Shown here: positions 1 to 45,440 of the stretch, in pieces | Position numbering within the stretch: position 1 is the stretch's first letter | Layout of the letters: every line of letters begins with the position of its first letter | IMG/VR virus record: IMGVR_UViG_2526164690_000022 | Origin: a virus | Lineage: Duplodnaviria > Heunggongvirae > Uroviricota > Caudoviricetes | Length of the DNA: 45,440 bases | Strand: one strand, 5' to 3' | Notes under the pieces: model-generated | Told to the model about the DNA's origin: nothing | The model's input: only the letters and a program-made list of their open reading frames with translations | The model's database searches: none | Program-made: the position numbers and the translations under genes

Positions 1-653
1 CTGAAAATGACATCCATGCCCAGCCCGTGCGCGAGCTGGATCACCGCCCGCACGATAGTTTGGTCACGGGCATCATCCGGGAGCCTGGCGACAAAGGATT
101 GGTCGATTTTCAATGTGGTGATGGGGCAGCATTTCAGATGTTGCAGGCAGGAATAGCCGGTGCCGAAGTCGTCGGCGGCGAAGCGCACGCCGATGGCGCG
201 CAAGGCGTCGAAACTGGCGAACAGGGCTGGATTGCCGAATGCGACCGATTCGGTCAGTTCGATCTCCAGAAGCTCGGCGGGCAGGGCCATATCGGCCAGC
301 ACCCGCTTTACCTCGTCGTCGAACGTTGGCCCAACCTGGCTGGCGGACACATTGATGGCAAGACGGAACGGTTGCCATGCCGGTCCTTGCCACTTGTGCA
401 TCTGGCGACAGGCCTCGCCCAGCACCCACGCGCCTATTTCCGGCATCAGGCCGAACGACTCGGCCAGCGGCAGGAACTGGCCGGGCGGCAACAGGCCAAG
501 CCTCGGATGCCGCCAGCGCATCAACGCTTCCGCGCCAGCGATCCGGTGATCGCGCAGATCGACCAGCGGCTGGTAATGCAGGTCAAGCTGTCCGCGCGCC
601 GCCGCCTGCGCCAACTCGGCCGCCGTCCATCCGGCGGGCTGCGAACTCGTCAT
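1..653 (-). CDS. urf2: Tn21-type Urf2 (EAL-domain-like protein), N-terminal part; CDS runs off the window start
   Basis: ATG at 653-651 overlaps the merE stop (ATGA); manual translation starts [18 protein letters not shown]; no ORF ending in this frame is listed, so no stop is expected before position 1. Confidence 0.6.
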   Translation of the reverse strand, partial: MTSSQPAGWTAAELAQAAARGQLDLHYQPLVDLRDHRIAGAEALMRWRHPRLGLLPPGQFLPLAESFGLMPEIGAWVLGEACRQMHKWQGPAWQPFRLAINVSASQVGPTFDDEVKRVLADMALPAELLEIELTESVAFGNPALFASFDALRAIGVRFAADDFGTGYSCLQHLKCCPITTLKIDQSFVARLPDDARDQTIVRAVIQLAHGLGMDVIF

Positions 654-882
654 GATCCGCCCCGGAAGGCGCGCAGCAGCCGCGTTACGGCCAGAACGAA
701 CAAGCCGGTCAGCGCGAGCGCGGCAACACCCCAATGCTCGCCAAGGAAGGCACCGGCGGTCGTCCCGGCCAGCACGGCGGCGAGAATCGGCAGATGGCAG
801 GGGCAGGTCAACACGGCCAGCGCACCCCACAGGTAGCCGGAAACGGGTTGGCGCGTCTCGGGCGGCAGTTTGTCAGGGGCGT

Positions 883-886
<4 letters not shown>
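650..886 (-). CDS. merE: MerE mercury transport protein (78 aa, GTG start)
   Basis: C-terminal 78 aa of ORF 650..1096: [41 protein letters not shown]...; GTGA overlap with merD stop. Confidence 0.8.
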
Positions 887-3007
<2,121 letters not shown>

Positions 3008-3430
3008 TCACAAGCGCTTGGCGGGGAGTTCGCAGCCGTCCGGTCCGCAACGGCGATGCGCCGGCGACACGAAGTCCCAGATCGACACCCCAATCATCAA
3101 GGCCAGGCCGACGTACATCAGGTTCGCCGTCCACCAGTTGCCGAGCAGCCAGACCGTGGCCGCAAACACGATGGCCGGGCCGATCATGCCGAGCAGACTG
3201 CGCAGCCATTGCCGATGACTGAACCAACCCAGCGCGTTCGCCAGGAAGGCCAGCGCGGCAAACAGCGGCAGCAGGCGGCTGATGAACAGTCCCTCGTACT
3301 GGCTCAAGAAGCCCAGCCCGATGGCCGCGCCGAAGCTGGCGAGGGCTGGAAAGCAGGCGGCGCAGCCCATCGCGGAAACGACGCTGCCGAGCGCGCCGGT
3401 TTTATCGGCAATGCGTGTCATCAGTCCCAT
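3008..3430 (-). CDS. merC: MerC inner-membrane mercury transporter
   Basis: MGLMTRIADKTGALGSVVSAMGCAACFPALASFGAAIGLGF...; presence of merC indicates Tn21-type rather than Tn501-type operon. Confidence 0.8.
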   Translation of the reverse strand: MGLMTRIADKTGALGSVVSAMGCAACFPALASFGAAIGLGFLSQYEGLFISRLLPLFAALAFLANALGWFSHRQWLRSLLGMIGPAIVFAATVWLLGNWWTANLMYVGLALMIGVSIWDFVSPAHRRCGPDGCELPAKRL

Positions 3431-3465
3431 GAAGCGGCTCTCGCTGTTGTCGTTGGCTTGCTGGC

Positions 3466-3741
3466 TCACTGCTTGACGCTGGACGGATAGCCGGCGTCTG
3501 CGGTGGCCTTGGTCAGCTTCTGTACGCTGGCCTTGGTGTCGTCAAAAGTGACGACGGCCTCGCGCTTCTCGAAGCCCACATCGACCTTGCTCACGCCTTC
3601 GGCCTTGGAGAGCGCTTTCTTGACTGTGATCGGGCAGGCGGCGCAAGTCATGCCGGGAACCGCTAGCGTGACGGTCTGGGTAGCGGCCCACACCGGGGCA
3701 ACAGCGGCGGCGAGGGCAAGGGAGGCAAACAGTTTCTTCAT
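3466..3741 (-). CDS. merP: MerP periplasmic mercury-binding protein
   Basis: MKKLFASLALAAAVAPVWA signal peptide followed by the GMTCAACP heavy-metal-binding motif. Confidence 0.85.
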   Translation of the reverse strand: MKKLFASLALAAAVAPVWAATQTVTLAVPGMTCAACPITVKKALSKAEGVSKVDVGFEKREAVVTFDDTKASVQKLTKATADAGYPSSVKQ

Positions 3742-3754
3742 GATGAACTCCTGG

Positions 3755-4106
3755 TTAATAGAAAAATGGAACGACATAGGGAAATCCAAGCGCGACCAGG
3801 ACCAGCACGGCCACGATCCAGAAAATCAGCTTGTAGGTGGCGCGCACCTGCGGAATCGCGCAGACCTCACCTGGCTTGCATGCCTGCACGGGCCGGTAAA
3901 TCCGCTTCCAGGCGAAGAACAGCGCCACTAGCGCCGCGCCGATGAACAACGGTCGATAGGGTTCCAGCACCGTCAGGTTGCCGATCCAAGCACCGGAGAA
4001 GCCCAGGGCGACCAGTACTAGCGGCCCCAGGCAGCAGGTCGATGCAAGAATGGCGGCCAGCCCGCCGGCGAAGAGCGCACCGCGCCCGTTTTTGTGGTTC
4101 AGACAT
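3755..4106 (-). pseudogene. merT: MerT mercury transporter, frameshifted after codon 6
   Basis: MSEPQK then out of frame (ORF 3867..4172); the remainder LEPYRPLFIGAALVALFFAWKRIYRP... is in ORF 3755..3970; one extra A in an A-run. Confidence 0.7.
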
Positions 4107-4177
4107 ACGTTGGCCCTTTTGAATTTGGATTGGATAGCGTAACCTTACTTCCGTACTCATGTACGGAGTCAAGCGAT
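4107..4177. promoter_or_regulatory. mer operator/promoter region between divergent merT and merR
   Basis: Dyad tccgtac-tcat-gtacgga at 4150-4167, the classic MerR operator arrangement. Confidence 0.7.
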
Positions 4178-4612
4178 ATGGAAAATAATTTGGAAAACCT
4201 GACCATTGGCGTTTTTGCCAAGGCGGCCGGGGTCAACGTGGAGACAATCCGCTTCTATCAGCGCAAGGGCCTGTTGCGGGAACCGGACAAGCCTTACGGC
4301 AGCATCCGCCGCTATGGGGAGGCGGACGTGGTTCGGGTGAAATTCGTGAAATCGGCACAGCGGCTGGGGTTCAGTCTGGACGAGATTGCCGAGCTGTTGC
4401 GGCTCGACGATGGCACCCACTGCGAGGAGGCCAGCAGCCTGGCCGAACACAAGCTCAAGGACGTGCGCGAGAAGATGGCCGACTTGGCGCGCATGGAAAC
4501 CGTGCTGTCTGAACTCGTGTGCGCCTGCCATGCACGAAAGGGGAATGTTTCCTGCCCGTTGATCGCGTCACTACAGGGCGAAGCAGGCCTGGCAAGGTCA
4601 GCTATGCCTTAG
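4178..4612 (+). CDS. merR: MerR Hg(II)-responsive transcriptional regulator
   Basis: [33 protein letters not shown]... ending ...[19 protein letters not shown]; the listed ORF starts upstream at 4094 but the canonical start is ATG 4178. Confidence 0.9.
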
Positions 4613-4645
4613 CGTGCTTTATTTTCCGTTTTCTGAGGTGCCCCC
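4608..4645. repeat. 38-bp terminal inverted repeat of the Tn21-family transposon (mer end)
   Basis: cttagcgtgctttattttccgttttctgaggtgccccc is the reverse complement of GGGGGCACCTCAGAAAACGGAAAATAAAGCACGCTAAG; composition changes abruptly after 4645. Confidence 0.85.
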
Positions 4646-4783
4646 TTTAAGTGCGATCCACCAGCCATCTGTGAATGAGATTGGCCTGTTCTATGTGTTT
4701 TTTTTCGGGGCGTTGGCGCTACTTGAATTAGGTATTGAGCTTTTTGCCGTGCTGATGTTTTTCGTCACGATGCTGGGGAAATT

Positions 4784-5410
4784 TTGATGGTGAGATGTGT
4801 TTTGAAAATTTACATCGCGGGGCCGATGACTGGTTATCCCGACTACAACCGCACAGCGTTTTTTTCGAAAGCAAAAGAGCTGATGGAGGAAGGGCATATT
4901 GTTCTGAATCCGGCGCTGTTACCTGCTGGCCTCTGCCAGAGCGAATACATGGATATTTGTCTGGCAATGGTGCGTTCTGCTGATGCGATCTATCTGCTTA
5001 AGGGATGGGATGTGTCCGCAGGAGCACGTGCAGAACACGCTCTGGCTGAAAAACTGGGGTTGACGGTAATTTATGAAGCACCATCTGACACAGATTGCAG
5101 AATGGCAGCGCATCTTTACCGTGAACTGGTCGATGCATTACGTGATGTTGCTATTGAATGTCACGGCACGGATCAGCTTCGCGCCCGCTTAAGCAATACC
5201 CTTTCCAGTTACCTGTCTTTAGCTGAAGGATACAACCTCCGGCAGCGGAGAATGGTCAAATTAATCACGCGTTTATCTCAATCCCTGGCAAATGCCGAAC
5301 CAACTAATCCGCTACCTAATGACGCAATGAATTATCTGAAGTCATGCGGCGTTGTTTCTGAAGATGCAGTTCGTTTTGTGGAGTTTATGTCTCAGAGGAT
5401 GTCGGCGTGA
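4784..5410 (+). CDS. DUF4406-family protein (nucleoside 2-deoxyribosyltransferase-like fold)
   Basis: KIYIAGPMTGYPDYNRTAFF motif; C-terminal module HLYRELVDALRDVAIECHGTDQLRARLS is shared with the 12917..14083 protein. Confidence 0.55.
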   Translation: MMVRCVLKIYIAGPMTGYPDYNRTAFFSKAKELMEEGHIVLNPALLPAGLCQSEYMDICLAMVRSADAIYLLKGWDVSAGARAEHALAEKLGLTVIYEAPSDTDCRMAAHLYRELVDALRDVAIECHGTDQLRARLSNTLSSYLSLAEGYNLRQRRMVKLITRLSQSLANAEPTNPLPNDAMNYLKSCGVVSEDAVRFVEFMSQRMSA

Positions 5411-5724
5411 GCTGGCGGGGATGGGGAAAGGCAGAAATCATGATACTCCGCCAGTGCGCCGGAACTATGACGGTCGAGAATATTGGGAAGCTGATCGGTC
5501 GTACCGGTGATGCCGTCAGGACTAAAGCGCGGGAGTTGGGGATCAGCATGATTCTGAAAGGAGACTTTCATCCGTCAGCCAAATACCGGCAGAGCGATAT
5601 AGAACTGGCACGGCAGCTTCATCAGTGTGGTGTTCCCCGCCGTGAGATCGCGGAAAAACTCGAAATGCCCCTGGGCATGATTAATCAGTACGTTTATTTC
5701 GAAAGGAGAGTGTATGAAGTCTGA
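5407..5724 (+). CDS. Hypothetical small protein, probable HTH
   Basis: ORF overlapping the upstream gene stop; an alternative start MILRQCAG lies at 5440. Confidence 0.4.
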   Translation: MSWRGWGKAEIMILRQCAGTMTVENIGKLIGRTGDAVRTKARELGISMILKGDFHPSAKYRQSDIELARQLHQCGVPRREIAEKLEMPLGMINQYVYFERRVYEV

Positions 5725-6223
5725 AGGTTTAACGCCCGCACAACTGGCAGAGCGTAACGCTGAGTATGTAACGGAAATTTCCCGACTTGAGAAAGAGCGC
5801 GCGGCGCTGGCTGCGGAGAATGCGAGACTGAAGGCGATATGTGAGGATCGCCGCACGTTCATTATGAATGGCGTGCAGCTTGGTTTTATCAAGGTGCCAA
5901 CAGTGGAAATAGATCCAGCTCTTGAAACAATTCGTATCGCCCTATCACCACAAAAAACTACTCCTGCGACCGACACTTTCCTGGATGAAGTGAAGACTGA
6001 AGCACGCAAGGAGGGCGCTTACTTTGTGGCGAACAGAATGCTGGCTGCCTGGGTAGCTGGTTTTATTGATGATACTGCGAAGAACGCCGCGGATATTGCC
6101 CGGATGATTCTTACCTCTACTGAGTTTATGGCTAATGCGCCGGAAGGCGATTTTGACCGCTCATTCTCTGATGGCGTTCTCGAAGATATCGCCGAACAGC
6201 TTCGTAAAGGAGTCATCCAGTGA
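5714..6223 (+). CDS. Ea22-like coiled-coil protein (paralog family)
   Basis: Coiled-coil [21 protein letters not shown]; C-terminal domain TPATDTFLDEVKTEARKEG... is paralogous to the C-terminus of 7208..7993. Confidence 0.45.
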   Translation: MKSEGLTPAQLAERNAEYVTEISRLEKERAALAAENARLKAICEDRRTFIMNGVQLGFIKVPTVEIDPALETIRIALSPQKTTPATDTFLDEVKTEARKEGAYFVANRMLAAWVAGFIDDTAKNAADIARMILTSTEFMANAPEGDFDRSFSDGVLEDIAEQLRKGVIQ

Positions 6224-6888
6224 GCGAGCTTTATTATCAGACGTTACGTGAACGTTTTTCACCGAAACCAGCGCCTAAATGCTCTGTTTGTGGCGAGGAA
6301 ATGTCAATGCAGCGCATATCTGGATCACATGTTGTTTATGCCTGTTCTGGCATGGAGGAAGACGGATGCTTCAAAACTGGACGAACTTATGCTGACGAGC
6401 ATTACAAAAAATCGCGCATAACAGTAGTTGATGATAGCGATCCTGATGTGATTGAACTGCTGGACGAGAACGTGGAGATGGCTCTAACGCTTGAGAATCT
6501 GCGTGTTGAGCTGGAAGCCGCTAAAAAGTGTATTGCAGAGCTGGAAAGCAATTGCGGGGCGCTGGTGGCGGAATGCCAAAACAAAAAAGCAGCACTTGAG
6601 GAAATTCTTAGCCATCTCCCAATTAATCATCCAGATATAGACATCGCATGTGTAGCGAACATAGCTCATAACAAATTAGGCGAGGTGAAAAGCACTACAT
6701 CTGAAGCTTACCTTGTTGAAATACAGGCTCAGGGATTGGAGGCATTCGCTTTGACGATGCGCGATACCGGAGATGATCCATTTTTTGATTCCGTTGCTTC
6801 TGCTTGCGCGGATGCGGCTGACAGGTTCGCAGCCCTGCTTCGTAAAGGACAATCCTGCCTGCGCCCGAACTTTGAAGGGAAAATATGA
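6220..6888 (+). CDS. Hypothetical phage protein with zinc-ribbon and coiled-coil segment
   Basis: CSVCGEEM...YACSG Cys cluster; [26 protein letters not shown] coiled coil; GTG start overlapping the upstream stop. Confidence 0.45.
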
Positions 6889-7211
6889 TGACCACATCGC
6901 ATTCTGCAATTACCCAGGAAAAAGCCTTCCACATACTCGAACGATTAGAAACGCTCGCTACGGAGGAGAAGATATCCCCGGAGATGCTGGTCGAGTGCAG
7001 CCGTGTGATATTGCGTCGCAAGAACGACATCCCGCGGCTGACATCTGGCGCACCATCCGTATCAGCCAGTCCAACGCTTTATTGCAGCTTCTGTAACAAA
7101 TCCCAGCACACCGTTAAAAAGTTAATTGCCGGGGACAACGTTTTCATCTGCAACGAGTGCGTGAAAGATTGCAACAACATTATCCAGGAAGAGCAAAGGG
7201 AATCAGCATGA
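6885..7211 (+). CDS. ClpX N-terminal zinc-binding-domain (ZBD)-like protein, lacking any AAA+ module
   Basis: C-terminal [39 protein letters not shown] aligns with the ClpX C4 zinc finger ([39 protein letters not shown]). Confidence 0.6.
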
Positions 7212-7993
7212 AATTTTCCAAATTTTCTGAGTTGGTGAATCGTATTTTGTCCAACAACCACAGCCATCGTCGCGATATGGATGTAACGATCGTTGTTCAT
7301 TCGCCTGGTCGCATCGGTTCAACACCATCAGTTGAGGTTCAGTCAATTCAGGTGGGTTTTGATTGGGATGCCGGGCAAGTGATGATTTTTCCAGCACAGC
7401 CACTGACCACGCTAACACCAGAACAGATTACTGATATTACTGATAGTGTGCGCAAAGGTCAGTCCTGGCACGCATATCAGGAATACAAGAAGCATAAAGA
7501 GCAGTTGGAAAAATTATCGATTGAACTTGATGCCGCAAAACAGCGCATTGCAGAGCTGGAGGGTAATTGCGCGGCGCTGGCGGCGGAGAATGCGGGAATA
7601 AAGTCTGCAATTCCAGAATCACGGGATATTGAGGATGACAATGACAATATGGATGACGTATCTCTCGCGGAAGATTTCGGGTTCAATCATGCAATAGAAC
7701 TGATGAGGAGACGGATTCCTGAAACTCCGGCCACCGACGCTTTCCTGGCTGAAGTACGTGCGGAGGCACGCAACGAGGGGATTAACTACACCGCAAGCCG
7801 TCTTGCTGCTGCGTTCAATCACGGATTTATCAATAAGTCTTTGCGTGAAGTTTTCGACGTTACACGCATGATTTTGTCAGCGAAAGAAGAGTTGGCTAAT
7901 GAACCGCATCCGCTTGATGGCCTGTCCGGTGAATATGCGGAGAAATCCCTTGAAGAATGGGCGGAACAGATTCGCAAAGGAAGCAGCCAGTGA
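7208..7993 (+). CDS. Ea22-like coiled-coil protein (paralog)
   Basis: Start [10 protein letters not shown] at the ATGA overlap; [21 protein letters not shown] coiled coil; C-terminal [19 protein letters not shown]... Confidence 0.45.
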
Positions 7994-8265
7994 ATATCGA
8001 CACCACGATAACGCTCGATACGGCCCTAAATACCGGTCTGGCACTTCTCGGTTGGCTTTACATCATGTCCCGTACATGGCGATGGCTGGGTTCCATTTTC
8101 CTGAAACAGTGGAAAAAACGGCGCAAACAGGAACTACGCCAGAAGGCATTAGAAGCGTTCTATGACGCATTTGAACTTGGCAGCATTGAACCAGGCACAA
8201 CAGCGAGGATAGCGACAAAAGGCGACCTGATGATAGTGATGTTCAGACAGGAGAAAACAAAATGA
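7990..8265 (+). CDS. Hypothetical small membrane protein
   Basis: GTG start at the GTGA overlap; hydrophobic LNTGLALLGWLYIM segment. Confidence 0.35.
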   Translation: MNIDTTITLDTALNTGLALLGWLYIMSRTWRWLGSIFLKQWKKRRKQELRQKALEAFYDAFELGSIEPGTTARIATKGDLMIVMFRQEKTK

Positions 8266-8486
8266 CAGAACAGACGATGACAAATCGCGAACTTGTTGAT
8301 GCCGCGATTGAACTTGCTGGCGATTTTTATTCCATGATGGGTTACGAGCATCGACCTGGTTTTAAGTATTGGGAGTCACCGCATCCGCAAGAACAACAGG
8401 TGTTTGAAATGGCTTGCCGTGCTTTTGAGTTTATTCGCGGTTCTGATGTGATGGATGCCGTTGCCGACTTGGAGGATGAAGAGTGA
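8262..8486 (+). CDS. Hypothetical protein
   Basis: ORF translationally coupled to its neighbours. Confidence 0.35.
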   Translation: MTEQTMTNRELVDAAIELAGDFYSMMGYEHRPGFKYWESPHPQEQQVFEMACRAFEFIRGSDVMDAVADLEDEE

Positions 8487-8794
8487 GCACAATTAAAGAA
8501 ATGCCGGTAGAACGTGATGAATATGGCTGCTGGACACATCCGGAGTATGAAAAGTTTTGCGCAGGCCGTGAATATATTTCCACTGAGGAATTTGACGCCT
8601 GGATGAAGGAAAATAATCTTCAGTGGACTATTCGCAGTATGGATGAAGATGATTTTGATCTGGACGCAGCTGGTCCCGATATTGCCGCCTGGGAACCGGA
8701 GCGACCAGAGGGTGAAGGCTGGTTTGTTGGCTCTATTCATGACACTGAAGATGGTCCAGTTTGTATCTGGCTGCGGGAGAAGGTTGCCGCATGA
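8483..8794 (+). CDS. Hypothetical protein
   Basis: ORF translationally coupled (ATGA overlap with the phosphatase start). Confidence 0.4.
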
Positions 8795-9483
8795 TCCAGG
8801 CTATGCATGAAGTGAATTTATATAGCCGTATTGATGGTTCTGGCTACAGAAACATATGGGTTGTTGGTGATCTGCATGGTTGCTACACCAGACTGATGTC
8901 CGAACTCCATCGTGTGGATTTTGACCCGGCGCAGGATTTACTGATATCGGTTGGCGACCTTATCGATCGCGGTACTGAAAATGTCGAATGTCTGGAACTA
9001 TTGCAGATGCCCTGGTTCAGGGCAGTAATGGGGAACCATGAGCGGTTGATGCTTGATGCGTTAAGTCCTGATGGCAACGTGAATAACTGGCTAATGAATG
9101 GCGGACAATGGTTCTTCATGCTGGACACTGATCAGGAAATATTAGCCAAGGCGCTGGTGGAGCTGGTAAAGCGTCTGCCATATATCATTGAGTTGAACAC
9201 CGGGCATGAAACTATCGTTATAGCCCATGCCGACTATCCAGGTGGAGAGTACCAGTTCGGTAAGGATGTGTCGCTTTTTGATGTTGTCTGGTCGCGCAGT
9301 CGCGTCGGTGATTCGATAGATGGCATTGGTGGAGAAATCACAGGCGCAGATCGCTTTATCTTTGGGCACACACCGGTACGAAGACCAAAAGCATACTGGA
9401 ATCAGCACTACATAGACACGGGCGCGGTTTTTTGCGGAAATCTGACGCTAATGCAGGTGAAGGGAGGGCAGCTTAAAGTCTGA
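8791..9483 (+). CDS. Lambda-type serine/threonine protein phosphatase (metallophosphoesterase)
   Basis: [25 protein letters not shown] and GNHE motifs; C-terminal [14 protein letters not shown]; the listed ORF starts at 8761 but the coupled start is ATG 8791. Confidence 0.85.
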
Positions 9484-9580
9484 TCAAATCATTTACGCAC
9501 TCAAAATTTGTTAGAACATTGATTTTAGTTTTCTAACATATTATTTTACCGCTCGGAACAAAACAGAGTCGGTATACATT

Positions 9581-10576
9581 ATGAGTGCAATAATCACACC
9601 TCATTTCGTAAACGGAGCTGGTGTGGCTGTCTTTCCGGTAGACAAGCCCACCAGTAACTACATTGGCGCAGGTCGCCGTTTCATTATCTCCCCACTTCCG
9701 CGTGAACAGGCTGAAAACACGCCAGATGGCGTAGTGGATCTGAATTATTCGCTGGTTGCCAACCAGTCTCTGAAACCGTTTTTTCAAAGCGAGCGCGTAT
9801 TTAACGCGTTGGGCGGTGAAGATTCGCTTGTTCATTGGGTAAGTTCCAATATCCACGATTGCCAGGCGCACGATAAGCGCGATTGCAGCCACCAGCTAAC
9901 CACTCATTTCTATAACGGCTCTGCCGTTCGCCTGTGCTGGAAGCATGATGCGGAATACATGATGAAGGGGTACAGCAAGTTGGACGACCAGTTATCCCTG
10001 AATCGTGCCAACTGGGTTATGAACTGGGCTGCGAGCGAGTTAAAACTACCGCCAGAACGCGATCTGAGCATGGTTGAACTCACTTTTTGGGCCATTCGCC
10101 GGAATCTGAAAGATGAGCTACCAGATGAAGCCGGTCGCATTGCATTTTGTCAGCCAAAAACTGAAATCCCTACCGGTACGCTGAAAGAATCAGATATCAC
10201 CTGGGAGCACAGTACCCGCGAGCTGGTGGACATAACCGCAGAGCAGATCGTCAACCTGTCTGTAGATGAGGATTCCGGCCTGCTTTATATGCGCCGACCA
10301 AAAGCGGTCCTCGGTAAAAGCCCGGCTTATCTCCGGTTTGTGGTTTCTCGTCCGTGCATCGGATGCGGTGGCAAAGTTAACCACCCGTTCATGTACCGCG
10401 CCCGCTCGTTAAACGAACACGACCGCTGGGCTGTTCCTCTTTGCGATGACTGCGCCAGAAGCGCAGAAAACGATGTCCGGGCATGGGAAAAAGCACATGG
10501 CATACGCCTTTACGTAGCCGCTAACCAGCTTTTTGACTTCGCCATCGAGCGCGGAGTGATCACTTTCAATAACTGA
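9581..10576 (+). CDS. DUF968-family prophage protein
   Basis: C-terminal Cys cluster CIGCGGKVNHPF...AVPLCDDCARSAEND typical of DUF968 as I recall it. Confidence 0.5.
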   Translation: MSAIITPHFVNGAGVAVFPVDKPTSNYIGAGRRFIISPLPREQAENTPDGVVDLNYSLVANQSLKPFFQSERVFNALGGEDSLVHWVSSNIHDCQAHDKRDCSHQLTTHFYNGSAVRLCWKHDAEYMMKGYSKLDDQLSLNRANWVMNWAASELKLPPERDLSMVELTFWAIRRNLKDELPDEAGRIAFCQPKTEIPTGTLKESDITWEHSTRELVDITAEQIVNLSVDEDSGLLYMRRPKAVLGKSPAYLRFVVSRPCIGCGGKVNHPFMYRARSLNEHDRWAVPLCDDCARSAENDVRAWEKAHGIRLYVAANQLFDFAIERGVITFNN

Positions 10577-10580
10577 TGAG

Positions 10581-11273
10581 GTGGATCAAAAAATGAAAGA
10601 ACGCGGGATGATTTTTAACGATGAGATGGTCAGGGCCATCCTCGAAGGAAGGAAGACGCAGACTCGCCGACCTGTAAAAAATGTCAGGGCCGATAACTGC
10701 CTGGTTATCCGTAAACCGACAAAGAAACGCAATGGTGTCTATACCCACGTTATGGATGCACCTGAACATGGTTTATGCCCGTTCGGTAACGTTGGTGATC
10801 GCATATGGGTCCGTGAGGCGTGGGCGATATTAGGCAATGAGGATGGTTGCAGTGTGGACTGGAACGACAACCTTTGTCGTGGCGATGAGAAGAACGCAGC
10901 AAGGATTTATCGGGCCAGTTGTGAGCAAAAGCCGGGTGATTACGGCTTGTGGTCGATACCCGATGATGCCGACTGGAAACCTCACACTGTGAATGAAAAA
11001 TTTGATGGCGGGTGGCGTCCATCAATTCACATGCCGCGCTGGGCATCGCGCATTTTGCTGGAAATTACCGACGTGCGTGTGGAACGGCTGCGTGATATGA
11101 GCGAGGCAGATGCTAAAGCAGAAGGCGCATCTCCGGCGATGTACAAAATTACGCCGCCGGAAGCTGTTTATCGCGTTGGTTTTGGTGATATCTGGCGCAG
11201 TATTTACGGGCAGGATAACTGGCTATCTAACCCGTGGGTATGGGTAATCGAGTTTAAGCGCATTCAGGAATAA
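10581..11273 (+). CDS. Hypothetical prophage protein, possibly ASCH-like
   Basis: N-terminal MIFNDEMVRAILEGRKTQTRR resembles the ASCH GxKxxExR signature; weak. Confidence 0.4.
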   Translation: MDQKMKERGMIFNDEMVRAILEGRKTQTRRPVKNVRADNCLVIRKPTKKRNGVYTHVMDAPEHGLCPFGNVGDRIWVREAWAILGNEDGCSVDWNDNLCRGDEKNAARIYRASCEQKPGDYGLWSIPDDADWKPHTVNEKFDGGWRPSIHMPRWASRILLEITDVRVERLRDMSEADAKAEGASPAMYKITPPEAVYRVGFGDIWRSIYGQDNWLSNPWVWVIEFKRIQE

Positions 11274-11356
11274 ACCGTGAGTATGCATCAAATCGTCAGT
11301 TTTTCAGGTGGACGAGCATCGGCCTGTCTCGTTCATCTGTTCGAAGAGGTAGTGGC

Positions 11357-11560
11357 ATGACAATCGTAAAAACCCATACCGGCACCGTGATCACCAAAGA
11401 CGGTCCGCAGGTAAAAAAACTGCACCAAACAGAGCGGATGTGGGTCGTCGGCAAAAATGAGTTTTACCACAAAGATACCGGACGCCGCCACTTTGCAGAA
11501 AATACGCGCCGTCGACTGCTGTTAGACACCATCAAGCCTATCGAGGTGAAGCATGTTTAA
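11357..11560 (+). CDS. Hypothetical small protein
   Basis: ORF only. Confidence 0.3.
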   Translation: MTIVKTHTGTVITKDGPQVKKLHQTERMWVVGKNEFYHKDTGRRHFAENTRRRLLLDTIKPIEVKHV

Positions 11561-11801
11561 ACAGAACGAAAAAGCTATCGCTCAAATTGCTGATTATATC
11601 CCGCGTGCGTGCCGGGGTATGCAGTTGCAGGAAGCCAAAGCGCGCCTGGAGAAAAAAATTGCGCTCTATATTGATGACGGCTGTGATGCTGCCGTTCTTA
11701 ACGCGGCGTTCGCACCAGCTCTTAACAGTCATACTCGGGAGTCTTTTTTTCGTGCATCGAAGCGCAACTCCGCAAAGGAGGCAACCAGTGAGCCAGATTG
11801 A
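11553..11801 (+). CDS. Hypothetical small protein
   Basis: ORF only; overlaps the start of the next gene. Confidence 0.3.
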   Translation: MFKQNEKAIAQIADYIPRACRGMQLQEAKARLEKKIALYIDDGCDAAVLNAAFAPALNSHTRESFFRASKRNSAKEATSEPD

Positions 11802-12513
11802 TTATCAAAAGCTTCGTGAAATCGCTGAAAAAACAAAAATTGCCGGTGAAGCACCTGTAATGCCTTTCGATCAGCGAATTAATGCGCTTAACGATTTTAT
11901 GAAGCACTTTTCGCCAGATATCGCGCTGGCATTGTTGGATGAACGGGAAAGAAACCAGCAATACATCAAACGCCGCGACCAGGAGAACGAGGATATTGCG
12001 CTTACGGTTGGGAGGCTGCGCGTTGAGCTGGAAGGCAAAGACAGCAAAATAGCCAATCTTACCGCCGAACGCGATGCTCTTCGTGAAGGTGAGATGGGCG
12101 ACGCTAGGCATAGCAACACACGGGCCGCAGCTGATATCTACTTCCAACTGGTCGAGGAATGCGAAATTCCTGCTGGCGGATCTCTGGTCGAGTACGTTGA
12201 CGATATGCGCGAGAAGCTGGAAGCCGCAGAGAAGCGCATTGCAGAACTGGAAGCACGGGAAATAAAACCAGCCAAAGGCGAAGTTCTTGTCGTTGTCTCT
12301 GGTTTTACTGGTTGCGGGAAAAGCGCCATTGCCGGGGAAATAGAAATTGCGATGAAAGCTATTGGTGTGCCGGTTCAATGGACTAATGGCGATGCAGAAA
12401 AGCATATGACCGGCGCTGACTGGCTGACAGCGATTGAGATGTACAAACCAACTGTGCGCATCGTGGAAGTTAATGTGCCACGCGCCGCTGGCATTCGCAT
12501 CAAAGGAGAGTGA
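11788..12513 (+). CDS. Ea22-like coiled-coil protein (paralog)
   Basis: GTG start after aggag RBS (11776-11780); MSQIDYQKLREIAEK; EKRIAELEAREIK coiled coil; the listed ORF start at 11587 is probably spurious. Confidence 0.45.
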   Translation: MSQIDYQKLREIAEKTKIAGEAPVMPFDQRINALNDFMKHFSPDIALALLDERERNQQYIKRRDQENEDIALTVGRLRVELEGKDSKIANLTAERDALREGEMGDARHSNTRAAADIYFQLVEECEIPAGGSLVEYVDDMREKLEAAEKRIAELEAREIKPAKGEVLVVVSGFTGCGKSAIAGEIEIAMKAIGVPVQWTNGDAEKHMTGADWLTAIEMYKPTVRIVEVNVPRAAGIRIKGE

Positions 12514-12514
12514 T

Positions 12515-12709
12515 ATGGCAACCAACAACCGTAAAGCAAAGATTCTGTTAGTTCGTAGAAACGCTCCTGGCGTCTGGCAGTGGGTGAGACTCAGCAACCG
12601 ACGGATGGGGTTGATGAAATATTACGGGATGATGGATTGTGGTTTTTGCAAAAAGCCCAGCGCGGCGCAAAACCGCTGGAAAAACCATTTGCGCACTAAA
12701 GGAGAGTGA
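12515..12709 (+). CDS. Hypothetical small protein
   Basis: ATG preceded by aaaggagagtgat; the same 18-nt junction recurs at 12698-12715. Confidence 0.35.
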   Translation: MATNNRKAKILLVRRNAPGVWQWVRLSNRRMGLMKYYGMMDCGFCKKPSAAQNRWKNHLRTKGE

Positions 12710-12710
12710 T

Positions 12711-12920
12711 ATGGCTATTGCCGCAAGTTACACCATGCATCTCTATTGTGACTGCCGCCAGTGTACGGAAGGTGTATATCCAGTGCCAGACTTCGGTGAG
12801 TATATCGGTACGTCATGGTCTGGTTGTGCAAAAGAGGCGCGCAAGGATGGCTGGCGCATAAGCAAAGACAAAACGCGTGCTTTTGCGCCCGGGCATAAAG
12901 TTTTGAGGATTAACAAATGA
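12711..12920 (+). CDS. Hypothetical small Cys-rich protein
   Basis: ATG preceded by an identical aaaggagagtgat RBS context; LYCDCRQC motif. Confidence 0.35.
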   Translation: MAIAASYTMHLYCDCRQCTEGVYPVPDFGEYIGTSWSGCAKEARKDGWRISKDKTRAFAPGHKVLRINK

Positions 12921-14083
12921 CCACTATTACCAAAGAGCGACTGCTGGCAATCAAGCAGTGGCGCGAAACATACGGACCTGGTAGCAACGTTGTACTGCCA
13001 GCAGAAGAAGCGGAAGAACTGGCACGGATTGCTCTGGCAGCGCTGGAAGCTGAACCTGTTCTGTATCAGTCCTGCACTCGCCCCACTTGGAATAGCGGTG
13101 TTCCGTGGACGGAATGGAAAGAACGTAGTCGTGAGGGCTACGAAAACGATTTGCGCTTTACAGACACGCCTGACCATGCCGGTTGGATAAACAAATGCCG
13201 AAAACTATATACCACTCCGCCAGTTCCGGTAATGCAGGCTGATGTCGCGCAAGCAATTGAAAACCTCAAGCAGAAGTTAGTGGAATGCAATCGCTATAAC
13301 TACTGCGCAGATGCCGTTAAAGGTGTTGAGGATGCCAGCCGCGTCTTGGCACTCCAAAATCAAAATATGTCAGCGCCGATAACGCCGGAGGCTATTGAAA
13401 ACGCAATTGAATACATCCGCAGTATCGCTTTTCACATCAATGAAGACGATTACCACGGCAAACATATTGCGTATTTCATGCGACAAGCATTGGCCTGGCT
13501 GGAAGGGCATTCATGCAGCAACGATAGACTGGGTAAAGCCGATAATCAACCAGTACGCGGCAACCAGGCTGCCGAATCCAATCGCGGTAATGAGTGGACC
13601 GGCAATCCTGATATTGATAACGCCATCATCATGCTCGATCGCATAGATACTCTGGAAAATTGCGATGATGACCGTATTGAGGCTGTTAAGGCCGTTTTGC
13701 GTAGACTGGCTGGCAACTATCCGGATATTCCGGATAGTTCGGTGCCAGCGCCAGGAAAGGGCGTCACCGGTGAACGTATCCGAATTAAGCCGCATGTTTA
13801 TCGCGAACTGGTTAACCGTCTCCACGATACAGCGATCAAGTGTGCTGGCACCCAGCAATTACGAGAAAGAATTAGCCGTGTTTTAGGCGACGTTATTACG
13901 CCAGATCATCATAAACAAGCCGAGAAAAGTGGCTTGGAAAGGTGTCACCTTGAGGCGGCATTAAACATTAAGCCGGGGCATACACTTGGCATTATTGATG
14001 CACTATTGGTTCATAAGATGGCCAGGGCTTTATTGCCGCTGGTGGCTGAAAAGCATGAGGTGGACCATGCCAACGAAAGCTGA
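12917..14083 (+). CDS. Hypothetical prophage protein sharing a C-terminal module with the DUF4406 protein
   Basis: 388-aa ORF; PHVYRELVNRLHDTAIKCAGTQQLRERIS parallels HLYRELVDALRDVAIECHGTDQLRARLS in 4784..5410. Confidence 0.5.
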   Translation: MTTITKERLLAIKQWRETYGPGSNVVLPAEEAEELARIALAALEAEPVLYQSCTRPTWNSGVPWTEWKERSREGYENDLRFTDTPDHAGWINKCRKLYTTPPVPVMQADVAQAIENLKQKLVECNRYNYCADAVKGVEDASRVLALQNQNMSAPITPEAIENAIEYIRSIAFHINEDDYHGKHIAYFMRQALAWLEGHSCSNDRLGKADNQPVRGNQAAESNRGNEWTGNPDIDNAIIMLDRIDTLENCDDDRIEAVKAVLRRLAGNYPDIPDSSVPAPGKGVTGERIRIKPHVYRELVNRLHDTAIKCAGTQQLRERISRVLGDVITPDHHKQAEKSGLERCHLEAALNIKPGHTLGIIDALLVHKMARALLPLVAEKHEVDHANES

Positions 14084-14351
14084 ATTACAGGTGCGCGTAG
14101 ATGAGCTTGAAAAAGAGAACGCGAGCCTCAAAAAAATGCTGTCGCGGGCGGAAAGGGAATTATCAGGCAAATTATTGCCAGAAGAACTGCCACCAGCAGA
14201 TATACCTGATCGAGTGTCCTGGTGGATGAAGTATTTCCGTGCACCGTGGGAGGCGTTTTGGTGCTACCACCATCGCAGATGGTGTGATGAACTTGATAGC
14301 AGTTTTCCCTACTTTGCGGAAGGGAACACCTGCCCTCAATGCAGGGGATAG
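14067..14351 (+). CDS. Hypothetical small protein with coiled coil and C-terminal Cys/His cluster
   Basis: MPTKAELQVRVDELEKENASLKKML...; C-terminal CYHHRRWC...CPQC; gagg RBS at 14057-14060. Confidence 0.4.
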   Translation: MPTKAELQVRVDELEKENASLKKMLSRAERELSGKLLPEELPPADIPDRVSWWMKYFRAPWEAFWCYHHRRWCDELDSSFPYFAEGNTCPQCRG

Positions 14352-14686
14352 CATTTGACGAAATCGATCACCCTATCCTGAACTTCAGAAAGAAGGTCTT
14401 TTTCACGCGCCAGGACGTCAGGATATTGACGTTCTGGCCTTACCAGATGCCGGAGCTTCCCATTAAGCAGAATGGCCTCAGAAAACACTTTTACGCTGTG
14501 CTTTATCCCCTCTGTTTCTCTTTTCAGCGTCAAAATAAAGCGCAATTGCTTATTAGCCTGATTCAGATTCAATACACGAATTTGCAGTTCGTCTATGCTG
14601 TTTCGCAATGGGATTGATGCCACCACACTGGTGCAGTCTCTGATTGTCTGAATTGAACGGCTAACATTGAGAACGTTGTTGTGCAT
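14336..14686 (-). CDS. Hypothetical protein (opposite-strand ORF in an AT-rich gap)
   Basis: 116-aa ORF with mixed charged/hydrophobic composition; no recognisable motif. Confidence 0.25.
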   Translation of the reverse strand: MHNNVLNVSRSIQTIRDCTSVVASIPLRNSIDELQIRVLNLNQANKQLRFILTLKRETEGIKHSVKVFSEAILLNGKLRHLVRPERQYPDVLAREKDLLSEVQDRVIDFVKCYPLH

Positions 14687-14718
14687 GTGCCCGATCCACT
14701 AACTCCTGGAGGTTTCTT

Positions 14719-14865
14719 GTGTCAGATCGAAATATAGCAGCTAAAAGCCAGGAAGAGCGAGACAAGGTGAACGTAGACCTTGCCGCCAGCGGTGTTGCTT
14801 ACAAACCCCGCTTTCACAAACTATGCCTTTTCAATGTATACTGTATGAATAAACAGTATCATTGA
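14719..14865 (+). pseudogene. hot: Truncated hot-like gene (DNA polymerase III theta-subunit homolog)
   Basis: GTG start after ggagg RBS; ...SQEERDKVNVDLAASGVAYK matches the HolE/Hot core (DKVNVDLAAAGVAFKERYN), then diverges into the humD promoter and stops. Confidence 0.5.
14839..14858. promoter_or_regulatory. LexA (SOS) box upstream of humD
   Basis: tactgtatgaataaacagta fits CTGT-N8-ACAG; about 19 bp upstream of the humD ATG, overlapping the likely -10. Confidence 0.7.
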
Positions 14866-14876
14866 GGTAAAACGCT

Positions 14877-15266
14877 ATGGGCTTCCCTTCTCCTGCGGCG
14901 GATTATGTTGAAAGCCGAATTTCTCTTGATCAACAACTAATCAGGCATCCATCAGCAACCTACTTCATGCGGGCAGCTGATAGCCATCACCGTGAGGGAA
15001 TATTGCAGGGTGCTTTGCTGGTGGTTGATTCTTCGCTTACTCCAGTTGATGGTTCGCTGCTTGTGTGCGCTATGGAGGGTGAATATCGCATAAAGAGATA
15101 CAGGAAGTATCCGCGCCAGCACCTGGAGGATTTAAGCACCGGGAAGAAAGAGGCGTTACCAGTAGATGACGATGGATACACGGGCAGTAATGCTGTTTTT
15201 GGTGTGATCACCCACATTATCAATGACGCCAGGGGCGGTGAATTTGATGATAGTCCTGCTATATGA
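14877..15266 (+). CDS. humD: HumD, UmuD-prime-like peptidase S24 protein lacking the cleavable N-terminus
   Basis: Starts MGFPSPAADYVE (equivalent to processed UmuD'); retains the Ser/Lys region (AADSHH...EYRIKRYR); preceded by a LexA box. Confidence 0.8.
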   Translation: MGFPSPAADYVESRISLDQQLIRHPSATYFMRAADSHHREGILQGALLVVDSSLTPVDGSLLVCAMEGEYRIKRYRKYPRQHLEDLSTGKKEALPVDDDGYTGSNAVFGVITHIINDARGGEFDDSPAI

Positions 15267-15400
15267 TTTGTTTTCAGAGAAACCATAGAGAGGCATGACT
15301 GGATCTATATCGCCCTGGCCATTTAAATGATTCCTCCCATTAGACGCGGTTACTCACTTGAAGATAAGATGAGGTTATAATTCTCTTTTTAGGTACGCGA

Positions 15401-15823
15401 ATGAGTTCGTCTGCTTTTGTCACTGTTGTCACTGGAGTAAGCGTTTTTGTCCTAGGTCGACTCATCATCAAGGGGGTTGAGTCTTACATTTCATTCAAGG
15501 AACAGTTGGGGGAAATATCGCATCTGTTATTGTCTAACCAAGCAAAGCTATCGAATCCCCGCTCTGACTTAAAACAAGAAATCATCCATGATTTGAAAGA
15601 TGCGGCAGCACAGTTACGGGTGAAGTACGAACTATTACCTTTCTATATCAAAATGTTACACATCGGTTTTCGCCTTGTTCCATCAGAAACTGAAATTCGT
15701 AAAGCGGCGCAAGAATTGAATCTGATAGCCTCGATACATGACGGTAAAACCGGAGAGCTGCCATATGAGCACATAGCCAAGATTGGATTACTGCTCAGAA
15801 TTCCAACCACTTATTCTGCTTAA
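15401..15823 (+). CDS. Hypothetical membrane-anchored protein (candidate moron between humD and phd)
   Basis: N-terminal TM helix AFVTVVTGVSVFVLGRLII; AT-rich; TATAAT-like hexamer about 15 bp upstream. Confidence 0.5.
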   Translation: MSSSAFVTVVTGVSVFVLGRLIIKGVESYISFKEQLGEISHLLLSNQAKLSNPRSDLKQEIIHDLKDAAAQLRVKYELLPFYIKMLHIGFRLVPSETEIRKAAQELNLIASIHDGKTGELPYEHIAKIGLLLRIPTTYSA

Positions 15824-15931
15824 TCCCAGCAATTGCAAGACTGCATCTCGAGGATTTAAGGCACCAAGAAGTGGTATTCAGCATCATTAAAACCTATAAT
15901 TGCGTACACATAACGAGCACACGAGGTGTTT

Positions 15932-16153
15932 ATGCAATCCATTAACTTCCGTACCGCGCGCGGCAACCTTTCTGAAGTGCTCAACAATGTTGAAGCCGGG
16001 GAAGAGGTTGAAATCACCCGCAGAGGCCGTGAGCCAGCAGTAATTGTTAGCAAGGCTACTTTTGAAGCCTACAAAAAAGCGGCGCTGGATGCCGAATTTG
16101 CATCCCTGTTTGACACCCTGGACTCCACCAACAAGGAACTGGTTAACCGATAA
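15932..16153 (+). CDS. phd: Phd antitoxin (prevent host death)
   Basis: [39 protein letters not shown]...; matches my recollection of P1 Phd; overlaps doc start. Confidence 0.9.
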
Positions 16154-16533
16154 TGAGGCATATATCACCGGAAGAACTTATTGCGCTTCATGATGCGAAT
16201 ATAAGCCGCTACGGTGGCCTGCCGGGAATGTCAGATCCGGGTAGGGCAGAGGCCATTATCGGGAGAGTTCAGGCCAGAGTTGCCTACGAAGAGATCAGCG
16301 ACCTTTTCGAAGTCTCCGCCACCTACCTGGTGGCTACAGCGAGAGGGCATATATTCAATGATGCCAATAAGCGTACCGCGCTAAACAGTGCGCTGCTATT
16401 TCTACGCCGTAACGGGGTGCAGGTATTTGATTCACCTGAACTGGCAGACCTTACTGTAGGCGCTGCGACTGGCGAGATATCTGTATCTTCTGTCGCCGAC
16501 ACGTTACGTAGATTGTATGGTTCTGCGGAGTAG
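16153..16533 (+). CDS. doc: Doc toxin (death on curing, Fic-fold kinase)
   Basis: [40 protein letters not shown]... with the [11 protein letters not shown] Fic-like motif; matches P1 Doc. Confidence 0.9.
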
Positions 16534-16537
16534 ATTA

Positions 16538-16735
16538 ATGGCACGTAAATACAACAAGTTGTCCCGTGAAGCGTTAAAGATGCTTCTTGATGGCGTGAGT
16601 CGCCGCGAGGTAAAGCAATACCTGGTTGGTAAGCAAATTGGTGCCAGGACCGCTATTGCTGTGTTATGCCGTCAGGAAATGGTTGTGCTTAAACAGAGAA
16701 TGCTTGGTAGCAGACAAAGTGCTTCCAGTATTTGA
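16538..16735 (+). CDS. Hypothetical small protein downstream of doc
   Basis: MARKYNKLSREALKMLLDGVSRREVKQYL...; ATG 5 nt after the doc stop. Confidence 0.4.
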   Translation: MARKYNKLSREALKMLLDGVSRREVKQYLVGKQIGARTAIAVLCRQEMVVLKQRMLGSRQSASSI

Positions 16736-16739
16736 AAAG

Positions 16740-16768
16740 AAGCCCGCCATACCAAGCGGGCTTTTTGT
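16740..16768. terminator. Rho-independent terminator (probably bidirectional)
   Basis: agcccgc-cataccaa-gcgggct followed by ttttgtt; lies between convergent gene blocks. Confidence 0.6.
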
Positions 16769-17544
16769 TATTTCACCTCTTCTGCCGCTGTATCATTGGA
16801 CTGTTCTTCTTTGGCCCGTTCTGCAATCGCCGCACGGCATTTCGCCCTGGCTGTAGCGATTGCTTCTGCTCGCACATCGTCTGGAATCGTTGACGTGATA
16901 TACATATCCAGTTCTTCGGCACGGAATACTGTTTGGTCCAGATATTCGCGTAGCATCCAAGTAAATTCGAAATCACACGCGATAATCTCTGCGCTACCTT
17001 CTGCACCATTTGGGAAATGAATAAATGCCTGTTTAGCCAAACCGATAACACGACATGCGGTTGCCAAAACAGCGACAACCAGGTTTACATTTTCACACGC
17101 TACGGGCTGATTAACGCCGGAGATTACTCCATTTAACTGTCGGTTATATGGAAGGTAGTTTGAGATGCGTTCTACGCGCCATGTGCCAGTCAGGCTGCCA
17201 TTCTTAAAGATAATTGGTGTAACGGATAGCCCAAGCTCGCGTATAAGTCGTTGCGCTATAGCAGGATCATTAAACATGTCTAATGCTACACATTCGAAAG
17301 ACTGTGCAAGGGTAAACAGTTCTTCCAGAGAGTAGTCTTTGCCCCTGGCGGTGATGTAACGATGAACGCCGCTTTCTGCATCGCTCCATATAGCTACGCC
17401 ATGCTCTTCATTCAGCTCTTCATTAAAGCCGAGATACGTCATGATAGTACGTTCAATCGTGTCAAACGGCAGTGACATGTCGGCGTTAACAGCCACCAGC
17501 AGGCCATTACGCAAGCGGTATTGAATTGCTTTAGTATTTTCCAC
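16768..17544 (-). CDS. Hypothetical protein
   Basis: 258-aa ORF, last gene of the minus-strand operon. Confidence 0.45.
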   Translation of the reverse strand: MENTKAIQYRLRNGLLVAVNADMSLPFDTIERTIMTYLGFNEELNEEHGVAIWSDAESGVHRYITARGKDYSLEELFTLAQSFECVALDMFNDPAIAQRLIRELGLSVTPIIFKNGSLTGTWRVERISNYLPYNRQLNGVISGVNQPVACENVNLVVAVLATACRVIGLAKQAFIHFPNGAEGSAEIIACDFEFTWMLREYLDQTVFRAEELDMYITSTIPDDVRAEAIATARAKCRAAIAERAKEEQSNDTAAEEVK

Positions 17545-17550
17545 GTTAAA

Positions 17551-18228
17551 TCACTCCACTACAAACCAGTCACATGCCAGTAAGTCGCCTACAGAAGGAA
17601 CCCACGGAACAACTACACCTTGTGCATTTTTTAAGGCGAAATAAGCACCATACGGAACGAGGTCGCCGGGGAAATATCCCTTAATGGCTTCCATTCGTGC
17701 CGGGTACTGTCCTTCAGGAACCAGCCAGCAGAATTGGTTTTCGCCGTTCCACCCGCGTCGAGCAACTTTCTTGCCATCCTTCAGCCACATCAGCGCGTCA
17801 GAAAAGTCGGCTGCTTCAAGGTCGATTTCTTCTTGCTGGGTGGTGATGCCACCAGCAGAAATAGTTACGCTCCCGGTAAGATTAATCATCACGCCGTTGT
17901 CATCCGTAATGATGACCGTGGTTCCATTTTTGGAGGCGTCGTTAACCAGGCCATAGCGTTCCTCAAATGGTTTCTCCGGGGCATAGAACAGATAACCGTT
18001 TTCATAAACGATCAGATACCCGCCAGTTTTTGGTCGGTGTTTTTGTAAAAACATTGCGTCAACACAAACTGTTGCCCCTTTTGGTTCAACGAGTTCGATG
18101 CAGCCCCAAAGTGGGGCATCAGTTACTCCGAAAATAACAACATTTTTGATTTTCGATGCACTAACGTTTTTGTGAGCTTTGTATTTGGGAAGGAACTTAA
18201 AAAGCTCTTTCGTTGCCATGTTATTCAT
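17551..18228 (-). CDS. Two-domain protein with C-terminal DUF2829 (Tad2-like) domain
   Basis: C-terminal FSDALMWLKDGKKVARRGWNGENQ...VGDLLACDWFVVE fits the DUF2829 pattern as I recall it; N-terminal ~130 aa unknown. Confidence 0.5.
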   Translation of the reverse strand: MNNMATKELFKFLPKYKAHKNVSASKIKNVVIFGVTDAPLWGCIELVEPKGATVCVDAMFLQKHRPKTGGYLIVYENGYLFYAPEKPFEERYGLVNDASKNGTTVIITDDNGVMINLTGSVTISAGGITTQQEEIDLEAADFSDALMWLKDGKKVARRGWNGENQFCWLVPEGQYPARMEAIKGYFPGDLVPYGAYFALKNAQGVVVPWVPSVGDLLACDWFVVE

Positions 18229-18242
18229 AGTCTTTTCTCTGC

Positions 18243-18737
18243 TTATAACTTTTCGTACTGAAGCGGTGAACGCTTAATTTCAAAGTGGCCTTCCGATGTG
18301 CTACCAAAGCCACCAGCACCACGTTCCGTTTCGTTGAGTTCCTCAACCTCGACTAGTGAGACTTGTTCAACTCGTTCAAAAATTCCTTGCATGACAGCCA
18401 TTCCAGGCTTGAGACAAACGCCTTCCCCGCCGGGATCAGTAATCAGTTTTGCCATGATTTCGCCGCGATAATCGGAGTCGATAATTCCTACGCAGTTAGC
18501 CAGGCGAGTATGTTTTTTGCAGCCCAATCCGGATCGCGGATAGAGTTTCAGACACCAGCCGGGCGGGATCTCCATAGCCAGTCCGGTATACACCCACCAG
18601 CTTGAGGAAATTGCACCATTGCTATCGACGCATGGTTTTATTTCAACAGCCTCAAAATCCATCGCCGCCGATCCGGAGGTGGCATAAGCTGGAAGTTTTG
18701 CTGCCGGATGTAGGCGTTTCACTTTTACGTAAATCAT
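18243..18737 (-). CDS. dut: dUTP diphosphatase (dUTPase)
   Basis: GIIDSDYRGE motif and overall dUTPase length (164 aa). Confidence 0.8.
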   Translation of the reverse strand: MIYVKVKRLHPAAKLPAYATSGSAAMDFEAVEIKPCVDSNGAISSSWWVYTGLAMEIPPGWCLKLYPRSGLGCKKHTRLANCVGIIDSDYRGEIMAKLITDPGGEGVCLKPGMAVMQGIFERVEQVSLVEVEELNETERGAGGFGSTSEGHFEIKRSPLQYEKL

Positions 18738-19210
18738 TGTTTTTTAGCTCTCTGCGTGAAGGTGTAAACCCGACGTTTGATATGTGGAACGGTAGGAACA
18801 GGAAGACAGGAACTTTCAATAACTCCTTGCTCCTCCAGCGATCGCACCGCCCGCAAGAACTGCGACGTGTCGCCGCCAAACTGGCGGGCATAGGTGCTGC
18901 CGTTATGAAGTATTTGAGCTATTACCCGAGCTTTTGTCTGGCTGTCACGATATGCGAATAGCCGCACGGCCTCTTCTGGCGCAATCGCTAACTGATAGCC
19001 TTTCCCGGCACGGTGTCGAATGAATCCATGCGCCAGTAGGTTTTTGAGTTCGTTACGAGTGCGAACAGATCCGTAATCCAGGAAGTGTGGATTGATAACG
19101 ACTGGCTTAAACCATTCCGTAGGTGCTTTAGCTAATAGAGCTAACAGCTTCCCGGATAATTCTGGATAGGAAGACGGGTAACAATTCAGAGATGTGTAAT
19201 AAGTTTTCAC
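18734..19210 (-). CDS. Hypothetical protein
   Basis: 158-aa ORF coupled to dut. Confidence 0.4.
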   Translation of the reverse strand: MKTYYTSLNCYPSSYPELSGKLLALLAKAPTEWFKPVVINPHFLDYGSVRTRNELKNLLAHGFIRHRAGKGYQLAIAPEEAVRLFAYRDSQTKARVIAQILHNGSTYARQFGGDTSQFLRAVRSLEEQGVIESSCLPVPTVPHIKRRVYTFTQRAKKQ

Positions 19211-19551
19211 CGACGCCCCCTTGCAGGATAGCGACCTGCATTAGTATCCGGTGCAATAAAGCCGGTAGTGGGGCGAGTGAAAGCGAGATTAATCTTCTCG
19301 ACCATAGTGCGATAATTTTCCTGATAGTGGGCCAGGAGTTTTTCGGCGGCAATGATGGTTACTTTCCGGACGTAGCTTTCTGCTTCCTCCAGATTTCGCC
19401 AGTTTTTTTCGAGGGTAAACACAGGGACGGCCTCAAGCCCGGTCATGATGCCGAACACAACGACAGCATGACTGTTCTTAACACCAGCGGCGAAGGTTAC
19501 GGTGTAACCATCCACCTTAAAGCGTCTTGATTCCGTGATTTGACTCTGCAA
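19207..19551 (-). CDS. Hypothetical protein immediately downstream of the cre-like gene
   Basis: 114-aa ORF; same relative position as the cre-associated gene in P1. Confidence 0.4.
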   Translation of the reverse strand: MQSQITESRRFKVDGYTVTFAAGVKNSHAVVVFGIMTGLEAVPVFTLEKNWRNLEEAESYVRKVTIIAAEKLLAHYQENYRTMVEKINLAFTRPTTGFIAPDTNAGRYPARGRR

Positions 19552-19624
19552 AGCACCCTCCGAAATAGGCGAGGGTACTTTACAGCAAAGATAACAATCT
19601 AAAAAGATGTGTTAGAAATTTAAT

Positions 19625-20653
19625 TTATGAATCCATCAGGCGGCTATTAGCCCCCACAGACACGCCGCCACGGCGCAGATACCGCATAAGTGTTTCCGGT
19701 TTCTTCCAGGTTCCTTCCTGCATGATCTCCACCATAGACACCTGCTTTTCTGCCATATCGATAGCAGCCCCGACACGAGCACTATGCCCGGTCCACGTCC
19801 GGTATCTCCCCTTGTTTGGAGTGGCATCTCTTTTATTCAGCAACACCCAGGCGTCACTAAATATTTTCTCCATTGCAGGTGCAGTAAGGGGCGTTGTCGT
19901 AATCCTGGCCTTATTGCTACGGTGTATCGGCGGGAACAGCACCGCGTCAGGATGTTCACGAAGCCCGGAAACATCCAGCCAGTCATTCAGCACAGCAGTA
20001 GTGCGACGGGAAAGCACCTTATCAAGCCCGGCGGCGGTCGTTATTGTCTTCGTGTGTGAAATATGTAGCGTGACAGTGTCACCTGTTTGGTCCAGATCTC
20101 CTACACGAATACGCGAGATTTCAGACATGCGCATCAGCGTATTGTATGCAACAAAGAGAAAAGCCCGGTTGCGCAGGTCCACCAGCCGTTCTGACCTGGA
20201 CAACAGGACGTCGAGCAGTTTCAGATCGTCCCACCGCAGCGGTATAGCCTGGCCTGTTCGTTCGCCTTTTTCCGTTGCCGCTTCACGCCGGATGCGCCGC
20301 ATAGCCAGAGAAACACTTTTATCATCCGAAAGTGGCGGAAGGCCACAATGCGAAAGCAGCATGTTCAGCATGGCGTAGTGCTTATCAATGGTGGTCGAAG
20401 CCAGATCAGCATCATGCAGCTGAAGAAAATACTCGCGGGCCATCTCTGGAGAGATCGGGAACCAGGCGAGCTGGCGAGCGTGACACCATCTCGCCCAGGA
20501 GTGAAACACTAACCGGAGATCGCGCAAAGTATTAGGCGCGTAAGCCCCCTGGTCATTCATGAACCGCATAAAGTTTTCTGCGGCCTCCTGGTACTCTTTG
20601 CCAATGTTGCGCAGAAAACCACTGGAGCTGCCAGAGATAATTAATTCACTCAT
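19625..20653 (-). CDS. Cre-like tyrosine site-specific recombinase
   Basis: Aligns with P1 Cre along its length: LNMLLSHCGLPPLSDDKSVSLAMRRIRRE; AFLFVAYNTLMRMSEISRIRVGDL; WTGHSARVGAAIDMA...VSMVEIMQEGTWKKPETLMRYLR (catalytic Tyr near the C-terminus). Confidence 0.85.
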   Translation of the reverse strand: MSELIISGSSSGFLRNIGKEYQEAAENFMRFMNDQGAYAPNTLRDLRLVFHSWARWCHARQLAWFPISPEMAREYFLQLHDADLASTTIDKHYAMLNMLLSHCGLPPLSDDKSVSLAMRRIRREAATEKGERTGQAIPLRWDDLKLLDVLLSRSERLVDLRNRAFLFVAYNTLMRMSEISRIRVGDLDQTGDTVTLHISHTKTITTAAGLDKVLSRRTTAVLNDWLDVSGLREHPDAVLFPPIHRSNKARITTTPLTAPAMEKIFSDAWVLLNKRDATPNKGRYRTWTGHSARVGAAIDMAEKQVSMVEIMQEGTWKKPETLMRYLRRGGVSVGANSRLMDS

Positions 20654-20804
20654 GAAACTATTTAACCTCTATATACAGATGACGCTACGCGAAAAATATA
20701 AAAATGACAGGGTAGCTATAAGTTAATTTTCAAGATTCAAACCTTTGATTCGAGGCACGTATTTTCAGTGATGTCAACACTGATCATCCACCCATGATTA
20801 TAGC

Positions 20805-20838
20805 TTAACTTTAAATAATGCCAATTATTTAAAGTTAT
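20805..20838. promoter_or_regulatory. lox-like recombination site (13-8-13)
   Basis: ttaactttaaata-atgccaat-tatttaaagttat; arms are inverted repeats (12/13); right arm matches loxP TATACGAAGTTAT at 10/13; about 150 bp upstream of the cre-like gene. Confidence 0.7.
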
Positions 20839-21020
20839 AAAATGGCGATTTTTTTTAATCCATCACAGATTGATTGCTGACCAGTAACACGTTGCCTTCA
20901 TGGTCTTTAATTTGCGAAGCGTGGTTTATACAGTTGGTTTTCTAAAATTGATGACAAAAAATCACAGTTCGATCCTTTACTCACTCTGTTATTCGACATA
21001 AATTTGTCATAGTAATTTTA

Positions 21021-21034
21021 TGTTAGAAAACTAA
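21021..21034. promoter_or_regulatory. Operator-like motif tgttagaaaactaa about 15 bp upstream of the 21049 gene
   Basis: Member of a dispersed motif family (see findings); a second half-site-like copy ttttctaaaa lies at 20939-20948. Confidence 0.4.
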
Positions 21035-21048
21035 ATCGAGTAGGAATA

Positions 21049-22086
21049 ATGAGTAAGAAGTCGATCGAGAAAGAGTACAAACGGTTCCTGCAAACCGCTG
21101 AACGGTGGAAAGAGCTGGTGGTCGCAAACTCTGTTTTCCATGATACCAGTTATGCTGGCGAGGAATTCCGCCATGTTGCATTAACGCATGACCAAAACAT
21201 ATTAGAAGAAGCTGAAAAATGTCTTGCTGAATGGAAAGCCTTCGTTGACATGTGCCGCGATGCCGACGGCAAAGCGTCGAACATTGTTGAGTCTGTATAT
21301 TCTCCGATCCCATTCATCATTGAGGACACCAATCAAAGCACGCATGTTGTTGTGCAAAGCGCTACAACAACACGTACATTTACACGTGAACAATTGCTCA
21401 AAAAATACGACAAAATCATAAAGAAAAGCCTGAAAAATAGGGTTTTTTCTCAAATCGTAGGTGCTCTTGAAGAAGAACAGCGCTTCTTTGAAGCTGAGCC
21501 TGAAGGCGAGATCTACCGGGCGCGTAAAGAGGCATATACAGATGTTGTGCTGACAACAAACATCGAAGGCAGCAATGCCCTTTCTCGCTTTAGAGTTGGC
21601 GCACATGGCGCATTGGTTTTCGCAAGACTACCGAAGACAACAATCCCCGTTGTCAATAATGTTGGTGAGCGCCGGAGCATTACAATTTATTCTGGCGTCG
21701 AATCGGTACCTTGCAGCCTTCTCGGCGATTTTAACTTATATCGTGTTCGTGACCTGGAAAAACACCAGCCAAGCTACGTTGCGAAGTCGTACATCTTAAG
21801 GAACATCGATATTCGCAATGAAAGCCTTAAGCAGAAATCCGCTAAGATGCTGGAGGATGCCGATCCGGCTATTCGCCATATCATTGAGCGTAAGATACGT
21901 ACATCACGTGAAGCAATGGCAAGGCTGGATAAAATGGATCTGGAATTGTTAGACGTAATGATGGCCTCTGGAGACGACCTGACCGGCATTAAACTGAATG
22001 AAGCTCGTAAAAAATACGGCAAAGCAATCGAAGAACGTTACGGATACACATTCCCCCAAACGCAGTACGCCGCGAAGCTCTGGTAA
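21049..22086 (+). CDS. Hypothetical protein in the immC position (candidate C1-type immunity repressor)
   Basis: 345-aa ORF between the lox site and pacB, convergent with pacB, operator-like motif at its promoter; no sequence motif recognised. Confidence 0.45.
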   Translation: MSKKSIEKEYKRFLQTAERWKELVVANSVFHDTSYAGEEFRHVALTHDQNILEEAEKCLAEWKAFVDMCRDADGKASNIVESVYSPIPFIIEDTNQSTHVVVQSATTTRTFTREQLLKKYDKIIKKSLKNRVFSQIVGALEEEQRFFEAEPEGEIYRARKEAYTDVVLTTNIEGSNALSRFRVGAHGALVFARLPKTTIPVVNNVGERRSITIYSGVESVPCSLLGDFNLYRVRDLEKHQPSYVAKSYILRNIDIRNESLKQKSAKMLEDADPAIRHIIERKIRTSREAMARLDKMDLELLDVMMASGDDLTGIKLNEARKKYGKAIEERYGYTFPQTQYAAKLW

Positions 22087-22094
22087 TCACAACC

Positions 22095-22113
22095 GGCCCC
22101 GCATCGCGGGGCT
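22095..22113. terminator. Hairpin terminator between convergent genes
   Basis: ccccgc-atc-gcgggg followed by cttt; between the 21049 gene and pacB. Confidence 0.5.
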
Positions 22114-23622
22114 TTATATATCCAGATCCGGCATTTCGATATCCGCCAGAACCTGATCTCGGAAAGTTGCCATTTCGGCACCAATATCTTCATTAGCAGG
22201 CACATAGTCCACCAGCATAGTGAAGCAGTAGGTATCCCATCGGTCAGGCGATTTGATGTTTAGCTTTTGCCGCATGTGCTCTTTGCGCATCATCGCCATT
22301 TTCCCTTCTTCATTCAGTAAAAAGGGGATTTTTGACGCTTGCTCTGCCGTTTTAGGGTCACTGTCTATCCGCATACGCCCTGACTTTATGGCATCACGCG
22401 CCATAATATTTGCGTAGGCACGCTGATTAACAAATCGCTCCCTGTCTTTGTTCGCAAACATGGGTTTTCCCCACCGAATACGTACCGGGTTCGCACCACG
22501 ACGCACCAACTGCGCACACGTATCAGAACCAAAACCATCAGCATCAACCGCGATTGTTATATTCGGGTATTTTTCCGGCGTACATTCGTTATATATGAAG
22601 TCAGCAAAGGCCAATGGGTCCATAGTGCCAGGCATCTCCATTACCTTAAAGTTAACAACGCGCCGCTTATCCCTGTGACCAGATACTTTGCAGATGTTGA
22701 GGACCGACTTATCTCGCCCATTACCAACGTCAGCCGTTGCCACCCATCCCCAGTTTTTCTCCAACAACACCTTGCGGCGAGCAGCGCGATCGCATTCATC
22801 ACGACCAAGCAAATAGCCGTTAATTTCTCGTGGGAACTGACCAAGCACCTTGACCATGTACTCAATAGAATCGCGCCCGCCATATTCCAGAAGCTTCTGC
22901 TTGATGAATTGTGGTGTGACGAACGGTGATTCTTCCGAGTTAAGAACAATTGCTGTCCAGATCCCTTTCGGGTTGTCTGGGGTTTTTGCTTGAGAATGGT
23001 GCGAATCGTAGAAATAACCACTTGGCCTTGTTGGCTGGGATAGCATCAACATCCGGTTATCTTCTTCAGTAAGAGCACCGGTCATTACGCCGATCGCCTT
23101 ATCAGATATACCAGATGCTTCGTCCAGAATTAGAAGCAAATGTGCCGCGTGTTCCCCCGCCAGCGCTTCTTCGTTGCCGAGTCGATAACCTTTGCAGAGA
23201 ACTTCCCAAATCCCCTTACGGGAGCGCTCATAAAACATGGTGTCAGAGAGGACAAAATAGGTCTGCAACCACCCATGACGCTTAACTGCATTCGCCCAAT
23301 ACTGTTTAACGTATTTGAATACGCCTGTTTTTACCTGGCCTATCTTGTTAGCAACAATGATGACACGGGCATCGGGGAACAGGATCATAAAAATCAACAG
23401 CAACATCGCGGTAAGGGACGACTTCCCCGTTCCGTGTCCGGACGTGACGGTCGTCCTACTCCCCGTTTCCTGCACTGACTGAATGATCTGCTGCTGCTGG
23501 TGGGAGGGGAACATCCCAAAAATATCGACAACAGCCTGGGTAAAGTTGTAGCGGTATTTGATTACCATATCGCGCCAGCGTGGATCGCTGGTGACGCATT
23601 TAATCTTGCGCCCGCCAGCCAT
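22114..23622 (-). CDS. pacB: Terminase large subunit PacB-like
   Basis: Walker A TVTSGHGTGKSS near the N-terminus; 502 aa; directly downstream of pacA. Confidence 0.8.
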   Translation of the reverse strand: MAGGRKIKCVTSDPRWRDMVIKYRYNFTQAVVDIFGMFPSHQQQQIIQSVQETGSRTTVTSGHGTGKSSLTAMLLLIFMILFPDARVIIVANKIGQVKTGVFKYVKQYWANAVKRHGWLQTYFVLSDTMFYERSRKGIWEVLCKGYRLGNEEALAGEHAAHLLLILDEASGISDKAIGVMTGALTEEDNRMLMLSQPTRPSGYFYDSHHSQAKTPDNPKGIWTAIVLNSEESPFVTPQFIKQKLLEYGGRDSIEYMVKVLGQFPREINGYLLGRDECDRAARRKVLLEKNWGWVATADVGNGRDKSVLNICKVSGHRDKRRVVNFKVMEMPGTMDPLAFADFIYNECTPEKYPNITIAVDADGFGSDTCAQLVRRGANPVRIRWGKPMFANKDRERFVNQRAYANIMARDAIKSGRMRIDSDPKTAEQASKIPFLLNEEGKMAMMRKEHMRQKLNIKSPDRWDTYCFTMLVDYVPANEDIGAEMATFRDQVLADIEMPDLDI

Positions 23623-24986
23623 TAATCATCCTCCGGCGGTTCTATCGCGATATCATCATCTCCGGCGTCATACCCTGCATCAGATGCATCATAATCACCG
23701 TAAATTTCAGCCGTTGCCGAAGGGTCAATATCCAGCTCTTCGTCGTTGGCCTCGAATTCTCCAGCTTTACGCTCGCCATTGCGGTCGTAATCTCCGCACC
23801 CCAATTCTTCAACAATGGTTGCCACATCCGCCCGGCGCTCTGCCAGCCATTGCGGATGGTTAGCCTGAAGCGTTGCAAACTCCCTTGCCTCTTTGTCCAG
23901 CTGTTCATCATCAACATCATTGACGTCAGAAACAGGTGGTTCGAGAAGAGTGATAGCTTTCGCCGCGCGCGCCGCGAGGATAGCCGGGACGCTGACCCCC
24001 TGGCGCTCGATGTATTCAGCAACACCGATATCATCCAGTTCCTCGCGCTCACGCATACGTATAGCGGCGGCGATAACTCTGGCAGCGCGTGCGTCAGCGC
24101 CAATGCGATATTCAATCTCTTTGCCACGCTGTTCGGCCTGTAGGCGTGCTAATTCGAGTTTTTCTCTGGCCTCAGCCTCTTTGAATGCTTGCTGGCGAGC
24201 GCTCTGACGAAGCTTTTCATCCCCCTGTCGCAGCTTTTGTTCGGACTGATATATAGCTGCCAACCTACTGATAAAATCATTCATGTAGTAGGCCGCGTCA
24301 CTGATTAGACCGAGAAGGCGCTGCCCAGGGTGCATTCCTTCTGGCTCTTTATCGCCCAAGGCGTCTATTTCCGCCTGTAGACGTTCGGCCTCCTGATCAA
24401 CAATGCTTTGATACTGAAGTGCGCGCTCTTGCGCCATTTGAATTGCTAACCGCAGGTGTTCTTCTGCGCCGTTCTTCATCATGTCGCGAGCCACATTCGT
24501 AGTGGGCAATGTGGCACGTTGCACAGCACCGCCAGGGATCATTGCTGAAGATCCCTCAATTTTTGGGGCGCTTTTATCTTCTTCGGGGATCATTTTCGCC
24601 ATTTTTTCGCGCAATGATCTCCTGACAGATTCTTTTATCTCATTGTTATTATTTGCATTATTTTCATGATCCGAAGTTTTCTTTCTCGGCATACTTCGGA
24701 AAGAACCTGCGCCCTGCGAATTGTCAATTTCTGTAAATTTTGTTTTTTCTGCACCCTCTTCCAGCTTTTTTGTTGCTCTTCCCGCCCGTTTTTTTTCAGG
24801 TGATTTGGTGCTTTTTTTTGTTGTCTTTACCTGCGACCGCACCTCATTTTTTTTCATATTGAGATGCTTTCTGGCTGTATTGAAGCTAAGGCCATGCTCC
24901 TCACAGTATTCCTTTACAGTGATCCCTTTTTCTTCACGCAAAGCTATAAAGCGGGCGCGGTGCTCCTCCCAATTAACCAGACTCAT
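23622..24986 (-). CDS. pacA: Terminase small subunit PacA-like (HTH, acidic C-terminus)
   Basis: N-terminal MSLVNWEEHRARFIALREEKGITVKEYCEEHGLSFNTARKHL; strongly acidic C-terminal tail. Confidence 0.7.
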   Translation of the reverse strand: MSLVNWEEHRARFIALREEKGITVKEYCEEHGLSFNTARKHLNMKKNEVRSQVKTTKKSTKSPEKKRAGRATKKLEEGAEKTKFTEIDNSQGAGSFRSMPRKKTSDHENNANNNNEIKESVRRSLREKMAKMIPEEDKSAPKIEGSSAMIPGGAVQRATLPTTNVARDMMKNGAEEHLRLAIQMAQERALQYQSIVDQEAERLQAEIDALGDKEPEGMHPGQRLLGLISDAAYYMNDFISRLAAIYQSEQKLRQGDEKLRQSARQQAFKEAEAREKLELARLQAEQRGKEIEYRIGADARAARVIAAAIRMREREELDDIGVAEYIERQGVSVPAILAARAAKAITLLEPPVSDVNDVDDEQLDKEAREFATLQANHPQWLAERRADVATIVEELGCGDYDRNGERKAGEFEANDEELDIDPSATAEIYGDYDASDAGYDAGDDDIAIEPPEDD

Positions 24987-25375
24987 AAAGCAACACCACG
25001 CTTTTTAACGGCGGCATTCCACAGCTTATTCGCCATGTCCACCAGCTCTCGTTGCTCTTTTCGCGCCTGTTCGACTGATTTCCTGCTACAGTTTTTAACC
25101 AGTAAGCTACCGTATTCAGGCGTGCGCCCGCGCACCTTGAACTGATATCCGTTCAGACCATGTAGCCAGTATTTTCGTGGATACACACGATCATCCAGCT
25201 CACAGATTGCCCTGCTTGAACGAACAAAATGACGAATGATGTTAGTTACACTTACTCGTGAAACATGGAGATGAGGGTATTTTTCTTTGGCGAGAGTGGT
25301 AATTTCAGTGACTGTCAGATAGCAGTCAGCCCTGATCATGATATCCGCAATTTCTGCGCTGCTGATTTGTTCCAT
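24983..25375 (-). CDS. lpa: Late promoter activator Lpa-like protein
   Basis: 130-aa protein immediately upstream of pacA, as in P1 (gene 10/lpa); assignment by position and size, N-terminus MEQISSAEIADIMI. Confidence 0.55.
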   Translation of the reverse strand: MEQISSAEIADIMIRADCYLTVTEITTLAKEKYPHLHVSRVSVTNIIRHFVRSSRAICELDDRVYPRKYWLHGLNGYQFKVRGRTPEYGSLLVKNCSRKSVEQARKEQRELVDMANKLWNAAVKKRGVAL

Positions 25376-25483
25376 TAATCCCCCGGGCAGGAAATGACCG
25401 AGGGGATGATAATGAGAATGTTAAAACTGTATAGACTGGTAAAAAGATGATTATATTAGAAAATTAATATTAAATACCTAACG

Positions 25484-25876
25484 CTACCAGCGAGACAAAC
25501 GAACAACATGTTTCACTTTTGCGATCCACTTTCCGCGATAACTATTGATTACGGCCTGTGCCAGCTTCAAATTGGCTTCAAAATCAGCCTTACTACCATC
25601 AGACTCCACCAGCATTCCTCCATCTATTTCTGGTAAACATAGATAATCCTGCTCAACCTGCAGCGGCATTGATGGCTCTCTGAATGGCGTTACTTGCTCT
25701 GCTTTCCAGCGAAATCTAACCCTCATCCCCCTGGTGGTCATTACTAGATAGCCTGTTATAGTGCTTTTATGGCCCACATCAGTACGCGTGGCATTGCATG
25801 ACACGATCTTACAGTTAGCGATAGACCACTCCATATTGGTGGCCTGTTGAGTGCTTAATTTGGTAGTCCCGTACAT
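25484..25876 (-). CDS. Hypothetical protein
   Basis: 130-aa ORF. Confidence 0.4.
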   Translation of the reverse strand: MYGTTKLSTQQATNMEWSIANCKIVSCNATRTDVGHKSTITGYLVMTTRGMRVRFRWKAEQVTPFREPSMPLQVEQDYLCLPEIDGGMLVESDGSKADFEANLKLAQAVINSYRGKWIAKVKHVVRLSRW

Positions 25877-26451
25877 CAGAAAGCCTCCCAGTCAGTCGCG
25901 ATAATATCCACACCAGTTGCAAACCAGTCTGTCTGCGCCTGTAAATCCCCATTCATCATTACCAGGCGAGGCATCACCATCACATCGCACCCTTCCACAA
26001 TATCGAATGCCTCTTCCGGCAAGAATTCGAAGAGCTTTTCTTTGCTGCCAATGCTGCCACGGAACATCGATATATAGCTCCCTTTAGGCCATGATGTCCG
26101 CCGGGCATCAAGCCCTTTCATCATCCAGTAAAAAGCCGAGGAAAAAGGGATATTCTTTTTGCCAATGATTACATTATTCGCTTCTGTGTACTTCAGGAAC
26201 TTAACTAACCTTACCATTGACTCGGATAACGCAACGTATGGCTCATGATTGATTGCTGACACGCTTACACCGTGCAATCCAACGCTTACCACTGTCATAT
26301 CGCCGCTCTGTGCGGTTTCGATATTGACGCCTTTGCGAACTAATGAGGCGTAAAGTTCCTCTCGCTTTTGGGTCCAGCGTTCCCGCTTCCCTATGAAGTC
26401 ACTCAAAATGAGATCTTCTTCTGCATATGCGTTATCGTTCGCCATTAACAT
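25876..26451 (-). CDS. Two-domain protein with probable C-terminal DUF2829 (Tad2-like) domain
   Basis: FSSAFYWMMKGLDARRTSWPKG ... DIIATDWEAF resembles the DUF2829 pattern. Confidence 0.4.
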   Translation of the reverse strand: MLMANDNAYAEEDLILSDFIGKRERWTQKREELYASLVRKGVNIETAQSGDMTVVSVGLHGVSVSAINHEPYVALSESMVRLVKFLKYTEANNVIIGKKNIPFSSAFYWMMKGLDARRTSWPKGSYISMFRGSIGSKEKLFEFLPEEAFDIVEGCDVMVMPRLVMMNGDLQAQTDWFATGVDIIATDWEAF

Positions 26452-26905
26452 AACGTCTCCTTTTTTACACGCGCGACTATCCCCCGGAAGTGCCGGTAGT
26501 GATGTCGTAAATTCGTATTAATTAAGGGGTACAGCCTGAGCGGCTATATGATGAATTGAAAGGAGTTGTGGCGGTGGTGCCTCCACCTGCCAGGTTAGCC
26601 ACTCCTGGCGACGTCACTTATCAGAACGTAGTGAATAAAAATGGCTTCGTCACGAGCGCATAGCCGCAATTACCACAACGGAAACGGTGCTCACGCTAAT
26701 TAAACGCCTTTTCCTGTTGTGCGCCGTGCTCTTCCGGCTGTCACACCGAATCGCCAGGATGGTGAGTCCTCGGTCCGCCACTGTTATCGGGGCTTGCACA
26801 TTCCGGCTACCTGGTCCGTTTGCCTGAGCAAGAGTCAAAGATACCCCTTTAACGTCACCAGACCGCTAACGACGCATGTGCCAGACGCCGTGTTACAACC
26901 AAATA

Positions 26906-26981
26906 TGGTGGCCCCTACCGGACTTGAACCGGTGACCGTGCGATTATGAGTCGCCAGCTCTAACCACTGAGCTAAAGGGCC
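26906..26981 (-). tRNA. tRNA with CAU anticodon, ileX-like (tRNA-Ile2 lysidine type; Met by anticodon alone)
   Basis: GGCCCTTTAGCTCAGTGGTTAGAGCTGGCGACTCATAATCGCACGGTCACCGGTTCAAGTCCGGTAGGGGCCACCA; full cloverleaf; close to E. coli ileX as recalled. Confidence 0.8.
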
Positions 26982-27135
26982 AGATTACTGTTAATTCCGC
27001 TTACGCTTTTTGCCAGGACCGCGTAAGGCTTTTGCTGCTTGCTCGACCCCATATGCAACCACCAGCAGAAATAAAAATGTCCACCAAGGGTTCTTGTCGG
27101 CAAACGTCCAAAATTCCATCATGTTATCTATTTGG

Positions 27136-27963
27136 TTATTTCACCGGAACAAACGGAACAGCGGTATTACTGGTCATATACTGCGGTAGCGTTCCGTTCC
27201 ATTTGTTGATCGCTTCCAACTCCATAACGCCGGGGTTCTGGCGCAGAGCCTCACCGCGTAAACGAATGGCATCAGCTTCAGCCTGGGCTTTTGTGCGAAT
27301 GGCATCGGCCTGTCCAGCAGCTTCTGCGCGCAGCATGTTGGCTTCTGCTTCGCGTTGCTTGACTTCCTGCTCGCGTTGCAGAGTTTTCTGGTTCGCCGTG
27401 ACTTTGGCATTAATGCTGTCGATAACGGTTGGCGGGTACTCCGGCTTGCCCACATATGAGAGGCTCATTACCTGAATACCGATGGGCGTCATTTCTTCCT
27501 GAATGTCTTTAAGGGCTGCATCAAGCAATTCAGATTTGCCACCGTCGATAAATTTGTCGGTGGTCATTTTGCTGGCTAACCGGTTCAGAGCATCTGCAAC
27601 CTTCTGGCGTAGATCGGTATCAGTAATATCATCTACACCTTTGCGATAGGTCTGAAATACCGTTGTGACTTTTGCTGGATCAACCTTGTAGGCTACGCCG
27701 ATGTGGTAACCAATGGTTGTTCCGTCGCTCATCTGGAAGCTGAACGGCTCGTCGTATGTCTTCATTTGCTTAAAGGTCGGGAAGATATAAACTTCAGTAT
27801 TCAAGCCTGTCCAGTAGCGACCAACGCCAACTACTTCACCGATACCTTTATCATCCCCCAGCTTATTTACTTTGATCCCTACGTTACCTGGCTCTACCCG
27901 ATCGCATCCGGTCAGACATAAAGAACCAAAAATAATCGCTGCACTAATCAACGTTTTTTTCAT
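27136..27963 (-). CDS. plp: SPFH/Band-7 family lipoprotein (plp-like)
   Basis: Lipoprotein signal MKKTLISAAIIFGSLCLTGC; SPFH-type body with Ala/Gln/Glu-rich coiled-coil tail. Confidence 0.65.
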   Translation of the reverse strand: MKKTLISAAIIFGSLCLTGCDRVEPGNVGIKVNKLGDDKGIGEVVGVGRYWTGLNTEVYIFPTFKQMKTYDEPFSFQMSDGTTIGYHIGVAYKVDPAKVTTVFQTYRKGVDDITDTDLRQKVADALNRLASKMTTDKFIDGGKSELLDAALKDIQEEMTPIGIQVMSLSYVGKPEYPPTVIDSINAKVTANQKTLQREQEVKQREAEANMLRAEAAGQADAIRTKAQAEADAIRLRGEALRQNPGVMELEAINKWNGTLPQYMTSNTAVPFVPVK

Positions 27964-28180
27964 TAATCAATTTCCTGGTTTTTTCACGAAAAAAGACTAC
28001 TGCAAAAGCCGGGTAAATGAGCGCGAGAAGGACTCCCAACAATACAAGTATTGTGCTGTCAGATGAGATCATATTTGGCAAAAGCCAAACATACAGAACC
28101 AGTGACACAATCAAACAGAGGACGACATAAATATATAACCGCACCCATAGCGTTCGACATTTGTTCGGATTGTTCTGCAT
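27944..28180 (-). CDS. Small membrane protein (upl-like)
   Basis: Two predicted TM helices (VVLCLIVSLVLYVWLL; LVLLGVLLALIYPAFAVVFF); overlaps plp start. Confidence 0.45.
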   Translation of the reverse strand: MQNNPNKCRTLWVRLYIYVVLCLIVSLVLYVWLLPNMISSDSTILVLLGVLLALIYPAFAVVFFREKTRKLINEKNVD

Positions 28181-28323
28181 CCTCTCACTCCATTATTTAC
28201 CGAATAAAAAAGCTGCGGTGCCTGGTGCCTCCAGGTGACGTTAACCAGTTAACAATTAACGCCGGGATGTTTGACTTAACCACTAAGGAGGATTGTTTTA
28301 ACTGTTCCGCGTGCGCTTAGCCG

Positions 28324-28882
28324 CATTCACCGCAATGGTAAGAGCACTTGGCTGGCTGGGCGGCGATGACGCCTGTACGCATTTGGTGATCCGGTTCTGC
28401 TTCCGGCATTCGCTTAATTAGCCAAATACTCTTAACGTTGCACTGGCGGAGAGTAATGGAATCGAACCATCATCGCTTGCGCAATGGGACGGTTTTCAAG
28501 ACCGCTTGAGCACCATGCTCCCTACTCTCCAGTGATTGTGATGGTCGGTGCTGAACTCCGACACAGGGTTGTAGCAAGCCCCGCAAAGCGCGCACTACTG
28601 TAGTTGCGGCACATCAGCCTGTGCATTCACCACAATGTTGAGAACACTGGTTGTCACGCTGCAACGCAACATTTATTCATAGATTGGGATATGACCCCGT
28701 TACGCCAGTGTTCTCAACGTTGTGGTGCCGGTTACGGTTCCGGCCAGGCCTCTTCCTCAACGGGGTGTTCTCCATACGGACTACCGTTTATTGGTCGTTC
28801 CTGCGGTTTATGTTGTGAAGCCAGATGCTTATCTTCTGGTTGCTTCAAAGAGCTGCACTTCATCACAACGGTAAGAGCACTC
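28324..28882. repeat. Family of ~23-bp repeats flanking the tRNA genes (four clear copies)
   Basis: caccgcaatggtaagagcacttgg (28326), caccacaatgttgagaacactgg (28628), inverted copy ccagtgttctcaacgttgtggtg (28706), catcacaacggtaagagcactcg (28860); degenerate fifth copy near 26676. Confidence 0.55.
28444..28530 (-). tRNA. tRNA-Ser (UGA), class II with long variable arm; atypical D-arm
   Basis: GGAGAGT...GCGGTCTTGAAAACCGT...GGTTCGATTCCATTACTCTCCGCCA; anticodon stem-loop matches E. coli serT as recalled; D-loop short. Confidence 0.6.
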
Positions 28883-28932
28883 GATGCATTTAAGCCAAGC
28901 CCCATAAGGGAGAATGCCCTTACCTGTTGTGT

Positions 28933-29008
28933 TGGTGCCGGTTAACGGACTCGAACCGCTGACATCCTGCTTACAAGGCAGGCGCTCTACCAACTGAGCT
29001 AAACCGGC
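28933..29008 (-). tRNA. tRNA-Thr (UGU)
   Basis: GCCGGTTTAGCTCAGTTGGTAGAGCGCCTGCCTTGTAAGCAGGATGTCAGCGGTTCGAGTCCGTTAACCGGCACCA; perfect acceptor stem. Confidence 0.85.
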
Positions 29009-29012
29009 AATT

Positions 29013-29099
29013 TGGTGGGGAGTGATGGAGTCGAACCACCCGAGTCGCAATGACAGTAGATTTACAGTCTACCCCGCTACCCCTACGGACTAACTCCCC
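29013..29099 (-). tRNA. tRNA-Tyr (GUA), class II
   Basis: Acceptor GGGGAGT/ACTCCCC; anticodon arm GTAGA-CTGTAAA-TCTAC; long variable arm; GGTTCGACTCC T-loop. Confidence 0.75.
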
Positions 29100-29104
29100 T
29101 AAAT

Positions 29105-29181
29105 TGGCGATGGTGGGTGGATTCGAACCACCGACCGACAGCTTAGAAGGCTGCTGCTCTATCCTACTGAGCTACACCATC
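29105..29181 (-). tRNA. tRNA-Arg (UCU)
   Basis: GATGGTGTAGCTCAGTAGGATAGAGCAGCAGCCTTCTAAGCTGTCGGTCGGTGGTTCGAATCCACCCACCATCGCCA. Confidence 0.85.
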
Positions 29182-30415
29182 ACTTGCCGGGTACGTCTCC
29201 GGCGAGGGCTTCCACCTCCGTATGCTTTTCGGCGCACCGCGCCCTGGCTGCAATTCGGTAACAGGGGATGCACAACCCTGGCTTCCAGCGTGATTAGCGC
29301 CTTCAGCATGACGGGATATACCCGTAGTAGGATGTTATCCCAGAAAGCCATTAATCAATGGCTGTTACGCGGGAGGGACGTAACAGGTAAGGGCGCTGAC
29401 CAGAAAGACCTGACCCTTCTCATTCATCTGGTTAATCACACCAGCGCCCTTGCCTGTTATGCCTCCCCGTTCCCTAATACACAGACGGGGACACTCTGCG
29501 GTCGATTTTTTGACGGGGGACGACTCATACCCCGTGGCGTCTGGCTTCTTAGGCCGCTACCATCATCAGATCATCGTTTGCATTTACTTTAATGGTCGGT
29601 TTCTAAACCGCCGCAAAGTCGCTAACCATGACGAAAACCCTAAAAAAGCCCACCCGAAGATGGGCAAATACGCTACATCTCACACAAGAAAGAAGCCGAC
29701 TGCCTGAGCTGGATTCACTTTCAAATGCCCGCAGAAAGGGATCACAAGTCGGCTTCTTTCTTGATGCGGCACTCTCTCCGCCCGTCACCGCTCTGTCTCG
29801 GTTGTCGCGTTTGCCACGCCAGCCGTAACGAGGTTTAAAGTCTTTACACGTTTCCATCACTCGACTGCCGTCTGTGGCTGTTCGTTGCAGCGGGGGTGCC
29901 TCCCCCTGGGGATATCCCCGGCCTTACCCCATTCTTTCAAGACACAATGCAAGACCACATCCGCATAGGTGCATTACCGCAACATTAAGGAGACTCAGGG
30001 CAAAAGGTAACCGCCACAAAAATCCCTATGCCTCCTTAATGTTGAAGATGTGCATTGATGATTAGATGCAGCATGTACCGTTACTCTCTGCCGGACCATC
30101 ATCAATGAACACCTTAAAAAGACCTTCCGTGGCTCAACATGTATTGTCGTTTACTCCGCAAAGTGCTCTCTCTGAAACCACTTTCCGCACTAAACCTGCT
30201 GAACTTTGGCCTGCACGGTGCCAAAGCGTGCTCTTGCATTACCATACTTTTCTAACACTTTAATTTGTTAAATGCTGGTGGGCGAACAATAACCAATAAG
30301 TGACTATCAAGCCCAGCAAGCGAAACGTGGGTACTGCCCACCAGCAAGGAAAATTCTATGTTAAGTTATCTCCACAATCAATACATTCGAATTGTGATTT
30401 TAGATTTCTAACACA
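29182..30415 (-). ncRNA. ORF-free, hairpin-rich region at the 5' side of the tRNA operon (candidate structured leader / stable RNAs)
   Basis: No credible ORF over 1.2 kb; several long perfect inverted repeats with 40-50-nt loops (e.g. 17-bp stem 29685-29701/29748-29764); operator-like motifs at 30250 and 30406. Confidence 0.3.
30250..30274. promoter_or_regulatory. Operator-like inverted pair ttctaaca-N8-tgttaaat
   Basis: Member of the dispersed TTCTAACA family; upstream (minus-strand sense) of the non-coding region and tRNA cluster. Confidence 0.35.
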
Positions 30416-31624
30416 TTATTTCCCATAAAGATCTTCTACACCCCCATTCTTCTTATCCCATTCGTTCGCCCATACCCGGCAAGCGTCAATGATTTCCTGA
30501 CGACGATCTCCTTGCATGAACGGGATGCTTTCATGGAAACAGCTTGGAATGCAGGCCACACTGAATACAGTATCAAACTCCGTCTGCTTGATTGCCTCCA
30601 GCGTCTCCGGACGCATTTTTAATTCATCGATTGGCGCATCCTTAGAGTCCATAATCCGGCGATATAAGCGCGGAAAATCCGTCTCCAGGTACGCCATAAT
30701 TTTATCTGCGAGACATTCGTCTATGTCGGTATTCCAGTCCTTTTCGAAGCCCGGCAGGCGATAGTAAAGCGGCGTTCCCCATACCGATGGGATCACATCC
30801 ATCGTTAACAGGCGATTGGTTCTGATTTGTTGATGGTAATTAGCCGTCAACAGTGCTTCGCCACGCTGCCCTGTTTCCGTAACCAGGCCGTGCGGATACT
30901 CATGGATGTAGGCAATGGCATCCCTTCCATCATACATGAGTGGAAATGTCTCTGGTCTTTGTCCCATGCCACAAGCACGGTTCAGATCGTGACCAAGCTG
31001 TGAGCACTCTCGCTTTAATGTTTCGATAATGCTCTGCGCTGTAGCCAACTTTTTACGCAGTGTGACGCCTTCGCCTTGATAATCAATGCATTGCTGATTG
31101 AGCTTGGTTAAACGCTCTTTTAGTTCCCGGCGCTCTCTTTTCAGCGCGCGGTTATCCTTCTCCGCAACATCCAGCCGCTTTGTCAGGCTGGGCGGATAGT
31201 CTTTTTTGTAACGGTTCAAATCGGCTTCGGCAGATTTACGCAGTGTATTTGCCTGTTCAAGACGCGCTTCCAGATTGCCGATCTCATTACGCATATTCGC
31301 GGCAAATTGATTAACTGCATCACCCAGGCTTTCAACTGTCGCTGATACGCCTGTGACTTGTGAAAAACGGATCAAGCCATCATTAACGGCTTGTTGGTAT
31401 TCCTCAAACTGATCCACCAGCTTATTGTAATCAACTGCCCCATCATCAAGCAGCTTGTTGATTTCCGCCACTAGGTTATCTGTAGTGGCAATGACACTCT
31501 CGTGCAGTCGCTTTGACAGGTCATCACCCGGATTCCGTTTCTGTATAAGAGCGATTTGTGTGCGCAGCGTTTCAATTGCTGTCGAGATAATTTCCAGATT
31601 AGAAGTATCAGTGTGTTGACTCAT
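30416..31624 (-). CDS. Hypothetical protein with N-terminal coiled coil and C-terminal globular domain
   Basis: ATG 31624 (MSQHTDTS); the listed ORF extends to GTG 31639; heptad-rich N-terminal half; no known motif. Confidence 0.45.
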   Translation of the reverse strand: MSQHTDTSNLEIISTAIETLRTQIALIQKRNPGDDLSKRLHESVIATTDNLVAEINKLLDDGAVDYNKLVDQFEEYQQAVNDGLIRFSQVTGVSATVESLGDAVNQFAANMRNEIGNLEARLEQANTLRKSAEADLNRYKKDYPPSLTKRLDVAEKDNRALKRERRELKERLTKLNQQCIDYQGEGVTLRKKLATAQSIIETLKRECSQLGHDLNRACGMGQRPETFPLMYDGRDAIAYIHEYPHGLVTETGQRGEALLTANYHQQIRTNRLLTMDVIPSVWGTPLYYRLPGFEKDWNTDIDECLADKIMAYLETDFPRLYRRIMDSKDAPIDELKMRPETLEAIKQTEFDTVFSVACIPSCFHESIPFMQGDRRQEIIDACRVWANEWDKKNGGVEDLYGK

Positions 31625-31649
31625 TGCTGTTCCCGTCACTTTGTTAAAT

Positions 31650-31672
31650 TAGTTTTCTAACATATTTTATTA
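31650..31672. promoter_or_regulatory. Operator-like motif tgttaaattagttttctaacata upstream of the 30416..31624 gene
   Basis: Contains TTCTAACA preceded by an inverted TGTTAAA half-site, 27 nt from the start codon. Confidence 0.4.
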
Positions 31673-31708
31673 GTTTGATGGCGGTACCGGAAGATGCAAT
31701 AAACAAAA

Positions 31709-31730
31709 AACCCGCTAATTGGCGGGTTTT
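31709..31730. terminator. Rho-independent terminator (bidirectional)
   Basis: aaaaaa-cccgc-taattg-gcggg-ttttt. Confidence 0.55.
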
Positions 31731-31737
31731 TATGCAA

Positions 31738-32052
31738 TTACTGTGTTGCAGCCTGATAAATAAGATACGCGATAAATACAGGTACGATGGCCCATTGCAG
31801 CAATGAAAGTAGCCTCATTACTGTTATTGGGGTAACTCCATCCACGTATTGTTTCTCTGACATTTTCCCTAACCAACTAACCGACAACAGTGCCGAGTTT
31901 TCACCCAATTCCAGCTCTCTGAGAGCTTCACGGATTAACGGCGCTGTCACAGCCTTAACCGGTGTGCTCAACGTGATACTCCGCGTCCTCCCCGCATCGT
32001 CAGCGAACGCCAGACTCACATAATATTTTTTGCTCAATGTACAAACTCCCAA
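31738..32052 (-). CDS. Hypothetical protein with C-terminal transmembrane anchor
   Basis: C-terminal LLSLLQWAIVPVFIAYLIYQAA hydrophobic helix. Confidence 0.35.
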   Translation of the reverse strand: MGVCTLSKKYYVSLAFADDAGRTRSITLSTPVKAVTAPLIREALRELELGENSALLSVSWLGKMSEKQYVDGVTPITVMRLLSLLQWAIVPVFIAYLIYQAATQ

Positions 32053-32248
32053 TCATCAGCGCTTGCACTTTCCGGGGTTATGTGAACCTTATCGCCAGTA
32101 ACAATATTGCGAGCTTCAAAACTTCCATTGATACGTTTCGAGATCTCAATACATAGAGCCTGCTGCCATGAGCGACGACGAGCGATAGCATTAGTTCCTG
32201 CAGGGATAAGTTCTGCCACGTTAAGTAAACGCAAAACGATTTCTCCGT

Positions 32249-32557
32249 TTAATCAAGACAAACATACTCCGTGATAGCTTTTATGGCTTCAGCGGCACTG
32301 CGCGCCTCAAAGCAGTAGTAACCGGCTTCAGTGAGGCGGGTCATCCAGACGAGTTGTTCGGGAGTCAGGCGATTTCTCCCATGTTTCATCTCAATGCGCA
32401 TTCCGTGGTATCCCCCACAAGCAAGGTCTATAGAAAGATCGGGATATCCCTTCTTTTGGCCCTCTGCCACCATTTTTATTGCCGTCCTTATGCCTCGCAG
32501 GCCACCGTTTGGAGTGGCGTGAGTATGCTCATACACATAACGCATATTGCGATACAA
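32249..32557 (-). CDS. VRR-NUC domain nuclease (PD-(D/E)xK superfamily)
   Basis: KGYPDLSIDLACGGYHGMRIEMKHGRNRLTPEQL matches the VRR-NUC core. Confidence 0.65.
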   Translation of the reverse strand: MYRNMRYVYEHTHATPNGGLRGIRTAIKMVAEGQKKGYPDLSIDLACGGYHGMRIEMKHGRNRLTPEQLVWMTRLTEAGYYCFEARSAAEAIKAITEYVCLD

Positions 32558-32878
32558 CCAGTCCAGGACGCGAACCTGCTCGTAATGCTCATGGTTCCTT
32601 TTGATTAGATCTGGGTTTTTCTCCAGTTCTCTAAGAGCTGCGGCATGTGGGGATGTTTCAGAATATTCACTGCGACGCCTTCTCTTTCGCGCTATTTTCT
32701 AACACACCCATTGATAGTAAATATGCGAAATAATAACAACAACGTTAGATTTGTAAAACAAGAGAGATACTACTCAAGGATGGTCTATATGCAACAGGTC
32801 GGATTTGCTTTTAGAGTAAAGAGTGACCTTAATCAACAAGGAGGGTAAATCGCATGGCATTTACCCAACCTGTTATTT

Positions 32879-33139
32879 TTAAAGGGTTATTTTATCCTGT
32901 TCGGATAATTCTTTGATTGTCTTGTCGATTGCGATCAACCAACCTTCATAGGTTAAATCATCAACAAGTTCTACCAACTTATCATCGGTGTGAGGAAAGT
33001 ATATCCAGCTCCAGTTCGCAGGGTTTTCTGCTTTTCGCAGCGTAAAAACCTTCTTGTATCGGTGGAACTCAAGGATATACCCCTTCGATATGGAATATTC
33101 CTTTAGGTCTTCGACCGTAAACCTACGATTCTTTCGCAT
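32879..33139 (-). CDS. Hypothetical small protein
   Basis: 86-aa ORF coupled to the upstream gene. Confidence 0.35.
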   Translation of the reverse strand: MRKNRRFTVEDLKEYSISKGYILEFHRYKKVFTLRKAENPANWSWIYFPHTDDKLVELVDDLTYEGWLIAIDKTIKELSEQDKITL

Positions 33140-33141
33140 GG

Positions 33142-33576
33142 CTACCCCATGATTCGATATTTCTCTATAGACTCGTCGTAACTTATGTACACGTATGGCT
33201 CTGTATCATCAGCATAAGGTGCGACTTCCAGAGCATGAACGGGATTGTATACCGCGTCATTTCCCAGGCGATCGCTCGAATACAGATGCCCAGCCAAAAC
33301 CGTAAGCGCCGGGCGACTCATTTTGTAGATCTCTGCCACATCACTATCTACAACTTGTCCAAATGATATGTCGCCGCGCTCCAGCAATAACGTTTTAAGC
33401 GCAGGCCACCACGGCCCATAAAGGTGATAAAGCTGTGGATTTTTCTTCAGTCTTTCTACCATGCCATCAAGATAAACTGTCAGGTATTCTTCTTCACTCC
33501 TGCCATTGAGCGCCTGCGGCAAAATGTCCTCAAGGTAGGATTCCGTCGGTTTTACAGTGTCAATTAATGTCGTCAT
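33142..33576 (-). CDS. Hypothetical protein
   Basis: 144-aa ORF directly downstream of the darB-like gene. Confidence 0.4.
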   Translation of the reverse strand: MTTLIDTVKPTESYLEDILPQALNGRSEEEYLTVYLDGMVERLKKNPQLYHLYGPWWPALKTLLLERGDISFGQVVDSDVAEIYKMSRPALTVLAGHLYSSDRLGNDAVYNPVHALEVAPYADDTEPYVYISYDESIEKYRIMG

Positions 33577-33612
33577 TCAAATTCGGCCCCGGTTGGGGCC
33601 GCTCCTTATCTG

Positions 33613-36600
33613 TTAGGCCGCATCGGCGATTATTTTACGCAGTTCATCTACCGAGTAACGCGTAGATACCATCCATGCAGGACGGTCAAAGTTCACATCA
33701 GCAACCGGGTTTGCTTCAAAATTCCAGAAACGCCCGCCAATCTTCTTAATCGCGTCTTTGGCGTTCCGTATTGTCGAGGAACCTGGTTGGTCGGCAATGA
33801 GATAAACCGCGCCAACGTCCTCGCTGACGCTCCACCAGCGCCCGCGAACACGCGCCTTAGCGCGAATCGGCTTATCATTAACCACAATGATATAGTCATC
33901 ATTCGCCGCTTCATCAGCTCTGGCTTCAGCCACTGCCGCCTGCTCTTCTCTTTTGCTTTCAGCCTGCTCAAGCCTTTCCGCGATCTCTGATTCAGTGGCC
34001 CCGCCGTTTTTCAGCGATACATAGTCCTGCCACGTTGCCGATTTGAGCGTATCCGGCAACTCATTCACATAGTCGCCGTCTTTCAACTCACGGGCGCGGC
34101 GGGTAGCCATTTCTACCAGGCGATTAACAGAAACAGCATCAGCAAAATCGTCCTTACTAATGTATTTTTCATCAAATGCATTGATGACAGCCCCCACCTT
34201 AATCCACTGTGCTGCCGGTGATTCCAGGGGGTTATCAGCCTGAACAATGGCGAGTTTCGCTCCATCTACCCCATTATTCGCCAGCTGTTCCAATGCCGCC
34301 CATCCATCTGCATCACTGAGTGATTTATATTGCTCAAACAATGCATCGCGCCAGGCCACCAGCGCAGAACGTGTTTTTTCGATCTTCGTCTTAATTTTCG
34401 CTATCTTGACCTGATTAAACATCCGTTCAATATCATCGATATTGCTAAAGGCTTTCATCCTGCCCTGGAATAAACGGTATGCCAGCACGGTCCTCCAGAA
34501 TGATTCCAGACCTTCTCCGGACGGTTTGCGGAACAAGCTAAGAATATCTTCAGAAGTGACTTTATTAAGCGAGCGACCTGACAGACCACGCCCAGCCATC
34601 CAGTTTTCGAACTCCTGGGCAACATCATCCATCGTTGCTTGTGCGCCCCATGCCTGCATTCCCTGGATGTAATCATACCCATACAATGCCTGGAGGAATC
34701 CCTCTCCGTCCACGATATTCAGCGGATTATCACTGGCTTGTATTTTTGCCACTTCACGCTTCAGCGCCTCATTGTTGATATCAGGGTAAATCCACTGCTC
34801 TGGTGCAATATCCGATGTACGCCCGATTTTCTGTCCTATCATGCCATCATAGGTCGATGACAGCGCGATCTGACCATCATCGGTGCGATAGGCCCAGTAT
34901 TTAATACCTGGTTCACCGCCCCATGCTCTACCAGGCTGGCCTGTAGTGACCTTCATTACTCCGTTACGAATAGCATCATAGAACTGATCGCGAGTAAGTG
35001 ACGTTGATAGCTGGTGGCACTGAACACCACGCGCAGCCGTTGCGCGCGATTCAGCTACCCCCTCTTCAAAAGTTACCGCTTCAATCACAGAGTCAAACGG
35101 CAATGTAACGATTGACCCCGGTGATCGAGCGTAACGACTTGCTCTATCCAGCCAGGCGATACGGCAGATGTATTGTGCTTTTTCACCGTCAATTTTTTCC
35201 ACCCGGACAATCGCTGTTGTTTCGCGATCATCAATGACTGCACGGTAATAACTACCTTTATGCAACAGGATATTCTTGTCAGTGCGCATATATTCCTGTG
35301 GGTTCTGAATAACATCGATACTGATATCCAGCACACCAGACTTAATAGCGCGCTCCACATCACCACGAGAGCGTTTCATTATGGTATCCGCGTCTTTTGC
35401 CCTGGTGATCGCAAACTTCAGCACCCGCGCACGTTTTCTGTAGCTACTCAACTGCTCAAGCGCGTATTTTTGCCCATTCCTGTTCGTACCCGCTTTTATC
35501 AGGTCGTCAAGATTGCGCTGGTAATACTCTATCTGTTCCATCGCGCTTTTCAGTTCTGTCTCCATCATGCCGATATCTTTTCCGGCGGCGTTTGCCGCTT
35601 TCAGGTAGATATCGAGAGCATTGTTGGCCTCGCGCTGTGCTTTCAGTTTCAGACGTTCTTCACGCTCTTGCGCCTGGCGAGCCATGATTGCGCGGCGTTC
35701 TTCCGGGTTTGCCGCCAGCATAATGGCGCGTTCATCAGCATCATCCGCATCACCATTGGCGATCTCTGACATGTCGGAGGTCATCACCATCTTGATCCAG
35801 TCTTTCTTACGTTTCAGCGTATCCAGACGGAAGTCGTCGAATGTGCCTTTGCCACAATAGTAGTGAACATTGACCTTCTCTTGCGGTGAACCTACGCGCG
35901 CACCGCGCCCATTTCGTTGGTCGATACTGGCTGGTGTCCAGGGTAGTGTCAGGTGGTGGATATCGGTTGTCCCGATGTGCAGGTTAATACCTACTTCAGC
36001 CTTCTTGTTACAGATTATGATGCGCGTGCGACCTTCGTTATAGTCGGCGGCAATACCTTCCATGCCCTCAAGGCCAGCATCATTTTTGGCTGAGAGATAA
36101 TCCTCATATTGGGCAAGTTTGCTGTAGTAGGTTTCCCATGCCCCTTCTTTGTATTCACCGTTTTTGTTTGGAGTAGGTTCGGTCGGCTTATTCACCTTCT
36201 TCAGCTTGATGCCGCCAGCCTGGCTAACTGTCGTCGCATTGATAATGCCAATCTCCTGCTCCGGCATTTGCAGTGCACTGGCGATAATACGGCGCAGCTT
36301 CTGGTGCTGGGCTTTTTCATCAATAAAGACGATCTGCTTACCGTTCTTCAGACCTTCACGAAGATTTTCGATCAGCGCGGCATACTTCGGCGGGATGGGG
36401 TGCGATACCTGCTGCATATCAATACCGGCAGCCGCAATGGCCTTAAGTATTTCAGCTTCCAGTTCAATGCTGGCACGTATTTCAACATGCGTCGGATGTT
36501 CACTAAAAGCGGTCTTCACTACCTTGCTGGTACGCGTACTGACCAGCCCGCCAGCGCCGTCTTCCTCGGCCTCATCAACATCATCTGCCACTTTACCGCC

Positions 36601-39600
36601 AGCTACTTTTGGCAAGGCATCAGCAATAGCTTTTACCTGGTCTGCAAGCTCAACGGGGAACTGGAATGTAATCGCACTGGCATACAGATCCGGGTCTATA
36701 GCAACCTTGTCCATGTCACGGATGATGGAGAAGATGAAATCATCCGGTTTGTCGTTAGTGATATGCCCGTTTTCATCGACTGTCAGCTCATCATTGCGAC
36801 TTAACTCCTGAGCACGCTTACGAAGCTCTTCATAAGCAGTCTCCTGCTCCCCTGTCATCGGGATCTGCAAGGTGTTCTCAATGATGTCGGGAATTTTAAC
36901 CGTTGCTCCGACATCTGCAGCAGTCTTCAGAGTGGTCCAACGATGGAAAATACCACGCAGGCCGTCAAGGTTCTGGAAGCCCACCAGCCCCTGCTTCTCT
37001 TCCACTTCCCCGGAAATTTTCTGGACCTGAACTGTGGCTGTTTTGCCAAACACACGAACGAAATCATCAGGCGTAATGATGCCCATGCGCATCCACTCTT
37101 CCTGCGGAATGACAGTAGACAGCATGTTGAAGGCATCAATCGGACTGTTCACCAGCGGAGTTGCCGTCAGCATGACTACACCACGCCCGTTGTTGCGTTT
37201 CATCATGTACGCAGCTTTTACAGCCATGTCGCGGGCCATCTTGGATACTGCCGGGTTAGGCAAATATGCCAGTTGTCCCGCTTCACGCCCGGCATTAAAG
37301 GAGTTGCGGTAGTTATGCCCCTCGTCGGCAATCACGCTATCGAAGTTCATATCCTCAAAGTACGGGATATTCTGCTTCTTCGTTGTACCGGTATTCGCGG
37401 CCTGATCCTTAATCTTGTTCTTCTTCTGCGCATCACGGTGTTTACCGGACGCCAGGTCAAGACGCCCCATTTCCACAGCATTAAAGACAGCTTGCTGTGA
37501 GTTCTCCTCGATGGTTTTTTCTCGTAGCGGGATAGACGCGAATTGTTCTTTTGTCATGATGACCGTTCGCCAATTTGACGACGGGATCATGTTCATGCGC
37601 TGAACGATAACGGCGCTGGCGGACTCTTTCACAACATTTCTGGTAAGAGGCTGCCCGTTACTGTCGAGGCGTGGTTCGCCATTTTCATCAAGCACCGGCG
37701 CGGTCAGAATATTTCCGCTGTCATCACGAACTTCATCCAAACCGATAAACATCATATTGGCGAAGGCATCAGCACTGTAGAAACTCTGTGCCTCGTGATA
37801 CCAGTTCTGATAAACCGCCTTCGGAACAACAATACACGTGCGTTTAGTGCGACCTGTTTCGAAGTTATACGCCTCAAGCGCAAGCGCGGTCGTGGTTTTA
37901 CCCAGCCCGGTACCAAATCCCATGATGCCGCGCCCATCTTCTGACAAGCGCCGAACTTCTTCATTCTGATAAGTAAGAGGAATGCGCTTTCCACTAAGCC
38001 CTTCCAGGCCAAGCGGTGCGTCAGAATGCGTGAACGGAATGAAACCATTGAATGCGTCGTTATACTCGCGGGCTATCTGATCAGCCTGCGGGTGAGTGCG
38101 TAACCAGTCGTTAAAACTAACTTCCAGTTGAGCAATTTTATCCAGGTACTCGTTAGCGTTCTGCCCACGCGGTTTAACACCGTTCAGGTAGTTTTCTAAC
38201 TGGTTCAGGAAGCCGTCTTTATTGTTGGCCTTCTTGAACTCATTCCCGTTTTTGCCGTTTACGGTTCGTAGCTGATAGCCGGTAAATACCCCGTCCTTAC
38301 CTTCGTAATCGTCCGGAGATACCAGAATGCCATCGACGACCTTCAGATCAGGTTCAGTGTACTTAAACTCGTCATAGCCCTGCTCTGCCAGGAACTCTTT
38401 TATCAAGCGGCGATCCAGCCAGCGGGCATTCAGATTAACGGTGACTTTATTTAGTGGCGTGAAAATACGTTTCTCTTCGATTTTCGCCAACTGACGCTCA
38501 AAGTTCGCTTTCTGCTCACCTGTTGACGCATCACGCCAGCCCATCAGCAATGCTGTTTTGGTTGCAATATCGCCGCTGGTGGCGCGGTCCATCGGCAGCA
38601 GGCAGCCATACCCATCAATAGCGATATCATCAAATTTCGCCAGGTATTCAAGGGCCGCGTCGTCGTCCTCTGGCAGTTCACCAGCAAACGCCTCACGAAA
38701 GTCTCCCAGCGTTATAGGATTAAGGGCTACATCACTGAAAAGATGTGCTATCACTTGTTCAGGACGTGTAAAGTCAATACCGGCAGCACCATCCGTTACA
38801 TCAAGTCGCCCTGCCAGAAGGTCAGAAGTGGAACCATCCTGTTTCACATTGCCAGTGAACGTCATCCAGTTTTTAGCGCCAGCTTCAGCAAGCCCATTCA
38901 GCTTAATGGCGTGCGGTGGTCCATACTTCGCAACTTCTGCTGCCGCCAGGCGGGATGCATCTGCCAGTTTGTCATCAACGTTCACACCCAGGTTACGCAA
39001 ATCAAGTGCCTTGTTGATCAACTGACCTATCAGCGCACCGCGCATAACGCGCTCCCTGTCTTTTTCTCGCTGCTTGCCAGCAAAGCGAATCATTGCTGCC
39101 ACTTCATCACTGACAACCGATGGATAGTCGGACGCGATCGCCGATATCTGGTCCCATGACAAAGCCAGAATCCCGTTTGTTGACTGGAACGCGATCTGCA
39201 GATCGCCAAACGTCGAAACACCATATCGACTTACATCAAGCGCGGAGGATTTGGTTGTCGTGTCCTTAACCCATTTCAGACCATCAAACTCATGCCAGAT
39301 ACCGCCTACAAGGCGTTTATCGCCCACTTTCGCGCCCTGCCATGCCTGAGTAGTTACGCCGAGCAAATCCCAATTGATGCGACTATCAAAGCGACGAGAT
39401 AGCGCGGTTTTCATCGACTCATTGGATACACGACCGTCTTTTTTCACCACCAGGGTATTGCGGAAGCTGGTACGTTCCATGTCGCCGTAAACAAATCGCT
39501 TCCCTTCGGTTGTAAACCATTTTCCTTTGAGGAAGGTATCCCAAAGGACGTTTGCCGATTTGAGTGTTGAATCATCCGTGTCGGGGATCATCTCCAGGAA

Positions 39601-40449
39601 GGTTTCCGGGTGTTTACGCAATACCCATACGTCCACCACGGTATCTGTACCGGATTCGCTGAACGTACCAGAAGGCATACGATGTGCGCCCAAAAATTCC
39701 GCTTTACGGCTGACTTTATCGCGCAATTTTTTATATTTCGCACCATCGGTCATGCCATTCGGCACCACCAATACGATAAGCCCACCAGGCTTAACCTTGT
39801 CGATCGTGCGCAGCACAAAGTAATTGCCAACGTTCTTCTCGTTTGCATATGCCGGATCAAGCCCGGCGACACCGGAACGCCCTTCACCAAACGGTACGTT
39901 ACCTACAGCGTGATCATACATTGCGTCTTTCGCCGCCAGCGCCTCAAACGCCCCGATATTCACATCGTCTTCCGGGTGCAAAAGCTGGTTTATTCGACCG
40001 GAAATCGGAGACAGTTCGGCGCTGGTCATTATCATGCCCTGCCGTTTTGTCTCCTGGAAAATACCTGTGCCCGCTGATGGTTCCAGTACGTGCCCGCCAT
40101 CAATACCGTAGTCAGCAAACAGATCCCATATACCTTCAGCCATAAACTGTGGCGTGTAGTATTCGTATTGGCTGCCCTCACCATCTGTCAGGCCGCCTTC
40201 ACCGGTATACCCGGCAAGAATCTGACGTTGTTCGTCAGTTAATTTCGCCCCATCGAAGCCGGGCGGAAGGGAATTAAGAAGATTTACTGCGGCATTGTTT
40301 GCTGCCCGGCGTGTTTTCTGAATACTGACGCCATCGGCTTTCCTGACGCCAAAGGTCGCAACAGCACGTAATTTATGCAACCGACTAACAATTTCAATCA
40401 GTTCGCCTAAGCTGGAGGCTTCACTGATTGAATGAAGTAGTTTGTCCAA
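33613..40449 (-). CDS. darB: DarB-like giant antirestriction protein (N6-adenine methyltransferase + DExH helicase domains)
   Basis: 2278-aa uninterrupted ORF; methyltransferase motif I EPSAGTGIF and motif IV NVPF near the N-terminus; helicase Walker A GFGTGLGKTTTALAL and motif II IADEGHNYRN. Confidence 0.8.
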   Translation of the reverse strand: MDKLLHSISEASSLGELIEIVSRLHKLRAVATFGVRKADGVSIQKTRRAANNAAVNLLNSLPPGFDGAKLTDEQRQILAGYTGEGGLTDGEGSQYEYYTPQFMAEGIWDLFADYGIDGGHVLEPSAGTGIFQETKRQGMIMTSAELSPISGRINQLLHPEDDVNIGAFEALAAKDAMYDHAVGNVPFGEGRSGVAGLDPAYANEKNVGNYFVLRTIDKVKPGGLIVLVVPNGMTDGAKYKKLRDKVSRKAEFLGAHRMPSGTFSESGTDTVVDVWVLRKHPETFLEMIPDTDDSTLKSANVLWDTFLKGKWFTTEGKRFVYGDMERTSFRNTLVVKKDGRVSNESMKTALSRRFDSRINWDLLGVTTQAWQGAKVGDKRLVGGIWHEFDGLKWVKDTTTKSSALDVSRYGVSTFGDLQIAFQSTNGILALSWDQISAIASDYPSVVSDEVAAMIRFAGKQREKDRERVMRGALIGQLINKALDLRNLGVNVDDKLADASRLAAAEVAKYGPPHAIKLNGLAEAGAKNWMTFTGNVKQDGSTSDLLAGRLDVTDGAAGIDFTRPEQVIAHLFSDVALNPITLGDFREAFAGELPEDDDAALEYLAKFDDIAIDGYGCLLPMDRATSGDIATKTALLMGWRDASTGEQKANFERQLAKIEEKRIFTPLNKVTVNLNARWLDRRLIKEFLAEQGYDEFKYTEPDLKVVDGILVSPDDYEGKDGVFTGYQLRTVNGKNGNEFKKANNKDGFLNQLENYLNGVKPRGQNANEYLDKIAQLEVSFNDWLRTHPQADQIAREYNDAFNGFIPFTHSDAPLGLEGLSGKRIPLTYQNEEVRRLSEDGRGIMGFGTGLGKTTTALALEAYNFETGRTKRTCIVVPKAVYQNWYHEAQSFYSADAFANMMFIGLDEVRDDSGNILTAPVLDENGEPRLDSNGQPLTRNVVKESASAVIVQRMNMIPSSNWRTVIMTKEQFASIPLREKTIEENSQQAVFNAVEMGRLDLASGKHRDAQKKNKIKDQAANTGTTKKQNIPYFEDMNFDSVIADEGHNYRNSFNAGREAGQLAYLPNPAVSKMARDMAVKAAYMMKRNNGRGVVMLTATPLVNSPIDAFNMLSTVIPQEEWMRMGIITPDDFVRVFGKTATVQVQKISGEVEEKQGLVGFQNLDGLRGIFHRWTTLKTAADVGATVKIPDIIENTLQIPMTGEQETAYEELRKRAQELSRNDELTVDENGHITNDKPDDFIFSIIRDMDKVAIDPDLYASAITFQFPVELADQVKAIADALPKVAGGKVADDVDEAEEDGAGGLVSTRTSKVVKTAFSEHPTHVEIRASIELEAEILKAIAAAGIDMQQVSHPIPPKYAALIENLREGLKNGKQIVFIDEKAQHQKLRRIIASALQMPEQEIGIINATTVSQAGGIKLKKVNKPTEPTPNKNGEYKEGAWETYYSKLAQYEDYLSAKNDAGLEGMEGIAADYNEGRTRIIICNKKAEVGINLHIGTTDIHHLTLPWTPASIDQRNGRGARVGSPQEKVNVHYYCGKGTFDDFRLDTLKRKKDWIKMVMTSDMSEIANGDADDADERAIMLAANPEERRAIMARQAQEREERLKLKAQREANNALDIYLKAANAAGKDIGMMETELKSAMEQIEYYQRNLDDLIKAGTNRNGQKYALEQLSSYRKRARVLKFAITRAKDADTIMKRSRGDVERAIKSGVLDISIDVIQNPQEYMRTDKNILLHKGSYYRAVIDDRETTAIVRVEKIDGEKAQYICRIAWLDRASRYARSPGSIVTLPFDSVIEAVTFEEGVAESRATAARGVQCHQLSTSLTRDQFYDAIRNGVMKVTTGQPGRAWGGEPGIKYWAYRTDDGQIALSSTYDGMIGQKIGRTSDIAPEQWIYPDINNEALKREVAKIQASDNPLNIVDGEGFLQALYGYDYIQGMQAWGAQATMDDVAQEFENWMAGRGLSGRSLNKVTSEDILSLFRKPSGEGLESFWRTVLAYRLFQGRMKAFSNIDDIERMFNQVKIAKIKTKIEKTRSALVAWRDALFEQYKSLSDADGWAALEQLANNGVDGAKLAIVQADNPLESPAAQWIKVGAVINAFDEKYISKDDFADAVSVNRLVEMATRRARELKDGDYVNELPDTLKSATWQDYVSLKNGGATESEIAERLEQAESKREEQAAVAEARADEAANDDYIIVVNDKPIRAKARVRGRWWSVSEDVGAVYLIADQPGSSTIRNAKDAIKKIGGRFWNFEANPVADVNFDRPAWMVSTRYSVDELRKIIADAA

Positions 40450-40600
40450 AGGATTTCCCCCTCTAAACCGTAAAAAATTCCGCTATGCGGTACGGTTGAG
40501 AGGGTATGGAGAATGTTATTTTCAGGGGGACGATACTACCGTCAAAATCACATACTCCCCATAGTTTGCCTACTTATTAACCCATTACCGGGAGAAAAAT

Positions 40601-41086
40601 ATGGCAAACATTGAACCTCGCTGGCTAATTGAAGCCCGTAAGCACATTGGCCTGACTGAAATAAAAGGCGCTAAACACAACCCTGAAATCGTTCAGTTCT
40701 GGCGCGACATCAAGCGCGGCGGAATTAAAGACGATGAAACGCCGTGGTGCGCAGCATTTGTCGGTGCAATGCTGGAACGTGTAGGCATCCGCTCAACAAG
40801 ATTTGAGTCGGCAAAATCCTATCTGGATTGGGGCGAGAAATTAGATACACCGGCATACGGATGTATCGTTGTATTTACCCGCGTAGGCGGTGGGCACGTA
40901 GGCTTCGTTGTCGGACGCCGCGCCAATGGCGATCTGCTTGTCTTGGGTGGGAACCAGGGGGATGCGGTTAATATTCGCGCATTCCCAACATCAAGAGTGT
41001 CTGGCTATCGCTGGCCTGCTGGCGAACCACACAATACCGCTCTGTTACCAGTCGGAGACGCAGCAACCTCAACTAATGAGGCATGA
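40601..41086 (+). CDS. CHAP/NlpC-P60-like protein (TIGR02594-like), possible peptidoglycan hydrolase
   Basis: TPWCAAFVGAML ... GGGHVGFVVG pattern (Cys/His of a papain-like fold); moderate. Confidence 0.45.
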   Translation: MANIEPRWLIEARKHIGLTEIKGAKHNPEIVQFWRDIKRGGIKDDETPWCAAFVGAMLERVGIRSTRFESAKSYLDWGEKLDTPAYGCIVVFTRVGGGHVGFVVGRRANGDLLVLGGNQGDAVNIRAFPTSRVSGYRWPAGEPHNTALLPVGDAATSTNEA

Positions 41087-41089
41087 AAA

Positions 41090-41112
41090 AAGCCCCGGCC
41101 AGGCCGGGGCAT
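41090..41112. terminator. GC-rich hairpin terminator (T-run on the minus strand)
   Basis: gccccggcc-a-ggccggggc; reverse complement is followed by tttttt; ends the c4-icd-ant operon. Confidence 0.55.
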
Positions 41113-41118
41113 CACGCT

Positions 41119-41319
41119 TCAAGTCACGATCCAATCATTACCGACTATATCAGCCGTCGATAAATCAACTTCCCGGATCTGGAGTCCATTAATACAAAAC
41201 CATCCGGTAGTAGAGTAATTATCAGGCCAGGCCCATACACCAACACTCCATGCTTTACGGCGGCACACTTCAGCCTGTCCTTCCCTGATTTTTTTTACCG
41301 CCTGCATGATGTCCATCAC
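41119..41319 (-). CDS. Small stand-alone DUF2829 (Tad2-like) protein
   Basis: 66 aa; AVKKIREGQAEVCRRKAWSVG ... DIVGNDWIVT fits the DUF2829 pattern. Confidence 0.4.
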   Translation of the reverse strand: MMDIMQAVKKIREGQAEVCRRKAWSVGVWAWPDNYSTTGWFCINGLQIREVDLSTADIVGNDWIVT

Positions 41320-42023
41320 TCACCTCCCCAACCGATCACCTGGAATTGCCCCATTTTGGGGTGATACCAGCGTTTTCCTCGGTGTTCAGCCTCCGACATC
41401 ATCCGGTTAAAAGCATTCATGAAGGGAGATAAGGCCACGATGGAACGACGCGACAATACCCCCTCTGGAGTTAAAAACTCATGTGTATCGGTGGGAATCC
41501 GGTAAGCGTTGACAAGGTTGCGACATTTGGCTTCAGTCAGGCCGCATTTCGCCGCCAGCTGGCGGTAGCCAATGTAACCATCTGGCATATTGCCCTTCTT
41601 GATTTGCTCGACGGTTTCAGCGACCTGGCTAACCTTTGACTCAACAGCATGAAGCCGCTTTTGCTGCTGAACTGCATTTGCAGCCATTGCGGCGATCATC
41701 TCTATTTCGGTCAACGGCTGGCGTACTTGTTCTTCCAGTTCGCGCCAGCGGTCCACCAGCCGGGCGGTGAATTCCGGAGAGAGCTGCGCAACGACAATGA
41801 TACTGTCTCGTTTGCCTTGCTCGTCGCTAAATCGGAACACCTGAATTAATCGAGAACGCCCCATTACATCTATTTTTGGTTCATCCTCAATTTGAGGACG
41901 AACAATAACGCCGGATTCGGCTAATGTTTCAATGGTACGCTTCACATTGTCATGACGTTTTCCCACCAGCTCCGCGATCTCAATGCTGGTCATTGATGGC
42001 TTTTCAAGAATGCAGATATCCAT
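41316..42023 (-). CDS. ant: Antirepressor (Ant/Rha-family phage regulatory protein)
   Basis: N-terminal HTH-like MTSIEIAELVGKRHDNVKRTIETLAESG; translationally coupled (ATGA) to the upstream 74-aa icd-like ORF. Confidence 0.55.
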   Translation of the reverse strand: MDICILEKPSMTSIEIAELVGKRHDNVKRTIETLAESGVIVRPQIEDEPKIDVMGRSRLIQVFRFSDEQGKRDSIIVVAQLSPEFTARLVDRWRELEEQVRQPLTEIEMIAAMAANAVQQQKRLHAVESKVSQVAETVEQIKKGNMPDGYIGYRQLAAKCGLTEAKCRNLVNAYRIPTDTHEFLTPEGVLSRRSIVALSPFMNAFNRMMSEAEHRGKRWYHPKMGQFQVIGWGGE

Positions 42024-42247
42024 CAGTGTGCCTCCGCAATGCCGGGATTGGTAATATTGCGATACCAGGGATTAGTGTTTGGTTGTGGGGAAGTAGAGAA
42101 ACGACCAGTAAGAACACCATGCTGATCAGGGATCAGAGAACGGGCTTCTTTTTCGGTTGCGGCAATTGCGAAGTGATCGCAGTGTTTTTGCAGGGAGTGG
42201 AAACGCCAGATGAATTCAGGACGTGAGCAAGGATTGGCATTAACCAT
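42023..42247 (-). CDS. icd: Icd-like small protein (interference with cell division)
   Basis: 74 aa (P1 Icd is 73 aa), overlaps ant start; its RBS lies in a sequence complementary to the upstream c4-like element. Confidence 0.45.
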   Translation of the reverse strand: MVNANPCSRPEFIWRFHSLQKHCDHFAIAATEKEARSLIPDQHGVLTGRFSTSPQPNTNPWYRNITNPGIAEAH

Positions 42248-42299
42248 AGTTACGGCCTCACTAACAGGTTTAACAACCTGCTACCCGCTGTCAAACAGG

Positions 42300-42470
42300 T
42301 GGCAGGACGTGACAGGGTTGACAGACTGGCGTTAGTGAAACCAGCAGGCCGAAGCCTCCCCATCACGCCCCACCATAATTCGGGCGTAACGCGGTTTACG
42401 GACACAAAAATACCGCAATATCGGAAATCTGCGGTTGTCCGCACTAACATTCAGGCTGTCAAACCTGGTC
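42300..42470 (-). ncRNA. c4: c4-like antisense RNA locus with a1/b1 and a2/b2 target repeats (immI)
   Basis: Minus strand: ttgacagc + gttagtg upstream (a1/b1), complements tcactaac + ctgtcaa (b'/a') at 42318-42342, then ttgacagc and gttagtgagg (a2/b2, the icd RBS); UUCG hairpin aggc-ttcg-gcct. Confidence 0.45.
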
Positions 42471-42577
42471 GCAGAATTTGCTACGACGGCATGAATATAA
42501 GCCTGAAAACATGGAAGATCAACTAAAAATTTCAGCAATGGATGACTTCAGTCGATGATGCAGATCATACATTCCGA

Positions 42578-42606
42578 TTTAGAAACAGCAAATTAATTTT
42601 CTAACA
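42578..42606. promoter_or_regulatory. Operator-like site at the head of the c4-icd-ant operon (Op51-like position)
   Basis: tttagaaaca-N11-ttctaaca; TTCTAACA family member upstream of the immI-like operon. Confidence 0.4.
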
Positions 42607-42660
42607 CAAATTATCGAGCGAGCATTTTCCGATCATTGGGATGCTTTGTAGACACACAGG

Positions 42661-43533
42661 TCATCCCCTAAATCCCGCAGGGATTGACCAATCCTCCCGG
42701 TCAAATTCAGACCGATAGCCACGCTGTTTCATCAGGTCAAAGGCTTCACCAATGGTTACACACCCCTGGGAGCCAGAATAATCCATTGAGAAATCCAGGG
42801 CACTGGATTGTTTAGGCTTATTCACTGCGGTAGCGGCACTACGTATCCATGCAAATTTTTTTGCCAGCTTTTCAGCGGTACGATACAGAGCCTGCCGTTT
42901 TGCGTGCCCCTCGTCTGAACGACGCTTTGCAGCTCTCGCTTTTGCCGCCGCCAGGCAGTGGTTGGTATGTTCTTCCCTGATTACTGTTTTTTTATCCAGT
43001 CCCCCATTATCCGCTTGAGTACTATCTGCTGGTGAAGCCTTTGGCTGAACCGCGCATGATCTTTCTCTTCTTTTGGCTATAGAGTGACTCTTATTTTCTA
43101 TTGGCTGTTCATTTTGAACATGGGGGGACTTGTTCAATTTGAACAGGGGGTTCCCAGTTTCAAAAAAATAACGAACCTTTGAAATCAACTGCTTAACCAG
43201 CTTTGTGGCGTTGGCAAATTTGATGCCCTGCTTACCCCCTATCTCCATTGCTACATGAATGAAGTGGAGAAATTGTGTCGTAAACCGATATACGTTACAC
43301 ACCTGGGCATTGTTATTCGCTACCTGATGTTGCTTAACAAGCATTCCGCACTTCGTCGCTTCAGCAAATGCCCGGCGCACAGTAGAAATGCTGCGTCCTG
43401 TAATCTCGGACATATCAGCATATGAGCGACGGATCATGTATACATCGGTAGACCCTGCCAGGTTGGCGAACTCGGCAATAATGGCGCTATGTGAAGGGGA
43501 AAGAAGACCGCTATGACGAGCAAAAAAACTCAA
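42661..43533 (-). CDS. Hypothetical HTH-containing protein
   Basis: N-terminal MSEITGRSISTVRRAFAEATKCGMLVK helix-turn-helix; Lys/Arg-rich centre. Confidence 0.4.
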   Translation of the reverse strand: MSFFARHSGLLSPSHSAIIAEFANLAGSTDVYMIRRSYADMSEITGRSISTVRRAFAEATKCGMLVKQHQVANNNAQVCNVYRFTTQFLHFIHVAMEIGGKQGIKFANATKLVKQLISKVRYFFETGNPLFKLNKSPHVQNEQPIENKSHSIAKRRERSCAVQPKASPADSTQADNGGLDKKTVIREEHTNHCLAAAKARAAKRRSDEGHAKRQALYRTAEKLAKKFAWIRSAATAVNKPKQSSALDFSMDYSGSQGCVTIGEAFDLMKQRGYRSEFDREDWSIPAGFRG

Positions 43534-43685
43534 CTGATGACCTTTGATTTTTTGTGGTATTCAGTGTTGTTTTTATACTCAGAAGTGTTGAAAGTTACTG
43601 AAACTGAATTTAAAATACTCACCAGATAGTTCCGTGAAAAAATCTATCTACCGTATAAATCTATGGCAGTGGATTTATACACCCA

Positions 43686-43716
43686 AAAAGCCGCTTCTCA
43701 GCGGCTTTTGCTTTTT
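43686..43716. terminator. Rho-independent terminator (bidirectional)
   Basis: aagccgc-ttctca-gcggctt flanked by A-run and T-run. Confidence 0.55.
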
Positions 43717-43822
43717 TGGCAGTCGCTACCGGAGCAGTGACCGCGATCCTACTCGATCCCATCCACCAGGATCAACAGTGTATATAAATACACTATGTTA
43801 GAAATTTAACTTAACAAGGCGG

Positions 43823-44821
43823 TTACCCCCTTCTAGAAACGAAGAGTAACGGGGTGGTGTTTTTGTTCTCCTTCGGTGATAACTCTGGTTCTTTCTTGCC
43901 TGATACCGGTAAGCCATAAGTAGCATTTGCCCCAAGAGATTCAAGCATCGCAGCCACTATGCGGGCATCATCTTCAGACTGCATACGGCAGAGCGCCCGG
44001 CGCTGTTCTGCGCTGATAAAAACAGGCATTTCCTGGATAGCGTCACGCAAAATCCGGCGGCATTGCTTTGCATTTTCCCCCTGGCTTTCCATCATCGCTG
44101 TTTGAGCGCGCAGCTTATCTCGAAGCTGTATGTTTTCCACTTCAAGGAGCATCAATTCTGATTCCAGGGCTTCACGATGTGCAGATTCGAGCATGGCTTG
44201 CTGATTTTTCATTGCTGAAAAGTGGTGAACCAGATCCGTAGCAGCGTTATCGGTAAAACCTTGTTCGATAAGTGCTGCATGAATAGCCGCATCGCGCTCT
44301 TCTGCTGATTCAAGCATCAGGCTTTTCTTGTCGAGGCTGATATAGTTAGGCACAGTTACGTAATCAAAGCCGTGGAAAGACTTTACCAGGGATACCGATG
44401 AATCTGGACCAGATGTAGCCCACGACCAACCACCAGCACCAGAATTAATCATGCCCTGAACAATACGCCCGGTGTCTGTATCCAGTATTTCCTGCGTATG
44501 AGTAACAATGCCGTTGTCGTCAATCGAAATGTCGATAGTCCTGTTTGACGGCACGTTCTCCAATACAACAGGCTTCCCATCTACCATCACAACAGAGACT
44601 TCCGGCAAGTTCAGGCTTTTCGTTTTGTTATAGTGCATCGCCCGGCGACCATGACCGTAATAACCATACATCTCACCCAGCGCGATACGCTCTTTTGTTT
44701 CTGGCGAGTTGAATGTGTCTCGTACCGACTGAATGACGTAATTTCGGTTGTTCTGCGGTGTGTGTTTGCGGATTTTCTCTACCAGGGAGAAGCGATCCGT
44801 AACAGTATTCAGTGATTGCAT
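43823..44821 (-). CDS. Hypothetical phage protein
   Basis: 332-aa ORF; no recognisable motif. Confidence 0.4.
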   Translation of the reverse strand: MQSLNTVTDRFSLVEKIRKHTPQNNRNYVIQSVRDTFNSPETKERIALGEMYGYYGHGRRAMHYNKTKSLNLPEVSVVMVDGKPVVLENVPSNRTIDISIDDNGIVTHTQEILDTDTGRIVQGMINSGAGGWSWATSGPDSSVSLVKSFHGFDYVTVPNYISLDKKSLMLESAEERDAAIHAALIEQGFTDNAATDLVHHFSAMKNQQAMLESAHREALESELMLLEVENIQLRDKLRAQTAMMESQGENAKQCRRILRDAIQEMPVFISAEQRRALCRMQSEDDARIVAAMLESLGANATYGLPVSGKKEPELSPKENKNTTPLLFVSRRG

Positions 44822-44834
44822 TATTTCCCTCCGG

Positions 44835-45440
44835 TTAATTGCTCATCACAAATTTTGCAAAGTTTATTAACTGTTCTGGCGTCCAGTTTTCCGGATCGTC
44901 ACCGGACGACAACGGCGCGGATTCGTACATACCATGCTCGCTGTTTTGCTCTGATTCATTCGCCTTAAACTCTTTGATCATGGTGTTGAGAGTGTCATCG
45001 TCGATGTGCAACTGCTCGGTGAACAGATAACGCATAAACGCGTCACTACCAGCCAGTTTTGGGTTGTTCTGGATCTGGTCCATAATTTGGGAGATGACAG
45101 CAACAAAGTTGGCGCGTGCATCCAGTTCTCGGTTTTCCTCTTCCTGGATAGCAGTGTTCATTGAGTTGAATTGCACGTCGTAAGGGCGGTTTGTTTCGGT
45201 GTAAACCTTGCCGTATTTATAAGCGAGGTGAATGTCCAGAAGCCGATAAATAGTTCGCTGGGCGGCCTGTCTGATCCAATTCGCACGTAATGCAGCCTGG
45301 ATAGCAGTTTGTTGCCACCCTCCCTCTCCAAGCCCGCCACTCATTTGATCTGCCCAACCGAGCATCGTGGCGTCAATGCCTAAACTGGCCGCTAACTGAC
45401 GAAGATGAAACATAACGTCTTCAATTCCGCTGATATCTGC
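44835..45440 (-). CDS. Hypothetical phage protein, C-terminal part (CDS runs off the window end)
   Basis: Frame stays open from the listed start 45413 to 45440. Confidence 0.4.
   Translation of the reverse strand, partial: ADISGIEDVMFHLRQLAASLGIDATMLGWADQMSGGLGEGGWQQTAIQAALRANWIRQAAQRTIYRLLDIHLAYKYGKVYTETNRPYDVQFNSMNTAIQEEENRELDARANFVAVISQIMDQIQNNPKLAGSDAFMRYLFTEQLHIDDDTLNTMIKEFKANESEQNSEHGMYESAPLSSGDDPENWTPEQLINFAKFVMSN

Follow-up and report, generated by a model that had tools for sequence, protein, structure and literature searches.

Among the many proteins important to mobile elements whose fate ClpXP decides are lambda O, MuA, UmuD', sigmaS, FtsZ, and antitoxins such as Phd and MqsA, and the Phd of P1 is among its clients. 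Phages are known to inhibit host AAA+ proteases: T4 PinA and T7 Gp4.5 act on Lon, the latter to stop antitoxin degradation, and SPO1 Gp53 acts on ClpC. A literature search found no phage-encoded counterpart directed at ClpX or its substrate selection, and to our knowledge no counterpart of this kind is known. Plastids have ClpT1 and ClpT2, free-standing homologues of the ClpC N-domain that act on ClpP-ring assembly.

The zinc-binding domain (ZBD) at the N terminus of ClpX dimerizes readily when isolated (PMC7226468). Free ClpX ZBD supplied in trans at 5 to 20 uM inhibits the RssB-dependent turnover of sigmaS by 0.6 uM ClpXP in vitro, an inhibition that requires a molar excess of ~10- to 30-fold (PMC7226468). 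A peptide from the SspB tail competes against other N-domain clients (PMC7226468, PMC8808172). Lambda O is a classic N-domain-dependent ClpXP substrate (PMC7804408, PMC8808172), and UmuD' is a ClpXP client (PMC8808172). According to one proposal, IraD and the ClpX ZBD dock at the same site of RssB (PMC7226468).

The gene considered here lies in a stretch of viral DNA of 45,440 nucleotides (the window). Judged by its sequence, its product, encoded at 6885..7211, carries a bona fide ClpX C4 zinc finger, yet it is not a ClpX.

Gene, operon setting, and zinc-binding domain

The features of the locus are as follows.

6220..6888, + strand: upstream Ead/Ea22-like gene (context), PF13935; same neighbor in D6 and PhiR41_1
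6874..6879, + strand: Shine-Dalgarno-like GAAGGG, read directly in the sequence
6885..6890, + strand: ATGATG with two candidate start codons; the upstream Ead/Ea22-like gene ends within it (TGA, 6886-6888)
6885..7211, + strand: ZBD-only coding sequence, 108 amino acids from the ATG at 6885, stop TGA at 7209-7211
6915..7043, + strand: family-specific N-terminal domain, predicted helical hairpin (AlphaFold2)
7044..7070, + strand: linker, residues 54-62 (TSGAPSVSA), low confidence, pLDDT <50 for residues 57-60
7071..7205, + strand: predicted ClpX-type C4 zinc-binding domain, residues 63-107 (PF06689, PDB 1OVX, Foldseek)
7083..7094, + strand: first zinc knuckle, C67-S-F69-C70, equivalent to ClpX C15-S-F17-C18 (Met-counted), invariant
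7149..7160, + strand: second zinc knuckle, C89-N-E-C92, equivalent to ClpX C37-D-E-C40, invariant
7208..7211, + strand: ATGA overlap of the ZBD-gene stop and the downstream-gene start, from the sequence
7208..7993, + strand: downstream Ead/Ea22-like gene (context), PF13935 match

From position 4645 on, the window shares 99.9% identity with D6-like phage-plasmids of ~92 kb from E. coli and Salmonella, which confirms the description of the gene as phage-encoded in a first-pass annotation of this DNA. The same part is 96% identical to phage D6, and the window is a D6-like (P1-related) phage-plasmid.

Initiation at the second ATG (6888) would give a 107-amino-acid product, which is RefSeq WP_000213525.1. 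The GAAGGG motif, within the 3' end of the upstream gene, is spaced 5 nt from the ATG at 6885 and 8 nt from the ATG at 6888. Because the ZBD gene overlaps both the upstream stop and the downstream start, it is a tightly coupled operon member, with translational coupling to the upstream Ead/Ea22-like gene. Both flanking genes matched PF13935 (Ead/Ea22-like), and the Pfam search gave no such match for the ZBD protein itself. Scanning 4000-10000 for sigma-70 promoters gave none on the + strand, and the mer transposon in the window lies between the operon and its native upstream region. The search for sites like the P1 C1 operator returned a sole match with 3 mismatches at 9504-9520, far downstream and no better than chance, and nothing was found when the core 'TTCTAACA' was tried as an expression-timing site. 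PADLOC defense models recognized 0 families in the ZBD protein and 4 neighbors.

A ClpX C4 zinc finger had been noticed in the C-terminal part of the protein, and this is confirmed. Pfam PF06689 (zf-C4_ClpX) aligned with residues 66-102 over profile positions 2-39 of 39 (E 1e-17; 64.1 bits versus a cut-off of 27). In a phmmer search of the PDB, the protein matched the E. coli ClpX ZBD 1OVX (E 1e-15), and E. coli was the best among the solved ClpX structures, with 60.7 bits versus 42.3 for Listeria and 36.9 for Neisseria. Over the 40-residue core LLYC...REE, 28/40 residues are identical to E. coli ClpX, and the CxxC-x18-CxxC spacing is intact (C67, C70, C89, C92). AlphaFold2 predicts a treble-clef fold with two beta-hairpins and a C-terminal helix (block pLDDT 80-87), and this model can be laid over crystal structures of the ZBD alone and with XB. 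In Foldseek, its best 8 PDB matches were all ClpX ZBD, with 2DS6/2DS5/2DS8/1OVX the best (rmsd 1.2-1.9 Å) and TM (target) values of 0.72-0.80 for the isolated-ZBD entries. The AAA+ module is missing, as the first-pass annotation had stated: scores against the full-length ClpX models were 47.4 bits versus a cut-off of 359 for NF003745 and 43.6 versus 371 for TIGR00382, with only profile positions 5-47 matched by the 108-amino-acid protein.

The domain call is less novel than had been implied, for the RefSeq product name is already 'ClpX C4-type zinc finger protein'. A literature search found no functional study of the ZBD-only gene. The legacy GenBank name 'carboxylate--amine ligase', carried by homologues, is a propagated misannotation; no ATP-grasp/GCS2-type domain was detected in Pfam or NCBIfam down to E = 1. 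Matches to BRCA2-OB3 in Pfam (E 0.023) and to PRK10410 in NCBIfam (E 0.053) were below threshold and were taken as spurious. The whole protein matches PHROG 6797 end to end (E 1.4e-56, residues 2-107 on profile positions 1-106 of 107), a family also matched by P88 gp19 and Salmonella P0026.

Distribution, selection, and the N-terminal domain

Homologues are confined to temperate elements of Escherichia, Salmonella, and Shigella, namely D6-like and SSU5-like phage-plasmids, P88/P2-like prophages, and lambdoid hybrids. Among 5426 complete E. coli genomes, 195 (~3.6%) carry the gene, as do 95 plasmids. In D6-like and SSU5-like phage-plasmids it lies inside Ead/Ea22 arrays, in P2-like prophages it is at the tail of the early replication operon after gpA(-ParM-ParR), and in lambdoid hybrids it is directly 3' of O/P-like replication genes. 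These positions fit an early, host-directed accessory gene, and the link with replication genes may just reflect shared 'accessory slots'. For the P2-like prophages, a search for a promoter or terminator by which the gene might be expressed independently, as a moron, turned up only a GC-rich hairpin without a T-run upstream of the gene and a terminator behind the cargo genes. In the P2-like prophage of strain C7 the gene is next to Phd/Doc, but this was dropped as a functional link because the slot carries different cargo in sister prophages. The D6-like element considered here itself codes for HumD/UmuD'-like and Phd/Doc proteins, and the corresponding P1 and E. coli proteins are clients of ClpXP.

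The four cysteine ligands, a lack of conservation of which would have counted against the first-pass annotation, are invariant in 33 distinct family cores, as is F69. For each of the two domains, comparisons within clades and across them gave pN/pS values of 0.35-0.5. Both domains are thus under purifying selection, and together with its frequency in genomes and plasmids this marks the gene as functional rather than debris. A first window-based dN/dS for the clade A ZBD was 0.7-1.2, but without the variable C-terminal tail and with extra alleles it came down to 0.52 pooled (0.32-0.80 per pair), and therefore positive selection on the clade A ZBD was rejected. Between clades, the dS of the N-terminal domain was not estimable, and that of the ZBD was 0.9-1.2, at or near saturation.

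The N-terminal extension had been called unique, and the searches uphold this. Exhaustive phmmer with residues 1-63 against 1.84e9 representative proteins returned 9 matches, all from the same family or fragments. A word-indexed homologue search with the 48-amino-acid ZBD alone gave 2 matches only. The helices of the predicted hairpin span residues 11-27 and 32-53 (AlphaFold2, block pLDDT 62-81), and a fold search with the hairpin gave no meaningful match. This domain is kept between clades A and B.

Comparison of related loci marks the linker as a recombination junction, where the same ZBD meets other N-terminal modules. For example, identity between the lambdoid locus L020 and the window is 98.5% over 7033-7513, whereas the two differ upstream of 7033, and the 5' third of the downstream Ead/Ea22-like gene has moved with the ZBD module into this lambdoid prophage. 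Proteins P0012 and P0018 have the N-terminal domain in common and divergent ZBDs. The hybrid P0022 carries an Ea22-type coiled coil in place of the hairpin on a 98%-identical ZBD, a replacement that would be expected if the N-terminal module supplies oligomerization.

Ligand contacts and possible functions

Eight ligand contacts of ClpX are known from mutagenesis or NMR (L12, L13, F17, H23, K27, I29, A30, and I47, Met-counted), and seven of them are identical in the window protein (L65, F69, H75, K79, I81, A82, and I99), a set that may allow ligand binding. Phe16 and Ile46 of ClpX (mature numbering), which form the hydrophobic pocket for TF, SspB, RssB, and lambda O (PMC7804408), correspond to the invariant F69 and to I99. 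The site for the MqsA degron and SspB is made up of L13, H23, K27, I29, and A30 (PMC8808172), equivalent to L65, H75, K79, I81, and A82. The remaining contact, L12, is T64 in the window allele, and L12S weakens binding of the MqsA degron by ClpX (PMC8808172). Furthermore, Asp41-Leu42 of ClpX is Lys-Asp in the window allele, with D95 in place of L42 (mature; L43 Met-counted). The Leu42 position is one helical turn from Ile46, adjoining the F16/I46 pocket, and is hydrophobic in 30 of the 33 family cores.

Both clades are 28-31/40 identical to ClpX. With each clade represented by one member, the window protein or P88 gp19, the two differ at 13 positions; at 11 of these, counted by eye on alignments, one of them has the E. 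coli ClpX residue. A sub-clade (P0016-P0021 and P0047/48) has only 18-24/40 identity to ClpX, with K27L, A30T, and Y35C, and the equivalent of H23 varies in the family (H/Y/T/A). Such drift and variability are not expected for a strict host mimic, and the Asp for Leu42, the Thr for Leu12, and the drifted sub-clade count against a simple mimic. Candidate XB-like motifs (LRVVK / LKxh) were rejected, as ILRRK in helix 2 and the C-terminal LRKG of the Ea22-like neighbors misfit the published motifs.

The reading that we favor, with a probability of about 0.45, is that the product, as a dimer or oligomer, mimics the ClpX N-domain and titrates the adaptors and substrates that depend on this domain. 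It would be a soluble protein imitating the domain with which host ClpX docks its ligands, and it would fold as a zinc-bound dimer, as the isolated ClpX ZBD does. It might then capture the XB tail of SspB, RssB, the UmuD tether, N-domain degrons of the lambda-O/MuA type, and unfolded MqsA-type antitoxin degrons. Such competition would lower ClpXP degradation of N-domain-dependent clients, for example sigmaS via RssB and UmuD/D', whereas substrates that the pore itself recognizes, ssrA tags among them, would be spared. Because free ClpX ZBD inhibits only in large molar excess, a decoy would need high expression or avidity. The amphipathic helical hairpin would most probably either add self-association, so that more ZBD dimers per particle provide avidity for weak micromolar ligands, or bind one specific partner. 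The likely pay-off would be stabilization of those proteins of the element that ClpXP degrades (replication initiator, Phd antitoxin, HumD/UmuD') or, alternatively, a block of protease-triggered toxin-antitoxin defenses early in lytic growth. By analogy, the original suggestion that a free ZBD acts as a decoy is plausible. Its lesser half, a 'dominant-negative partner' that forms a heterodimer with ClpX's own ZBD, is less likely. A plain decoy model does not account for the conserved, selected ~53-residue N-terminal domain.

That domain would gain a role as a cargo binder if the protein were a ClpX-tethering module, with its ZBD pairing with a ClpX ZBD protomer or docking on ClpX otherwise. 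The hairpin could hand a bound target to ClpXP for destruction, which would make the protein a phage-made adaptor, or it could block or mis-position the N-domains, which would make it a true dominant-negative. A mixed dimer with the ClpX ZBD is conceivable because core positions in the C-terminal helix and the hairpins (V93, C96, I100, I88, and the zinc ligands) match ClpX and do not vary in the family, and a constant ZBD with interchangeable N-terminal heads is the architecture expected of an adaptor. However, the ClpX hexamer keeps its ZBDs at very high local concentration, and ZBD dimers, which form readily from the isolated domain, are reportedly very stable, a result ascribed to Wojtyra et al. 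in 2003. Thus, invasion by a free protein seems disfavored. In addition, no candidate cargo was found, and the N-terminal domain is without homologues outside the family among the 1.84e9 representatives. We therefore regard tethering as unlikely.

Similarly low credence is given to re-use of the treble-clef finger as a generic protein- or nucleic-acid-binding module unrelated to ClpXP, in which case the likeness to ClpX would reflect ancestry alone. The protein might, for example, pair with its Ead/Ea22-like neighbors in lysis-lysogeny or anti-toxin functions; lambda Ea22 is described in the literature as pro-lysogenic, with a Dmd-like C-terminal domain. The gene repeatedly adjoins Ead/Ea22-like genes, in three element types, and is in one case fused to an Ea22-type N terminus, the identity of the drifted sub-clade is reduced at ligand-contact positions, and the standalone ZBD protein P0024 has a cellular housekeeping context. 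However, Ea22 adjacency is not universal, as it is absent in P88, DA33135, the Salmonella P0026 context, and the lambdoid hybrids. Surface residues, such as the stretches K72-S-Q-H75 and K79-L-I-A-G83, are also ClpX-like despite synonymous divergence at or near saturation, and Pfam, NCBIfam, and PADLOC gave no DNA-binding or other family match. It is also conceivable, given a small gene in a highly mosaic region, that a captured clpX 5' fragment was fused by chance and is carried passively as a nonfunctional remnant. This is exceedingly improbable in view of the pN/pS in both domains, the two deep clades with the same two-domain architecture, the invariant Cys and Phe residues, and the translational coupling. 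Moreover, among the 195 of 5426 E. coli genomes that the gene matched at the DNA level, none was matched at the host clpX, and thus the gene is not a recent fragment.

If the titration reading is correct, a decoy of this kind offers a simple means of reprogramming only that branch of ClpXP which relies on adaptors and the N-domain, sparing ssrA quality control, and it would be a natural tool for separating ClpXP branches in vivo. It would also connect host proteolysis, toxin-antitoxin defense, and plasmid-prophage maintenance with the 'ea-region' accessory genes, a class that is abundant and unannotated. More tentatively, enterobacterial temperate phages and phage-plasmids may deploy a mimic of the ClpX substrate-selection domain as a broad 'anti-adaptor'. 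Phage replication initiators, labile antitoxins, UmuD'/HumD, and sigmaS would then be stabilized together by titration of N-domain ligands, ClpXP-triggered toxin-antitoxin and abortive-infection responses would be blocked, and Phd/Doc addiction would be tuned. No regulator of ClpX substrate choice is so far known from a virus, and such a protein would be the first.

Comparison with known systems

The window protein resembles the ClpX ZBD in the spacing of its C4 zinc site, in the 28/40 core, and in the predicted treble-clef fold. In contrast to ClpX, in which the ZBD is N-terminal to the AAA+ ring, the ZBD here is free-standing and C-terminal, following a novel helical hairpin. It also differs in L12T and D41K/L42D and in its location on mobile elements.

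Other standalone phage ZBDs are PHROG 12435, PHROG 5259, an open reading frame of Caulobacter phage Cr30 (locus L008, 2486-2725), and a 65-amino-acid 'Clp protease' of Pseudomonas phage PP9W2. These proteins likewise have a ClpX-type finger without AAA+. However, they are 57-80 amino acids long, lack the hairpin N-domain present here, and come from lytic or unrelated phages. Because they fall in separate PHROG families, the standalone phage ZBDs may be separate lineages or independent captures.

We propose a parallel to IraD, IraM, and IraP of E. coli, small proteins that stop an adaptor, in their case RssB with sigmaS, from handing over its client to ClpXP. The Ira proteins are chromosomal stress-response genes without sequence or fold kinship to the window protein. 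They act on RssB specifically, but competition by a ZBD mimic should extend to all N-domain ligands. The proposed function also resembles that of PinA, Gp4.5, and Gp53 in concept, a small early phage protein that reprograms a host ATP-dependent protease, but those proteins bind other proteases directly and none of them is known to copy a protease domain. Although ClpT1 and ClpT2 belong to a different N-domain family and are host-encoded rather than viral, they provide a precedent for an isolated Clp-ATPase N-domain that acts in trans on the Clp machine.

The zinc finger gene and its element

The gene for the ClpX-type zinc-binding domain (ZBD) protein can be read from either of two adjacent start codons. 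Translation from the second, ATG 6888, gives a 107-aa product that is RefSeq WP_000213525.1 on near-identical plasmids. RefSeq names it "ClpX C4-type zinc finger protein", so the assignment of the domain already exists there. The start shares bases with the stop codon TGA of the preceding gene (ATGATG), and the stop overlaps the ATG of the next gene downstream (ATGA). No rival open reading frame with support was found on either strand across 6885..7211.

Features of the window
1-4644: mercury-resistance (mer) transposon, 99.8% identity to merA/merC/merT/merR records
5-8 nt upstream of the ZBD gene start: GAAGGG, Shine-Dalgarno-like, read from the sequence
6885..7211, + strand: ZBD coding sequence, 108 aa from ATG 6885
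14877-15266, + strand: HumD/UmuD'-like S24 peptidase
15933-16533, + strand: Phd/Doc addiction module
33613-40449, - strand: 2278-aa open reading frame with SNF2/ResIII/helicase-C domains

The stretch from 4645 to at least 25000, where the query ended, matches ~92-kb non-mobilizable E. coli and Salmonella plasmids at 99.9% identity, and phage D6, a P1 relative, matches it in patches at ~96% identity. Other genes include pacA/pacB, c1, and a tyrosine recombinase, and the 2278-aa SNF2-type protein is reminiscent of P1 DarB. The terminal inverted repeat of the mer transposon (~4607-4644), which we take to be of the Tn21 family, joins plasmid sequence within the operon's first small open reading frame. 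Thus, in this copy the ZBD operon has been severed from its original upstream sequence beside ref. The ZBD gene lies in a head-to-tail array with DUF4406, three Ead/Ea22-like paralogues, DUF4752, and a metallophosphoesterase, and no plus-strand promoter or terminator separating it from this array was found. The Ead/Ea22-like protein encoded immediately upstream (6220-6888, + strand) has an N-terminal cysteine pattern, CSVC-x17-C-x7-C, that may be a zinc ribbon.

A ClpX zinc finger behind a lineage-specific hairpin

The window protein carries a genuine ClpX zinc finger. Pfam zf-C4_ClpX (PF06689) matched residues 66 to 102 with 64.1 bits (cutoff, 27; E, 1e-17), and the top PDB sequence match was the E. 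coli ClpX ZBD (1OVX; E, 1e-15), which outscored Listeria and Neisseria ClpX. Identity to E. coli ClpX was 28/40 over the 40-residue core (ClpX LLYC...REE). An AlphaFold2 model built with 24 homologues as input (mean pLDDT, 72.8) predicted helices at 11-27 and 32-53, a disordered linker at 54-62, and a well-predicted zinc finger (pLDDT blocks, 80 to 87). The first eight PDB matches of this model in Foldseek were all ClpX ZBDs, at 1.2 to 1.9 A, and included 2DS8, the complex of the ZBD with the docking tail of SspB (XB). Full-length ClpX models scored the protein at 44 to 47 bits versus cutoffs of ~360; it is therefore not ClpX, and an AAA+ module is absent from the predicted product. The feature described in the first-pass annotation, a ClpX-type finger lacking the AAA+ module, is thus real and correct.

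The protein belongs to PHROG 6797. A family search ruled out membership in Ead/Ea22, and it is not a PADLOC defence component. The name "carboxylate--amine ligase" on GenBank homologues such as D6 orf93, P88 gp19, and many E. coli and Salmonella entries is a propagated legacy misannotation, as no ligase domain is present.

The first-pass annotation also called the N-terminal extension unique, and this held. An exhaustive phmmer search of residues 1 to 63 against 1.84 billion representative proteins returned nine matches, every one of them from this family, whole or fragmentary; the complete proteins all had the same zinc finger. Neither Pfam nor fold searches recognized the hairpin. The predicted hairpin is thus a domain specific to this lineage and invariably paired with the ZBD. 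In the representative library, one 190-aa protein (P0027) has three tandem repeats resembling N-domain residues 34 to 58 (LILKRKGDVRRLTNGAPRG...).

Comparisons among homologous loci mark the linker as a site of recombination. Over 7033 to 7513 the window is matched at 98.5% identity by a lambdoid prophage (L020), which encodes an Ea22-type N terminus and coiled coil upstream of this stretch in place of the hairpin. Two homologues, P0012 (L015 7001-7333) and P0018 (L018 7001-7318), have nearly identical N-domains (one synonymous and four nonsynonymous differences), whereas ~40% of residues differ between their ZBD cores, which indicates separate domain histories with recombination at the linker. 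A short coiled-coil DNA motif, ALAAENAG(I/L)K, is common to the Ead/Ea22-like paralogues (window 5804-5833 and 7574-7607) and is also present at L020 ~4151-4184, just upstream of the Ea22-type/ZBD junction in the hybrid protein P0022. This shared motif suggests that modules in Ead/Ea22 arrays are shuffled by short-homology recombination.

Distribution, selection, and genomic slots

Homologues were confined to Escherichia, Shigella, and Salmonella. They were present in 195 of 5426 complete E. coli genomes, about equally on plasmids and chromosomes, and on 95 of 72,556 plasmids; among the records listed, the latter were ~90-kb D6-like or ~107- to 111-kb SSU5-like phage-plasmids. A search of the 5426 complete E. 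coli genomes found no DNA-level match to host clpX, indicating that the ZBD gene is not a recent fragment of clpX.

The family splits into two clades. D6-like and SSU5-like elements carry clade A ("MTTSHSAIT..."), as do P88-like P2-family prophages, and clade B ("MQHIDREKA...") is carried by P88 and Salmonella P2-like prophages. P88 gp19 (clade B) shares 31/40 core residues with E. coli ClpX, and by manual count 27/40 with the window protein (clade A), so that each is closer to ClpX than to the other. Of the 13 positions that distinguish the two, 11 have the ClpX residue in one of them (manual count). This pattern is as expected if both descend from, and are kept close to, an enterobacterial ClpX-like sequence. 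In 33 distinct cores the four Cys ligands, F69, V93, and C96 were invariant and I100 nearly so (29 I, 4 V). Both domains gave pN/pS ratios of 0.35 to 0.5, whether alleles were compared inside one clade or across the two. The ZBD at first seemed to evolve fast, but this signal came from the variable C-terminal tail and was dropped.

In P2-like prophages the ZBD gene is last in the early replication operon, after gpA and usually after ParM/ParR, and is followed by the portal gene or ogr. It lies 3' of O/P-type replication genes in lambdoid hybrids and among Ead/Ea22 genes in phage-plasmids. In lambda, Ead/Ea22 genes belong to the first group to be transcribed, and the C-terminal domain of lambda Ea22 resembles the T4 antitoxin Dmd. 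Each of these slots suits an early accessory gene directed at the host. As the slots also take cargo in general, the association with replication genes is no more than suggestive. In a P2-like prophage of E. coli C7 (L007), Phd/Doc adjoins the ZBD gene, and sister prophages have other cargo there. P88-like prophages (L005 5760-5783) have a strong GC-rich hairpin (CATCAGGGCGCATCCGCCCTGATG) with no T-run between the ParR-like and ZBD genes.

PHROGs 12435 and 5259, Caulobacter phage Cr30, and Pseudomonas phage PP9W2 likewise include free ZBDs, which hence are a recurrent theme. In Cr30 (L008 2486-2725; NC_025422 ~81470-81709) a complete free-standing finger of 72 to 79 aa is encoded, so a T4-like lytic phage also has one; RefSeq miscalls it as the 41-aa gp170, with a start inside the finger. 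A 104-aa protein (P0024; L012 6001-6315) has an N-terminal ZBD and an unrelated C-terminal tail. Its neighbours are bacterial housekeeping genes (murA-like, mreB, priA, def, and fmt), and thus free ZBDs are not confined to phages. No publication on a free-standing phage ZBD came up in full-text literature searches.

Possible competition for ClpX N-domain ligands

The N-domain of ClpX self-dimerizes, is not needed for ssrA tags, and is required both for docking of SspB and RssB and for the direct recognition of lambda O, MuA, UmuD', FtsZ, and the unfolded MqsA antitoxin (PMC7226468, PMC8808172). Phe16 and Ile46 (mature numbering) form its hydrophobic pocket for trigger factor, SspB, RssB, and lambda O (PMC7804408). 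The MqsA degron needs L12, L13, and H23, and the largest NMR shifts in the ZBD are at K27, I29, and A30 (PMC8808172). When ligand contacts were mapped, L65, F69, H75, K79, I81, A82, and I99 of the window protein were identical to ClpX and one was changed, with T64 for ClpX L12. Isolated ZBD supplied in trans at 5 to 20 uM inhibits RssB-dependent sigmaS degradation by 0.6 uM ClpXP (PMC7226468).

The simplest reading, to which we give a probability of about 0.45, is that the window protein is a free N-domain mimic that would compete with ClpX for N-domain ligands; we infer all of it beyond the retention of residues. Such competition would protect the N-domain-dependent subset of ClpXP clients, and the amphipathic hairpin might provide self-association or bind one specific partner. 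In one hybrid a coiled coil takes the place of the hairpin, which agrees with the former option. However, in vitro competition by free ZBD is weak (PMC7226468). The window allele also has Lys-Asp at ClpX Asp41-Leu42, one turn from Ile46, where 30 of 33 family cores are hydrophobic; the H23 equivalent varies across the family; and one subclade falls to 18-24/40 identity with ClpX.

Through mixed ZBD dimers, the protein could instead be a ClpX-tethering adaptor or a poison subunit, which we consider unlikely. Reuse of the finger for a partnership unrelated to ClpX, perhaps with the Ea22-like neighbours, also seems improbable to us. That the gene is a dead fragment is scarcely credible, being contradicted by the selection on both domains and by the architecture.

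If the protein is a competing N-domain mimic, beneficiaries might be encoded by the same element. P1 Phd is a known ClpXP client. UmuD' is another (PMC8808172), and the HumD/UmuD'-like protein and Phd/Doc module of the window are therefore candidates for protection by the decoy. The proposed function is plausible and backed by precedent. It would make the protein a viral regulator that acts on a host AAA+ protease by imitating one of its domains. The three nearest functional concepts are the Ira anti-adaptors, phage inhibitors of Lon and ClpC, and, in plastids, the ClpT proteins, free-standing ClpC N-domains.

What the first reader, a model, noticed from the sequence alone, without database searches (positions are those of the whole stretch)
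9509..43803. Dispersed operator-like motif TGTTAGAA/TTCTAACA at ten intergenic sites
Exact 8-mer hits occur at 9509, 9531, 19610, 21021, 30250, 30406, 31655, 32697, 42599 and 43796, where about one or two would be expected by chance in 45 kb. All are intergenic and in the phage part; extended consensus is roughly GATTTTAGTTTTCTAACAYATT, often with an inverted half-site nearby. Positions include upstream of the candidate immunity gene, the c4-icd-ant operon, the tRNA/non-coding operon and the 407-aa gene. This mirrors P1, where the C1 repressor controls many scattered operators; the core resembles but is not identical to the P1 operator ATTGCTCTAATAAATTT, suggesting a heteroimmune C1-type regulon. 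A late-promoter (Lpa) box is the alternative.
Basis: partly seen in the sequence, partly recalled or inferred. Interest (0 to 1): 0.6.

Follow-up and report, generated by a model that had tools for sequence, protein, structure and literature searches.

The report
Operator set of phage D6 repressor
The repeated TTCTAACA motif marks the scattered DNA sites where the prophage repressor (C1) of the P1-like plasmid phage D6 most likely binds to keep the phage silent, so it is a differently tuned copy of phage P1's well-known repressor system; as a side result, the repressor is predicted to fold like the replication-terminator protein Tus.

Summary
In detail: there are 10 exact TGTTAGAA/TTCTAACA copies against about 1 expected, all in non-coding positions. 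The window is a phage D6-type plasmid prophage carrying a Tn21-type mercury transposon end at 1-4644.

The core sits in a roughly 27-bp asymmetric motif, TnAAnTTARTT-TTCTAACA-YATTnTTT. Across the whole D6 genome (89.5% coding), the 15 best matches are all intergenic.

The sites lie where P1 has experimentally defined C1 operators: c1 itself, lpa, repL, c4-icd-ant, the tRNA operon, pmgR/S and pmgM, plus hrdC-dmt and ref outside the window.

The motif aligns with P1's operator ATTGCTCTAATAAATTT through a shared TCTAA core. P1 has no TTCTAACA copy, and the window has no P1-type operator. The core is an invariant island at syntenic positions in four relatives whose C1 is 44-89% identical.

The late-promoter alternative is rejected. 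D6 late operons carry a different box, AAATCACA-N7-TAnnnT.

Half of the loci are inverted pairs with exactly 14 bp between cores, which differs from P1's divalent operators.

Verdict: this is a heteroimmune C1 regulon, a new member of a known kind, and binding is untested. As a side lead, the C1 model matches Tus uniquely.

The parts
9509..9516 (-). Left half of a divalent operator between ppp and the pdcB-like gene. TTCTAACA reads on the minus strand.
   Evidence: Exact core. Its partner lies exactly 14 bp away with 0 mismatches. The stretch 9504-9520 is 14/17 identical to the P1 operator consensus.
9531..9538 (+). Right half of the same divalent operator, 43 nt upstream of the pdcB-like gene (9581-10576).
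   Evidence: (34.0 bits). The pair spans -35 to -10 of the best sigma70-like promoter, TTGATT-17-TATTTT. A syntenic copy lies 39 nt upstream of the DUF968 gene in L009.
19610..19617 (-). Operator 8 nt downstream of the dre (Cre-like recombinase) stop codon and upstream of the orf117-like gene.
   Evidence: 34.9 bits. It is conserved in L010, L008, L009 and L012.
20940..20947 (+). Second, degenerate operator upstream of c1 (TTCTAAAA here; TTCTAACA in L008 and L009).
   Evidence: Alignment A4; coordinates. It lies 81 bp centre-to-centre from the c1-proximal operator.
21021..21028 (-). c1-proximal operator, 21 nt upstream of the c1 start codon; presumed site of autoregulation.
   Evidence: TGTTAGAAAA is the only long invariant block in the c1 upstream region across four lineages.
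21049..22086 (+). c1, the D6-type C1 prophage repressor (345 aa), the inferred binding protein.
   Evidence: Annotated as prophage repressor in D6. It is 21% identical to P1 C1 with E 2e-8; hhalign gives 95.6%; NF041318 matches below its cutoff; it falls in the same PHROG 1678 as P1 C1; and it carries a precomputed PF27008 hit.
25454..25461 (-). lpa operator (core TTCTAATA), 79 nt upstream of lpa (24983-25375, minus strand).
   Evidence: PWM score 20.7 bits, above all shuffles. This is the same position as P1 Olpa/Op94. The site is conserved in four lineages.
25476..25483 (+). Weak inverted partner of the lpa operator (ACCTAACG), 14 bp from the core.
   Evidence: Its GTTAG is invariant in alignment A7.
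30250..30257 (+). Operator in the leader of the minus-strand tRNA operon, about +95 from the predicted promoter.
   Evidence: 25.6 bits. The tRNAs lie on the minus strand at 29181-26906. The promoter is TTGATT(30381)-17-TAGAAT(30353). A syntenic copy occurs in L008 and L010.
30384..30391 (-). Weak inverted partner (TTCGAATG) of operator 30406, abutting the -35 of the tRNA-operon promoter.
30406..30413 (+). Operator 3 nt downstream of the pmgS stop codon, about 25 nt upstream of the -35 of the tRNA-operon promoter.
   Evidence: (32.5 bits). It is the positional analogue of P1 Obanab/Op72, which controls the P1 tRNA-ban operon.
31655..31662 (+). Operator between pmgR and pmgS, 16 nt upstream of the pmgS start.
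   Evidence: 35.9 bits, the best site. It lies just downstream of the -10 of TTCCGG-17-TAAAAT. The P1 analogue is OpmgRa/b (Op86). A syntenic copy occurs in L012.
32697..32704 (+). Operator in the leader of pmgM; its flanks match the motif only weakly.
   Evidence: 17.0 bits. The strong promoter-like TTTACA-16-TGnTATTAT ends 25 nt upstream. The reading frame is closed by the TAG inside the motif. The L012 copy lies 6 nt upstream of the pmgM-like start.
42577..42584 (-). Weak inverted partner (TTCTAAAT) of the c4 operator, 14 bp from the core.
   Evidence: It lies in the spacer of the candidate promoter TTGCTG-16-TATGAT.
42599..42606 (+). Operator upstream of the c4-icd-ant immunity operon (minus strand).
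   Evidence: 32.0 bits. The C4 RNA lies at 42295-42380 and its a1b1 targets at 42448-42500. The P1 analogue is Oc4/Op51.
43796..43803 (-). Operator upstream of repL (lytic replication), 173 nt before the start annotated in D6.
   Evidence: 29.8 bits. The core lies in the spacer of TTGTTA-16-TAGTGT. The P1 analogue is OrepL/Op53. In D6 the core is TGCTAACA.

Best explanation
The motif is the operator of the D6-type C1 prophage repressor, encoded at 21049-22086.

Each site is an asymmetric sequence of about 17-27 bp around TTCTAACA. At about half of the loci it is paired with an inverted, often weaker, copy exactly 14 bp away (22 bp centre to centre, about two helical turns).

In the lysogen, C1 would occupy about 17 sites at about 14 loci. 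There it would block sigma70 promoters of the following targets: the lytic replication gene repL, the late-gene activator lpa, the c4-icd-ant antirepressor operon, the tRNA operon, the pmgM/pmgR/pmgS genes, the pdcB-like operon, the genes downstream of dre, and c1 itself (autoregulation). Blocking would be by overlap with -35/-10 or by sitting just downstream of the start site.

When C1 is inactivated, presumably by the Ant antirepressor, these promoters fire. Lpa is then made and switches on late operons through a separate box.

Shown here: the enrichment, the non-coding placement, the conservation, the positional and sequence correspondence with P1 operators, and the homology of the repressor.

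Inferred: that C1 is the binder, that the overlapped promoters are real, and that binding represses.
For: 1. Enrichment and placement. There are 10 copies against 1.05 expected. In the complete D6 genome (89.5% coding) the 15 best PWM hits are all intergenic, with P about 2e-15. There are no copies in the 20-kb tail and lysis block.

2. Positions match P1's annotated C1 operators. The P1 operators are Oc1a-e, Olpa, OrepL, Oc4, Obanab (tRNA operon), OpmgRa/b, O26, Odmt and Oref. D6 and window sites lie at c1, lpa, repL, c4, the tRNA operon, pmgR/S, pmgM, hrdC-dmt and ref. The lpa site was found by a PWM built from the other sites, so it acts as a fulfilled prediction.

3. The operator consensus sequences are related. 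The PWM-to-PWM best register aligns the TCTAA cores (score 10.9 against a null of 7.9 +/- 1.0; 1 of 300 shuffles reaches it). Site 9504-9520 is 14/17 identical to the P1 consensus.

4. The two sets are mutually exclusive. P1 has 0 TGTTAGAA in 94 kb, and the window has no other P1-type operator.

5. The repressor is a homolog of P1 C1 (PF27008).

6. Conservation. In four lineages with 89, 51, 48 and 44% identical C1, the core is an invariant island at syntenic sites within diverged flanks.

7. Fixed geometry. Two strong pairs (0 and 1 mismatch in the partner core), and 5 of 12 other sites, have an inverted partner at exactly 14 bp (null frequency 4.3%, P = 9e-5).

8. Cores overlap or abut the best sigma70-like promoters at pdcB, c4, repL, pmgS and the tRNA operon.

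9. P1 biology: C1 binds 22 dispersed asymmetric 17-bp operators and controls RepL and Lpa (PMC8546580).
Against: There is no binding or expression data, so C1 is assigned as the binder by analogy.

C1 of D6 is only about 21% identical to P1 C1, and it scores far below the NCBIfam equivalog cutoff (25 against 500 bits).

The promoter assignments come from a simple consensus heuristic. The stricter tool scan found few promoters.

Some sites (30250, 32697, and c1 O1 under one promoter choice) lie 10-95 nt downstream of the predicted start. This needs a roadblock or looping explanation rather than simple occlusion.

No Lxc-like corepressor was detected at the syntenic position.
Confidence: 0.8

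Rival explanations
1. The motif is bound by a different D6-lineage regulator or a host factor rather than by C1. Candidates include the orf72-type transcriptional regulator or an Xre/Hxr-like protein. C1 would then recognise something else.
For: Nothing here shows which protein binds. The phyletic pattern (motif present with D6-type backbones, absent from P1) would fit any lineage-specific regulator. D6 encodes other predicted regulators.
Against: The sequence relatedness to the P1 C1 operator, the site-by-site positional match with P1 C1 operators, and the conserved pair of sites directly upstream of c1 in every lineage are hard to explain otherwise. No second enriched intergenic motif is left over for C1, because the only other one fits late promoters.
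Confidence: 0.1
2. The motif is the Lpa-dependent late-promoter box of D6.
For: It is dispersed and intergenic. D6 encodes an Lpa homolog (PF25716, E 5e-57) that is only 31% identical to P1 Lpa, so a changed box is expected.
Against: There is no -10 hexamer at a fixed distance, unlike P1 late promoters. Orientation relative to downstream genes is mixed, and inverted pairs occur. There are no copies before tail, sheath, lysis or portal operons, while copies do occur upstream of c1, lpa itself, c4 and repL. A different motif, AAATCACA-N7-TAnnnT, lies in sense orientation 43-63 nt upstream (150 nt for mat) of prt, ddrB, R, pmgB/sit, gene 23, gene 7, mat and orf16.
Confidence: 0.02
3. The motif is not a regulator site. 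It would be a shared piece of early promoters read directly by host RNA polymerase (TAACAT as a -10, AT-rich UP-like flanks), or a relic of module-boundary recombination.
For: The core contains a -10-like TAACAT when Y = T. The flanks are AT-rich. Several sites sit at gene-module junctions.
Against: Half of the cores read TAACAC, which lacks the essential final T. Orientation is mixed and the pairs have a strict 14-bp spacing. Sites also lie downstream of predicted starts and 3-8 nt after stop codons. The 8-bp core is invariant while the surrounding promoter-like sequence diverges.
Confidence: 0.05

Closest known systems
Phage P1/P7 C1 repressor and its dispersed operators (Op sites; consensus ATTGCTCTAATAAATTT)
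   Same: The repressor is homologous. There are many asymmetric operators scattered over a plasmid prophage of about 90 kb. The target set is the same: c1, lpa, repL, c4-ant, the tRNA operon, pmgR/S, dmt and ref. The operators share a TCTAA core and match at about 10-11 of 17 positions. Both have a mix of single and paired ('divalent') sites.
   Different: The specificity differs (TTCTAACA against CTCTAATA), and neither genome carries the other's operator. The D6 repressor is 62 aa longer, with a predicted long helical C-terminus. D6 pairs have the 5' arms facing and 14 bp between cores, whereas P1's Obanab and Oc1ab are convergent 17-mers overlapping by 6 bp. Weak second half-sites are frequent in D6. 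No Lxc-like gene lies at the syntenic position, and no coi-sized ORF is evident upstream of c1.
P1 late promoters (9-bp -22 box ACAAGTGACTT, then N4, then TAnAAT; Lpa-activated)
   Same: They too are a dispersed intergenic motif in a P1-like genome, and Lpa is present in D6.
   Different: The TTCTAACA motif has no fixed -10, mixed orientation and the wrong gene set. D6 has its own late-type box, AAATCACA-N7-TAnnnT, and retains only one P1-type box (D6 71092-71114).
Tus-Ter (E. coli replication terminus site-binding protein on asymmetric Ter sites)
   Different: There is no sequence-level similarity (hhalign 4.9%; no Pfam Ter hit). TM-scores are low (0.32-0.41). C1 is a transcriptional repressor with many sites, and no fork-arrest role is known. 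The C-terminal helices of D6 C1 have no counterpart in Tus.
Lambdoid CI/Cro operators
   Same: Both involve prophage maintenance by promoter occlusion, with autoregulation.
   Different: Lambdoid operators are symmetric, clustered at two loci and bound by HTH dimers. Here the sites are asymmetric, number about 17, and are scattered over the genome.

Membership tests
P1-type C1 repressor-operator regulon | The repressor is homologous to P1/P7 C1. | tested here: met
   BLASTP gives 21% identity over 240 aa with E 2e-8. hhalign gives probability 95.6% and E 1.2e-8 over 227 columns. Both proteins fall in PHROG 1678. PF27008 Phage_P7_repressor_C1 is precomputed for both types. NF041318 matches with E 9e-6 but only 25 bits against a 500-bit equivalog cutoff, so D6 C1 is a family member, not an equivalog.
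P1-type C1 repressor-operator regulon | The operator matches the 17-bp consensus ATTGCTCTAATAAATTT. | tested here: not met
   The only match with 3 or fewer mismatches in the window is one of the TTCTAACA sites. The D6 consensus shares the TCTAA core and about 10-11 of 17 positions. The specificity is related but distinct, which implies heteroimmunity.
P1-type C1 repressor-operator regulon | Many operators are dispersed over the genome at promoters of c1, lpa, repL, c4-ant, the tRNA/ban operon, pmg genes, dmt and ref. | tested here: met
   P1 feature tables compared with D6 and window sites. There are about 17 sites at about 14 loci, and all of the top 15 are intergenic.
P1-type C1 repressor-operator regulon | The operator is asymmetric and each site is read singly, with some divalent operators. 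| tested here: inconclusive
   The motif itself is asymmetric and some sites have no detectable partner. However, 7 of 14 loci have an inverted partner at a fixed 14-bp spacing, and the geometry differs from P1's overlapping divalent operators. The oligomeric state cannot be tested here.
P1-type C1 repressor-operator regulon | C1 binds the sites and represses the adjacent promoters. | not testable with these tools
   Only heuristic promoter overlap is available.
P1-type C1 repressor-operator regulon | The tripartite immunity accessories are present (c4 RNA, icd-ant, Lxc, Coi). | tested here: inconclusive
   C4 RNA and its a1b1 targets are found by Rfam, and icd and ant are annotated. The ORF syntenic with lxc shows no similarity to Lxc. 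coi was not searched for beyond ORF inspection.
P1-type late (Lpa-dependent) promoter | A conserved box lies at -22 with a -10 hexamer at fixed spacing. | tested here: not met
   No conserved hexamer lies outside the motif in the aligned sites. P1 late promoters do show box-N4-TAnAAT.
P1-type late (Lpa-dependent) promoter | The box lies in sense orientation upstream of morphogenesis and lysis operons. | tested here: not met
   There are 0 copies in D6 26.7-46.5 kb and orientation is mixed. AAATCACA-N7-TAnnnT meets this criterion instead.
Tus (Ter-binding protein) fold | The structure is similar to Tus over both domains. | tested here: inconclusive
   [not shown]
Tus (Ter-binding protein) fold | The protein belongs to the Tus family at sequence level. 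| tested here: not met
   hhalign gives probability 4.9%. There is no Pfam hit and no PDB sequence hit.

The most novel reading that the evidence does not exclude
P1/D6-type C1 repressors are Tus-fold proteins. A single polypeptide would clamp an asymmetric site of about 20 bp in the way Tus clamps Ter. This would explain the long-known asymmetry and monomeric binding of P1 C1.

The D6 branch would have added a long helical C-terminal module that couples two such clamps on inverted sites 22 bp apart, or between distant operators such as the two flanking the c1 or tRNA-operon promoters.

A further possibility not excluded here is that operator-bound C1 acts as a polar roadblock. Several sites sit 3-8 nt after stop codons or downstream of start sites.
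Probability: 0.4. Interest if true: 0.6.

Novelty: new member of a known kind. Interest (0 to 1): 0.35.

Why it matters
D6-type phage-plasmids are common in E. coli and Salmonella. About 50 plasmid records match 80% or more of the 24-kb query stretch, many at 99.9% identity, and this one carries a mercury-resistance transposon.

Knowing the operator gives three things. It provides a sequence-level immunity type that separates D6-like from P1-like elements. It gives a map of which genes are silenced in the lysogen, namely repL, lpa, ant, the tRNA operon and the pmg genes. It also supplies parts (a repressor and operator orthogonal to P1 C1) for engineering.

The P1 and D6 pair is a natural example of a repressor and about 17-22 dispersed operators changing specificity together.

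If the Tus-like fold holds, it would give the first structural rationale for asymmetric operator recognition by this repressor family.

Tried and rejected
- **Literature.** I tried to read the D6 genome paper (PMC5800970), the Dre/immC paper (PMC534624) and the P1 genome paper (PMC523184). None is held, so I cannot exclude that the D6 operators were already described there. The D6 GenBank records carry no operator features. Text searches for the motif and for D6 plus C1 operators gave nothing relevant.
- **P1 late box.** It is not enriched in the window (7 matches against 10.6 expected with up to 2 mismatches). A PWM of P1 late promoters finds only one convincing site in D6.
- **Stringent promoter scan.** The tool found almost nothing near the sites, so I used a weighted heuristic instead. 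These promoter calls are tentative.
- **Relatives by protein.** The search for related loci with the single C1 protein in genome contigs found no relatives. Relatives were obtained through protein search plus contig look-up instead.
- **Lxc.** The ORF syntenic with P1 lxc is not Lxc-like.
- **Tus at sequence level.** Sequence and profile comparison of C1 with Tus is not significant.
- **Phage collection.** tblastn of D6 C1 against the phage collection finds only the D6 records, so no mosaic phage was available to test operator and repressor co-switching.
- **Loci export.** Several loci were not exported to the Python sandbox. D6 26.7-66 kb was routed through an alignment object.

Full report
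**What the window is.** Bases from about 4645 to 45440 are a phage D6-type plasmid prophage. They are 98.4% identical to Escherichia phage D6 (NC_050154/MF356679) over the shared part, and 99.9% identical to many E. coli and Salmonella plasmids of about 92 kb. Bases 1 to about 4644 are the merR-proximal end of a Tn21-type mercury-resistance transposon. Its terminal inverted repeat is inserted four codons into D6 orf88. The D6 annotation names the genes around the sites: c1 21049-22086(+), pacB and pacA, lpa 24983-25375(-), pmgS 30416-31639(-), pmgR, pmgM, ulx, darB, ant, icd, repL, pro, and the Cre-like recombinase dre 19625-20653(-). Rfam and ARAGORN add the C4 antisense RNA (42295-42380, -), its a1b1 targets, and five tRNA genes on the minus strand between 29181 and 26906.

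**The observation.** TGTTAGAA/TTCTAACA occurs 10 times at exactly the stated coordinates, against 1.05 +/- 0.97 in dinucleotide-preserving shuffles (maximum 4). Aligning the sites in one orientation gives an asymmetric motif of about 27 bp, TnAAnTTARTT-TTCTAACA-YATTnTTT, with no information beyond it. A PWM from the ten sites recovers an eleventh site above every shuffle. It lies at 25454-25461 with core TTCTAATA, 79 nt upstream of lpa. Cross-lineage alignment reveals a twelfth, degenerate site (TTCTAAAA, 20940-20947) upstream of c1.

I assembled the full 91,159-bp D6 genome and scanned it. The genome is 89.5% coding, yet the 15 best PWM hits are all intergenic (P about 2e-15). The 16th is the pmgM site. 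That site lies in an N-terminal extension of pmgM as called in D6. In the window the frame is closed by the TAG inside the motif. In relative L012 the copy lies 6 nt upstream of the pmgM-like start. The 20-kb tail-fibre, baseplate and lysis block has no copy. Outside the window D6 has further sites: an inverted pair upstream of hrdC-orf64-dmt, one on each side of ref, and one between gene 23 and orf52.

**Comparison with P1.** The P1 GenBank record annotates 20 monovalent C1 operator sites (four of them paired as two divalent operators) and 11 late promoters. Extracted and aligned, the operators give ATTGCTCTAATAAATTT with an invariant TAA inside TCTAA, and the late promoters give ACAAGTGACTT-N4-TAnAAT. 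The P1 operators sit at c1 (five), lpa, repL/kilA, c4, the tRNA-ban operon, pmgR (two), gene 26/pmgL, ppp, pmgT, dmt, ref, mat, ssb and rlf. The D6 and window sites sit at c1 (two), lpa, repL, c4, the tRNA operon (two), pmgR|pmgS, pmgM, hrdC-dmt, ref (two), ppp|pdcB, dre|orf117 and 23|orf52. At least eight loci therefore correspond one to one.

The two motifs align significantly in the register that superimposes TCTAA (score 10.9 against a null of 7.9 +/- 1.0; 1 of 300 column shuffles reaches it). The site at 9504-9520 (AATGTTCTAACAAATTT) is 14/17 identical to the P1 consensus, and it is the only near-match to that consensus in the window. P1 in turn has no TGTTAGAA at all in 94 kb, against about 3 expected. 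The two phages thus carry related but mutually exclusive operator sets, which is what heteroimmunity predicts.

**The protein.** The 345-aa product of 21049-22086 is annotated as the D6 prophage repressor. It is a distant homolog of P1 C1 by several measures:

- 21% identity over 240 residues, E 2e-8.
- A profile of nine D6-type sequences against P1 C1 gives hhalign probability 95.6%.
- Both proteins fall in PHROG 1678.
- Both types carry the precomputed Pfam PF27008 Phage_P7_repressor_C1.
- It matches NCBIfam NF041318, but far below the equivalog cutoff.

It is therefore a family member with diverged specificity, not an ortholog-grade equivalent.

**Conservation.** Contigs encoding C1 proteins 89% (L010), 51% (L008), 48% (L012) and 44% (L009) identical to the window's C1 were retrieved. 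Three of the four show a clear excess of the exact 8-mer: 5 copies against 0.65 expected in L010, 5 against 0.53 in L012, and 7 copies in 21 kb in L008 (no expectation computed). In L009 the one-mismatch count was not above chance (9 against 10.2 expected), and it has 4 exact copies in 15.9 kb. What the four lineages share is position. Most copies in each lie at syntenic sites, although L009 has one inside pacB:

- about 20 nt before the c1 start, plus a second site 70-90 nt further upstream;
- upstream of lpa;
- just after the recombinase gene;
- upstream of the pdcB/DUF968 gene;
- flanking pmgS and pmgR;
- directly upstream of pmgM.

In alignments of the c1-upstream, lpa-upstream and dre-downstream regions, the core (TGTTAGAAAA, TCTAA(C/T)A, TCTAACA) is the invariant island in otherwise diverged sequence.

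**Architecture.** The ppp|pdcB and hrdC sites are inverted pairs with exactly 14 bp between cores. Of the 12 remaining strong sites, 5 have an inverted partner with 3 or fewer mismatches at exactly that spacing: c4 (TTCTAAAT), lpa (ACCTAACG, whose GTTAG is invariant across lineages), 30406, D6 75980 and D6 76639. The frequency at other spacings is 4.3%, giving a binomial P of 9e-5. The 5' arms face each other, and the P1-equivalent 17-mers are separated by 6 bp. P1's divalent operators are instead convergent 17-mers that overlap by 6 bp. This is a real difference from P1.

**Relation to promoters (heuristic).** With a weighted -35/-10 score:

- The pdcB pair spans -35 to -10 of TTGATT-17-TATTTT.
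- The weak c4 partner lies in the spacer of TTGCTG-16-TATGAT.
- The repL core lies in the spacer of TTGTTA-16-TAGTGT.
- The pmgS core starts right after the -10 of TTCCGG-17-TAAAAT, which follows a terminator-like hairpin.
- The pmgM core lies 25 nt after the strong TTTACA-16-TGnTATTAT.
- The tRNA operon has a strong TTGATT-17-TAGAAT promoter (30381-30353, minus strand) bracketed by operators at about -45 (with its weak partner abutting the -35) and about +95.

The stricter tool scan was mostly silent, so these promoters are proposals. The pattern (occlusion at most sites, downstream or flanking sites at some) is what is described for P1 C1. The P1 features are, and PMC8546580 gives the summary of 22 operators with control of RepL and Lpa.

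**The late-promoter alternative.** TTCTAACA sites lack a fixed-distance -10. They point both ways relative to genes. They are absent from morphogenesis and lysis operons, and they occur before c1, c4, repL and lpa itself. An unbiased k-mer count over D6 intergenic regions finds one other enriched word, AAATCACA/TGTGATTT (12 intergenic copies in 11 regions). In sense orientation it lies 43-63 nt upstream (150 nt for mat) of the start codons of prt, ddrB, R, pmgB/sit, gene 23, gene 7, mat and orf16. In these eight copies it is followed after 7 nt by a TAnnnT-type hexamer, such as TATGCT, TACACT, CATACT, TATCCT, TATTGT, GAAAAT, CATAAT or CATAGT. That is the architecture of P1 late promoters with a changed box, consistent with Lpa being only 31% identical. 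Only one P1-type box survives in D6. The late-promoter reading of TTCTAACA is therefore rejected.

**Side lead: the fold of C1.** No solved structure matches by sequence. Two AlphaFold2 models were built. The first used 9 sequences (pLDDT 78.8, pTM 0.46). The second used 20 sequences including P1-type C1s (pLDDT 84.9, pTM 0.54, with all five models at 81.5-84.9). Both show an alpha/beta region of about 230 residues followed by two very long helices, 233-270 and 276-307.

**Verdict.** The feature is the operator set of a heteroimmune, P1-type C1 repressor. It is a known kind of system, with a new specificity and a different paired-site geometry, and it is not annotated in the public D6 records. 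Direct binding is untested, and I could not read the D6 genome paper to check priority.

Noticed in passing
window 40545-40552 (+), upstream of orf16 (40601-41086); further copies in D6 at 25234, 27740, 38128, 45504, 54137, 67406 and 72113: A candidate D6 late-promoter signature, AAATCACA(nACT)-N7-TAnnnT. It lies in sense orientation 43-63 nt upstream of late genes (150 nt for mat): prt, ddrB, R, pmgB/sit, gene 23, gene 7, mat and orf16. It is analogous to P1's Lpa-dependent box but has a different sequence. Only one P1-type late box remains in D6 (71092-71114).
   Followed up: partly
window 1-4644; junction at about 4644: The first 4.6 kb (66% GC) is the merR-side end of a Tn21-type mercury-resistance transposon. 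Its inverted repeat (...CTGAGGTGCCC) is inserted four codons into D6 orf88. The insertion cuts the orf88-to-ppp early operon off from its own operator and promoter (D6 76639), which must lie beyond the transposon and outside the window.
   Followed up: partly
[not shown]
   Followed up: partly
window 26906-29181 (-) and 28700-30250: The tRNA cassette here (Arg-TCT, Tyr, Thr, Ser-TGA, Met, all on the minus strand) differs from the one annotated in D6 (Ser, Thr, Asn). The region is about 500 bp longer and resembles phage vB_EcoM-Ro157c2YLVW. About 1 kb between the promoter at 30353-30381 and the first tRNA has no annotated gene.
   Followed up: no
window 32557-32770 (-): The pmgM start is unclear. 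The D6 record starts pmgM at a TTG inside promoter-like AT-rich sequence. In the window that frame has a stop inside the operator, and the next canonical start (TTG at 32557) would remove residues conserved with P1 PmgM. This points to a mis-called or non-canonical start.
   Followed up: partly
window 20959-20966 (+) and 30393-30400 (-): Two copies of the late-box word AAATCACA have no recognisable -10. One lies between the two c1 operators. The other overlaps the spacer of the operator pair at 30384-30413. D6 54192 likewise overlaps the operator at 54210. Their significance is unknown.
   Followed up: no
D6 74022-75987 (outside the window; locus L005 8023-9988): D6 carries a second icd-ant-like module (orf83 and orf82). 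An operator (75980) lies 3 nt after the ref stop codon at the head of that leftward transcription unit. This suggests two C1-controlled antirepressor operons.
   Followed up: no
window 19610, 30406; D6 75980: Three operators lie only 3-8 nt downstream of the stop codon of the preceding gene (dre, pmgS, ref). This is compatible with a dual role: blocking read-through, and controlling the next promoter.
   Followed up: no

Follow-up and report, generated by a model that had tools for sequence, protein, structure and literature searches.

The analysed window, a stretch of 45,440 nucleotides, belongs to a D6-like plasmid prophage of Escherichia coli and shares ~98 % identity with Escherichia phage D6 (a P1-like plasmid prophage). 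The accessory genome of this element probably harbours three paralogous members of the Tad2 family (PF11195/DUF2829): Tad2-A, a predicted immune-signal sponge of the ModTad2 type that carries a dispensable N-terminal module related to the decoration protein Dec, Tad2-B with an altered ligand pocket, and the divergent Tad2-C. This reading as a whole is given a probability of roughly 0.68.

The three genes (17551..18228, 25876..26451 and 41119..41319; 225, 191 and 66 amino acids) are located on the minus strand, as are all other features described below, and agree in position with the original prediction. The latter also assigned a DUF2829 domain to each product. Judged by the Pfam model PF11195 ("Tad2-like", formerly DUF2829; gathering cut-off 25 bits), this assignment holds for Tad2-A (residues 141–224, 80 bits) and Tad2-B (residues 103–190, 39.1 bits), but Tad2-C stays below the threshold (15.1 bits, E=0.034). 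Based on these scores, on a profile comparison of Tad2-C with shuffled controls and on the score of its relative P0137, the window encodes two certain and one probable, highly divergent DUF2829 domains. The proposed fusion of two of these domains to additional N-terminal regions is likewise borne out, whereas the description of these regions as unknown no longer applies to Tad2-A, which possesses a Dec-like OB-fold plus stalk; the N-terminal part of Tad2-B displays a weak dsRBD-like topology. A Pfam scan detected no PF21825 (Sequestin) domain in any of the three proteins. Structure models were generated with AlphaFold2 as monomers only; domain identities, the fold of Tad2-A, residue conservation, gene organisation, selection and mosaicism were computed directly.

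Tad2-A, its predicted ligand pocket and gene neighbourhood

Tad2-A (corresponding to D6 orf114, but full length) is covered along its entire length by phrog_872 and falls into a cluster of 389 members at 97 % identity (P0001). A 100 % identical, full-length copy of the gene is present in the plasmid in NZ_CP050999. Its Tad2 domain (residues 138–225; 17554..17817) displays the N-terminal helix, the subsequent antiparallel sheet and the β2-β3 insertion of the Tad2 fold. Among the characterised Tad2 proteins compared, ModTad2 is by sequence the nearest: the alignment with its His-ADPR complex (9eib) is near-gapless (E=6e-21, 77 bits), includes the insertion, the architecture of which is the same, and contains a single gap of one residue. 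Matches to HgmTad2 (1e-11, 48 bits) and SPO1 Tad2 (1e-9, 42 bits) are lower. ModTad2 (also MoTad2; Myroides odoratus prophage; PDB 8V3E apo, 9EIB with His-ADPR) is a stand-alone protein of 89 amino acids, whereas Tad2-A possesses 137 additional N-terminal residues (OB domain and stalk) and differs at several pocket-lining positions.

Tad2-A is the only one of the three proteins to retain all five core residues of the ADPR pocket (W160, N161, W209, S212 and D215, equivalent to W25/N26/W73/S76/D79 in SPO1 Tad2 and W21/N22/W87/S90/D93 in HgmTad2). W160, W209, S212 and D215 are invariant across 37 homologues. With the founding sponges for gcADPR (and cyclic dinucleotides), SPO1 Tad2 and HgmTad2 (AcrIIA7), Tad2-A thus has the Pfam family, the fold and the core residues of the gcADPR site in common, while its identity to them is lower (about 39 %) and the insertion that forms the cyclic-dinucleotide site of HgmTad2 is of other length and sequence. 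Tad2-B and Tad2-C depart from these two proteins in two or more of the five core residues.

Members of the ModTad2 clade, which includes a homologue from the enterobacterium Tatumella, block type II Thoeris, and MoTad2 binds cUMP/cCMP and 2'cADPR, but not 3'cADPR. We infer oligomeric state, ligands and anti-defence effect of Tad2-A from these relationships, and by this inference the protein would work as a ModTad2-type sponge for immune signals. The C-terminal 88 residues would assemble into a Tad2 homotetramer, the protomer-interface pockets of which would sequester ADP-ribose-derived alarm molecules made by TIR proteins. The likeliest ligands would be His-ADPR and/or 2'cADPR (types II and VI Thoeris); cyclic pyrimidine mononucleotides (Pycsar) could be bound in addition, at a second site formed by the β2-β3 insertion. 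With the signal sequestered, the host effector would stay inactive during infection, induction or residence of the element as a plasmid. Several points count against this proposal. The nearest characterised protein is only ~47–50 % identical, and the specificity-lining positions change from T/D/A/S in ModTad2 to N/Q/V/G in Tad2-A (at the positions of SPO1 T65/D67/H71/T78). Furthermore, among the sponge homologues that have been tested, roughly one in four blocked none of seven systems, and a trimer-forming stalk would clash with the tetrameric symmetry of Tad2.

The gene for Tad2-A had been proposed to reside in an operon with a dUTPase gene, and the local organisation agrees with this: dut (18243..18737; PF00692 with 54 bits, also annotated in D6) ends 14 bp upstream, and the genes orf117, orf116, dut, Tad2-A and an isaA-like gene overlap or lie ≤14 bp apart. 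The overlapping orf116 and orf117 (18734..19551; phrog_6669 and phrog_1968, both groups of unknown function; no Pfam match) head this tightly packed string. The isaA-like gene (16768..17544; 258 amino acids, no Pfam or PDB match of the protein) follows 6 bp downstream of Tad2-A and is a conserved partner in D6-type and P1-type elements, with the pairing recurring in SJ46 and plasmid NZ_CP080059; IsaA and IsaB of phage P1 contain no Tad2 domain. The link to dUTPase appears to be lineage-specific, since in P1-type elements the Tad2-A gene follows ssb rather than dut. These transcription units are deduced from gene packing. Upstream of dre, a sigma-70-like sequence (TTGGCA-16-TATAAT, 20797..20824) matches the promoter consensus in 11 of 12 positions and might supply the operon by read-through; it is a consensus match only, the single one in 4.7 kb, which is fewer than in shuffled sequences.

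Divergent paralogues Tad2-B and Tad2-C

Tad2-B (corresponding to D6 orf6) combines an N-terminal domain (residues 7–92) with a divergent Tad2-like domain (residues ~103–190), the latter also recognised by hhalign with 96 % probability. Both domains are under strong purifying selection (ω 0.086 overall, 0.12 for the N-domain), and the C-terminal domain is the most constrained part of the protein (ω 0.045). Its pocket (W121, P122, W176, T179 and D182) is identical in three of five core positions, with Asn replaced by Pro and Ser by Thr. The model of the C-domain (pLDDT below 45) is unusable, no significant structural relative of the N-domain was found, and a single-sequence search of the PDB with Tad2-B retrieved nothing relevant. 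From its sequence, Tad2-B could plausibly be a sponge with a distinct ligand; as a second constrained two-domain member of the Tad2 family with an altered pocket, it probably has another ligand or function than Tad2-A. Its gene is abutted downstream by orf5 (25484..25876; 130 amino acids), for which a PDB search returned no match.

Tad2-C (corresponding to D6 orf17) comprises 65 amino acids if translation starts at the ATG at 41316, or 66 from the GTG at 41319, and represents a minimal, highly divergent Tad2-like domain. Compared with a Tad2-domain profile built without any D6 paralogue, the Tad2-C family aligned over its full length (hhalign 79 %, P=1.6e-5, score 29.9), as against a maximum score of 16.8 in 200 column shuffles, and the relative P0137 reaches 23.9 bits on PF11195. 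Tad2-C is thus probably a distant relative of Tad2. An exhaustive HMMER search with Tad2-C yielded 7 matches only, one of which, the PKD-repeat protein P0134, was discarded as a spurious repeat match; a single-sequence PDB search retrieved nothing relevant. The pocket (W24, within ±1 position, S25, V51, S54 and D57) agrees in at most three of five positions, Asn and the second Trp being lost, the latter not conserved across the family either; the entire β2-β3 insertion is absent. The dN/dS ratio of Tad2-C rests on 11 substitutions and is uninformative.

The start of Tad2-C is directly tied to the gene ant (41316..42023; PF09669, phrog_63) for an antirepressor of the Rha/Ant type. The stop codon of ant and the ATG of Tad2-C overlap in the sequence TGATG, and GGAGG is situated 6–11 nt upstream of the ATG, which points to translational coupling; fusions to Rha/Ant antirepressors occur among the relatives of Tad2-C, and P0135 unites both parts in one protein. 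Owing to its sub-threshold domain, the loss of the pocket Asn and second Trp, and its coupling or fusion to antirepressors, Tad2-C is a weak candidate for an immune-signal sponge, and is best described as a stripped-down, very divergent Tad2-like domain presumably expressed together with the antirepressor.

These features also allow the doubtful, but serious possibility that Tad2-B and/or Tad2-C are degenerate Tad2 folds that no longer bind nucleotides, and that Tad2-C in particular serves the Rha/Ant antirepressor as an accessory C-terminal module, with a role in the switch between lysis and lysogeny and not in anti-defence. The change of the WN pair to WP in Tad2-B or WS in Tad2-C agrees with such a loss, as do the missing insertion, the unconserved second Trp and the overlap or fusion with the antirepressor described above for Tad2-C. 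However, the position of Tad2-C is equally compatible with a sponge, because anti-defence genes are common in early or immunity operons. A decayed domain is also at odds with the strong constraint on the C-domain of Tad2-B, and Tad2-A alleles that are typical in other respects likewise have the pocket Asn substituted (by Lys) in one of the cassette types.

N-terminal modules of Tad2-A and Tad2-B

The N-terminal part of Tad2-A consists of a small OB-fold β-barrel (residues ~13–96; 17941..18192) homologous to the OB domain of the phage L decoration protein Dec, and a β-rich stalk or linker (residues 97–137; 17818..17940) that aligns with the trimer-forming C-terminal spike of Dec. Profile comparison aligned residues ~54–132 with residues 51–129 of Dec (PDB 6E3C; E=4e-7), including the common motif PE-x-GGYL ... 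G-x-L-x-Y ... AFE-x-x-Y. In the monomer model the stalk forms four short strands with a pLDDT of ~50, compatible with a spike; at least two sequence types of it occur in alignment A1. Low monomer confidence would be normal for a segment whose folding requires the oligomer, as is the case for Dec (PMC11398494). Both proteins share an OB fold followed by a β-rich segment disordered in the monomer. In contrast to Dec, a capsid-binding trimer of 134 amino acids and a virion protein, the module of Tad2-A is fused to a predicted sponge domain, encoded in an accessory operon and dispensable. The latter follows from its deletion in phage D6, where a 237-bp in-frame deletion between CAAAAA repeats (residues 21–99) removes the OB domain, and from its replacement in other alleles: 31 of 117 relatives carry other N-terminal regions, and in a natural dUTPase-Tad2 fusion (P0055) dUTPase replaces the module. 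The N-terminal module would be an accessory scaffold or a second binding module rather than the core of the activity. A Pfam scan of 11 N-part sequences gave no match, and kinship between the N-domains of Tad2-A and Tad2-B was rejected (hhalign probability 0.2 %).

The OB-stalk of Tad2-A might act as a functional second "head" and no passive scaffold, either as the representative of a new family with affinity for an immune signal or for a protein of host immunity, or as a capsid- or oligomer-tethering device that changes where and when the sponge acts, for example by way of higher-order or virion-associated assemblies; the N-domain of Tad2-B might do so in its own right. This proposal is regarded as unlikely. 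A related reading, in which the fusion partners are new domains for binding signals or immune proteins and Tad2-A and Tad2-B are two-headed inhibitors each blocking two pathways, is judged rather unlikely. Precedents exist, in that fusions of Tad2 with further sponges (Acb4, PF21825/Sequestin) are frequent, a fusion logic which led to the discovery of Sequestin (10.1101/2025.07.12.664507). The same principle of Tad2 plus a second module in one polypeptide is found here, and PF21825 is located C-terminal to Tad2 in relatives (P0062, P0071 and P0097), with the combination OB + Tad2 + PF21825 in close relatives of Tad2-A. Unlike in the Acb4 and Sequestin fusions, however, the partners in the window (the Dec-like OB-stalk and the dsRBD-like α/β domain) belong to no known sponge family. 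A binding function would agree with the widespread occurrence of the OB module as a stand-alone phage protein of ~90 amino acids, with its conserved polar motifs (P-[KR]-Y-[KQ]-C-H-K ... K-I and GGY ... Y-S-P ... F-E-x-G-Y) and with the purifying selection on the N-domain of Tad2-B. It is less readily reconciled with the fast evolution (ω ~0.48, dS 0.53) and repeated loss of the OB module, the invariant positions of which are for the most part Gly, Ala or residues of the hydrophobic core (37 homologues), nor does the lack of a significant structural relative of the Tad2-B N-domain speak for it.

The kinship with Dec further raises the improbable case that Tad2-A is primarily a Dec-like capsid decoration protein, with the OB domain and a trimeric stalk on the capsid lattice and the Tad2 domain as a surface-displayed or virion-carried appendage. 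The low stalk pLDDT in the monomer model, as with the Dec spike, would be in line with this, as would the annotation of Dolphis gp96 as "capsid decoration protein" and a stand-alone homologue in Ralstonia phage GP4 located between the portal gene and the major head gene; the GP4 region, however, also contains a gene for a CsrA-like regulator and is thus not purely structural. In the HMM alignment, where site 2 is comparable, the Dec capsid-contact residues are not retained: Y71/E73 of site 2 correspond to N77/Y79 in Tad2-A, and site 1 (K30, Y31, Y49) falls outside the alignable region. Also contrary to a decoration role, the gene is part of an accessory string (dut to isaA-like) or follows ssb instead of belonging to a head module, D6 remains a viable phage although its OB domain is deleted, many alleles have other N-terminal regions, and a sponge on the capsid exterior has no evident route into the cytoplasm of the next host.

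Probable cassette exchange, database names and distribution

The presence of Tad2 in D6-like elements as such is not new, and its novelty was earlier overestimated: a survey of phage-plasmids reported "Tad2 AcrIIA7 (anti-Thoeris)" in 93 % of D6-like and 56 % of P1-like elements (10.1101/2025.09.12.675607), and RefSeq names two of the three genes (PGAP: "DUF2829 domain-containing protein" for Tad2-A and "Thoeris anti-defense Tad2 family protein" for Tad2-B). The survey matches, obtained by automated screening, probably refer to the same gene or genes; they report presence only, whereas three paralogues, their domain architecture and mosaicism are described here. In the searchable literature, no prior description was found of a Dec-homologous N-terminal half fused to Tad2, of exchange of the Tad2 block as a cassette, or of Tad2-C relatives fused to Rha/Ant antirepressors. 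That the DUF2829 proteins are AcrIIA7-like anti-CRISPRs or toxins of type I toxin-antitoxin systems, as suggested by the first publication of HgmTad2 as AcrIIA7 and by the NCBI name "MW1434 family type I TA system toxin" of some Tad2-B alleles, is hardly credible, given that the published anti-CRISPR activity was not reproducible and HgmTad2 is a sponge, that the MW1434 name goes back to a bioinformatic list without an experiment on that protein, that an NCBIfam scan of Tad2-A, Tad2-B, Tad2-C and P0128 gave no match, and that the domains, judged from their sequences, are of a soluble type rather than small membrane peptides.

Relative to a P1-type allele, the Tad2-coding block differs in 0 of 264 nucleotides, while the remainder of the gene has a dS of 0.53–0.76. 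Among E. coli records, the Tad2-coding block is ≥99 % identical in 142 of 192 and the OB block 60–80 % identical in 155 of 219; these identity bands derive from different BLAST modes (megablast versus blastn), and the count for the Tad2 block may miss up to ~27 records with diverged or alternative cassettes. A near-invariant Tad2 block next to a diverged OB block within the same gene therefore indicates that the Tad2-coding segment behaves like a recombination cassette common to D6-type and P1-type phage-plasmids. Within the cassette, the Tad2 insertion occurs in 16 sequence types, as compared to 5 and 6 in the flanking parts, and the insertion loop would thus represent its diversifying part.

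Since Tad2 sponges are an established means of phage counter-defence, the basic identification adds little. If upheld, however, the combination of a sponge domain with a decoration-protein-like OB-stalk would constitute a new fusion partner for Tad2, and a concrete candidate, because fusion partners of Tad2 have already yielded one new sponge family. The exchange pattern, if upheld, would mean that P1-type and D6-type phage-plasmids exchange anti-defence domains in the form of cassettes, with diversification of the insertion at the ligand site. Should the N-terminal modules prove to be second heads or tethering devices, the D6-like phage-plasmids would possess a kit of exchangeable parts, with different partner domains joined by recombination to a Tad2 cassette that is itself near-invariant. 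The presence of up to three Tad2-like paralogues in one element may, if confirmed, affect the tolerance of strains towards plasmid prophages as well as signalling-based defences against therapeutic phages. The carrier elements occur commonly among E. coli, Shigella and Salmonella of clinical importance, and a gene of the Tad2-A type is present in 213 out of 5,426 complete E. coli genomes.

Tad2-like proteins of the D6-type element

The window is ~98 % identical to Escherichia phage D6, a P1-like plasmid prophage with Dre/rox recombinase, across nearly its entire length. All three ORFs of the original prediction were found on the minus strand: Tad2-A (17551..18228, 225 aa; orf114 of D6), Tad2-B (25876..26451, 191 aa; orf6) and Tad2-C (41119..41319, 66 aa, or 65 aa counted from the ATG at 41316; orf17). 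A C-terminal DUF2829 domain (now Pfam PF11195, "Tad2-like"), predicted for all three, was detected in Tad2-A (80 bits, residues 141-224) and Tad2-B (39.1 bits, residues 103-190) above the gathering cut-off of 25 bits, but Tad2-C stayed below it (15.1 bits, E = 0.034, residues 2-65), profile comparison rendering its membership probable. By homology, two Tad2-like domains in the window are thus certain, while Tad2-C is probably a third, very divergent one. Homology lends good support to the likewise predicted role of Tad2-A in anti-defence; such a role is plausible for Tad2-B, and the case for Tad2-C is weak.

An exhaustive HMMER search retrieved very few relatives of Tad2-C (7 matches), two of which score 23.9 bits (P0137) and 14 bits (P0136) with PF11195. 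Aligned over its full length with an 87-sequence Tad2-domain alignment devoid of Tad2-B and Tad2-C, the 5-sequence Tad2-C family yielded an hhalign probability of 79 % (P = 1.6e-5, score 29.9), as compared to scores of 10.5 +/- 2.1 (maximum 16.8) for 200 column-shuffled controls. The beta2-beta3 insertion is entirely missing from Tad2-C, S25 stands at the Asn position, and no residue corresponding to the second Trp is conserved. The Tad2-C start codon (ATG) and the stop codon of a Rha/Ant-type antirepressor gene overlap as TGATG, preceded at 6-11 nt by GGAGG; since the related protein P0135 (313 aa) is such an antirepressor extended by a C-terminal domain of the Tad2-C-like kind, the overlapping genes of the window (41119..42023) and P0135 represent a fusion/fission pair. 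Tad2-C, annotated as "hypothetical protein", occurs on plasmids in 97 genomes, and its 4 synonymous and 7 non-synonymous substitutions are too few for an informative dN/dS. Between darB and Tad2-C, a stand-alone gene on the plus strand (40601..41086) encodes a CHAP-domain/TIGR02594-type protein of 161 aa, the D6 counterpart of which is annotated as "baseplate hub subunit and tail lysozyme".

The C-terminal domain of Tad2-B, a divergent Tad2-like domain, matched the Tad2-domain alignment with an hhalign probability of 96 % (P = 4e-9). Among its pocket positions, W176 and D182 are kept, W121-P122 replaces W-N and T179 replaces Ser. The AlphaFold2 model is confident for the N-terminal domain only (residues 7-92, alpha-alpha-beta3-alpha). 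Relative to an allele of 90 % DNA identity, omega is 0.086 overall, 0.12 for the N-terminal and 0.045 for the C-terminal domain, indicating that both halves are functional and constrained. Among 50,697 phage records, D6 is the only one with Tad2-B; of 5,426 complete E. coli genomes, 98 carry it on plasmids of ~90 kb. In these, the usual PGAP name is "Thoeris anti-defense Tad2 family protein", with "MW1434 family type I TA system toxin" as an occasional alternative; the latter was rejected, the label being traceable to a bioinformatic list alone. Five tRNA genes (Met, Ser-TGA, Thr, Tyr, Arg-TCT) are located at 26906..29181 on the minus strand, where the D6 record has Ser, Thr and Asn. The surrounding region (~26720..29668), which includes Plp, Upl and an SPFH-domain lipoprotein, matches P1-, RCS47- and Ro157c2YLVW-type elements at 92-94 %; this accessory module therefore seems unlike the tciA/tciB region of D6.

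The predicted ligand pocket of Tad2-A

Residues 138-225 of Tad2-A match the structures of ModTad2, the Tad2 of a Myroides odoratus prophage (9EIB with His-ADPR; 8V3E, apo), with E = 6e-21 and ~47-50 % identity, the alignment running across the beta2-beta3 insertion with a single one-residue gap; HgmTad2/AcrIIA7 (1e-11) and SPO1 Tad2 (1e-9) follow. Ligand contacts are known for SPO1 Tad2 (W25, N26, W73, S76, D79; 10.1101/2023.05.01.538930) and HgmTad2 (W21/N22 and W87/S90/D93; 10.1101/2023.11.15.567273), and correspond by alignment to W160, N161, W209, S212 and D215 of Tad2-A, of which W160, W209, S212 and D215 are invariant among 37 aligned homologues. The positions on the base-binding side are unlike those of both SPO1 Tad2 and ModTad2, so that the exact ligand of Tad2-A does not follow from sequence alone. 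The Myroides protein (MoTad2) binds 2'cADPR, not 3'cADPR (10.64898/2025.12.03.692087), and blocks Pycsar, its second site binding cUMP/cCMP (10.1101/2025.08.24.671296).

The beta2-beta3 insertion provides HgmTad2 and MoTad2 with their second ligand site, and its variability is already on record. At a threshold of 60 % identity, 16 sequence types of this insertion can be distinguished, versus 5 and 6 for the parts on either side. In the 37-sequence alignment, swapped insertions distinguish Tad2-A-type proteins that are otherwise near-identical. One cassette type (e.g., in homologues P0007, P0018, P0045 and P0048) has R-G-W-N-G changed to R-E-W-K-G or R-G-W-K-G, i.e. Asn to Lys, together with a shorter insertion, which suggests that an alternative ligand specificity may circulate within the same gene.

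A dispensable Dec-like module and an exchanged Tad2 block

The N-terminal domains were originally held to contain no recognisable motif, which did not hold for that of Tad2-A. Residues ~13-96 were modelled as a small beta-barrel (pLDDT 82-93), followed by a beta-rich segment of low confidence in the monomer model (residues 97-137, pLDDT ~50). Similarity to Dec, the decoration protein of phage L, is weak by single sequence (E = 0.014) and significant with profiles of the whole protein (E = 1.5e-6) or of the N-terminal part only (11 sequences, E = 4.1e-7). Residues 56-131 align with Dec 53-129, extending into its C-terminal spike, and both proteins share PE-x-GGYL ... G-x-L-x-Y ... AFE-x-x-Y. 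Dec contacts the capsid by its OB domain (residues 12-89); its final ~40 residues, which have no fold in the monomer, make up the trimeric spike (PMC6449081, PMC11398494), a behaviour that the low-confidence stalk of Tad2-A parallels. At site 2, the capsid contacts Y71/E73 of Dec are replaced by N77/Y79 in Tad2-A; the alignable part does not include site 1. The Pfam scan assigned no family to the OB module. Stand-alone OB-module proteins of ~90 aa with well-conserved motifs occur in phages of Ralstonia, Pseudomonas, Klebsiella and Burkholderia: in Ralstonia phage GP4 the gene is situated between the portal gene and the major head gene, adjoining a CsrA-like regulator gene, and the version of Pseudomonas phage Dolphis ends in another C-terminal extension and bears the annotation "capsid decoration protein".

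The N-terminal module of Tad2-A is dispensable, whereas the Tad2 block is retained and exchanged. D6 orf114 has a 237-bp in-frame deletion between two CAAAAA repeats (window ~17932..18168) removing residues 21-99, i.e. the OB domain; hence, the window carries the ancestral, full-length form. In related elements, the dUTPase-Tad2 fusion P0055 (241 aa; 15 member sequences, 4 contigs, longest ~88.6 kb) joins "...ERGAGG" of dut to "ITTQQEEIDL..." of the Tad2-A gene, the entire OB-stalk part being absent. Among 117 Tad2-bearing cluster representatives, a set biased by the full-length Tad2-A query, 76 have the OB module, 31 other N-terminal regions and 24 a C-terminal extension; the latter is the Sequestin sponge domain PF21825 in all three scanned (P0062, P0071, P0097) and, by precomputed Pfam calls, in most others. 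Compared to the allele of the P1-type plasmid NZ_CP080059, the OB codons (dS 0.53, omega 0.48) and the stalk (dS 0.76, omega 0.41) have diverged, whereas the 264-nt Tad2 block shows 0 differences; outside this island of 100 % identity (~17540-17800), identity drops to 63-80 % on its upstream side, within the same gene, and to 43-67 % on its downstream side, in the isaA-like gene. Of 192 records from complete E. coli genomes with a match to the Tad2 block (megablast, from which a few diverged cassettes may be absent), 142 show an identity of 99 % or more and 189 one of 95 % or more, versus 60-80 % identity of the OB block in 155 of 219 records (blastn).

Gene context and relation to known Tad2 systems

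On the minus strand, Tad2-A belongs to a closely spaced row of genes, orf117-orf116-dut-Tad2-A-isaA-like, which either overlap or lie no more than 14 bp apart. The row is located 73 bp downstream of dre, upstream of which the sole sigma-70-like match was found. The proposed operon with dUTPase is borne out insofar as dut (18243..18737) directly precedes Tad2-A; in P1-type SJ46 and NZ_CP080059, however, the orthologue follows ssb and precedes an isaA-like gene, so that the latter, not dut, is the conserved partner. This gene (16768..17544, 258 aa) follows the Tad2-A-type gene after 6 bp in D6-type and P1-type elements; its product had no match in Pfam or PDB and is a candidate functional partner. 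In phage P1, where the Tad2 domain is absent at this site, C1 represses the ssb operon via Op21, an arrangement that would make expression early and derepressible there. Separately, a Tad2-like gene of Bacillus phage JL adjoins a dUTPase gene.

Tad2 is a well-characterised sponge family, and the core of the present system is already known: "Tad2 AcrIIA7 (anti-Thoeris)" was reported for 93 % of D6-like and 56 % of P1-like elements (10.1101/2025.09.12.675607), and Tad2 fusions with other sponge domains led to the discovery of the Sequestin family (10.1101/2025.07.12.664507). A literature search of incomplete coverage yielded no account of a Dec-like OB-stalk partner, a three-paralogue set or cassette-level exchange. 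Novelty resides in architecture and evolutionary behaviour, and the appeal mainly in the uncharacterised partner domains. Several Vibrio phages (e.g., H99, H102, H115 and H77-H79 of the phage-record search) have Tad2-like genes under "methionyl-tRNA synthetase" or "anti-sigma factor" features, which are probably mis-annotated DUF2829 genes.

Follow-up and report, generated by a model that had tools for sequence, protein, structure and literature searches.

In phage P1, the Cre/loxP system is established to resolve plasmid dimers before partition and to cyclise terminally redundant infecting DNA when lox lies within the redundancy, as reported by Austin, Ziese and Sternberg in 1981, by Sternberg and colleagues, and by Lobocka et al. 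in 2004. The pair formed by Dre and its target rox has, according to papers citing Sauer and McDermott, been known since their work of 2004, and its use alongside Cre/loxP dates from then. Genome engineers routinely combine Dre/rox with Cre/loxP in mice, zebrafish, mammalian cells and bacteria.

Recombination of rox by Dre is efficient in both E. coli and mammalian cells and proceeds without accessory factors (PMC3082901, PMC4777119, PMC4957104). The rox site is made of 14-bp inverted repeats around a 4-bp asymmetric spacer; in spacer libraries the bases flanking this 4-bp core matter most for compatibility, and the same data suggest that the crossover region is about as long as that of loxP and is cut at corresponding positions, the exact points of cleavage being as yet unmapped (PMC4777119). 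Cre is inactive on rox and Dre is inactive on loxP (PMC3082901, PMC4957104), and residues K43, R259 and G263 of Cre have been shown experimentally to discriminate loxP from rox (Karimova et al., PMC4957104; repeated in PMC10250229). A further pair, Panto/pox, was described from Pantoea sp. aB by Karimova et al. in 2016, with Panto being 52% identical to Dre (PMC4957104). Dre and Panto act on each other's sites; rox and pox do not recombine with one another (PMC4957104), because they are unlike in spacer and in outer arm base. Dre and rox have also been spotted in E. coli already, in H252 (100%) and in DEC12A (99.7%, one point mutation) (PMC4957104 and its supplement), and with the latter in the catalogue a one-substitution Dre allele of the kind described below is not new.

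The recombinase gene and its target site

The DNA analysed here, referred to as the window, is a single stretch of 45,440 nucleotides. A megablast search of positions 19400-21200 against phage records matched Escherichia phage D6 at 96.6% identity over 1.8 kb, and the D6 features lying under the match are annotated as "dre: tyrosine recombinase", "c1: phage repressor protein" and "region of crossover (rox) site for Dre recombinase". The window and the D6 record AY753669 share the gene order dut-orf3-orf2-dre-rox-c1-pacB-pacA-lpa; rox is found between dre and c1, near pacB/pacA, in the same order and at the same spacing as in that record. The dre gene occupies 19625-20653 on the minus strand and encodes a Cre-type tyrosine recombinase of 342 aa, identical to D6 Dre (AAV84949.1, the dre product of AY753669) at 341 of 342 positions with G11S as the sole difference. 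The genes differ at 37 positions in 1029 nt, about 35 of these changes being synonymous; pN/pS is 0.018 against D6 and 0.06-0.26 against more distant relatives, and dre is under strong purifying selection.

A sequence-only reading of this DNA had taken the 342-aa product for a full-length but clearly diverged homologue of P1 Cre, and the searches bear this out. The protein scores 62.6 bits against Pfam PF00589 (Phage_integrase), where the gathering cutoff is 27.1; its best matches among solved structures are P1 Cre chains (E=5e-69, Dre residues 22-341), and a global alignment with P1 Cre gives 40.5% identity. All seven catalytic residues are kept, namely R175, E178, K202, H290, R293, W316 and Y325, corresponding to R173, E176, K201, H289, R292, W315 and Y324 of Cre; the same numbering is given for Dre in PMC4777119. 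The G11S substitution lies outside the stretch aligned with the Cre structures, within the N-terminal 20 residues, and is predicted to be neutral, with an effect on the protein being unlikely. A comparison of DNA contacts with Cre, which the same reading had proposed as a check, was carried out over 22 Cre positions which are taken here to be DNA-contacting or specificity-related; 18 of the 22 differ in the window protein, including K43, R259 and G263 of Cre, which are replaced by R44, P259 and K263.

The published 32-bp rox sequence, TAACTTTAAATAATGCCAATTATTTAAAGTTA, is found unchanged at 20806-20837, where it exactly matches the misc_recomb feature of AY753669 and agrees with rox as printed in PMC3082901. 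The arm proximal to dre, TAACTTTAAATAAT (20806-20819, plus strand), is a perfect 14-nt inverted-repeat arm and a predicted binding site for a Dre monomer; it is followed by the asymmetric 4-bp core GCCA (20820-20823, plus strand) and by the distal arm on the c1 side, ATTATTTAAAGTTA (20824-20837, plus strand), which is the perfect complement of the proximal arm. With the AT on either side of it, GCCA makes up the 8-bp ATGCCAAT, the equivalent of the loxP spacer. The nearest rox base lies ~151-152 nt from the dre ATG on its upstream side, in keeping with the distance of about 150 bp noted from the sequence alone. Base 20805, just outside the proximal arm, is T in the window and C in D6.

The site had originally been described with the 13-8-13 geometry of loxP, as the 34-nt string ttaactttaaata-atgccaat-tatttaaagttat at 20805-20838, which may also be written TTAACTTTAAATA-ATGCCAAT-TATTTAAAGTTAT. 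Its centre is the same as that of rox, and the spacer-library data mentioned above make this view mechanistically reasonable, although the symmetry is formally a perfect 14-4-14: the two bases at each side of the 8-nt "spacer" are in fact symmetric, and the outermost pair of the string (20805/20838) is the mismatch and falls outside the published 32-bp site. The counts made within this parse were accurate, with the arms complementary at 12/13 positions and the right arm matching that of loxP at 10/13; the left arm agrees with loxP at 9/13, and the spacer, rightly noted as different, at 2/8.

As an inverted repeat, rox is the longest perfect one in the window, and arms of at least 14 nt (with a 0-10 nt spacer) arose only once in 200 first-order Markov simulations. 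No second copy of the 32-mer occurs in the window even when up to three mismatches are allowed, with 0 occurrences expected in shuffles. The rox palindrome is beyond chance. The second-longest inverted repeat in the window is a perfect 11-3-11 palindrome, AACTATCCGGATATTCCGGATAGTT, at 13715-13739.

Given a site that equals rox at every base and a protein one substitution away from Dre, the locus is almost certainly the Dre/rox system known from D6, here borne by a D6-like E. coli phage-plasmid. All of the Dre/rox features that can be checked from sequence are present, and no observation speaks against this identification.

Distribution and natural variants of rox

Plasmids from two bovine E. 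coli O111:H11 strains, including NZ_CP077569.1 (p88_0502-2, here L112), have a 1.8-kb dre-rox region 100% identical to that of the window. Matches to the region are found in 143 PLSDB plasmids (Escherichia 117, Salmonella 16, Shigella 9), and 117 of the 5426 complete E. coli genomes also have it, with 119 of the 122 places lying on plasmids. Dre/rox is thus widespread among the D6-like phage-plasmids carried by E. coli, Salmonella and Shigella, where it is under strong purifying selection. The other 3 of the 122 E. coli places are on chromosome records, and these could represent integration, co-integrate formation or an assembly artefact.

NZ_CP077569.1 is a D6-type phage-plasmid, since it also encodes RepB, a ParM-type partition system, the addiction modules phd/doc and higBA, and proteins for head, tail and lysis. 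Ungapped alignment of the window with NZ_CP077569.1 over 40.6 kb gives 8307 mismatches despite the identical dre-rox region, so the window element must differ from p88_0502-2 elsewhere by at least one indel or module swap. Downstream of lpa, the annotation of NZ_CP077569.1 shows a Tad2-family anti-Thoeris protein, a cluster of five tRNA genes (for Ile, Ser, Thr, Tyr and Arg) and an SNF2-related protein of 6.8 kb, located at L112 25247-28552 and 32984-39820 (which would correspond roughly to 25876-29200 and 33600-40450 in the window), and phd/doc lies upstream of dut. P1/D6-type phage-plasmids typically carry counter-defence and addiction cargo of this kind.

Dre relatives at 55-100% protein identity are encoded at 36 loci in a scan of IMG/VR, and 35 of these loci have upstream DNA. 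A rox or rox-like site is present 151-153 bp before the start codon in every one of these 35, which supports a function for the site; its absence from related elements had been named beforehand as an observation that would count against the pair. The site is exact rox in 21 of the 35. The proximal arm is invariant in 33, position 9 alone being changed in the 55-56% homologues, and the core is the most variable part of the site. When the 407 bp upstream of dre are aligned for nine elements, rox stands as a near-invariant block with flanks that are unalignable in the 70% and 55% relatives; the site is a conserved island in diverged intergenic DNA, a clear phylogenetic footprint.

The commonest departure is a T->C change in the distal arm (giving ATTATCTAAAGTTA; on the arm strand, A->G at position 9), which is seen in 10 of the 35 relatives (L079, L083, L085, L087, L092-L094 and L103-L105, at about positions 2817-2848) and renders the site asymmetric. 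L095 has the core CCCC and L108, whose protein is 70% identical, has GCTA, and in L105 the distal-arm change is accompanied by a core CTCC that reaches into the adjacent inner arm base. The two 55-56% Dre homologues, L110 (IMGVR_UViG_3300013827_000026) and L111 (IMGVR_UViG_3300025735_000294), have TAACTTTATATAAT-GTCA-GTTATATAAAGTTA at positions 2818-2849, with A9->T in both arms; the arm is intermediate between loxP TAACTTCGTATA and rox TAACTTTAAATA, and the distance to the start codon is as in rox. An assignment of L110/L111 to Panto/pox was considered and ruled out, their arm being TAACTTTATATA and the pox arms GAAACTTTAAATA. The 12-mer TAACTTTATATA did not occur in the relevant papers searched, the main text of the 2023 survey among them carrying no site sequences. 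These natural site variants might be of modest help in the selection of heterospecific rox sites.

Among more distant relatives (41-47% identical to Dre; 74 loci, L002-L075, from Pantoea, Rahnella, Mixta, Erwinia and related genomes), lox/rox-like palindromes are found at 32 of 74 loci. In 30 of these 32 the palindrome precedes the matched coding region by ~155-300 bp, and in L006 and L075 by ~950 bp. The arms vary exactly at the triplet that separates loxP from rox (AACTT-TAT/CAT/CGT/TAC-ATAA), and several of the sites have loxP-type CGT arms with different spacers. At the remaining 42 of the 74 loci, no lox/rox-like palindrome was found within 1 kb upstream under the filter used.

Probable natural role and alternative readings

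By analogy with Cre, one Dre monomer would bind each 14-bp rox arm, and two rox sites would synapse through four monomers. Tyr325 would then cleave and exchange the first pair of strands within the central ATGCCAAT, giving a Holliday junction that would be resolved by exchange of the second pair, with the asymmetric GCCA core setting the direction of the site; Dre requires no accessory proteins. On the model of P1, a single rox would most likely let Dre resolve plasmid dimers into monomers and so secure stable inheritance; as with Cre/loxP of P1, Dre would also circularise infecting linear DNA when rox falls within the terminal redundancy. Dimer resolution and cyclisation are accordingly the roles that the P1 analogy would suggest for Dre/rox in this element, as the sequence-only reading had also proposed. 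The window has a single copy of the site, as have positions 1-89,999 of NZ_CP077569.1, and one rox per replicon fits a resolution or cyclisation site, not an inversion or excision switch.

In P1, the pac site consists of clusters of Dam-methylated hexamers. In the window, five GATC-containing hexamers (GGATCA, AGATCA, TGATCC, GGATCT and TGATCC) fall within 135 bp at 24537-24671 on the minus strand, in the 5' third of pacA (23622-24986), and this cluster is a candidate pac by analogy with P1. A canonical P1-type pac with TGATCA/G hexamers was not found as such, the degenerate GATC cluster in pacA being the only one present. The rox site lies ~1.3 kb from pacB and ~3.7 kb from the GATC cluster, and the anatomy of the locus fits both dimer resolution and cyclisation.

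Other readings of the locus can be set against Dre/rox. The 40.5% identity to Cre, together with 3-4 differences from loxP in each arm and 6/8 in the spacer, would be in line with a Cre/lox-type pair whose specificity is new, shared with no described system, and which could furnish a further orthogonal tool. This is ruled out by the exact rox and by a Dre that differs by G11S only, a single N-terminal substitution, and a 99.7%-identical Dre with rox has already been catalogued in E. coli DEC12A; the chance of such a pair is practically nil. The sequence-only reading had suggested a Cre-like recombinase of distinct specificity with its own site, of interest as an orthogonal tool, and this much was right in that the pair is, but for G11S, D6 Dre/rox, for which published work shows recombination at rox and no cross-reaction with loxP (PMC3082901, PMC4777119). 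The novelty that it implied did not survive, rox being exact, Dre matching at 341/342 and both being annotated in D6. The pair is already known and not new, and the result is of little weight as a discovery; a reader working on raw sequence alone nevertheless correctly recognised a real and functional recombinase-target pair and its likely use. A lambda-style integrase, with the palindrome as the core of an attachment site and the element integrating into the chromosome, is extremely improbable. The protein does belong to the Phage_integrase family of tyrosine recombinases, and the chromosome records (3 of 122 E. coli places) would agree with integration; against this stand the 119 places on plasmids, the element's own RepB, ParM-type partition and toxin-antitoxin systems, the Cre-like character of the protein over its whole length beside a simple perfect 32-bp palindrome, and the published ability of Dre to recombine two identical rox sites without accessory factors.

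The palindrome might also act mainly as a promoter or operator for dre or c1 or, in a weaker form of the same reading, serve Dre self-repression besides recombination. A sigma-70 promoter-like site directed toward dre, matching the consensus at 11/12 positions, is located at 20797-20824 on the minus strand; its -35 TTGGCA (20824-20819) falls within the rox core, the proximal rox arm forms its 16-nt spacer, and the -10 TATAAT (20802-20797) comes immediately beyond rox. It is the sole site of at least 11/12 in the 45.4-kb window, where 0.40 would be expected, and its -10 is kept in relatives as distant as the one at 70% identity. However, recombination at this exact sequence has been established experimentally, which makes the exclusive form untenable; one such match is also produced in 3.4% of simulations of the AT-rich 395-bp intergenic region, the -35 is degraded in core variants (TGGGGA in L095, TTGGAG in L105), and the -10 is absent from L110/L111. 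A control element in place of Dre/rox is thus very unlikely. If the promoter is real, Dre bound at rox would occlude it, leading to autoregulation. A wider proposal would have rox double as the dre promoter/operator through Dre self-repression and the natural rox variants (core GCCA, CCCC or GCTA; one-arm A9G) act as barriers to Dre fusing co-resident D6-like plasmids; this is speculative and unlikely, and neither the autoregulation nor the variant-barrier idea was found in the literature searched, the primary 2004 paper lying outside it.

Comparison with known systems

Taken as Dre/rox, the locus resembles Cre/loxP of P1 in its full-length protein homology, its identical catalytic residues, its simple palindrome beside the recombinase gene and the c1/pac region, and its presumed natural role, which is the same. 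It differs in the central arm triplet, which is TAA in rox and CGT in loxP, in an unrelated spacer and in a 14-4-14 as opposed to a 13-8-13 arrangement; neither the loxP sequence nor K43, R259 and G263 are found at the locus. The likeness to Panto/pox lies in an arm that is nearly identical, GAAACTTTAAATA in pox and (N)TAACTTTAAATA in rox. The two differ in the outer arm base and in the spacer, which is ATAAGTCT in pox and ATGCCAAT in rox, and it is at these places that the pox sequence GAAACTTTAAATA-ATAAGTCT-TATTTAAAGTTTC is mismatched with the window site.

With Dre/rox of D6 (AY753669, MF356679), the locus shares the same 32-bp rox, 341 of 342 protein residues, the 152-bp spacing between gene and site, and the flanking gene order. 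What sets the window apart from D6 is the G11S substitution, the 37 mostly synonymous nucleotide changes and the T for C outside the proximal arm, and the pair is carried by a D6-like plasmid of E. coli instead of by D6.

Follow-up and report, generated by a model that had tools for sequence, protein, structure and literature searches.

The question raised by this locus is which gene occupies the immC position, where phage P1 carries its c1 gene, and which sites in the genome its product would read. In the window, which is the whole stretch of 45,440 nucleotides that was analysed, an ORF of 345 aa was found at 21049..22086 on the + strand, with an ATG start and AGGA placed 4-7 nt 5′ of the ATG. 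It was found to be followed by a GC-rich hairpin terminator (22095..22113, + strand; hairpin search), which separates the convergent stops of this gene and of the pacB homologue (22114..23622, − strand; ORF map). On its left side the immC interval is bounded by the 32-bp rox site for Dre at 20806..20837 (no strand assigned; sequence and D6 records), preceded by the Cre-like recombinase gene dre (19625..20653, − strand; ORF map and D6 records). The rox-to-c1 interval was found to contain no + strand ORF of at least 40 aa, only ORFs of 23-33 aa, and the same interval in the P1 annotation contains c1, coi, imcB and imcA. The preliminary description had placed a single 345-aa gene between the lox-type site and pacB, convergent with pacB, and had given the P1 interval from pacB to loxP as carrying c1, coi and imc; the coordinates and the ORF map agree with the first statement, and the P1 annotation with the second. 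The order cre-like / lox-like / c1 / pacB / pacA / lpa places the gene in a conserved position, which extends from pacB to the lox-type site, is convergent with pacB, is shared with P1/P7 c1 and is characteristic of the C1 family. A near-consensus sigma-70 promoter (TTGGCA-16-TATAAT, 11/12 matches) was also present at 20797-20824 on the − strand, mostly within rox and directed at dre.

The region was found to be 98.4-99.1% identical at the DNA level to Escherichia phage D6 (AY753669, MF356679), and the 345-aa product matched AAV84948.1 and ASR76322.1, the D6 c1 'phage repressor protein', at 100% identity. The D6 records label this protein 'c1: phage repressor protein; similar to the C1 repressor of phage P1' and 'prophage repressor', and the c1 locus was found in 139 plasmid records from E. 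coli, Salmonella and Shigella under the labels 'phage repressor protein' or 'hypothetical protein'. This is thus a known gene that has a name, and the gene call itself adds nothing to the two GenBank D6 records, both of which annotate it as a repressor. The word 'unrecognised' in the preliminary description does not hold, as the databases recognise the protein as D6 c1, PF27008 and PHROG 1678. The positions 1-4644, 5824-6197, 7194-7977, 10579-11776 and 26988-28213 of the window were without a megablast match to the D6 genome, and the window therefore comes from a D6-like variant whose accessory modules have been replaced.

The gene is very probably the c1 of a D6-type phage-plasmid, a divergent member of the P1/P7 C1 family whose product would be the master repressor that shuts off lytic functions; the feature was assigned as a D6-type C1 prophage repressor from its identity to D6 C1, the hhalign comparison with P1 C1, PF27008 and phrog_1678. 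The master-repressor reading, with the dispersed motif as the predicted target, is well supported in silico by the homology to P1 C1, by the c1 annotation in both D6 records and by the presence of motif copies in the promoter regions of c1, lpa, repL and c4-icd-ant. The preliminary interpretation thus stands where it named the protein as the best candidate for the master repressor, on the strength of the P1 C1 homology, the annotation and the operator positions, and falls where it suggested a new family. Two elements of the analysis may be new, namely the predicted Tus-like fold of C1-type repressors and an explicit consensus for the D6-type operators, together with the regulon mapped from it.

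The 10-mer motif was found 13 times in the window at up to one mismatch, against 2.87 ± 1.59 matches expected, and none of 100 dinucleotide shuffles reached 13, which bears out the earlier claim of a dispersed motif. When the 10-mer matches were aligned, the motif grew to about 19 bp and proved asymmetric; in the P1 operator orientation it is AATTAGTTTTCTAACAYA, and the core within these 19-bp operator-like sites was TTTCTAAC. The window contained nine strong copies (23-31 bits), every one of them intergenic. The complete D6 genome contained 15 strong sites, each in an annotated intergenic gap, and the additional ones were located upstream of ref, hrdC-dmt, simB and orf52.

The motif scan placed a predicted bivalent operator upstream of a pdcB-like gene, where two inverted copies were found at 9506-9524 (− strand) and 9523-9541 (+ strand) with their cores 20 bp apart, followed by a predicted operator at 19607..19625 (− strand) between the dre stop and the orf117-orf116-dut operon. 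A predicted operator at 25451..25469 (− strand) was found upstream of lpa, at −94..−76 from the ATG, followed by one at the pmgS 3′ end (30398..30416, + strand), at the head of a non-coding stretch of 1.2 kb, and another directly upstream of pmgS (31647..31665, + strand). The promoter scan placed a promoter-like site, TTGATT-17-TAGAAT, beside the operator at the pmgS 3′ end (30381..30353, − strand). The a1b1-c4-icd-ant (immI-like) operon, which contains matches to the Rfam C4 and c4-a1b1 models, was preceded by a predicted operator at 42591..42609 (+ strand), and another was found at 43793..43811 (− strand) in the gap upstream of repL, the gene for lytic replication. Two more exact TTTTCTAACA cores with poor flanks were present at 30248-30257, in the non-coding stretch, and at 32695-32704, inside pmgM near its start (D6 coordinates).

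The control region of c1 was found to contain a strong proximal operator and a weaker distal one. The proximal predicted operator (21018..21036, − strand, 29.4 bits) occupies the nucleotides 13-31 before the ATG and has the core TGTTAGAAAA at 21021-21030 on the + strand, 18 nt before the ATG. The distal predicted operator (20932..20950, + strand, 11.1 bits) contained the core TTTTCTAAAA at 20938-20947, which is the motif inverted, with one mismatch, 83 bp upstream of the proximal copy. The motif reported earlier at about 15 bp before the start and the half-site reported about 80 bp upstream were both confirmed by these positions. The search for a c1 promoter gave no strong sigma-70 consensus, and the best candidate was TTTACT-17-TAAATT (20976..21004, + strand; promoter scan), with 8/12 matches. 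Given the geometry of this candidate promoter, the proximal operator would lie at about +8..+26 of the c1 transcript. The site at 21018..21036 is a probable autoregulation site, and autoregulation of c1, possibly aided by looping to the distal site, would fit the operator position.

The same arrangement was found in two relatives, L007 and L008, which are metagenomic phage-plasmid contigs with C1 proteins 52% and 44% identical to the window protein, respectively. Both were found to retain the order cre-like / rox-like / c1 / pacB / pacA / lpa, with TGTTAGAAAA present 15-25 nt before the c1 start and an inverted perfect TTTTCTAACA about 85-110 nt upstream. The candidate c1 promoter recurred in L007, where the hexamers, the 17-nt spacer and the 14-nt distance to the operator were all unchanged in otherwise different surrounding sequence. 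The rox site of L007 was identical to D6 rox. L008 contained a Dre homologue at 8544-9572 with only 64% identity to Dre, and a variant rox-like site, TAACTTTAGATAACTCCCATTATCTAAAGTTA, at about 9726-9757 beside its gene; the two are a candidate heterospecific recombinase/site pair.

The predicted operators were found to correspond to those of P1 in position and in sequence type. P1 C1 is reported to bind 22 dispersed asymmetric 17-bp operators with the consensus ATTGCTCTAATAAATTT and to control RepL and Lpa (PMC8546580). The sites in the window matched P1 Olpa, Oc4 and Oc1 in position, and a further one was located upstream of repL, which is C1-controlled in P1. The P1 Olpa lies at −87..−71 from the lpa ATG, and the lpa site of the window, described above, has the same orientation. 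The Rfam search placed the C4 antisense RNA at 42295-42380 and its a1/b1 target at 42448-42500, immediately downstream of the site at 42591, which occupies a place equivalent to that of the P1 C1 operator Oc4 (Op51). The D6 motif and the P1 operator were found to have a CTAA core and AT-rich flanks in common, and in both systems the operators are dispersed, asymmetric sites of 17-19 bp, upstream of c1, lpa, the c4 operon and repL, with some of them bivalent. The two differ in that the D6-type operator is TTTTCTAACA whereas that of P1 is TGCTCTAATA, and in that five operators are present at c1 in P1, compared with one strong and one weak operator in the D6-type element. With operators of different sequence, the D6-type element is probably heteroimmune with P1.

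The correspondence also bears on the possibility that the gene is a C1 homologue while the TTTTCTAACA motif is read by a host protein or by an antirepressor-linked regulator, or serves as a promoter element, with the true operators elsewhere. C1 binding rests here on predicted sites, several of which do not overlap a recognisable sigma-70 promoter, and the motif is AT-rich like promoter regions, which would suit such a reading. It is nevertheless improbable, as the copies stand at the places of the annotated P1 C1 operators and share core and flanks with them, one copy of the pair at 9506..9541 being 14/17 identical to the P1 operator consensus (3 mismatches). A set of P1-type operators was also lacking in the window, where the search at up to 3 mismatches gave 1 match, itself a D6-type site. 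The region around c4 was found to be 97.3% identical to P1 up to 42507, where the similarity stops just short of the operator; such a break would be expected from a joint exchange of c1 and operator specificity, and it likewise argues for C1 as the reader of the motif. P1 and D6 offer a natural comparison in which operators have been swapped at orthologous promoters, and the explicit D6-type consensus with its regulon map predicts the heteroimmunity with P1 and supplies targets for the engineering of D6-like phage-plasmids.

The c4 antisense-RNA region at 42250-42507 was 97.3% identical to P1 and only 91.9% identical to D6. The element therefore seems to combine a P1-type immI (c4) with a D6-type immC in a mosaic immunity.

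The relation of the protein to P1 C1 was found to be remote in pairwise comparison and clear between profiles. BLASTP of the D6-type C1 against P1 C1 gave 21% identity over 240 aa with a pairwise E of 2e-8. The hhalign comparison of a D6-type profile (nine proteins) with a P1-type profile (ten proteins) gave a probability of 97.1% and an E of 4.8e-11 over 230 columns, with the D6 C1 residues 7-241 in register with the P1 C1 residues 8-246. PHROG 1678 was common to the window protein and P1 C1 (E 2.6e-140 for P1 C1), and the precomputed PF27008 (Phage_P7_repressor_C1) assignment was present on both the D6-type and the P1-type clades. The NCBIfam model phage_rep_C1 (NF041318) aligned with aa 7-240 of the window protein at an E of 8.9e-6 and 25.4 bits; as the equivalog cutoff of this model is 500 bits, the protein belongs to a distinct subfamily and is not an equivalog of P1 C1. 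An exhaustive HMMER search with the D6-type profile among 1.84 billion representative proteins retrieved 83 relatives, including the P1-type P0025 at an E of 4.6e-6, and these relatives span a continuum of intermediates linking the two clades. The closest ones, of about 345-380 aa, matched the full profile, and most of the others, of 250-285 aa, matched only the positions of about 5-245. This length pattern therefore points to a conserved core of about 240 aa, homologous between the D6-type and P1/P7 proteins, and an extra C-terminal domain of about 110 aa in the D6-type clade.

It had been suggested that the 345-aa protein could found a new repressor family, which would be one unrelated to P1 C1. 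The window protein and P1 C1 both gave 0 matches in the local Pfam-A copy, which is older than PF27008, and among 50,697 phage records tblastn of the window protein (E<=10) matched D6 alone; these two results explain why nothing familiar was seen at the first reading, and together with the 21% identity and the C-terminal 110 aa that lack a P1 C1 counterpart they are what favours a new family. The profile comparison proposed at that time as a check gave homology to the P1 C1 core, and at the level of the core domain the proposal is already refuted by it; the shared PHROG, the PF27008 assignment on both clades, the phage_rep_C1 alignment and the retrieval of P0025 stand against it as well, and we regard it as highly improbable. 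The window protein is better described as a divergent subfamily of the C1 family.

The predicted fold of this subfamily was found to resemble that of Tus. An AlphaFold model built with nine sequences had a moderate pLDDT of 78.8, and an AF2 model built with the family-wide alignment of 88 sequences had a pLDDT of 94.7 and a pTM of 0.80. With the latter, the structure prediction that the preliminary description had also proposed yielded a confident model, for which Tus was the sole significant structural match. The independent method Foldseek gave only four matches at E<=0.001, all of them Tus-Ter structures (E 5.4e-8 to 1.5e-6, probability 1.00), followed by a next-best match at an E of 0.2. 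The core (aa 1-232) of the predicted model was Tus-like and, as modelled, had the Tus fold. The global TM-scores of the C1 model against Tus were only 0.34-0.43, and these modest values would fit a different domain angle and the presence of the extra C-terminal domain. The invariant residues of C1 include R41, P86/P88, R159 and G187.

At the level of sequence the resemblance was faint. The hhalign comparison of the family profile with Tus, whose alignment (at least 81% identity) is too narrow for a stringent test between profiles, gave a probability of 15-17% with C1 55-196 aligned to Tus 117-268. Among 24,736 Pfam models searched at E<=10, PF05472 'Ter' was the one matched by the most family members, namely 2 of 88, sub-threshold, with a best E of 0.012. 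The Tus HMM aligned many C1 members in one register, with Tus at about 178-244 against C1 at about 105-172. Neither the D6-type profile nor the deep profile matched any PDB sequence at E<=10, the window protein had no Pfam match to the Ter profile PF05472, and no significant sequence similarity was found between it and E. coli Tus (PF05472; PDB 1ECR, 4XR0-2). No Pfam HTH family matched at E<=1, and no HTH protein was present among the structural matches. A shared fold of C1 and Tus is probable from the models, and homology of the two is unproven.

The asymmetry of the P1 operators is documented (PMC8546580), and no paper linking C1 with Tus was found in the literature searched. A Tus-like core would, if confirmed, explain how a repressor family that lacks an HTH reads asymmetric sites, and would make C1 repressors the first relatives of Tus with a role other than replication termination. 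Tus is said, after work by Kamada et al. in 1996, to bind its asymmetric site as a monomer via interdomain beta-strands, and P1 C1 was reportedly described as a monomer, the form in which it binds, by Dreiseikelmann et al. in 1988. To our knowledge, DNA recognition by the P1/P7/D6 C1 family has never been explained structurally. We lean slightly towards a reading in which the C1 family is a remote relative of Tus or shares its fold, a Tus-type interdomain beta-strand clamp reads the operators, and the D6-type C-terminal domain replaces Lxc/Coi.

Tus differs in its role, as it arrests forks in a polar manner and D6-type C1 would repress promoters at many sites, and it lacks the additional C-terminal helical domain. 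That the Tus-like protein acts mainly as a polar barrier to replication forks or helicases, not as a transcription repressor, is suggested by Tus being the only significant structural match and by sites as asymmetric as Ter sites, but it is most unlikely, since the 15 strong D6 sites are interspersed on both strands (8 on +, 7 on −) and show no Ter-like opposed arrangement or orientation, every strong site lies in a promoter-bearing intergenic gap upstream of early or regulatory genes, and repression by the homologue P1 C1 has been established by experiment (PMC8546580).

As a promoter repressor, the C1 protein would use a Tus-like alpha/beta core, not an HTH, to bind each of the asymmetric sites, and its binding would occlude promoters and thereby hold the element as a plasmid prophage. 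It would autoregulate at the proximal operator just past its own promoter, possibly looping to the inverted distal site, and the C-terminal helical domain of the D6-type protein would serve self-association or antirepressor docking. By analogy, the role would be the same as that of lambda CI-type proteins, namely a master repressor that keeps lysogeny, autoregulates and defines immunity. The lambda CI-type differs in its clustered palindromic operators, in contrast to asymmetric single sites scattered over the genome in the D6-type system, and the D6-type C1 model contains neither an HTH in the DNA-binding core nor a LexA/S24 autocleavage domain.

In P1, Coi is an antirepressor encoded upstream of c1, and Lxc is a corepressor of C1. 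Neither the window nor the D6 genome yielded more than chance-level tblastn matches to P1 Coi, Lxc, ImcA and ImcB, and Lxc was likewise not detected according to PMC6799933. The D6-type element thus differs from P1 in having no coi, imcA or imcB upstream of c1 and no detectable lxc, and with Coi and Lxc missing its regulatory circuit differs from that of P1. An 86-aa ORF (32879..33139, − strand) was found directly downstream of ulx, in the position of lxc in P1. Its identification as Lxc was rejected, as no BLASTP alignment was obtained and it belongs to PHROG 6844 versus 2160 for Lxc; it could be an analogue of Lxc in function without being homologous to it.

The C-terminal domain (aa 233-345, about 110 aa) was found to be without a counterpart in P1 C1 and to be conserved across the D6-type clade. 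In the AF2 model it was predicted with high confidence to contain two long antiparallel helices followed by a small three-helix unit, and its structural matches were generic helical bundles only. It was rejected as a fused Lxc or Coi, as it shows no similarity to either. The domain probably serves self-association, for paired or looped operators, or antirepressor docking, and it may compensate for the absent Lxc and Coi.

The window was further found to contain five tRNA genes (Met, Ser-UGA, Thr, Tyr and Arg-UCU) at 26906-29181, all on the − strand (ARAGORN and Rfam). The D6 GenBank record contains three tRNAs (Ser, Thr and Asn) on the + strand; either that record is in error as to strand and identity, or the two clusters are not the same.

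The cluster was followed by the non-coding stretch of 1.2 kb at 29182-30415, which contained no convincing ORF and is unannotated in D6. Its first 487 nt were about 91% identical to the 'dicF-like region' of P1 and matched 137 phage records, and only sub-threshold matches were obtained for the stretch in Rfam. A C1-type operator and a promoter-like site were present at its upstream end, followed by terminator-like hairpins within. The stretch probably represents a non-coding RNA region that is conserved and controlled by C1.

Follow-up and report, generated by a model that had tools for sequence, protein, structure and literature searches.

The accepted view of tmRNA is that a tRNA-like and an mRNA-like domain must be united in it, either within a single molecule or across two base-paired pieces. 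Phages can carry derivatives of it: the tmRNAs of mycobacteriophages keep the tRNA-like domain, and the RNA of phage DS6A consists of that domain only, without a tag (PMC4131195, PMC11915505), proof that a phage can carry one half of the molecule. The RNA described here would keep the opposite half, in phages whose hosts are Enterobacterales. Two further phage systems resemble the locus under study. Phage T4 co-transcribes with its tRNAs two small stable RNAs of unknown function, species 1 and 2 (rnaC and rnaD), and in phage P1 (NC_005856) Pban and its operator stand upstream of a homologous ban-operon leader (the "dicF-like region", Pban/Op72).

The stretch of DNA that we analysed (hereafter the window; 45,440 nt) is, by sequence comparison, a D6-like member of the P1 family. 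Its tRNA genes lie on the minus strand, the first of the operon being tRNA-Arg(UCU) at 29105-29181. Read in that direction, the gene-free stretch at 29182-30415 precedes them and heads the tRNA operon, where the first-pass annotation had placed it. That annotation also held the stretch to be free of ORFs, and indeed no credible gene was found in 29182-30415; no genes are annotated there in D6 and ~100 RefSeq plasmids, and the open frames of the region gave no Pfam or PHROG matches. This 1.2-kb stretch before the tRNA genes probably encodes structured RNAs. It comprises two units, both read on the minus strand, unit A (about 30415-29648) and unit B (29643-29182), with an intrinsic terminator between them (29648-29665) that had been missed at first reading. 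Positions 29182-29668 are 91% identical to P1 68855-69347, within the P1 interval from Pban to tRNA-Asn, and the terminator is common to both. The dicF-like segment of P1 lies mostly upstream of the point at which this homology ends, and the window has a ~700-nt D6-type RNA in its place; the Rfam DicF model had no match in the window at 29000-30600 (E-values up to 10) or at the P1 locus (E-values up to 0.1). On balance, we lean towards reading the 1.2 kb as two minus-strand RNA units, of which unit B is a phage trans-translation tag template that lacks a tRNA-like domain of its own.

The first ~190 nt of unit B (29456-29643, minus strand) form a conserved tmRNA-like module found in many phage groups: unit B is shared with P1, and its module occurs also in Ackermannviridae, N4-like, T1-like, lambdoid and 7-11-like phages. 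Model R1, a covariance model made of Ackermannviridae, N4-like, T1-like, lambdoid and 7-11 sequences with no P1-like sequence among them, matched the window in a single copy at 29456-29643 on the minus strand (116.2 bits, E = 4.4e-31, model positions 1-179), and P1 scored 114.7 bits with the same model. Related sequence was present in 206 phage records in one search, in 442 in another, and in 660/5426 E. coli genomes, including 140 chromosomal places; among species-representative bacterial genomes there were four exact motif matches (Pseudocitrobacter, Escherichia, Pantoea and one MAG). This tag-bearing RNA is common to many unrelated phages of enteric bacteria and is unannotated. We found no description of the module in Rfam 15, in annotations or in the literature searched, the P1 annotation is silent on it, and that literature held neither a tmRNA-like RNA of enterobacterial phages nor an account of the P1/D6 leader. 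Hundreds of phage and plasmid records thus contain an RNA gene that their annotation lacks. The module is open to experiment, since model phages carry it (P1, and lambdoid prophages in pathogenic E. coli), and it explains extended "gene-free" intervals already noted next to phage tRNA genes, an example being the 2-kb gap of CBA120 (PMC3184105). The likeness to the T4 tRNA cluster drawn in the first-pass annotation holds for context and goes no further: rnaC and rnaD are downstream of the T4 tRNAs whereas the window region is upstream of its own, no similarity was found, and model R1 had no match in T4 68000-75000, the tRNA cluster that includes both RNAs.

At the heart of the module is a short reading frame (29549-29581, minus strand), GCA AAC GAT GAT CTG ATG ATG GTA GCG GCC TAA, specifying ANDDLMMVAA and a stop, with neither a start codon nor a ribosome-binding site and with a degron-like C-terminus. 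As in tmRNA (SsrA; RF00023, permuted RF04321, RF01849-51), a GCA resume codon follows UAAAU, and the short tag starts with ANDx and ends in hydrophobic residues followed by AA or VA (E. coli ANDENYALAA). The module therefore has the parts of a tmRNA mRNA-like domain, namely a resume codon, a short tag ORF and a stop, and it differs from tmRNA in that its tag is always 10 codons long, is phage-encoded and is found beside tRNA genes or in late-operon leaders. In the Rfam scan suggested by the first-pass annotation, RF04321 (tmRNA_permuted) matched beneath its gathering threshold of 47, with 24.1 bits for the window and scores of 26-34 bits for other phages. The Rfam models that matched the tag stretch were tmRNA models only, their alignment to the module covered the tag part only, and RF00023 had no match. 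Alignment to E. coli ssrA likewise detected similarity solely around the tag (z-scores of -0.1 to 4.4, depending on the phage).

The frame was kept, at 10 codons plus a stop, in 230/230 copies examined, and the 19 variants of the tag peptide follow the pattern A-N-[DE]-[DEN]-x-x-x-x-[AV]-[AP]. Single-nucleotide neighbours among the tags comprised 15 synonymous and 9 non-synonymous changes, and a stop codon was always present, with UAA, UGA and UAG interchanging. Judged from these sequences, the tag appears to be under selection at the level of the peptide. This bears on the proposal that the locus is an ordinary leader of the ban/tRNA operon, made up of hairpins for RNase III/E/P processing and an attenuator, in which the tag is an untranslated fossil of a captured tmRNA fragment. 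Such a leader would fit the position between promoter and tRNAs, the internal terminator, the Rfam scores under the gathering threshold and the lack of a tRNA-like domain described below. A fossil, however, would decay, and neither a tag length, frame and stop that are constant in each of the 230 copies nor the synonymous excess and the interchange of stop codons is what decay would leave. Moreover, T1-like and lambdoid phages carry the module either under its own promoter or with no tRNA genes close by. Phages MK54 and AB4P2 are cases with a promoter of its own, and in HK633 and an O26 prophage it sits between Q/PR' and the holin gene. We therefore regard the leader and fossil proposal as rather unlikely.

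Downstream of the resume codon, the structure of the module also follows that of tmRNA, in which a stop codon in a hairpin loop is followed by a pseudoknot. The stop codon of the tag occupies the loop of a hairpin with a GGC/GCC stem (29543-29555, minus strand), analogous to tmRNA helix 5, and this stem covaries across phages (GGC/GCC, AGCC/GGCU, UGC/GCA and CGC/GCG). It is followed by an H-type pseudoknot (29501-29534, minus strand), in which stem 1 pairs CGGGG (29534-29530) with CCCCG (29518-29514) and stem 2 pairs the loop sequence GUCG (29524-29521) with CGAC (29504-29501). Both stems of the pseudoknot vary in a base-paired manner, with exchanges of C-G/U-A, G-C/C-G/A-U and A-U/G-C in stem 1 and with CCGA/UCGG, CCAG/CUGG and CCAA/UUGG as stem 2 in another subtype, so that the succession of a stop codon in a helix (H5) and a pseudoknot is present and both elements covary. 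Ahead of the tag, the comparison did not establish a pseudoknot (PK1). Further downstream lies a conserved hairpin, UCCCCGU..ACGGGGA with a GUGUAUUAG loop (29464-29491, minus strand). These comparisons demonstrate the module as a family, its structure and the constraint on its coding sequence.

The part of unit B that lies 3' of the module is more variable, and attempts to align full-length RNAs globally and to fold their consensus were rejected because this part is too divergent. It opens with a long imperfect helix (29372-29468, minus strand), the first of the inverted repeats of the first-pass annotation (29372-98/29442-68; 27 nt, 81% complementary), which has a conserved base and a variable tip. 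This 27-bp hairpin has homologues in lambdoid and T1-like phages and covaries within P1-like sequences, one of its pairs being C-G in 34 and U-A in 16. The 3' domain of the RNA (29182-29371, minus strand), common to P1 and in part to Ackermannviridae, extends as far as the 5' end of tRNA-Arg, where RNase P presumably cuts. Unit B would accordingly be a ~460-nt RNA whose 3' end is presumably freed by RNase P cleavage of tRNA-Arg.

What sets the module apart from tmRNA is that its conserved part is only ~190 nt long and that no T-arm, G3-U70 pair or terminal CCA was found for it. ARAGORN at default settings detected no tRNA-like domain in the window or in the 230 copies, and detected 61 true tmRNAs in the same set of fetched loci. 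At lowered thresholds it called "permuted tmRNAs" around the tag, which we rejected, as their tRNA-like domains were implausible and plainly spurious calls appeared alongside. A separate tRNA-like gene was not found by Rfam E-value scans of the whole window, of five loci and of the complete genome of phage CS01, which carries the module and had zero tRNA-like matches. Duplex prediction between the module and E. coli ssrA gave complementarity no better than that of shuffled sequence.

The one element that recalls an acceptor is in the 5' domain (29593-29638, minus strand), which consists of GUUUUCG (29638-29632), a variable hairpin UCG..CGA, UUUGCGG and AGAAAC-CG-ACCA (29604-29593), and which possibly forms a short stem followed by ACCA. 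The locus could on this basis encode a complete, very divergent and possibly two-piece tmRNA, whose tRNA-like part is the 5' stem NNGUUUU/AGAAACNN with ACCA, exposed by cleavage just before the tag. ACCA follows the stem in 82/88 unique copies; of the two outer pairs, which are of several types, one forms in 67/88 and the other in 60/88; and the motif UUCG..CGAC..UUUGCG resembles the tmRNA 5' region (as judged from the E. coli sequence). The order of an acceptor part and then the tag also matches permuted tmRNA genes (PMC11915505). Against this, there is no T-arm, the third pair is G-C rather than the G-U of G3-U70, and stem and ACCA are missing from 10/98 variants; the window's own copy has a G-G mismatch in place of the outermost pair, leaving at most 6 bp. 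As neither ARAGORN nor Rfam detected a tRNA-like domain, and as cleavage after ACCA is putative, we consider a complete tmRNA of this kind distinctly unlikely.

In the reading we favour, in which unit B is a tag template without its own tRNA-like domain, the module would correspond to the mRNA-like half of tmRNA, with its GCA resume codon, 10-codon tag, stop codon in a hairpin loop, pseudoknot and further helices. Because the tag has neither a start codon nor a ribosome-binding site, it would most likely be decoded by trans-translation, on ribosomes stalled during phage development, adding a phage-specified tag. Since the module comes without a tRNA-like domain, ribosome entry would have to use a partner, for which the candidates are host SmpB together with the tRNA-like domain of host tmRNA, or, within the 5' domain, a cryptic mini acceptor stem that bears ACCA. 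We put forward more tentatively the wider proposal that in P1, D6, ViI-like, N4-like and T1-like phages and in lambdoid EHEC prophages, the template joins the trans-translation of the host in trans (either by way of host SmpB and the tRNA-like domain of host tmRNA or by way of a mini acceptor helix released by cleavage) and so rewrites the degradation tag on proteins rescued during infection. A module selected for its tag and yet devoid of a tRNA-like domain would imply either a new way of loading a template on the stalled ribosome or a cryptic minimal acceptor, and an in-trans tag template, if true, would be a split tmRNA of an undescribed kind.

Unit A, in turn, is confined to D6-like phage-plasmids; in E. 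coli it was found on ~90-kb plasmids only, in 99 genomes, where it is unannotated, and outside D6-like plasmids no homologue was found other than a 72-nt match in Klebsiella phage Kp4865-1. A consensus scan predicted a sigma-70-type promoter at 30353-30381 on the minus strand (TTGATT, 17-nt spacer, TAGAAT), both hexamers of which are invariant in 11 homologues (82-100% identity) that vary in the spacer. The operator-like motifs noted in the first-pass annotation at the upstream edge are present, with 6 occurrences in the window as compared with 0.38 expected, and two copies of this 17-mer flank the predicted promoter without overlapping it. Copy 1, TTTCTAACACATTATTT (30405-30421), shares bases with the pmgS-like gene's stop codon and precedes the -35 hexamer by ~25 bp, and copy 2, TTTCTAACACTTTAATT (30249-30265), an enriched and conserved motif, is ~90 nt downstream of the promoter. 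The GTGTTAGAAA core of the 17-mer is invariant across 11 homologues, and copy 1 is from its sequence a candidate repressor site. The 17-mer differs from the P1 operator, and by eye it does not align with the P1 operator consensus.

All four of the large inverted repeats that had been listed were recovered in a repeat scan of the region and are conserved, and three of them belong to unit A. The first structure of its transcript is a hairpin with a perfect 11-bp stem (30273-30346, minus strand; arms 30273-83/30336-46, 11 nt), nine pairs of which are invariant or G-U compatible around a variable interior. A fifth inverted repeat, absent from the earlier list, forms a hairpin with 21-nt arms (30042-30118, minus strand; arms 30042-62/30098-118, 86% complementary), in which the stem is conserved and the loop carries insertions and deletions. 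Next to it is a hairpin with a perfect 12-bp core and a hypervariable loop (29980-30044, minus strand; arms 29980-30000/30024-44, 21 nt, 86%), which in one homologue (L231) shows a compensatory change from A-U to G-C. The near-invariant, GC-rich hairpin block that follows (29680-29985, minus strand) has no conserved ORF, exceeds its flanks in conservation and forms the core of the D6-specific ncRNA or leader; it includes ggggatatcccc at 29908, a short GC hairpin already noted. Its last hairpin has a perfect 17-bp stem (29685-29763, minus strand; arms 29685-701/29747-63), shows two compensatory double changes in L231 and would be long enough to serve as an RNase III substrate. The unit closes with the intrinsic terminator, GCCCAUCUUCGGGUGGGC followed by UUUUUU (29642-29665, minus strand), which divides the two units.

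What we infer of the 5' end, processing and function of unit A is that the promoter between the 17-mers would be the presumed D6 counterpart of the repressor-controlled Pban of P1, and that its transcript would be a ~700-nt, highly structured leader or ncRNA with its 3' end at the 17-bp hairpin and terminator. Read-through of the terminator would lead into unit B and then the tRNAs, and unit A therefore probably acts as an attenuator or as a leader that is regulated and processed.

The upstream 667 nt fold more stably than mononucleotide shuffles on either strand (4.7 sd below on the minus strand and 5.95 sd below on the plus strand), and because both strands fold well, unit A was assigned to the minus strand from its promoter, terminator and operon context. 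Variable columns were rarer in stems than in unpaired positions (17.8% versus 35.9%; Fisher p = 1e-7). The covariance analysis across homologous phage-plasmids that the first-pass annotation had proposed gave four pairs with compensatory double changes as compared with 0.6 expected, and at least four such pairs occurred in 0/500 shuffles. The suggestion of structured RNAs at the head of the tRNA operon accordingly stands, in that the region is noncoding and its hairpins form part of a conserved, covarying RNA structure, and the T4 analogy attached to it does so for context only.

Two further explanations concern the region. Long perfect arms, strands that fold equally well and the inversion of the 65-nt hairpin segment 29980-30044 in one homologue (L182) could point to a role of the DNA itself, as cruciforms, a single-strand initiation site or an invertible switch. 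We consider this very improbable: stem changes that keep a G-U pair in the RNA of one strand only favoured the minus strand by 33 versus 8, a count biased by the structure prediction, the stretch is bounded by a promoter and a terminator that are conserved, and the evidence on the tag is inexplicable at the DNA level. It is just as improbable that protein genes once stood here and have decayed into a graveyard. P1 carries dmt where D6-like elements carry unit A, and a weak three-base periodicity of substitutions is seen in 29680-29985 (9/13 and 12-13/22 variable sites in one phase). Yet intact protein genes, which the first-pass annotation had named as the finding that would speak for such a graveyard, were looked for in 11 homologues and none was seen; no frame with a start codon is intact across all of them, and the best one has stops in 5/11. 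The lack of Pfam and PHROG matches, the conservation of 29680-29985 above its flanks and the covariation of its stems also argue against former genes.

A decayed repeat array, the other alternative raised earlier, fails as well, with only three short two-copy direct repeats in the region. The motif ccagaaag, said to recur three times, was counted twice (29340 and 29400), and two loops are closed by atcaca (29435 and 29741), in agreement with the earlier observation of loops ending in this motif.

Sequence comparison places the window in the P1 family of phage-plasmids, as a D6-like member. The 1234 bases at 29182-30415, described by the first-pass annotation as an ORF-free, hairpin-rich region, are 98.4% identical to phage D6 and align over their full length with the best-matching ~90-kb plasmids (98.5-99.9% identity); at least 80% of this query is covered in 106 plasmid records. 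Because the region lies between a pmgS-like gene (30416-31639, minus strand) and the first of five tRNA genes, all on the minus strand (Arg at 29105-29181, then Tyr, Thr, Ser and Met), it was read on the minus strand. It carries no annotated feature in D6 or the RefSeq plasmids, and the claim that it holds no credible ORF was borne out: the longest open frames span at most 85 aa, no frame stays open behind a start codon throughout the 11 homologues (the strongest candidate meets a stop at codon 4 or 5 in 5/11), and searches of Pfam and PHROGs with these frames gave zero matches. Homology with P1 is limited to 29182-29668 (91% identity), whose P1 counterpart is located between the C1-controlled promoter Pban/Op72 and tRNA-Asn, with a "dicF-like region" marked in the P1 record directly upstream of the homologous stretch. 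We refer below to the D6-specific part (30415-29648) as unit A and to the part in common with P1 (29643-29182) as unit B.

Unit A contains a sigma-70 promoter (TTGATT-17-TAGAAT; 30381-30353, minus strand), with invariant hexamers and a variable spacer in the alignment, and two copies of a 17-mer containing GTGTTAGAAA (30405-21 and 30249-65), both invariant. This 17-mer, TTTCTAACACWTTAWTT, occurs 6 times in the window as compared with 0.38 expected (9530, 19602, 30249, 30405, 31654 and 32696), and probably serves the D6 lineage as a repressor operator or as some other regulatory site. One copy is found directly upstream of the pmgS-like gene start. Near the end of the unit is a perfect 17-bp hairpin (29685-29763, minus strand), and an intrinsic terminator with a U-tract (29665-29648, minus strand), the first sequence in common with P1, closes it.

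All four inverted repeats reported by the first-pass annotation were recovered in place, together with a fifth (30042-62/30098-118); the short recurrent motifs are also present, although only two copies of ccagaaag were found, one fewer than stated. The proposal of a structured RNA proved correct in outline. In every unit A hairpin the stem is conserved and the loop is variable or carries insertions/deletions, the block at 29680-29985 is nearly invariant, and variable columns make up 17.8% of paired as compared with 35.9% of unpaired positions (p = 1e-7). The covariance check across homologous phage-plasmids revealed four compensatory pairs versus 0.6 expected, in the 12-bp and 17-bp hairpins. 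In one homologue (L182, 823-887) the 65-nt hairpin segment corresponding to 29980-30044 is exactly inverted; recombination or template switching could have flipped it between the inverted arms, or it could be a small invertible element.

Unit A was present in 16 of the fetched loci (82-99.9% identity) and in 99/5426 complete E. coli genomes, on a plasmid in every case and never annotated; the only phage relative outside D6 was a 72-nt match in Klebsiella phage Kp4865-1. Substitutions show a weak codon-like periodicity, which keeps an origin from a decayed gene barely alive. The promoter, terminator and conservation are established, and it is a solid conclusion that the region holds a leader RNA, structured and regulated, that is confined to D6-like elements. 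Transcription would proceed from a repressor-controlled promoter into a long structured leader or non-coding RNA, with termination as well as continuation into the tRNA operon by read-through; we infer the control by a repressor, the processing by RNase III and any regulatory role.

A relaxed Rfam scan yielded two weak tmRNA matches on the minus strand (tmRNA_permuted, 24 bits; beta_tmRNA, 12 bits), both in unit B and centred on UAAAU-GCA AAC GAU GAU CUG AUG AUG GUA GCG GCC UAA. This reads ANDDLMMVAA followed by a stop, as compared with ANDENYALAA in the E. coli SsrA tag. Sensitive BLAST showed that 29446-29653 is ~70% identical to unannotated DNA of unrelated virulent phages. In Ackermannviridae and N4-like phages this module (29456-29643, minus strand, in the window) resides in 1-3-kb gene-free stretches that also hold tRNA genes, on their upstream side in phiEa2809, Bp4 and 3M and on the downstream side in Pylas. 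It is further carried by Salmonella phage 7-11, T1-like Drexlerviridae, other siphoviruses and lambdoid phages, in the last between Q/PR'-qut and the holin gene (HK633, O26:H11 prophage), and the element occurs in 660/5426 E. coli genomes, where 140 of its sites are chromosomal. Phages MK54 and AB4P2 have a TTGACA-17-TAGATT promoter immediately before the module, which would place the RNA start a few bases 5' of the invariant GUUUUCG.

A covariance model of the module, R1, trained on 25 sequences with every P1-like one left out, gave a single full-length match in the window (29456-29643; 116.2 bits, E = 4.4e-31) and scored 114.7 bits in P1. It found nothing in the T4 tRNA cluster, including the stable RNAs rnaC and rnaD; the analogy drawn with that cluster holds for context only. 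It is a solid conclusion that the region also holds an RNA with a tmRNA-like tag whose family is widespread in phages and unannotated, and the existence, structure and coding constraint of this family are well supported.

Covariation extends across the structure. The hairpin holding the stop codon in its loop covaries over families (GGC/GCC, AGCC/GGCU, UGC/GCA, CGC/GCG), as do the outer stem that closes off the final tag codons (CUGG/CCAG versus CUGA/UCAG) and the hairpin directly 3' of the stop hairpin (CGGGG/CCCCG, GUGAGG/CCUCAU, GCAAGG/CCUUGU, CUGGG/CCCAG). The loop of this downstream hairpin pairs with a 3' segment in a covarying pseudoknot, as GUCG/CGAC in one subtype and as CCGA/UCGG, CCAG/CUGG or CCAA/UUGG in the other. 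The 27-bp hairpin at 29372-29468, the next helix of the unit B RNA, has homologues in HK633, MK54 and AB4P2 and covaries among P1-like sequences; the 3' part (29371-29182) is common to P1 and, partly, to Ackermannviridae. In IMG/VR contigs L062, L331, L343 and L349, a variant of the module has AUCAUCU where AGAAAC..ACCA normally stands; this sequence could pair with its complement GAUGAU (tag codons 3-4) and would then put the resume codon in a hairpin loop.

The tag is exactly 10 codons plus a stop in 230/230 copies from the fetched loci. Its 35 nucleotide versions encode 19 peptides of the form A-N-[DE]-[DEN]-x-x-x-x-[AV]-[AP], with 15 synonymous versus 9 non-synonymous single-step neighbours; the final Ala codons vary (GCG, GCC, GCT, GCA), and the stop is UAA in most copies and UGA or UAG in single ones. 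Direct inspection revealed in-frame stops upstream, and the frames opened by an out-of-frame AUG that overlaps the resume codon differ in length. Such a pattern characterizes a translated frame without a conventional start, as in the tmRNA tag; its use in trans-translation we would put at roughly even odds.

The Rfam alignment was confined to the tag, with no tRNA-like part found. At default settings ARAGORN detected a tRNA-like domain in 0/230 phage copies and called 61 genuine tmRNAs among loci with the same resume motif (UAAAUGCAAACGA). Many such genes, with longer tags (e.g., ANDNFAPSGYALAA), are seen in IMG/VR contigs L007-L126, and are either phage-encoded or mark prophage ends at ssrA. 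For the T1-like phage CS01, which carries the module, the complete 48-kb genome gave no tRNA or tmRNA-like match at E up to 1 and none with ARAGORN at a relaxed threshold, and complementarity to host ssrA was no better than that of shuffled sequence. The one lead is a cryptic acceptor in the 5' domain, where NNGUUUU can pair with AGAAACNN: ACCA follows this stem in 82/88 unique copies, and its two outer pairs form in 67/88 and 60/88. However, its third pair is G-C and not G-U, the 5' domain has no T-arm, stem and ACCA are absent from 10/98 variants, and the outermost pair in the window copy is a G-G mismatch.

Sequences resembling tRNAs were seen near the module in two phages. Phage 7-11 has two unannotated ones on the minus strand, ~200-330 nt 3' of the module, with canonical T-loops (GGUUCGAAUCC and GGUUCGACUCC) and, in one, an encoded 3' CCA; ARAGORN called neither. 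In Bp4, odd tRNA-like genes flank the module at 2782-2853 and 2412-2490 of the fetched locus (minus strand). ARAGORN labels them "tRNA-Ala(cgc)" and "tRNA-Cys(aca)", respectively, and the latter weakly matches the tmRNA model at its 3' end (15.5 bits).

The module corresponds to no Rfam 15 family, no RNA feature is annotated at it among the phage and RefSeq records listed as matches, and full-text literature searches returned no description of it. The phage tmRNAs in the tmRNA database papers are limited to mycobacteriophages, Bacillus phage G and the tag-less DS6A (PMC4131195, PMC11915505). We rate the module as the mRNA-like half of a tmRNA, phage-borne without the tRNA-like half.

In the window (29105-29181) and siphovirus MK54 the module is followed first by tRNA-Arg(UCU), in P1 (3925-4000 of the P1 locus) and D6 by tRNA-Asn(GUU). 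The Arg and Asn genes have an identical acceptor stem (GAUGGUG/CACCAUC), suggesting a cassette-like exchange of tRNA bodies. Downstream of tRNA genes in the window (28214-28334, minus strand), P1 (3149-3268 of the P1 locus) and the N4-like phage Bp4 (292-372 of the Bp4 locus), the Rfam sRNA family STnc100 gave matches of 39.4, 33.4 and 29.4 bits, respectively, below its gathering score of 47; this stretch may be another phage RNA in common. A second stretch of ~400 nt without annotated genes, between tRNA-Ser and tRNA-Thr (28531-28932), holds only short unconserved ORFs. At 42295-42500 (minus strand), matches at the Rfam gathering score identify C4 antisense RNA together with its target, the a1/b1 region (immI), and a sub-threshold isrK match overlaps them; the C4 RNA is the expected immunity RNA of the P1 family.
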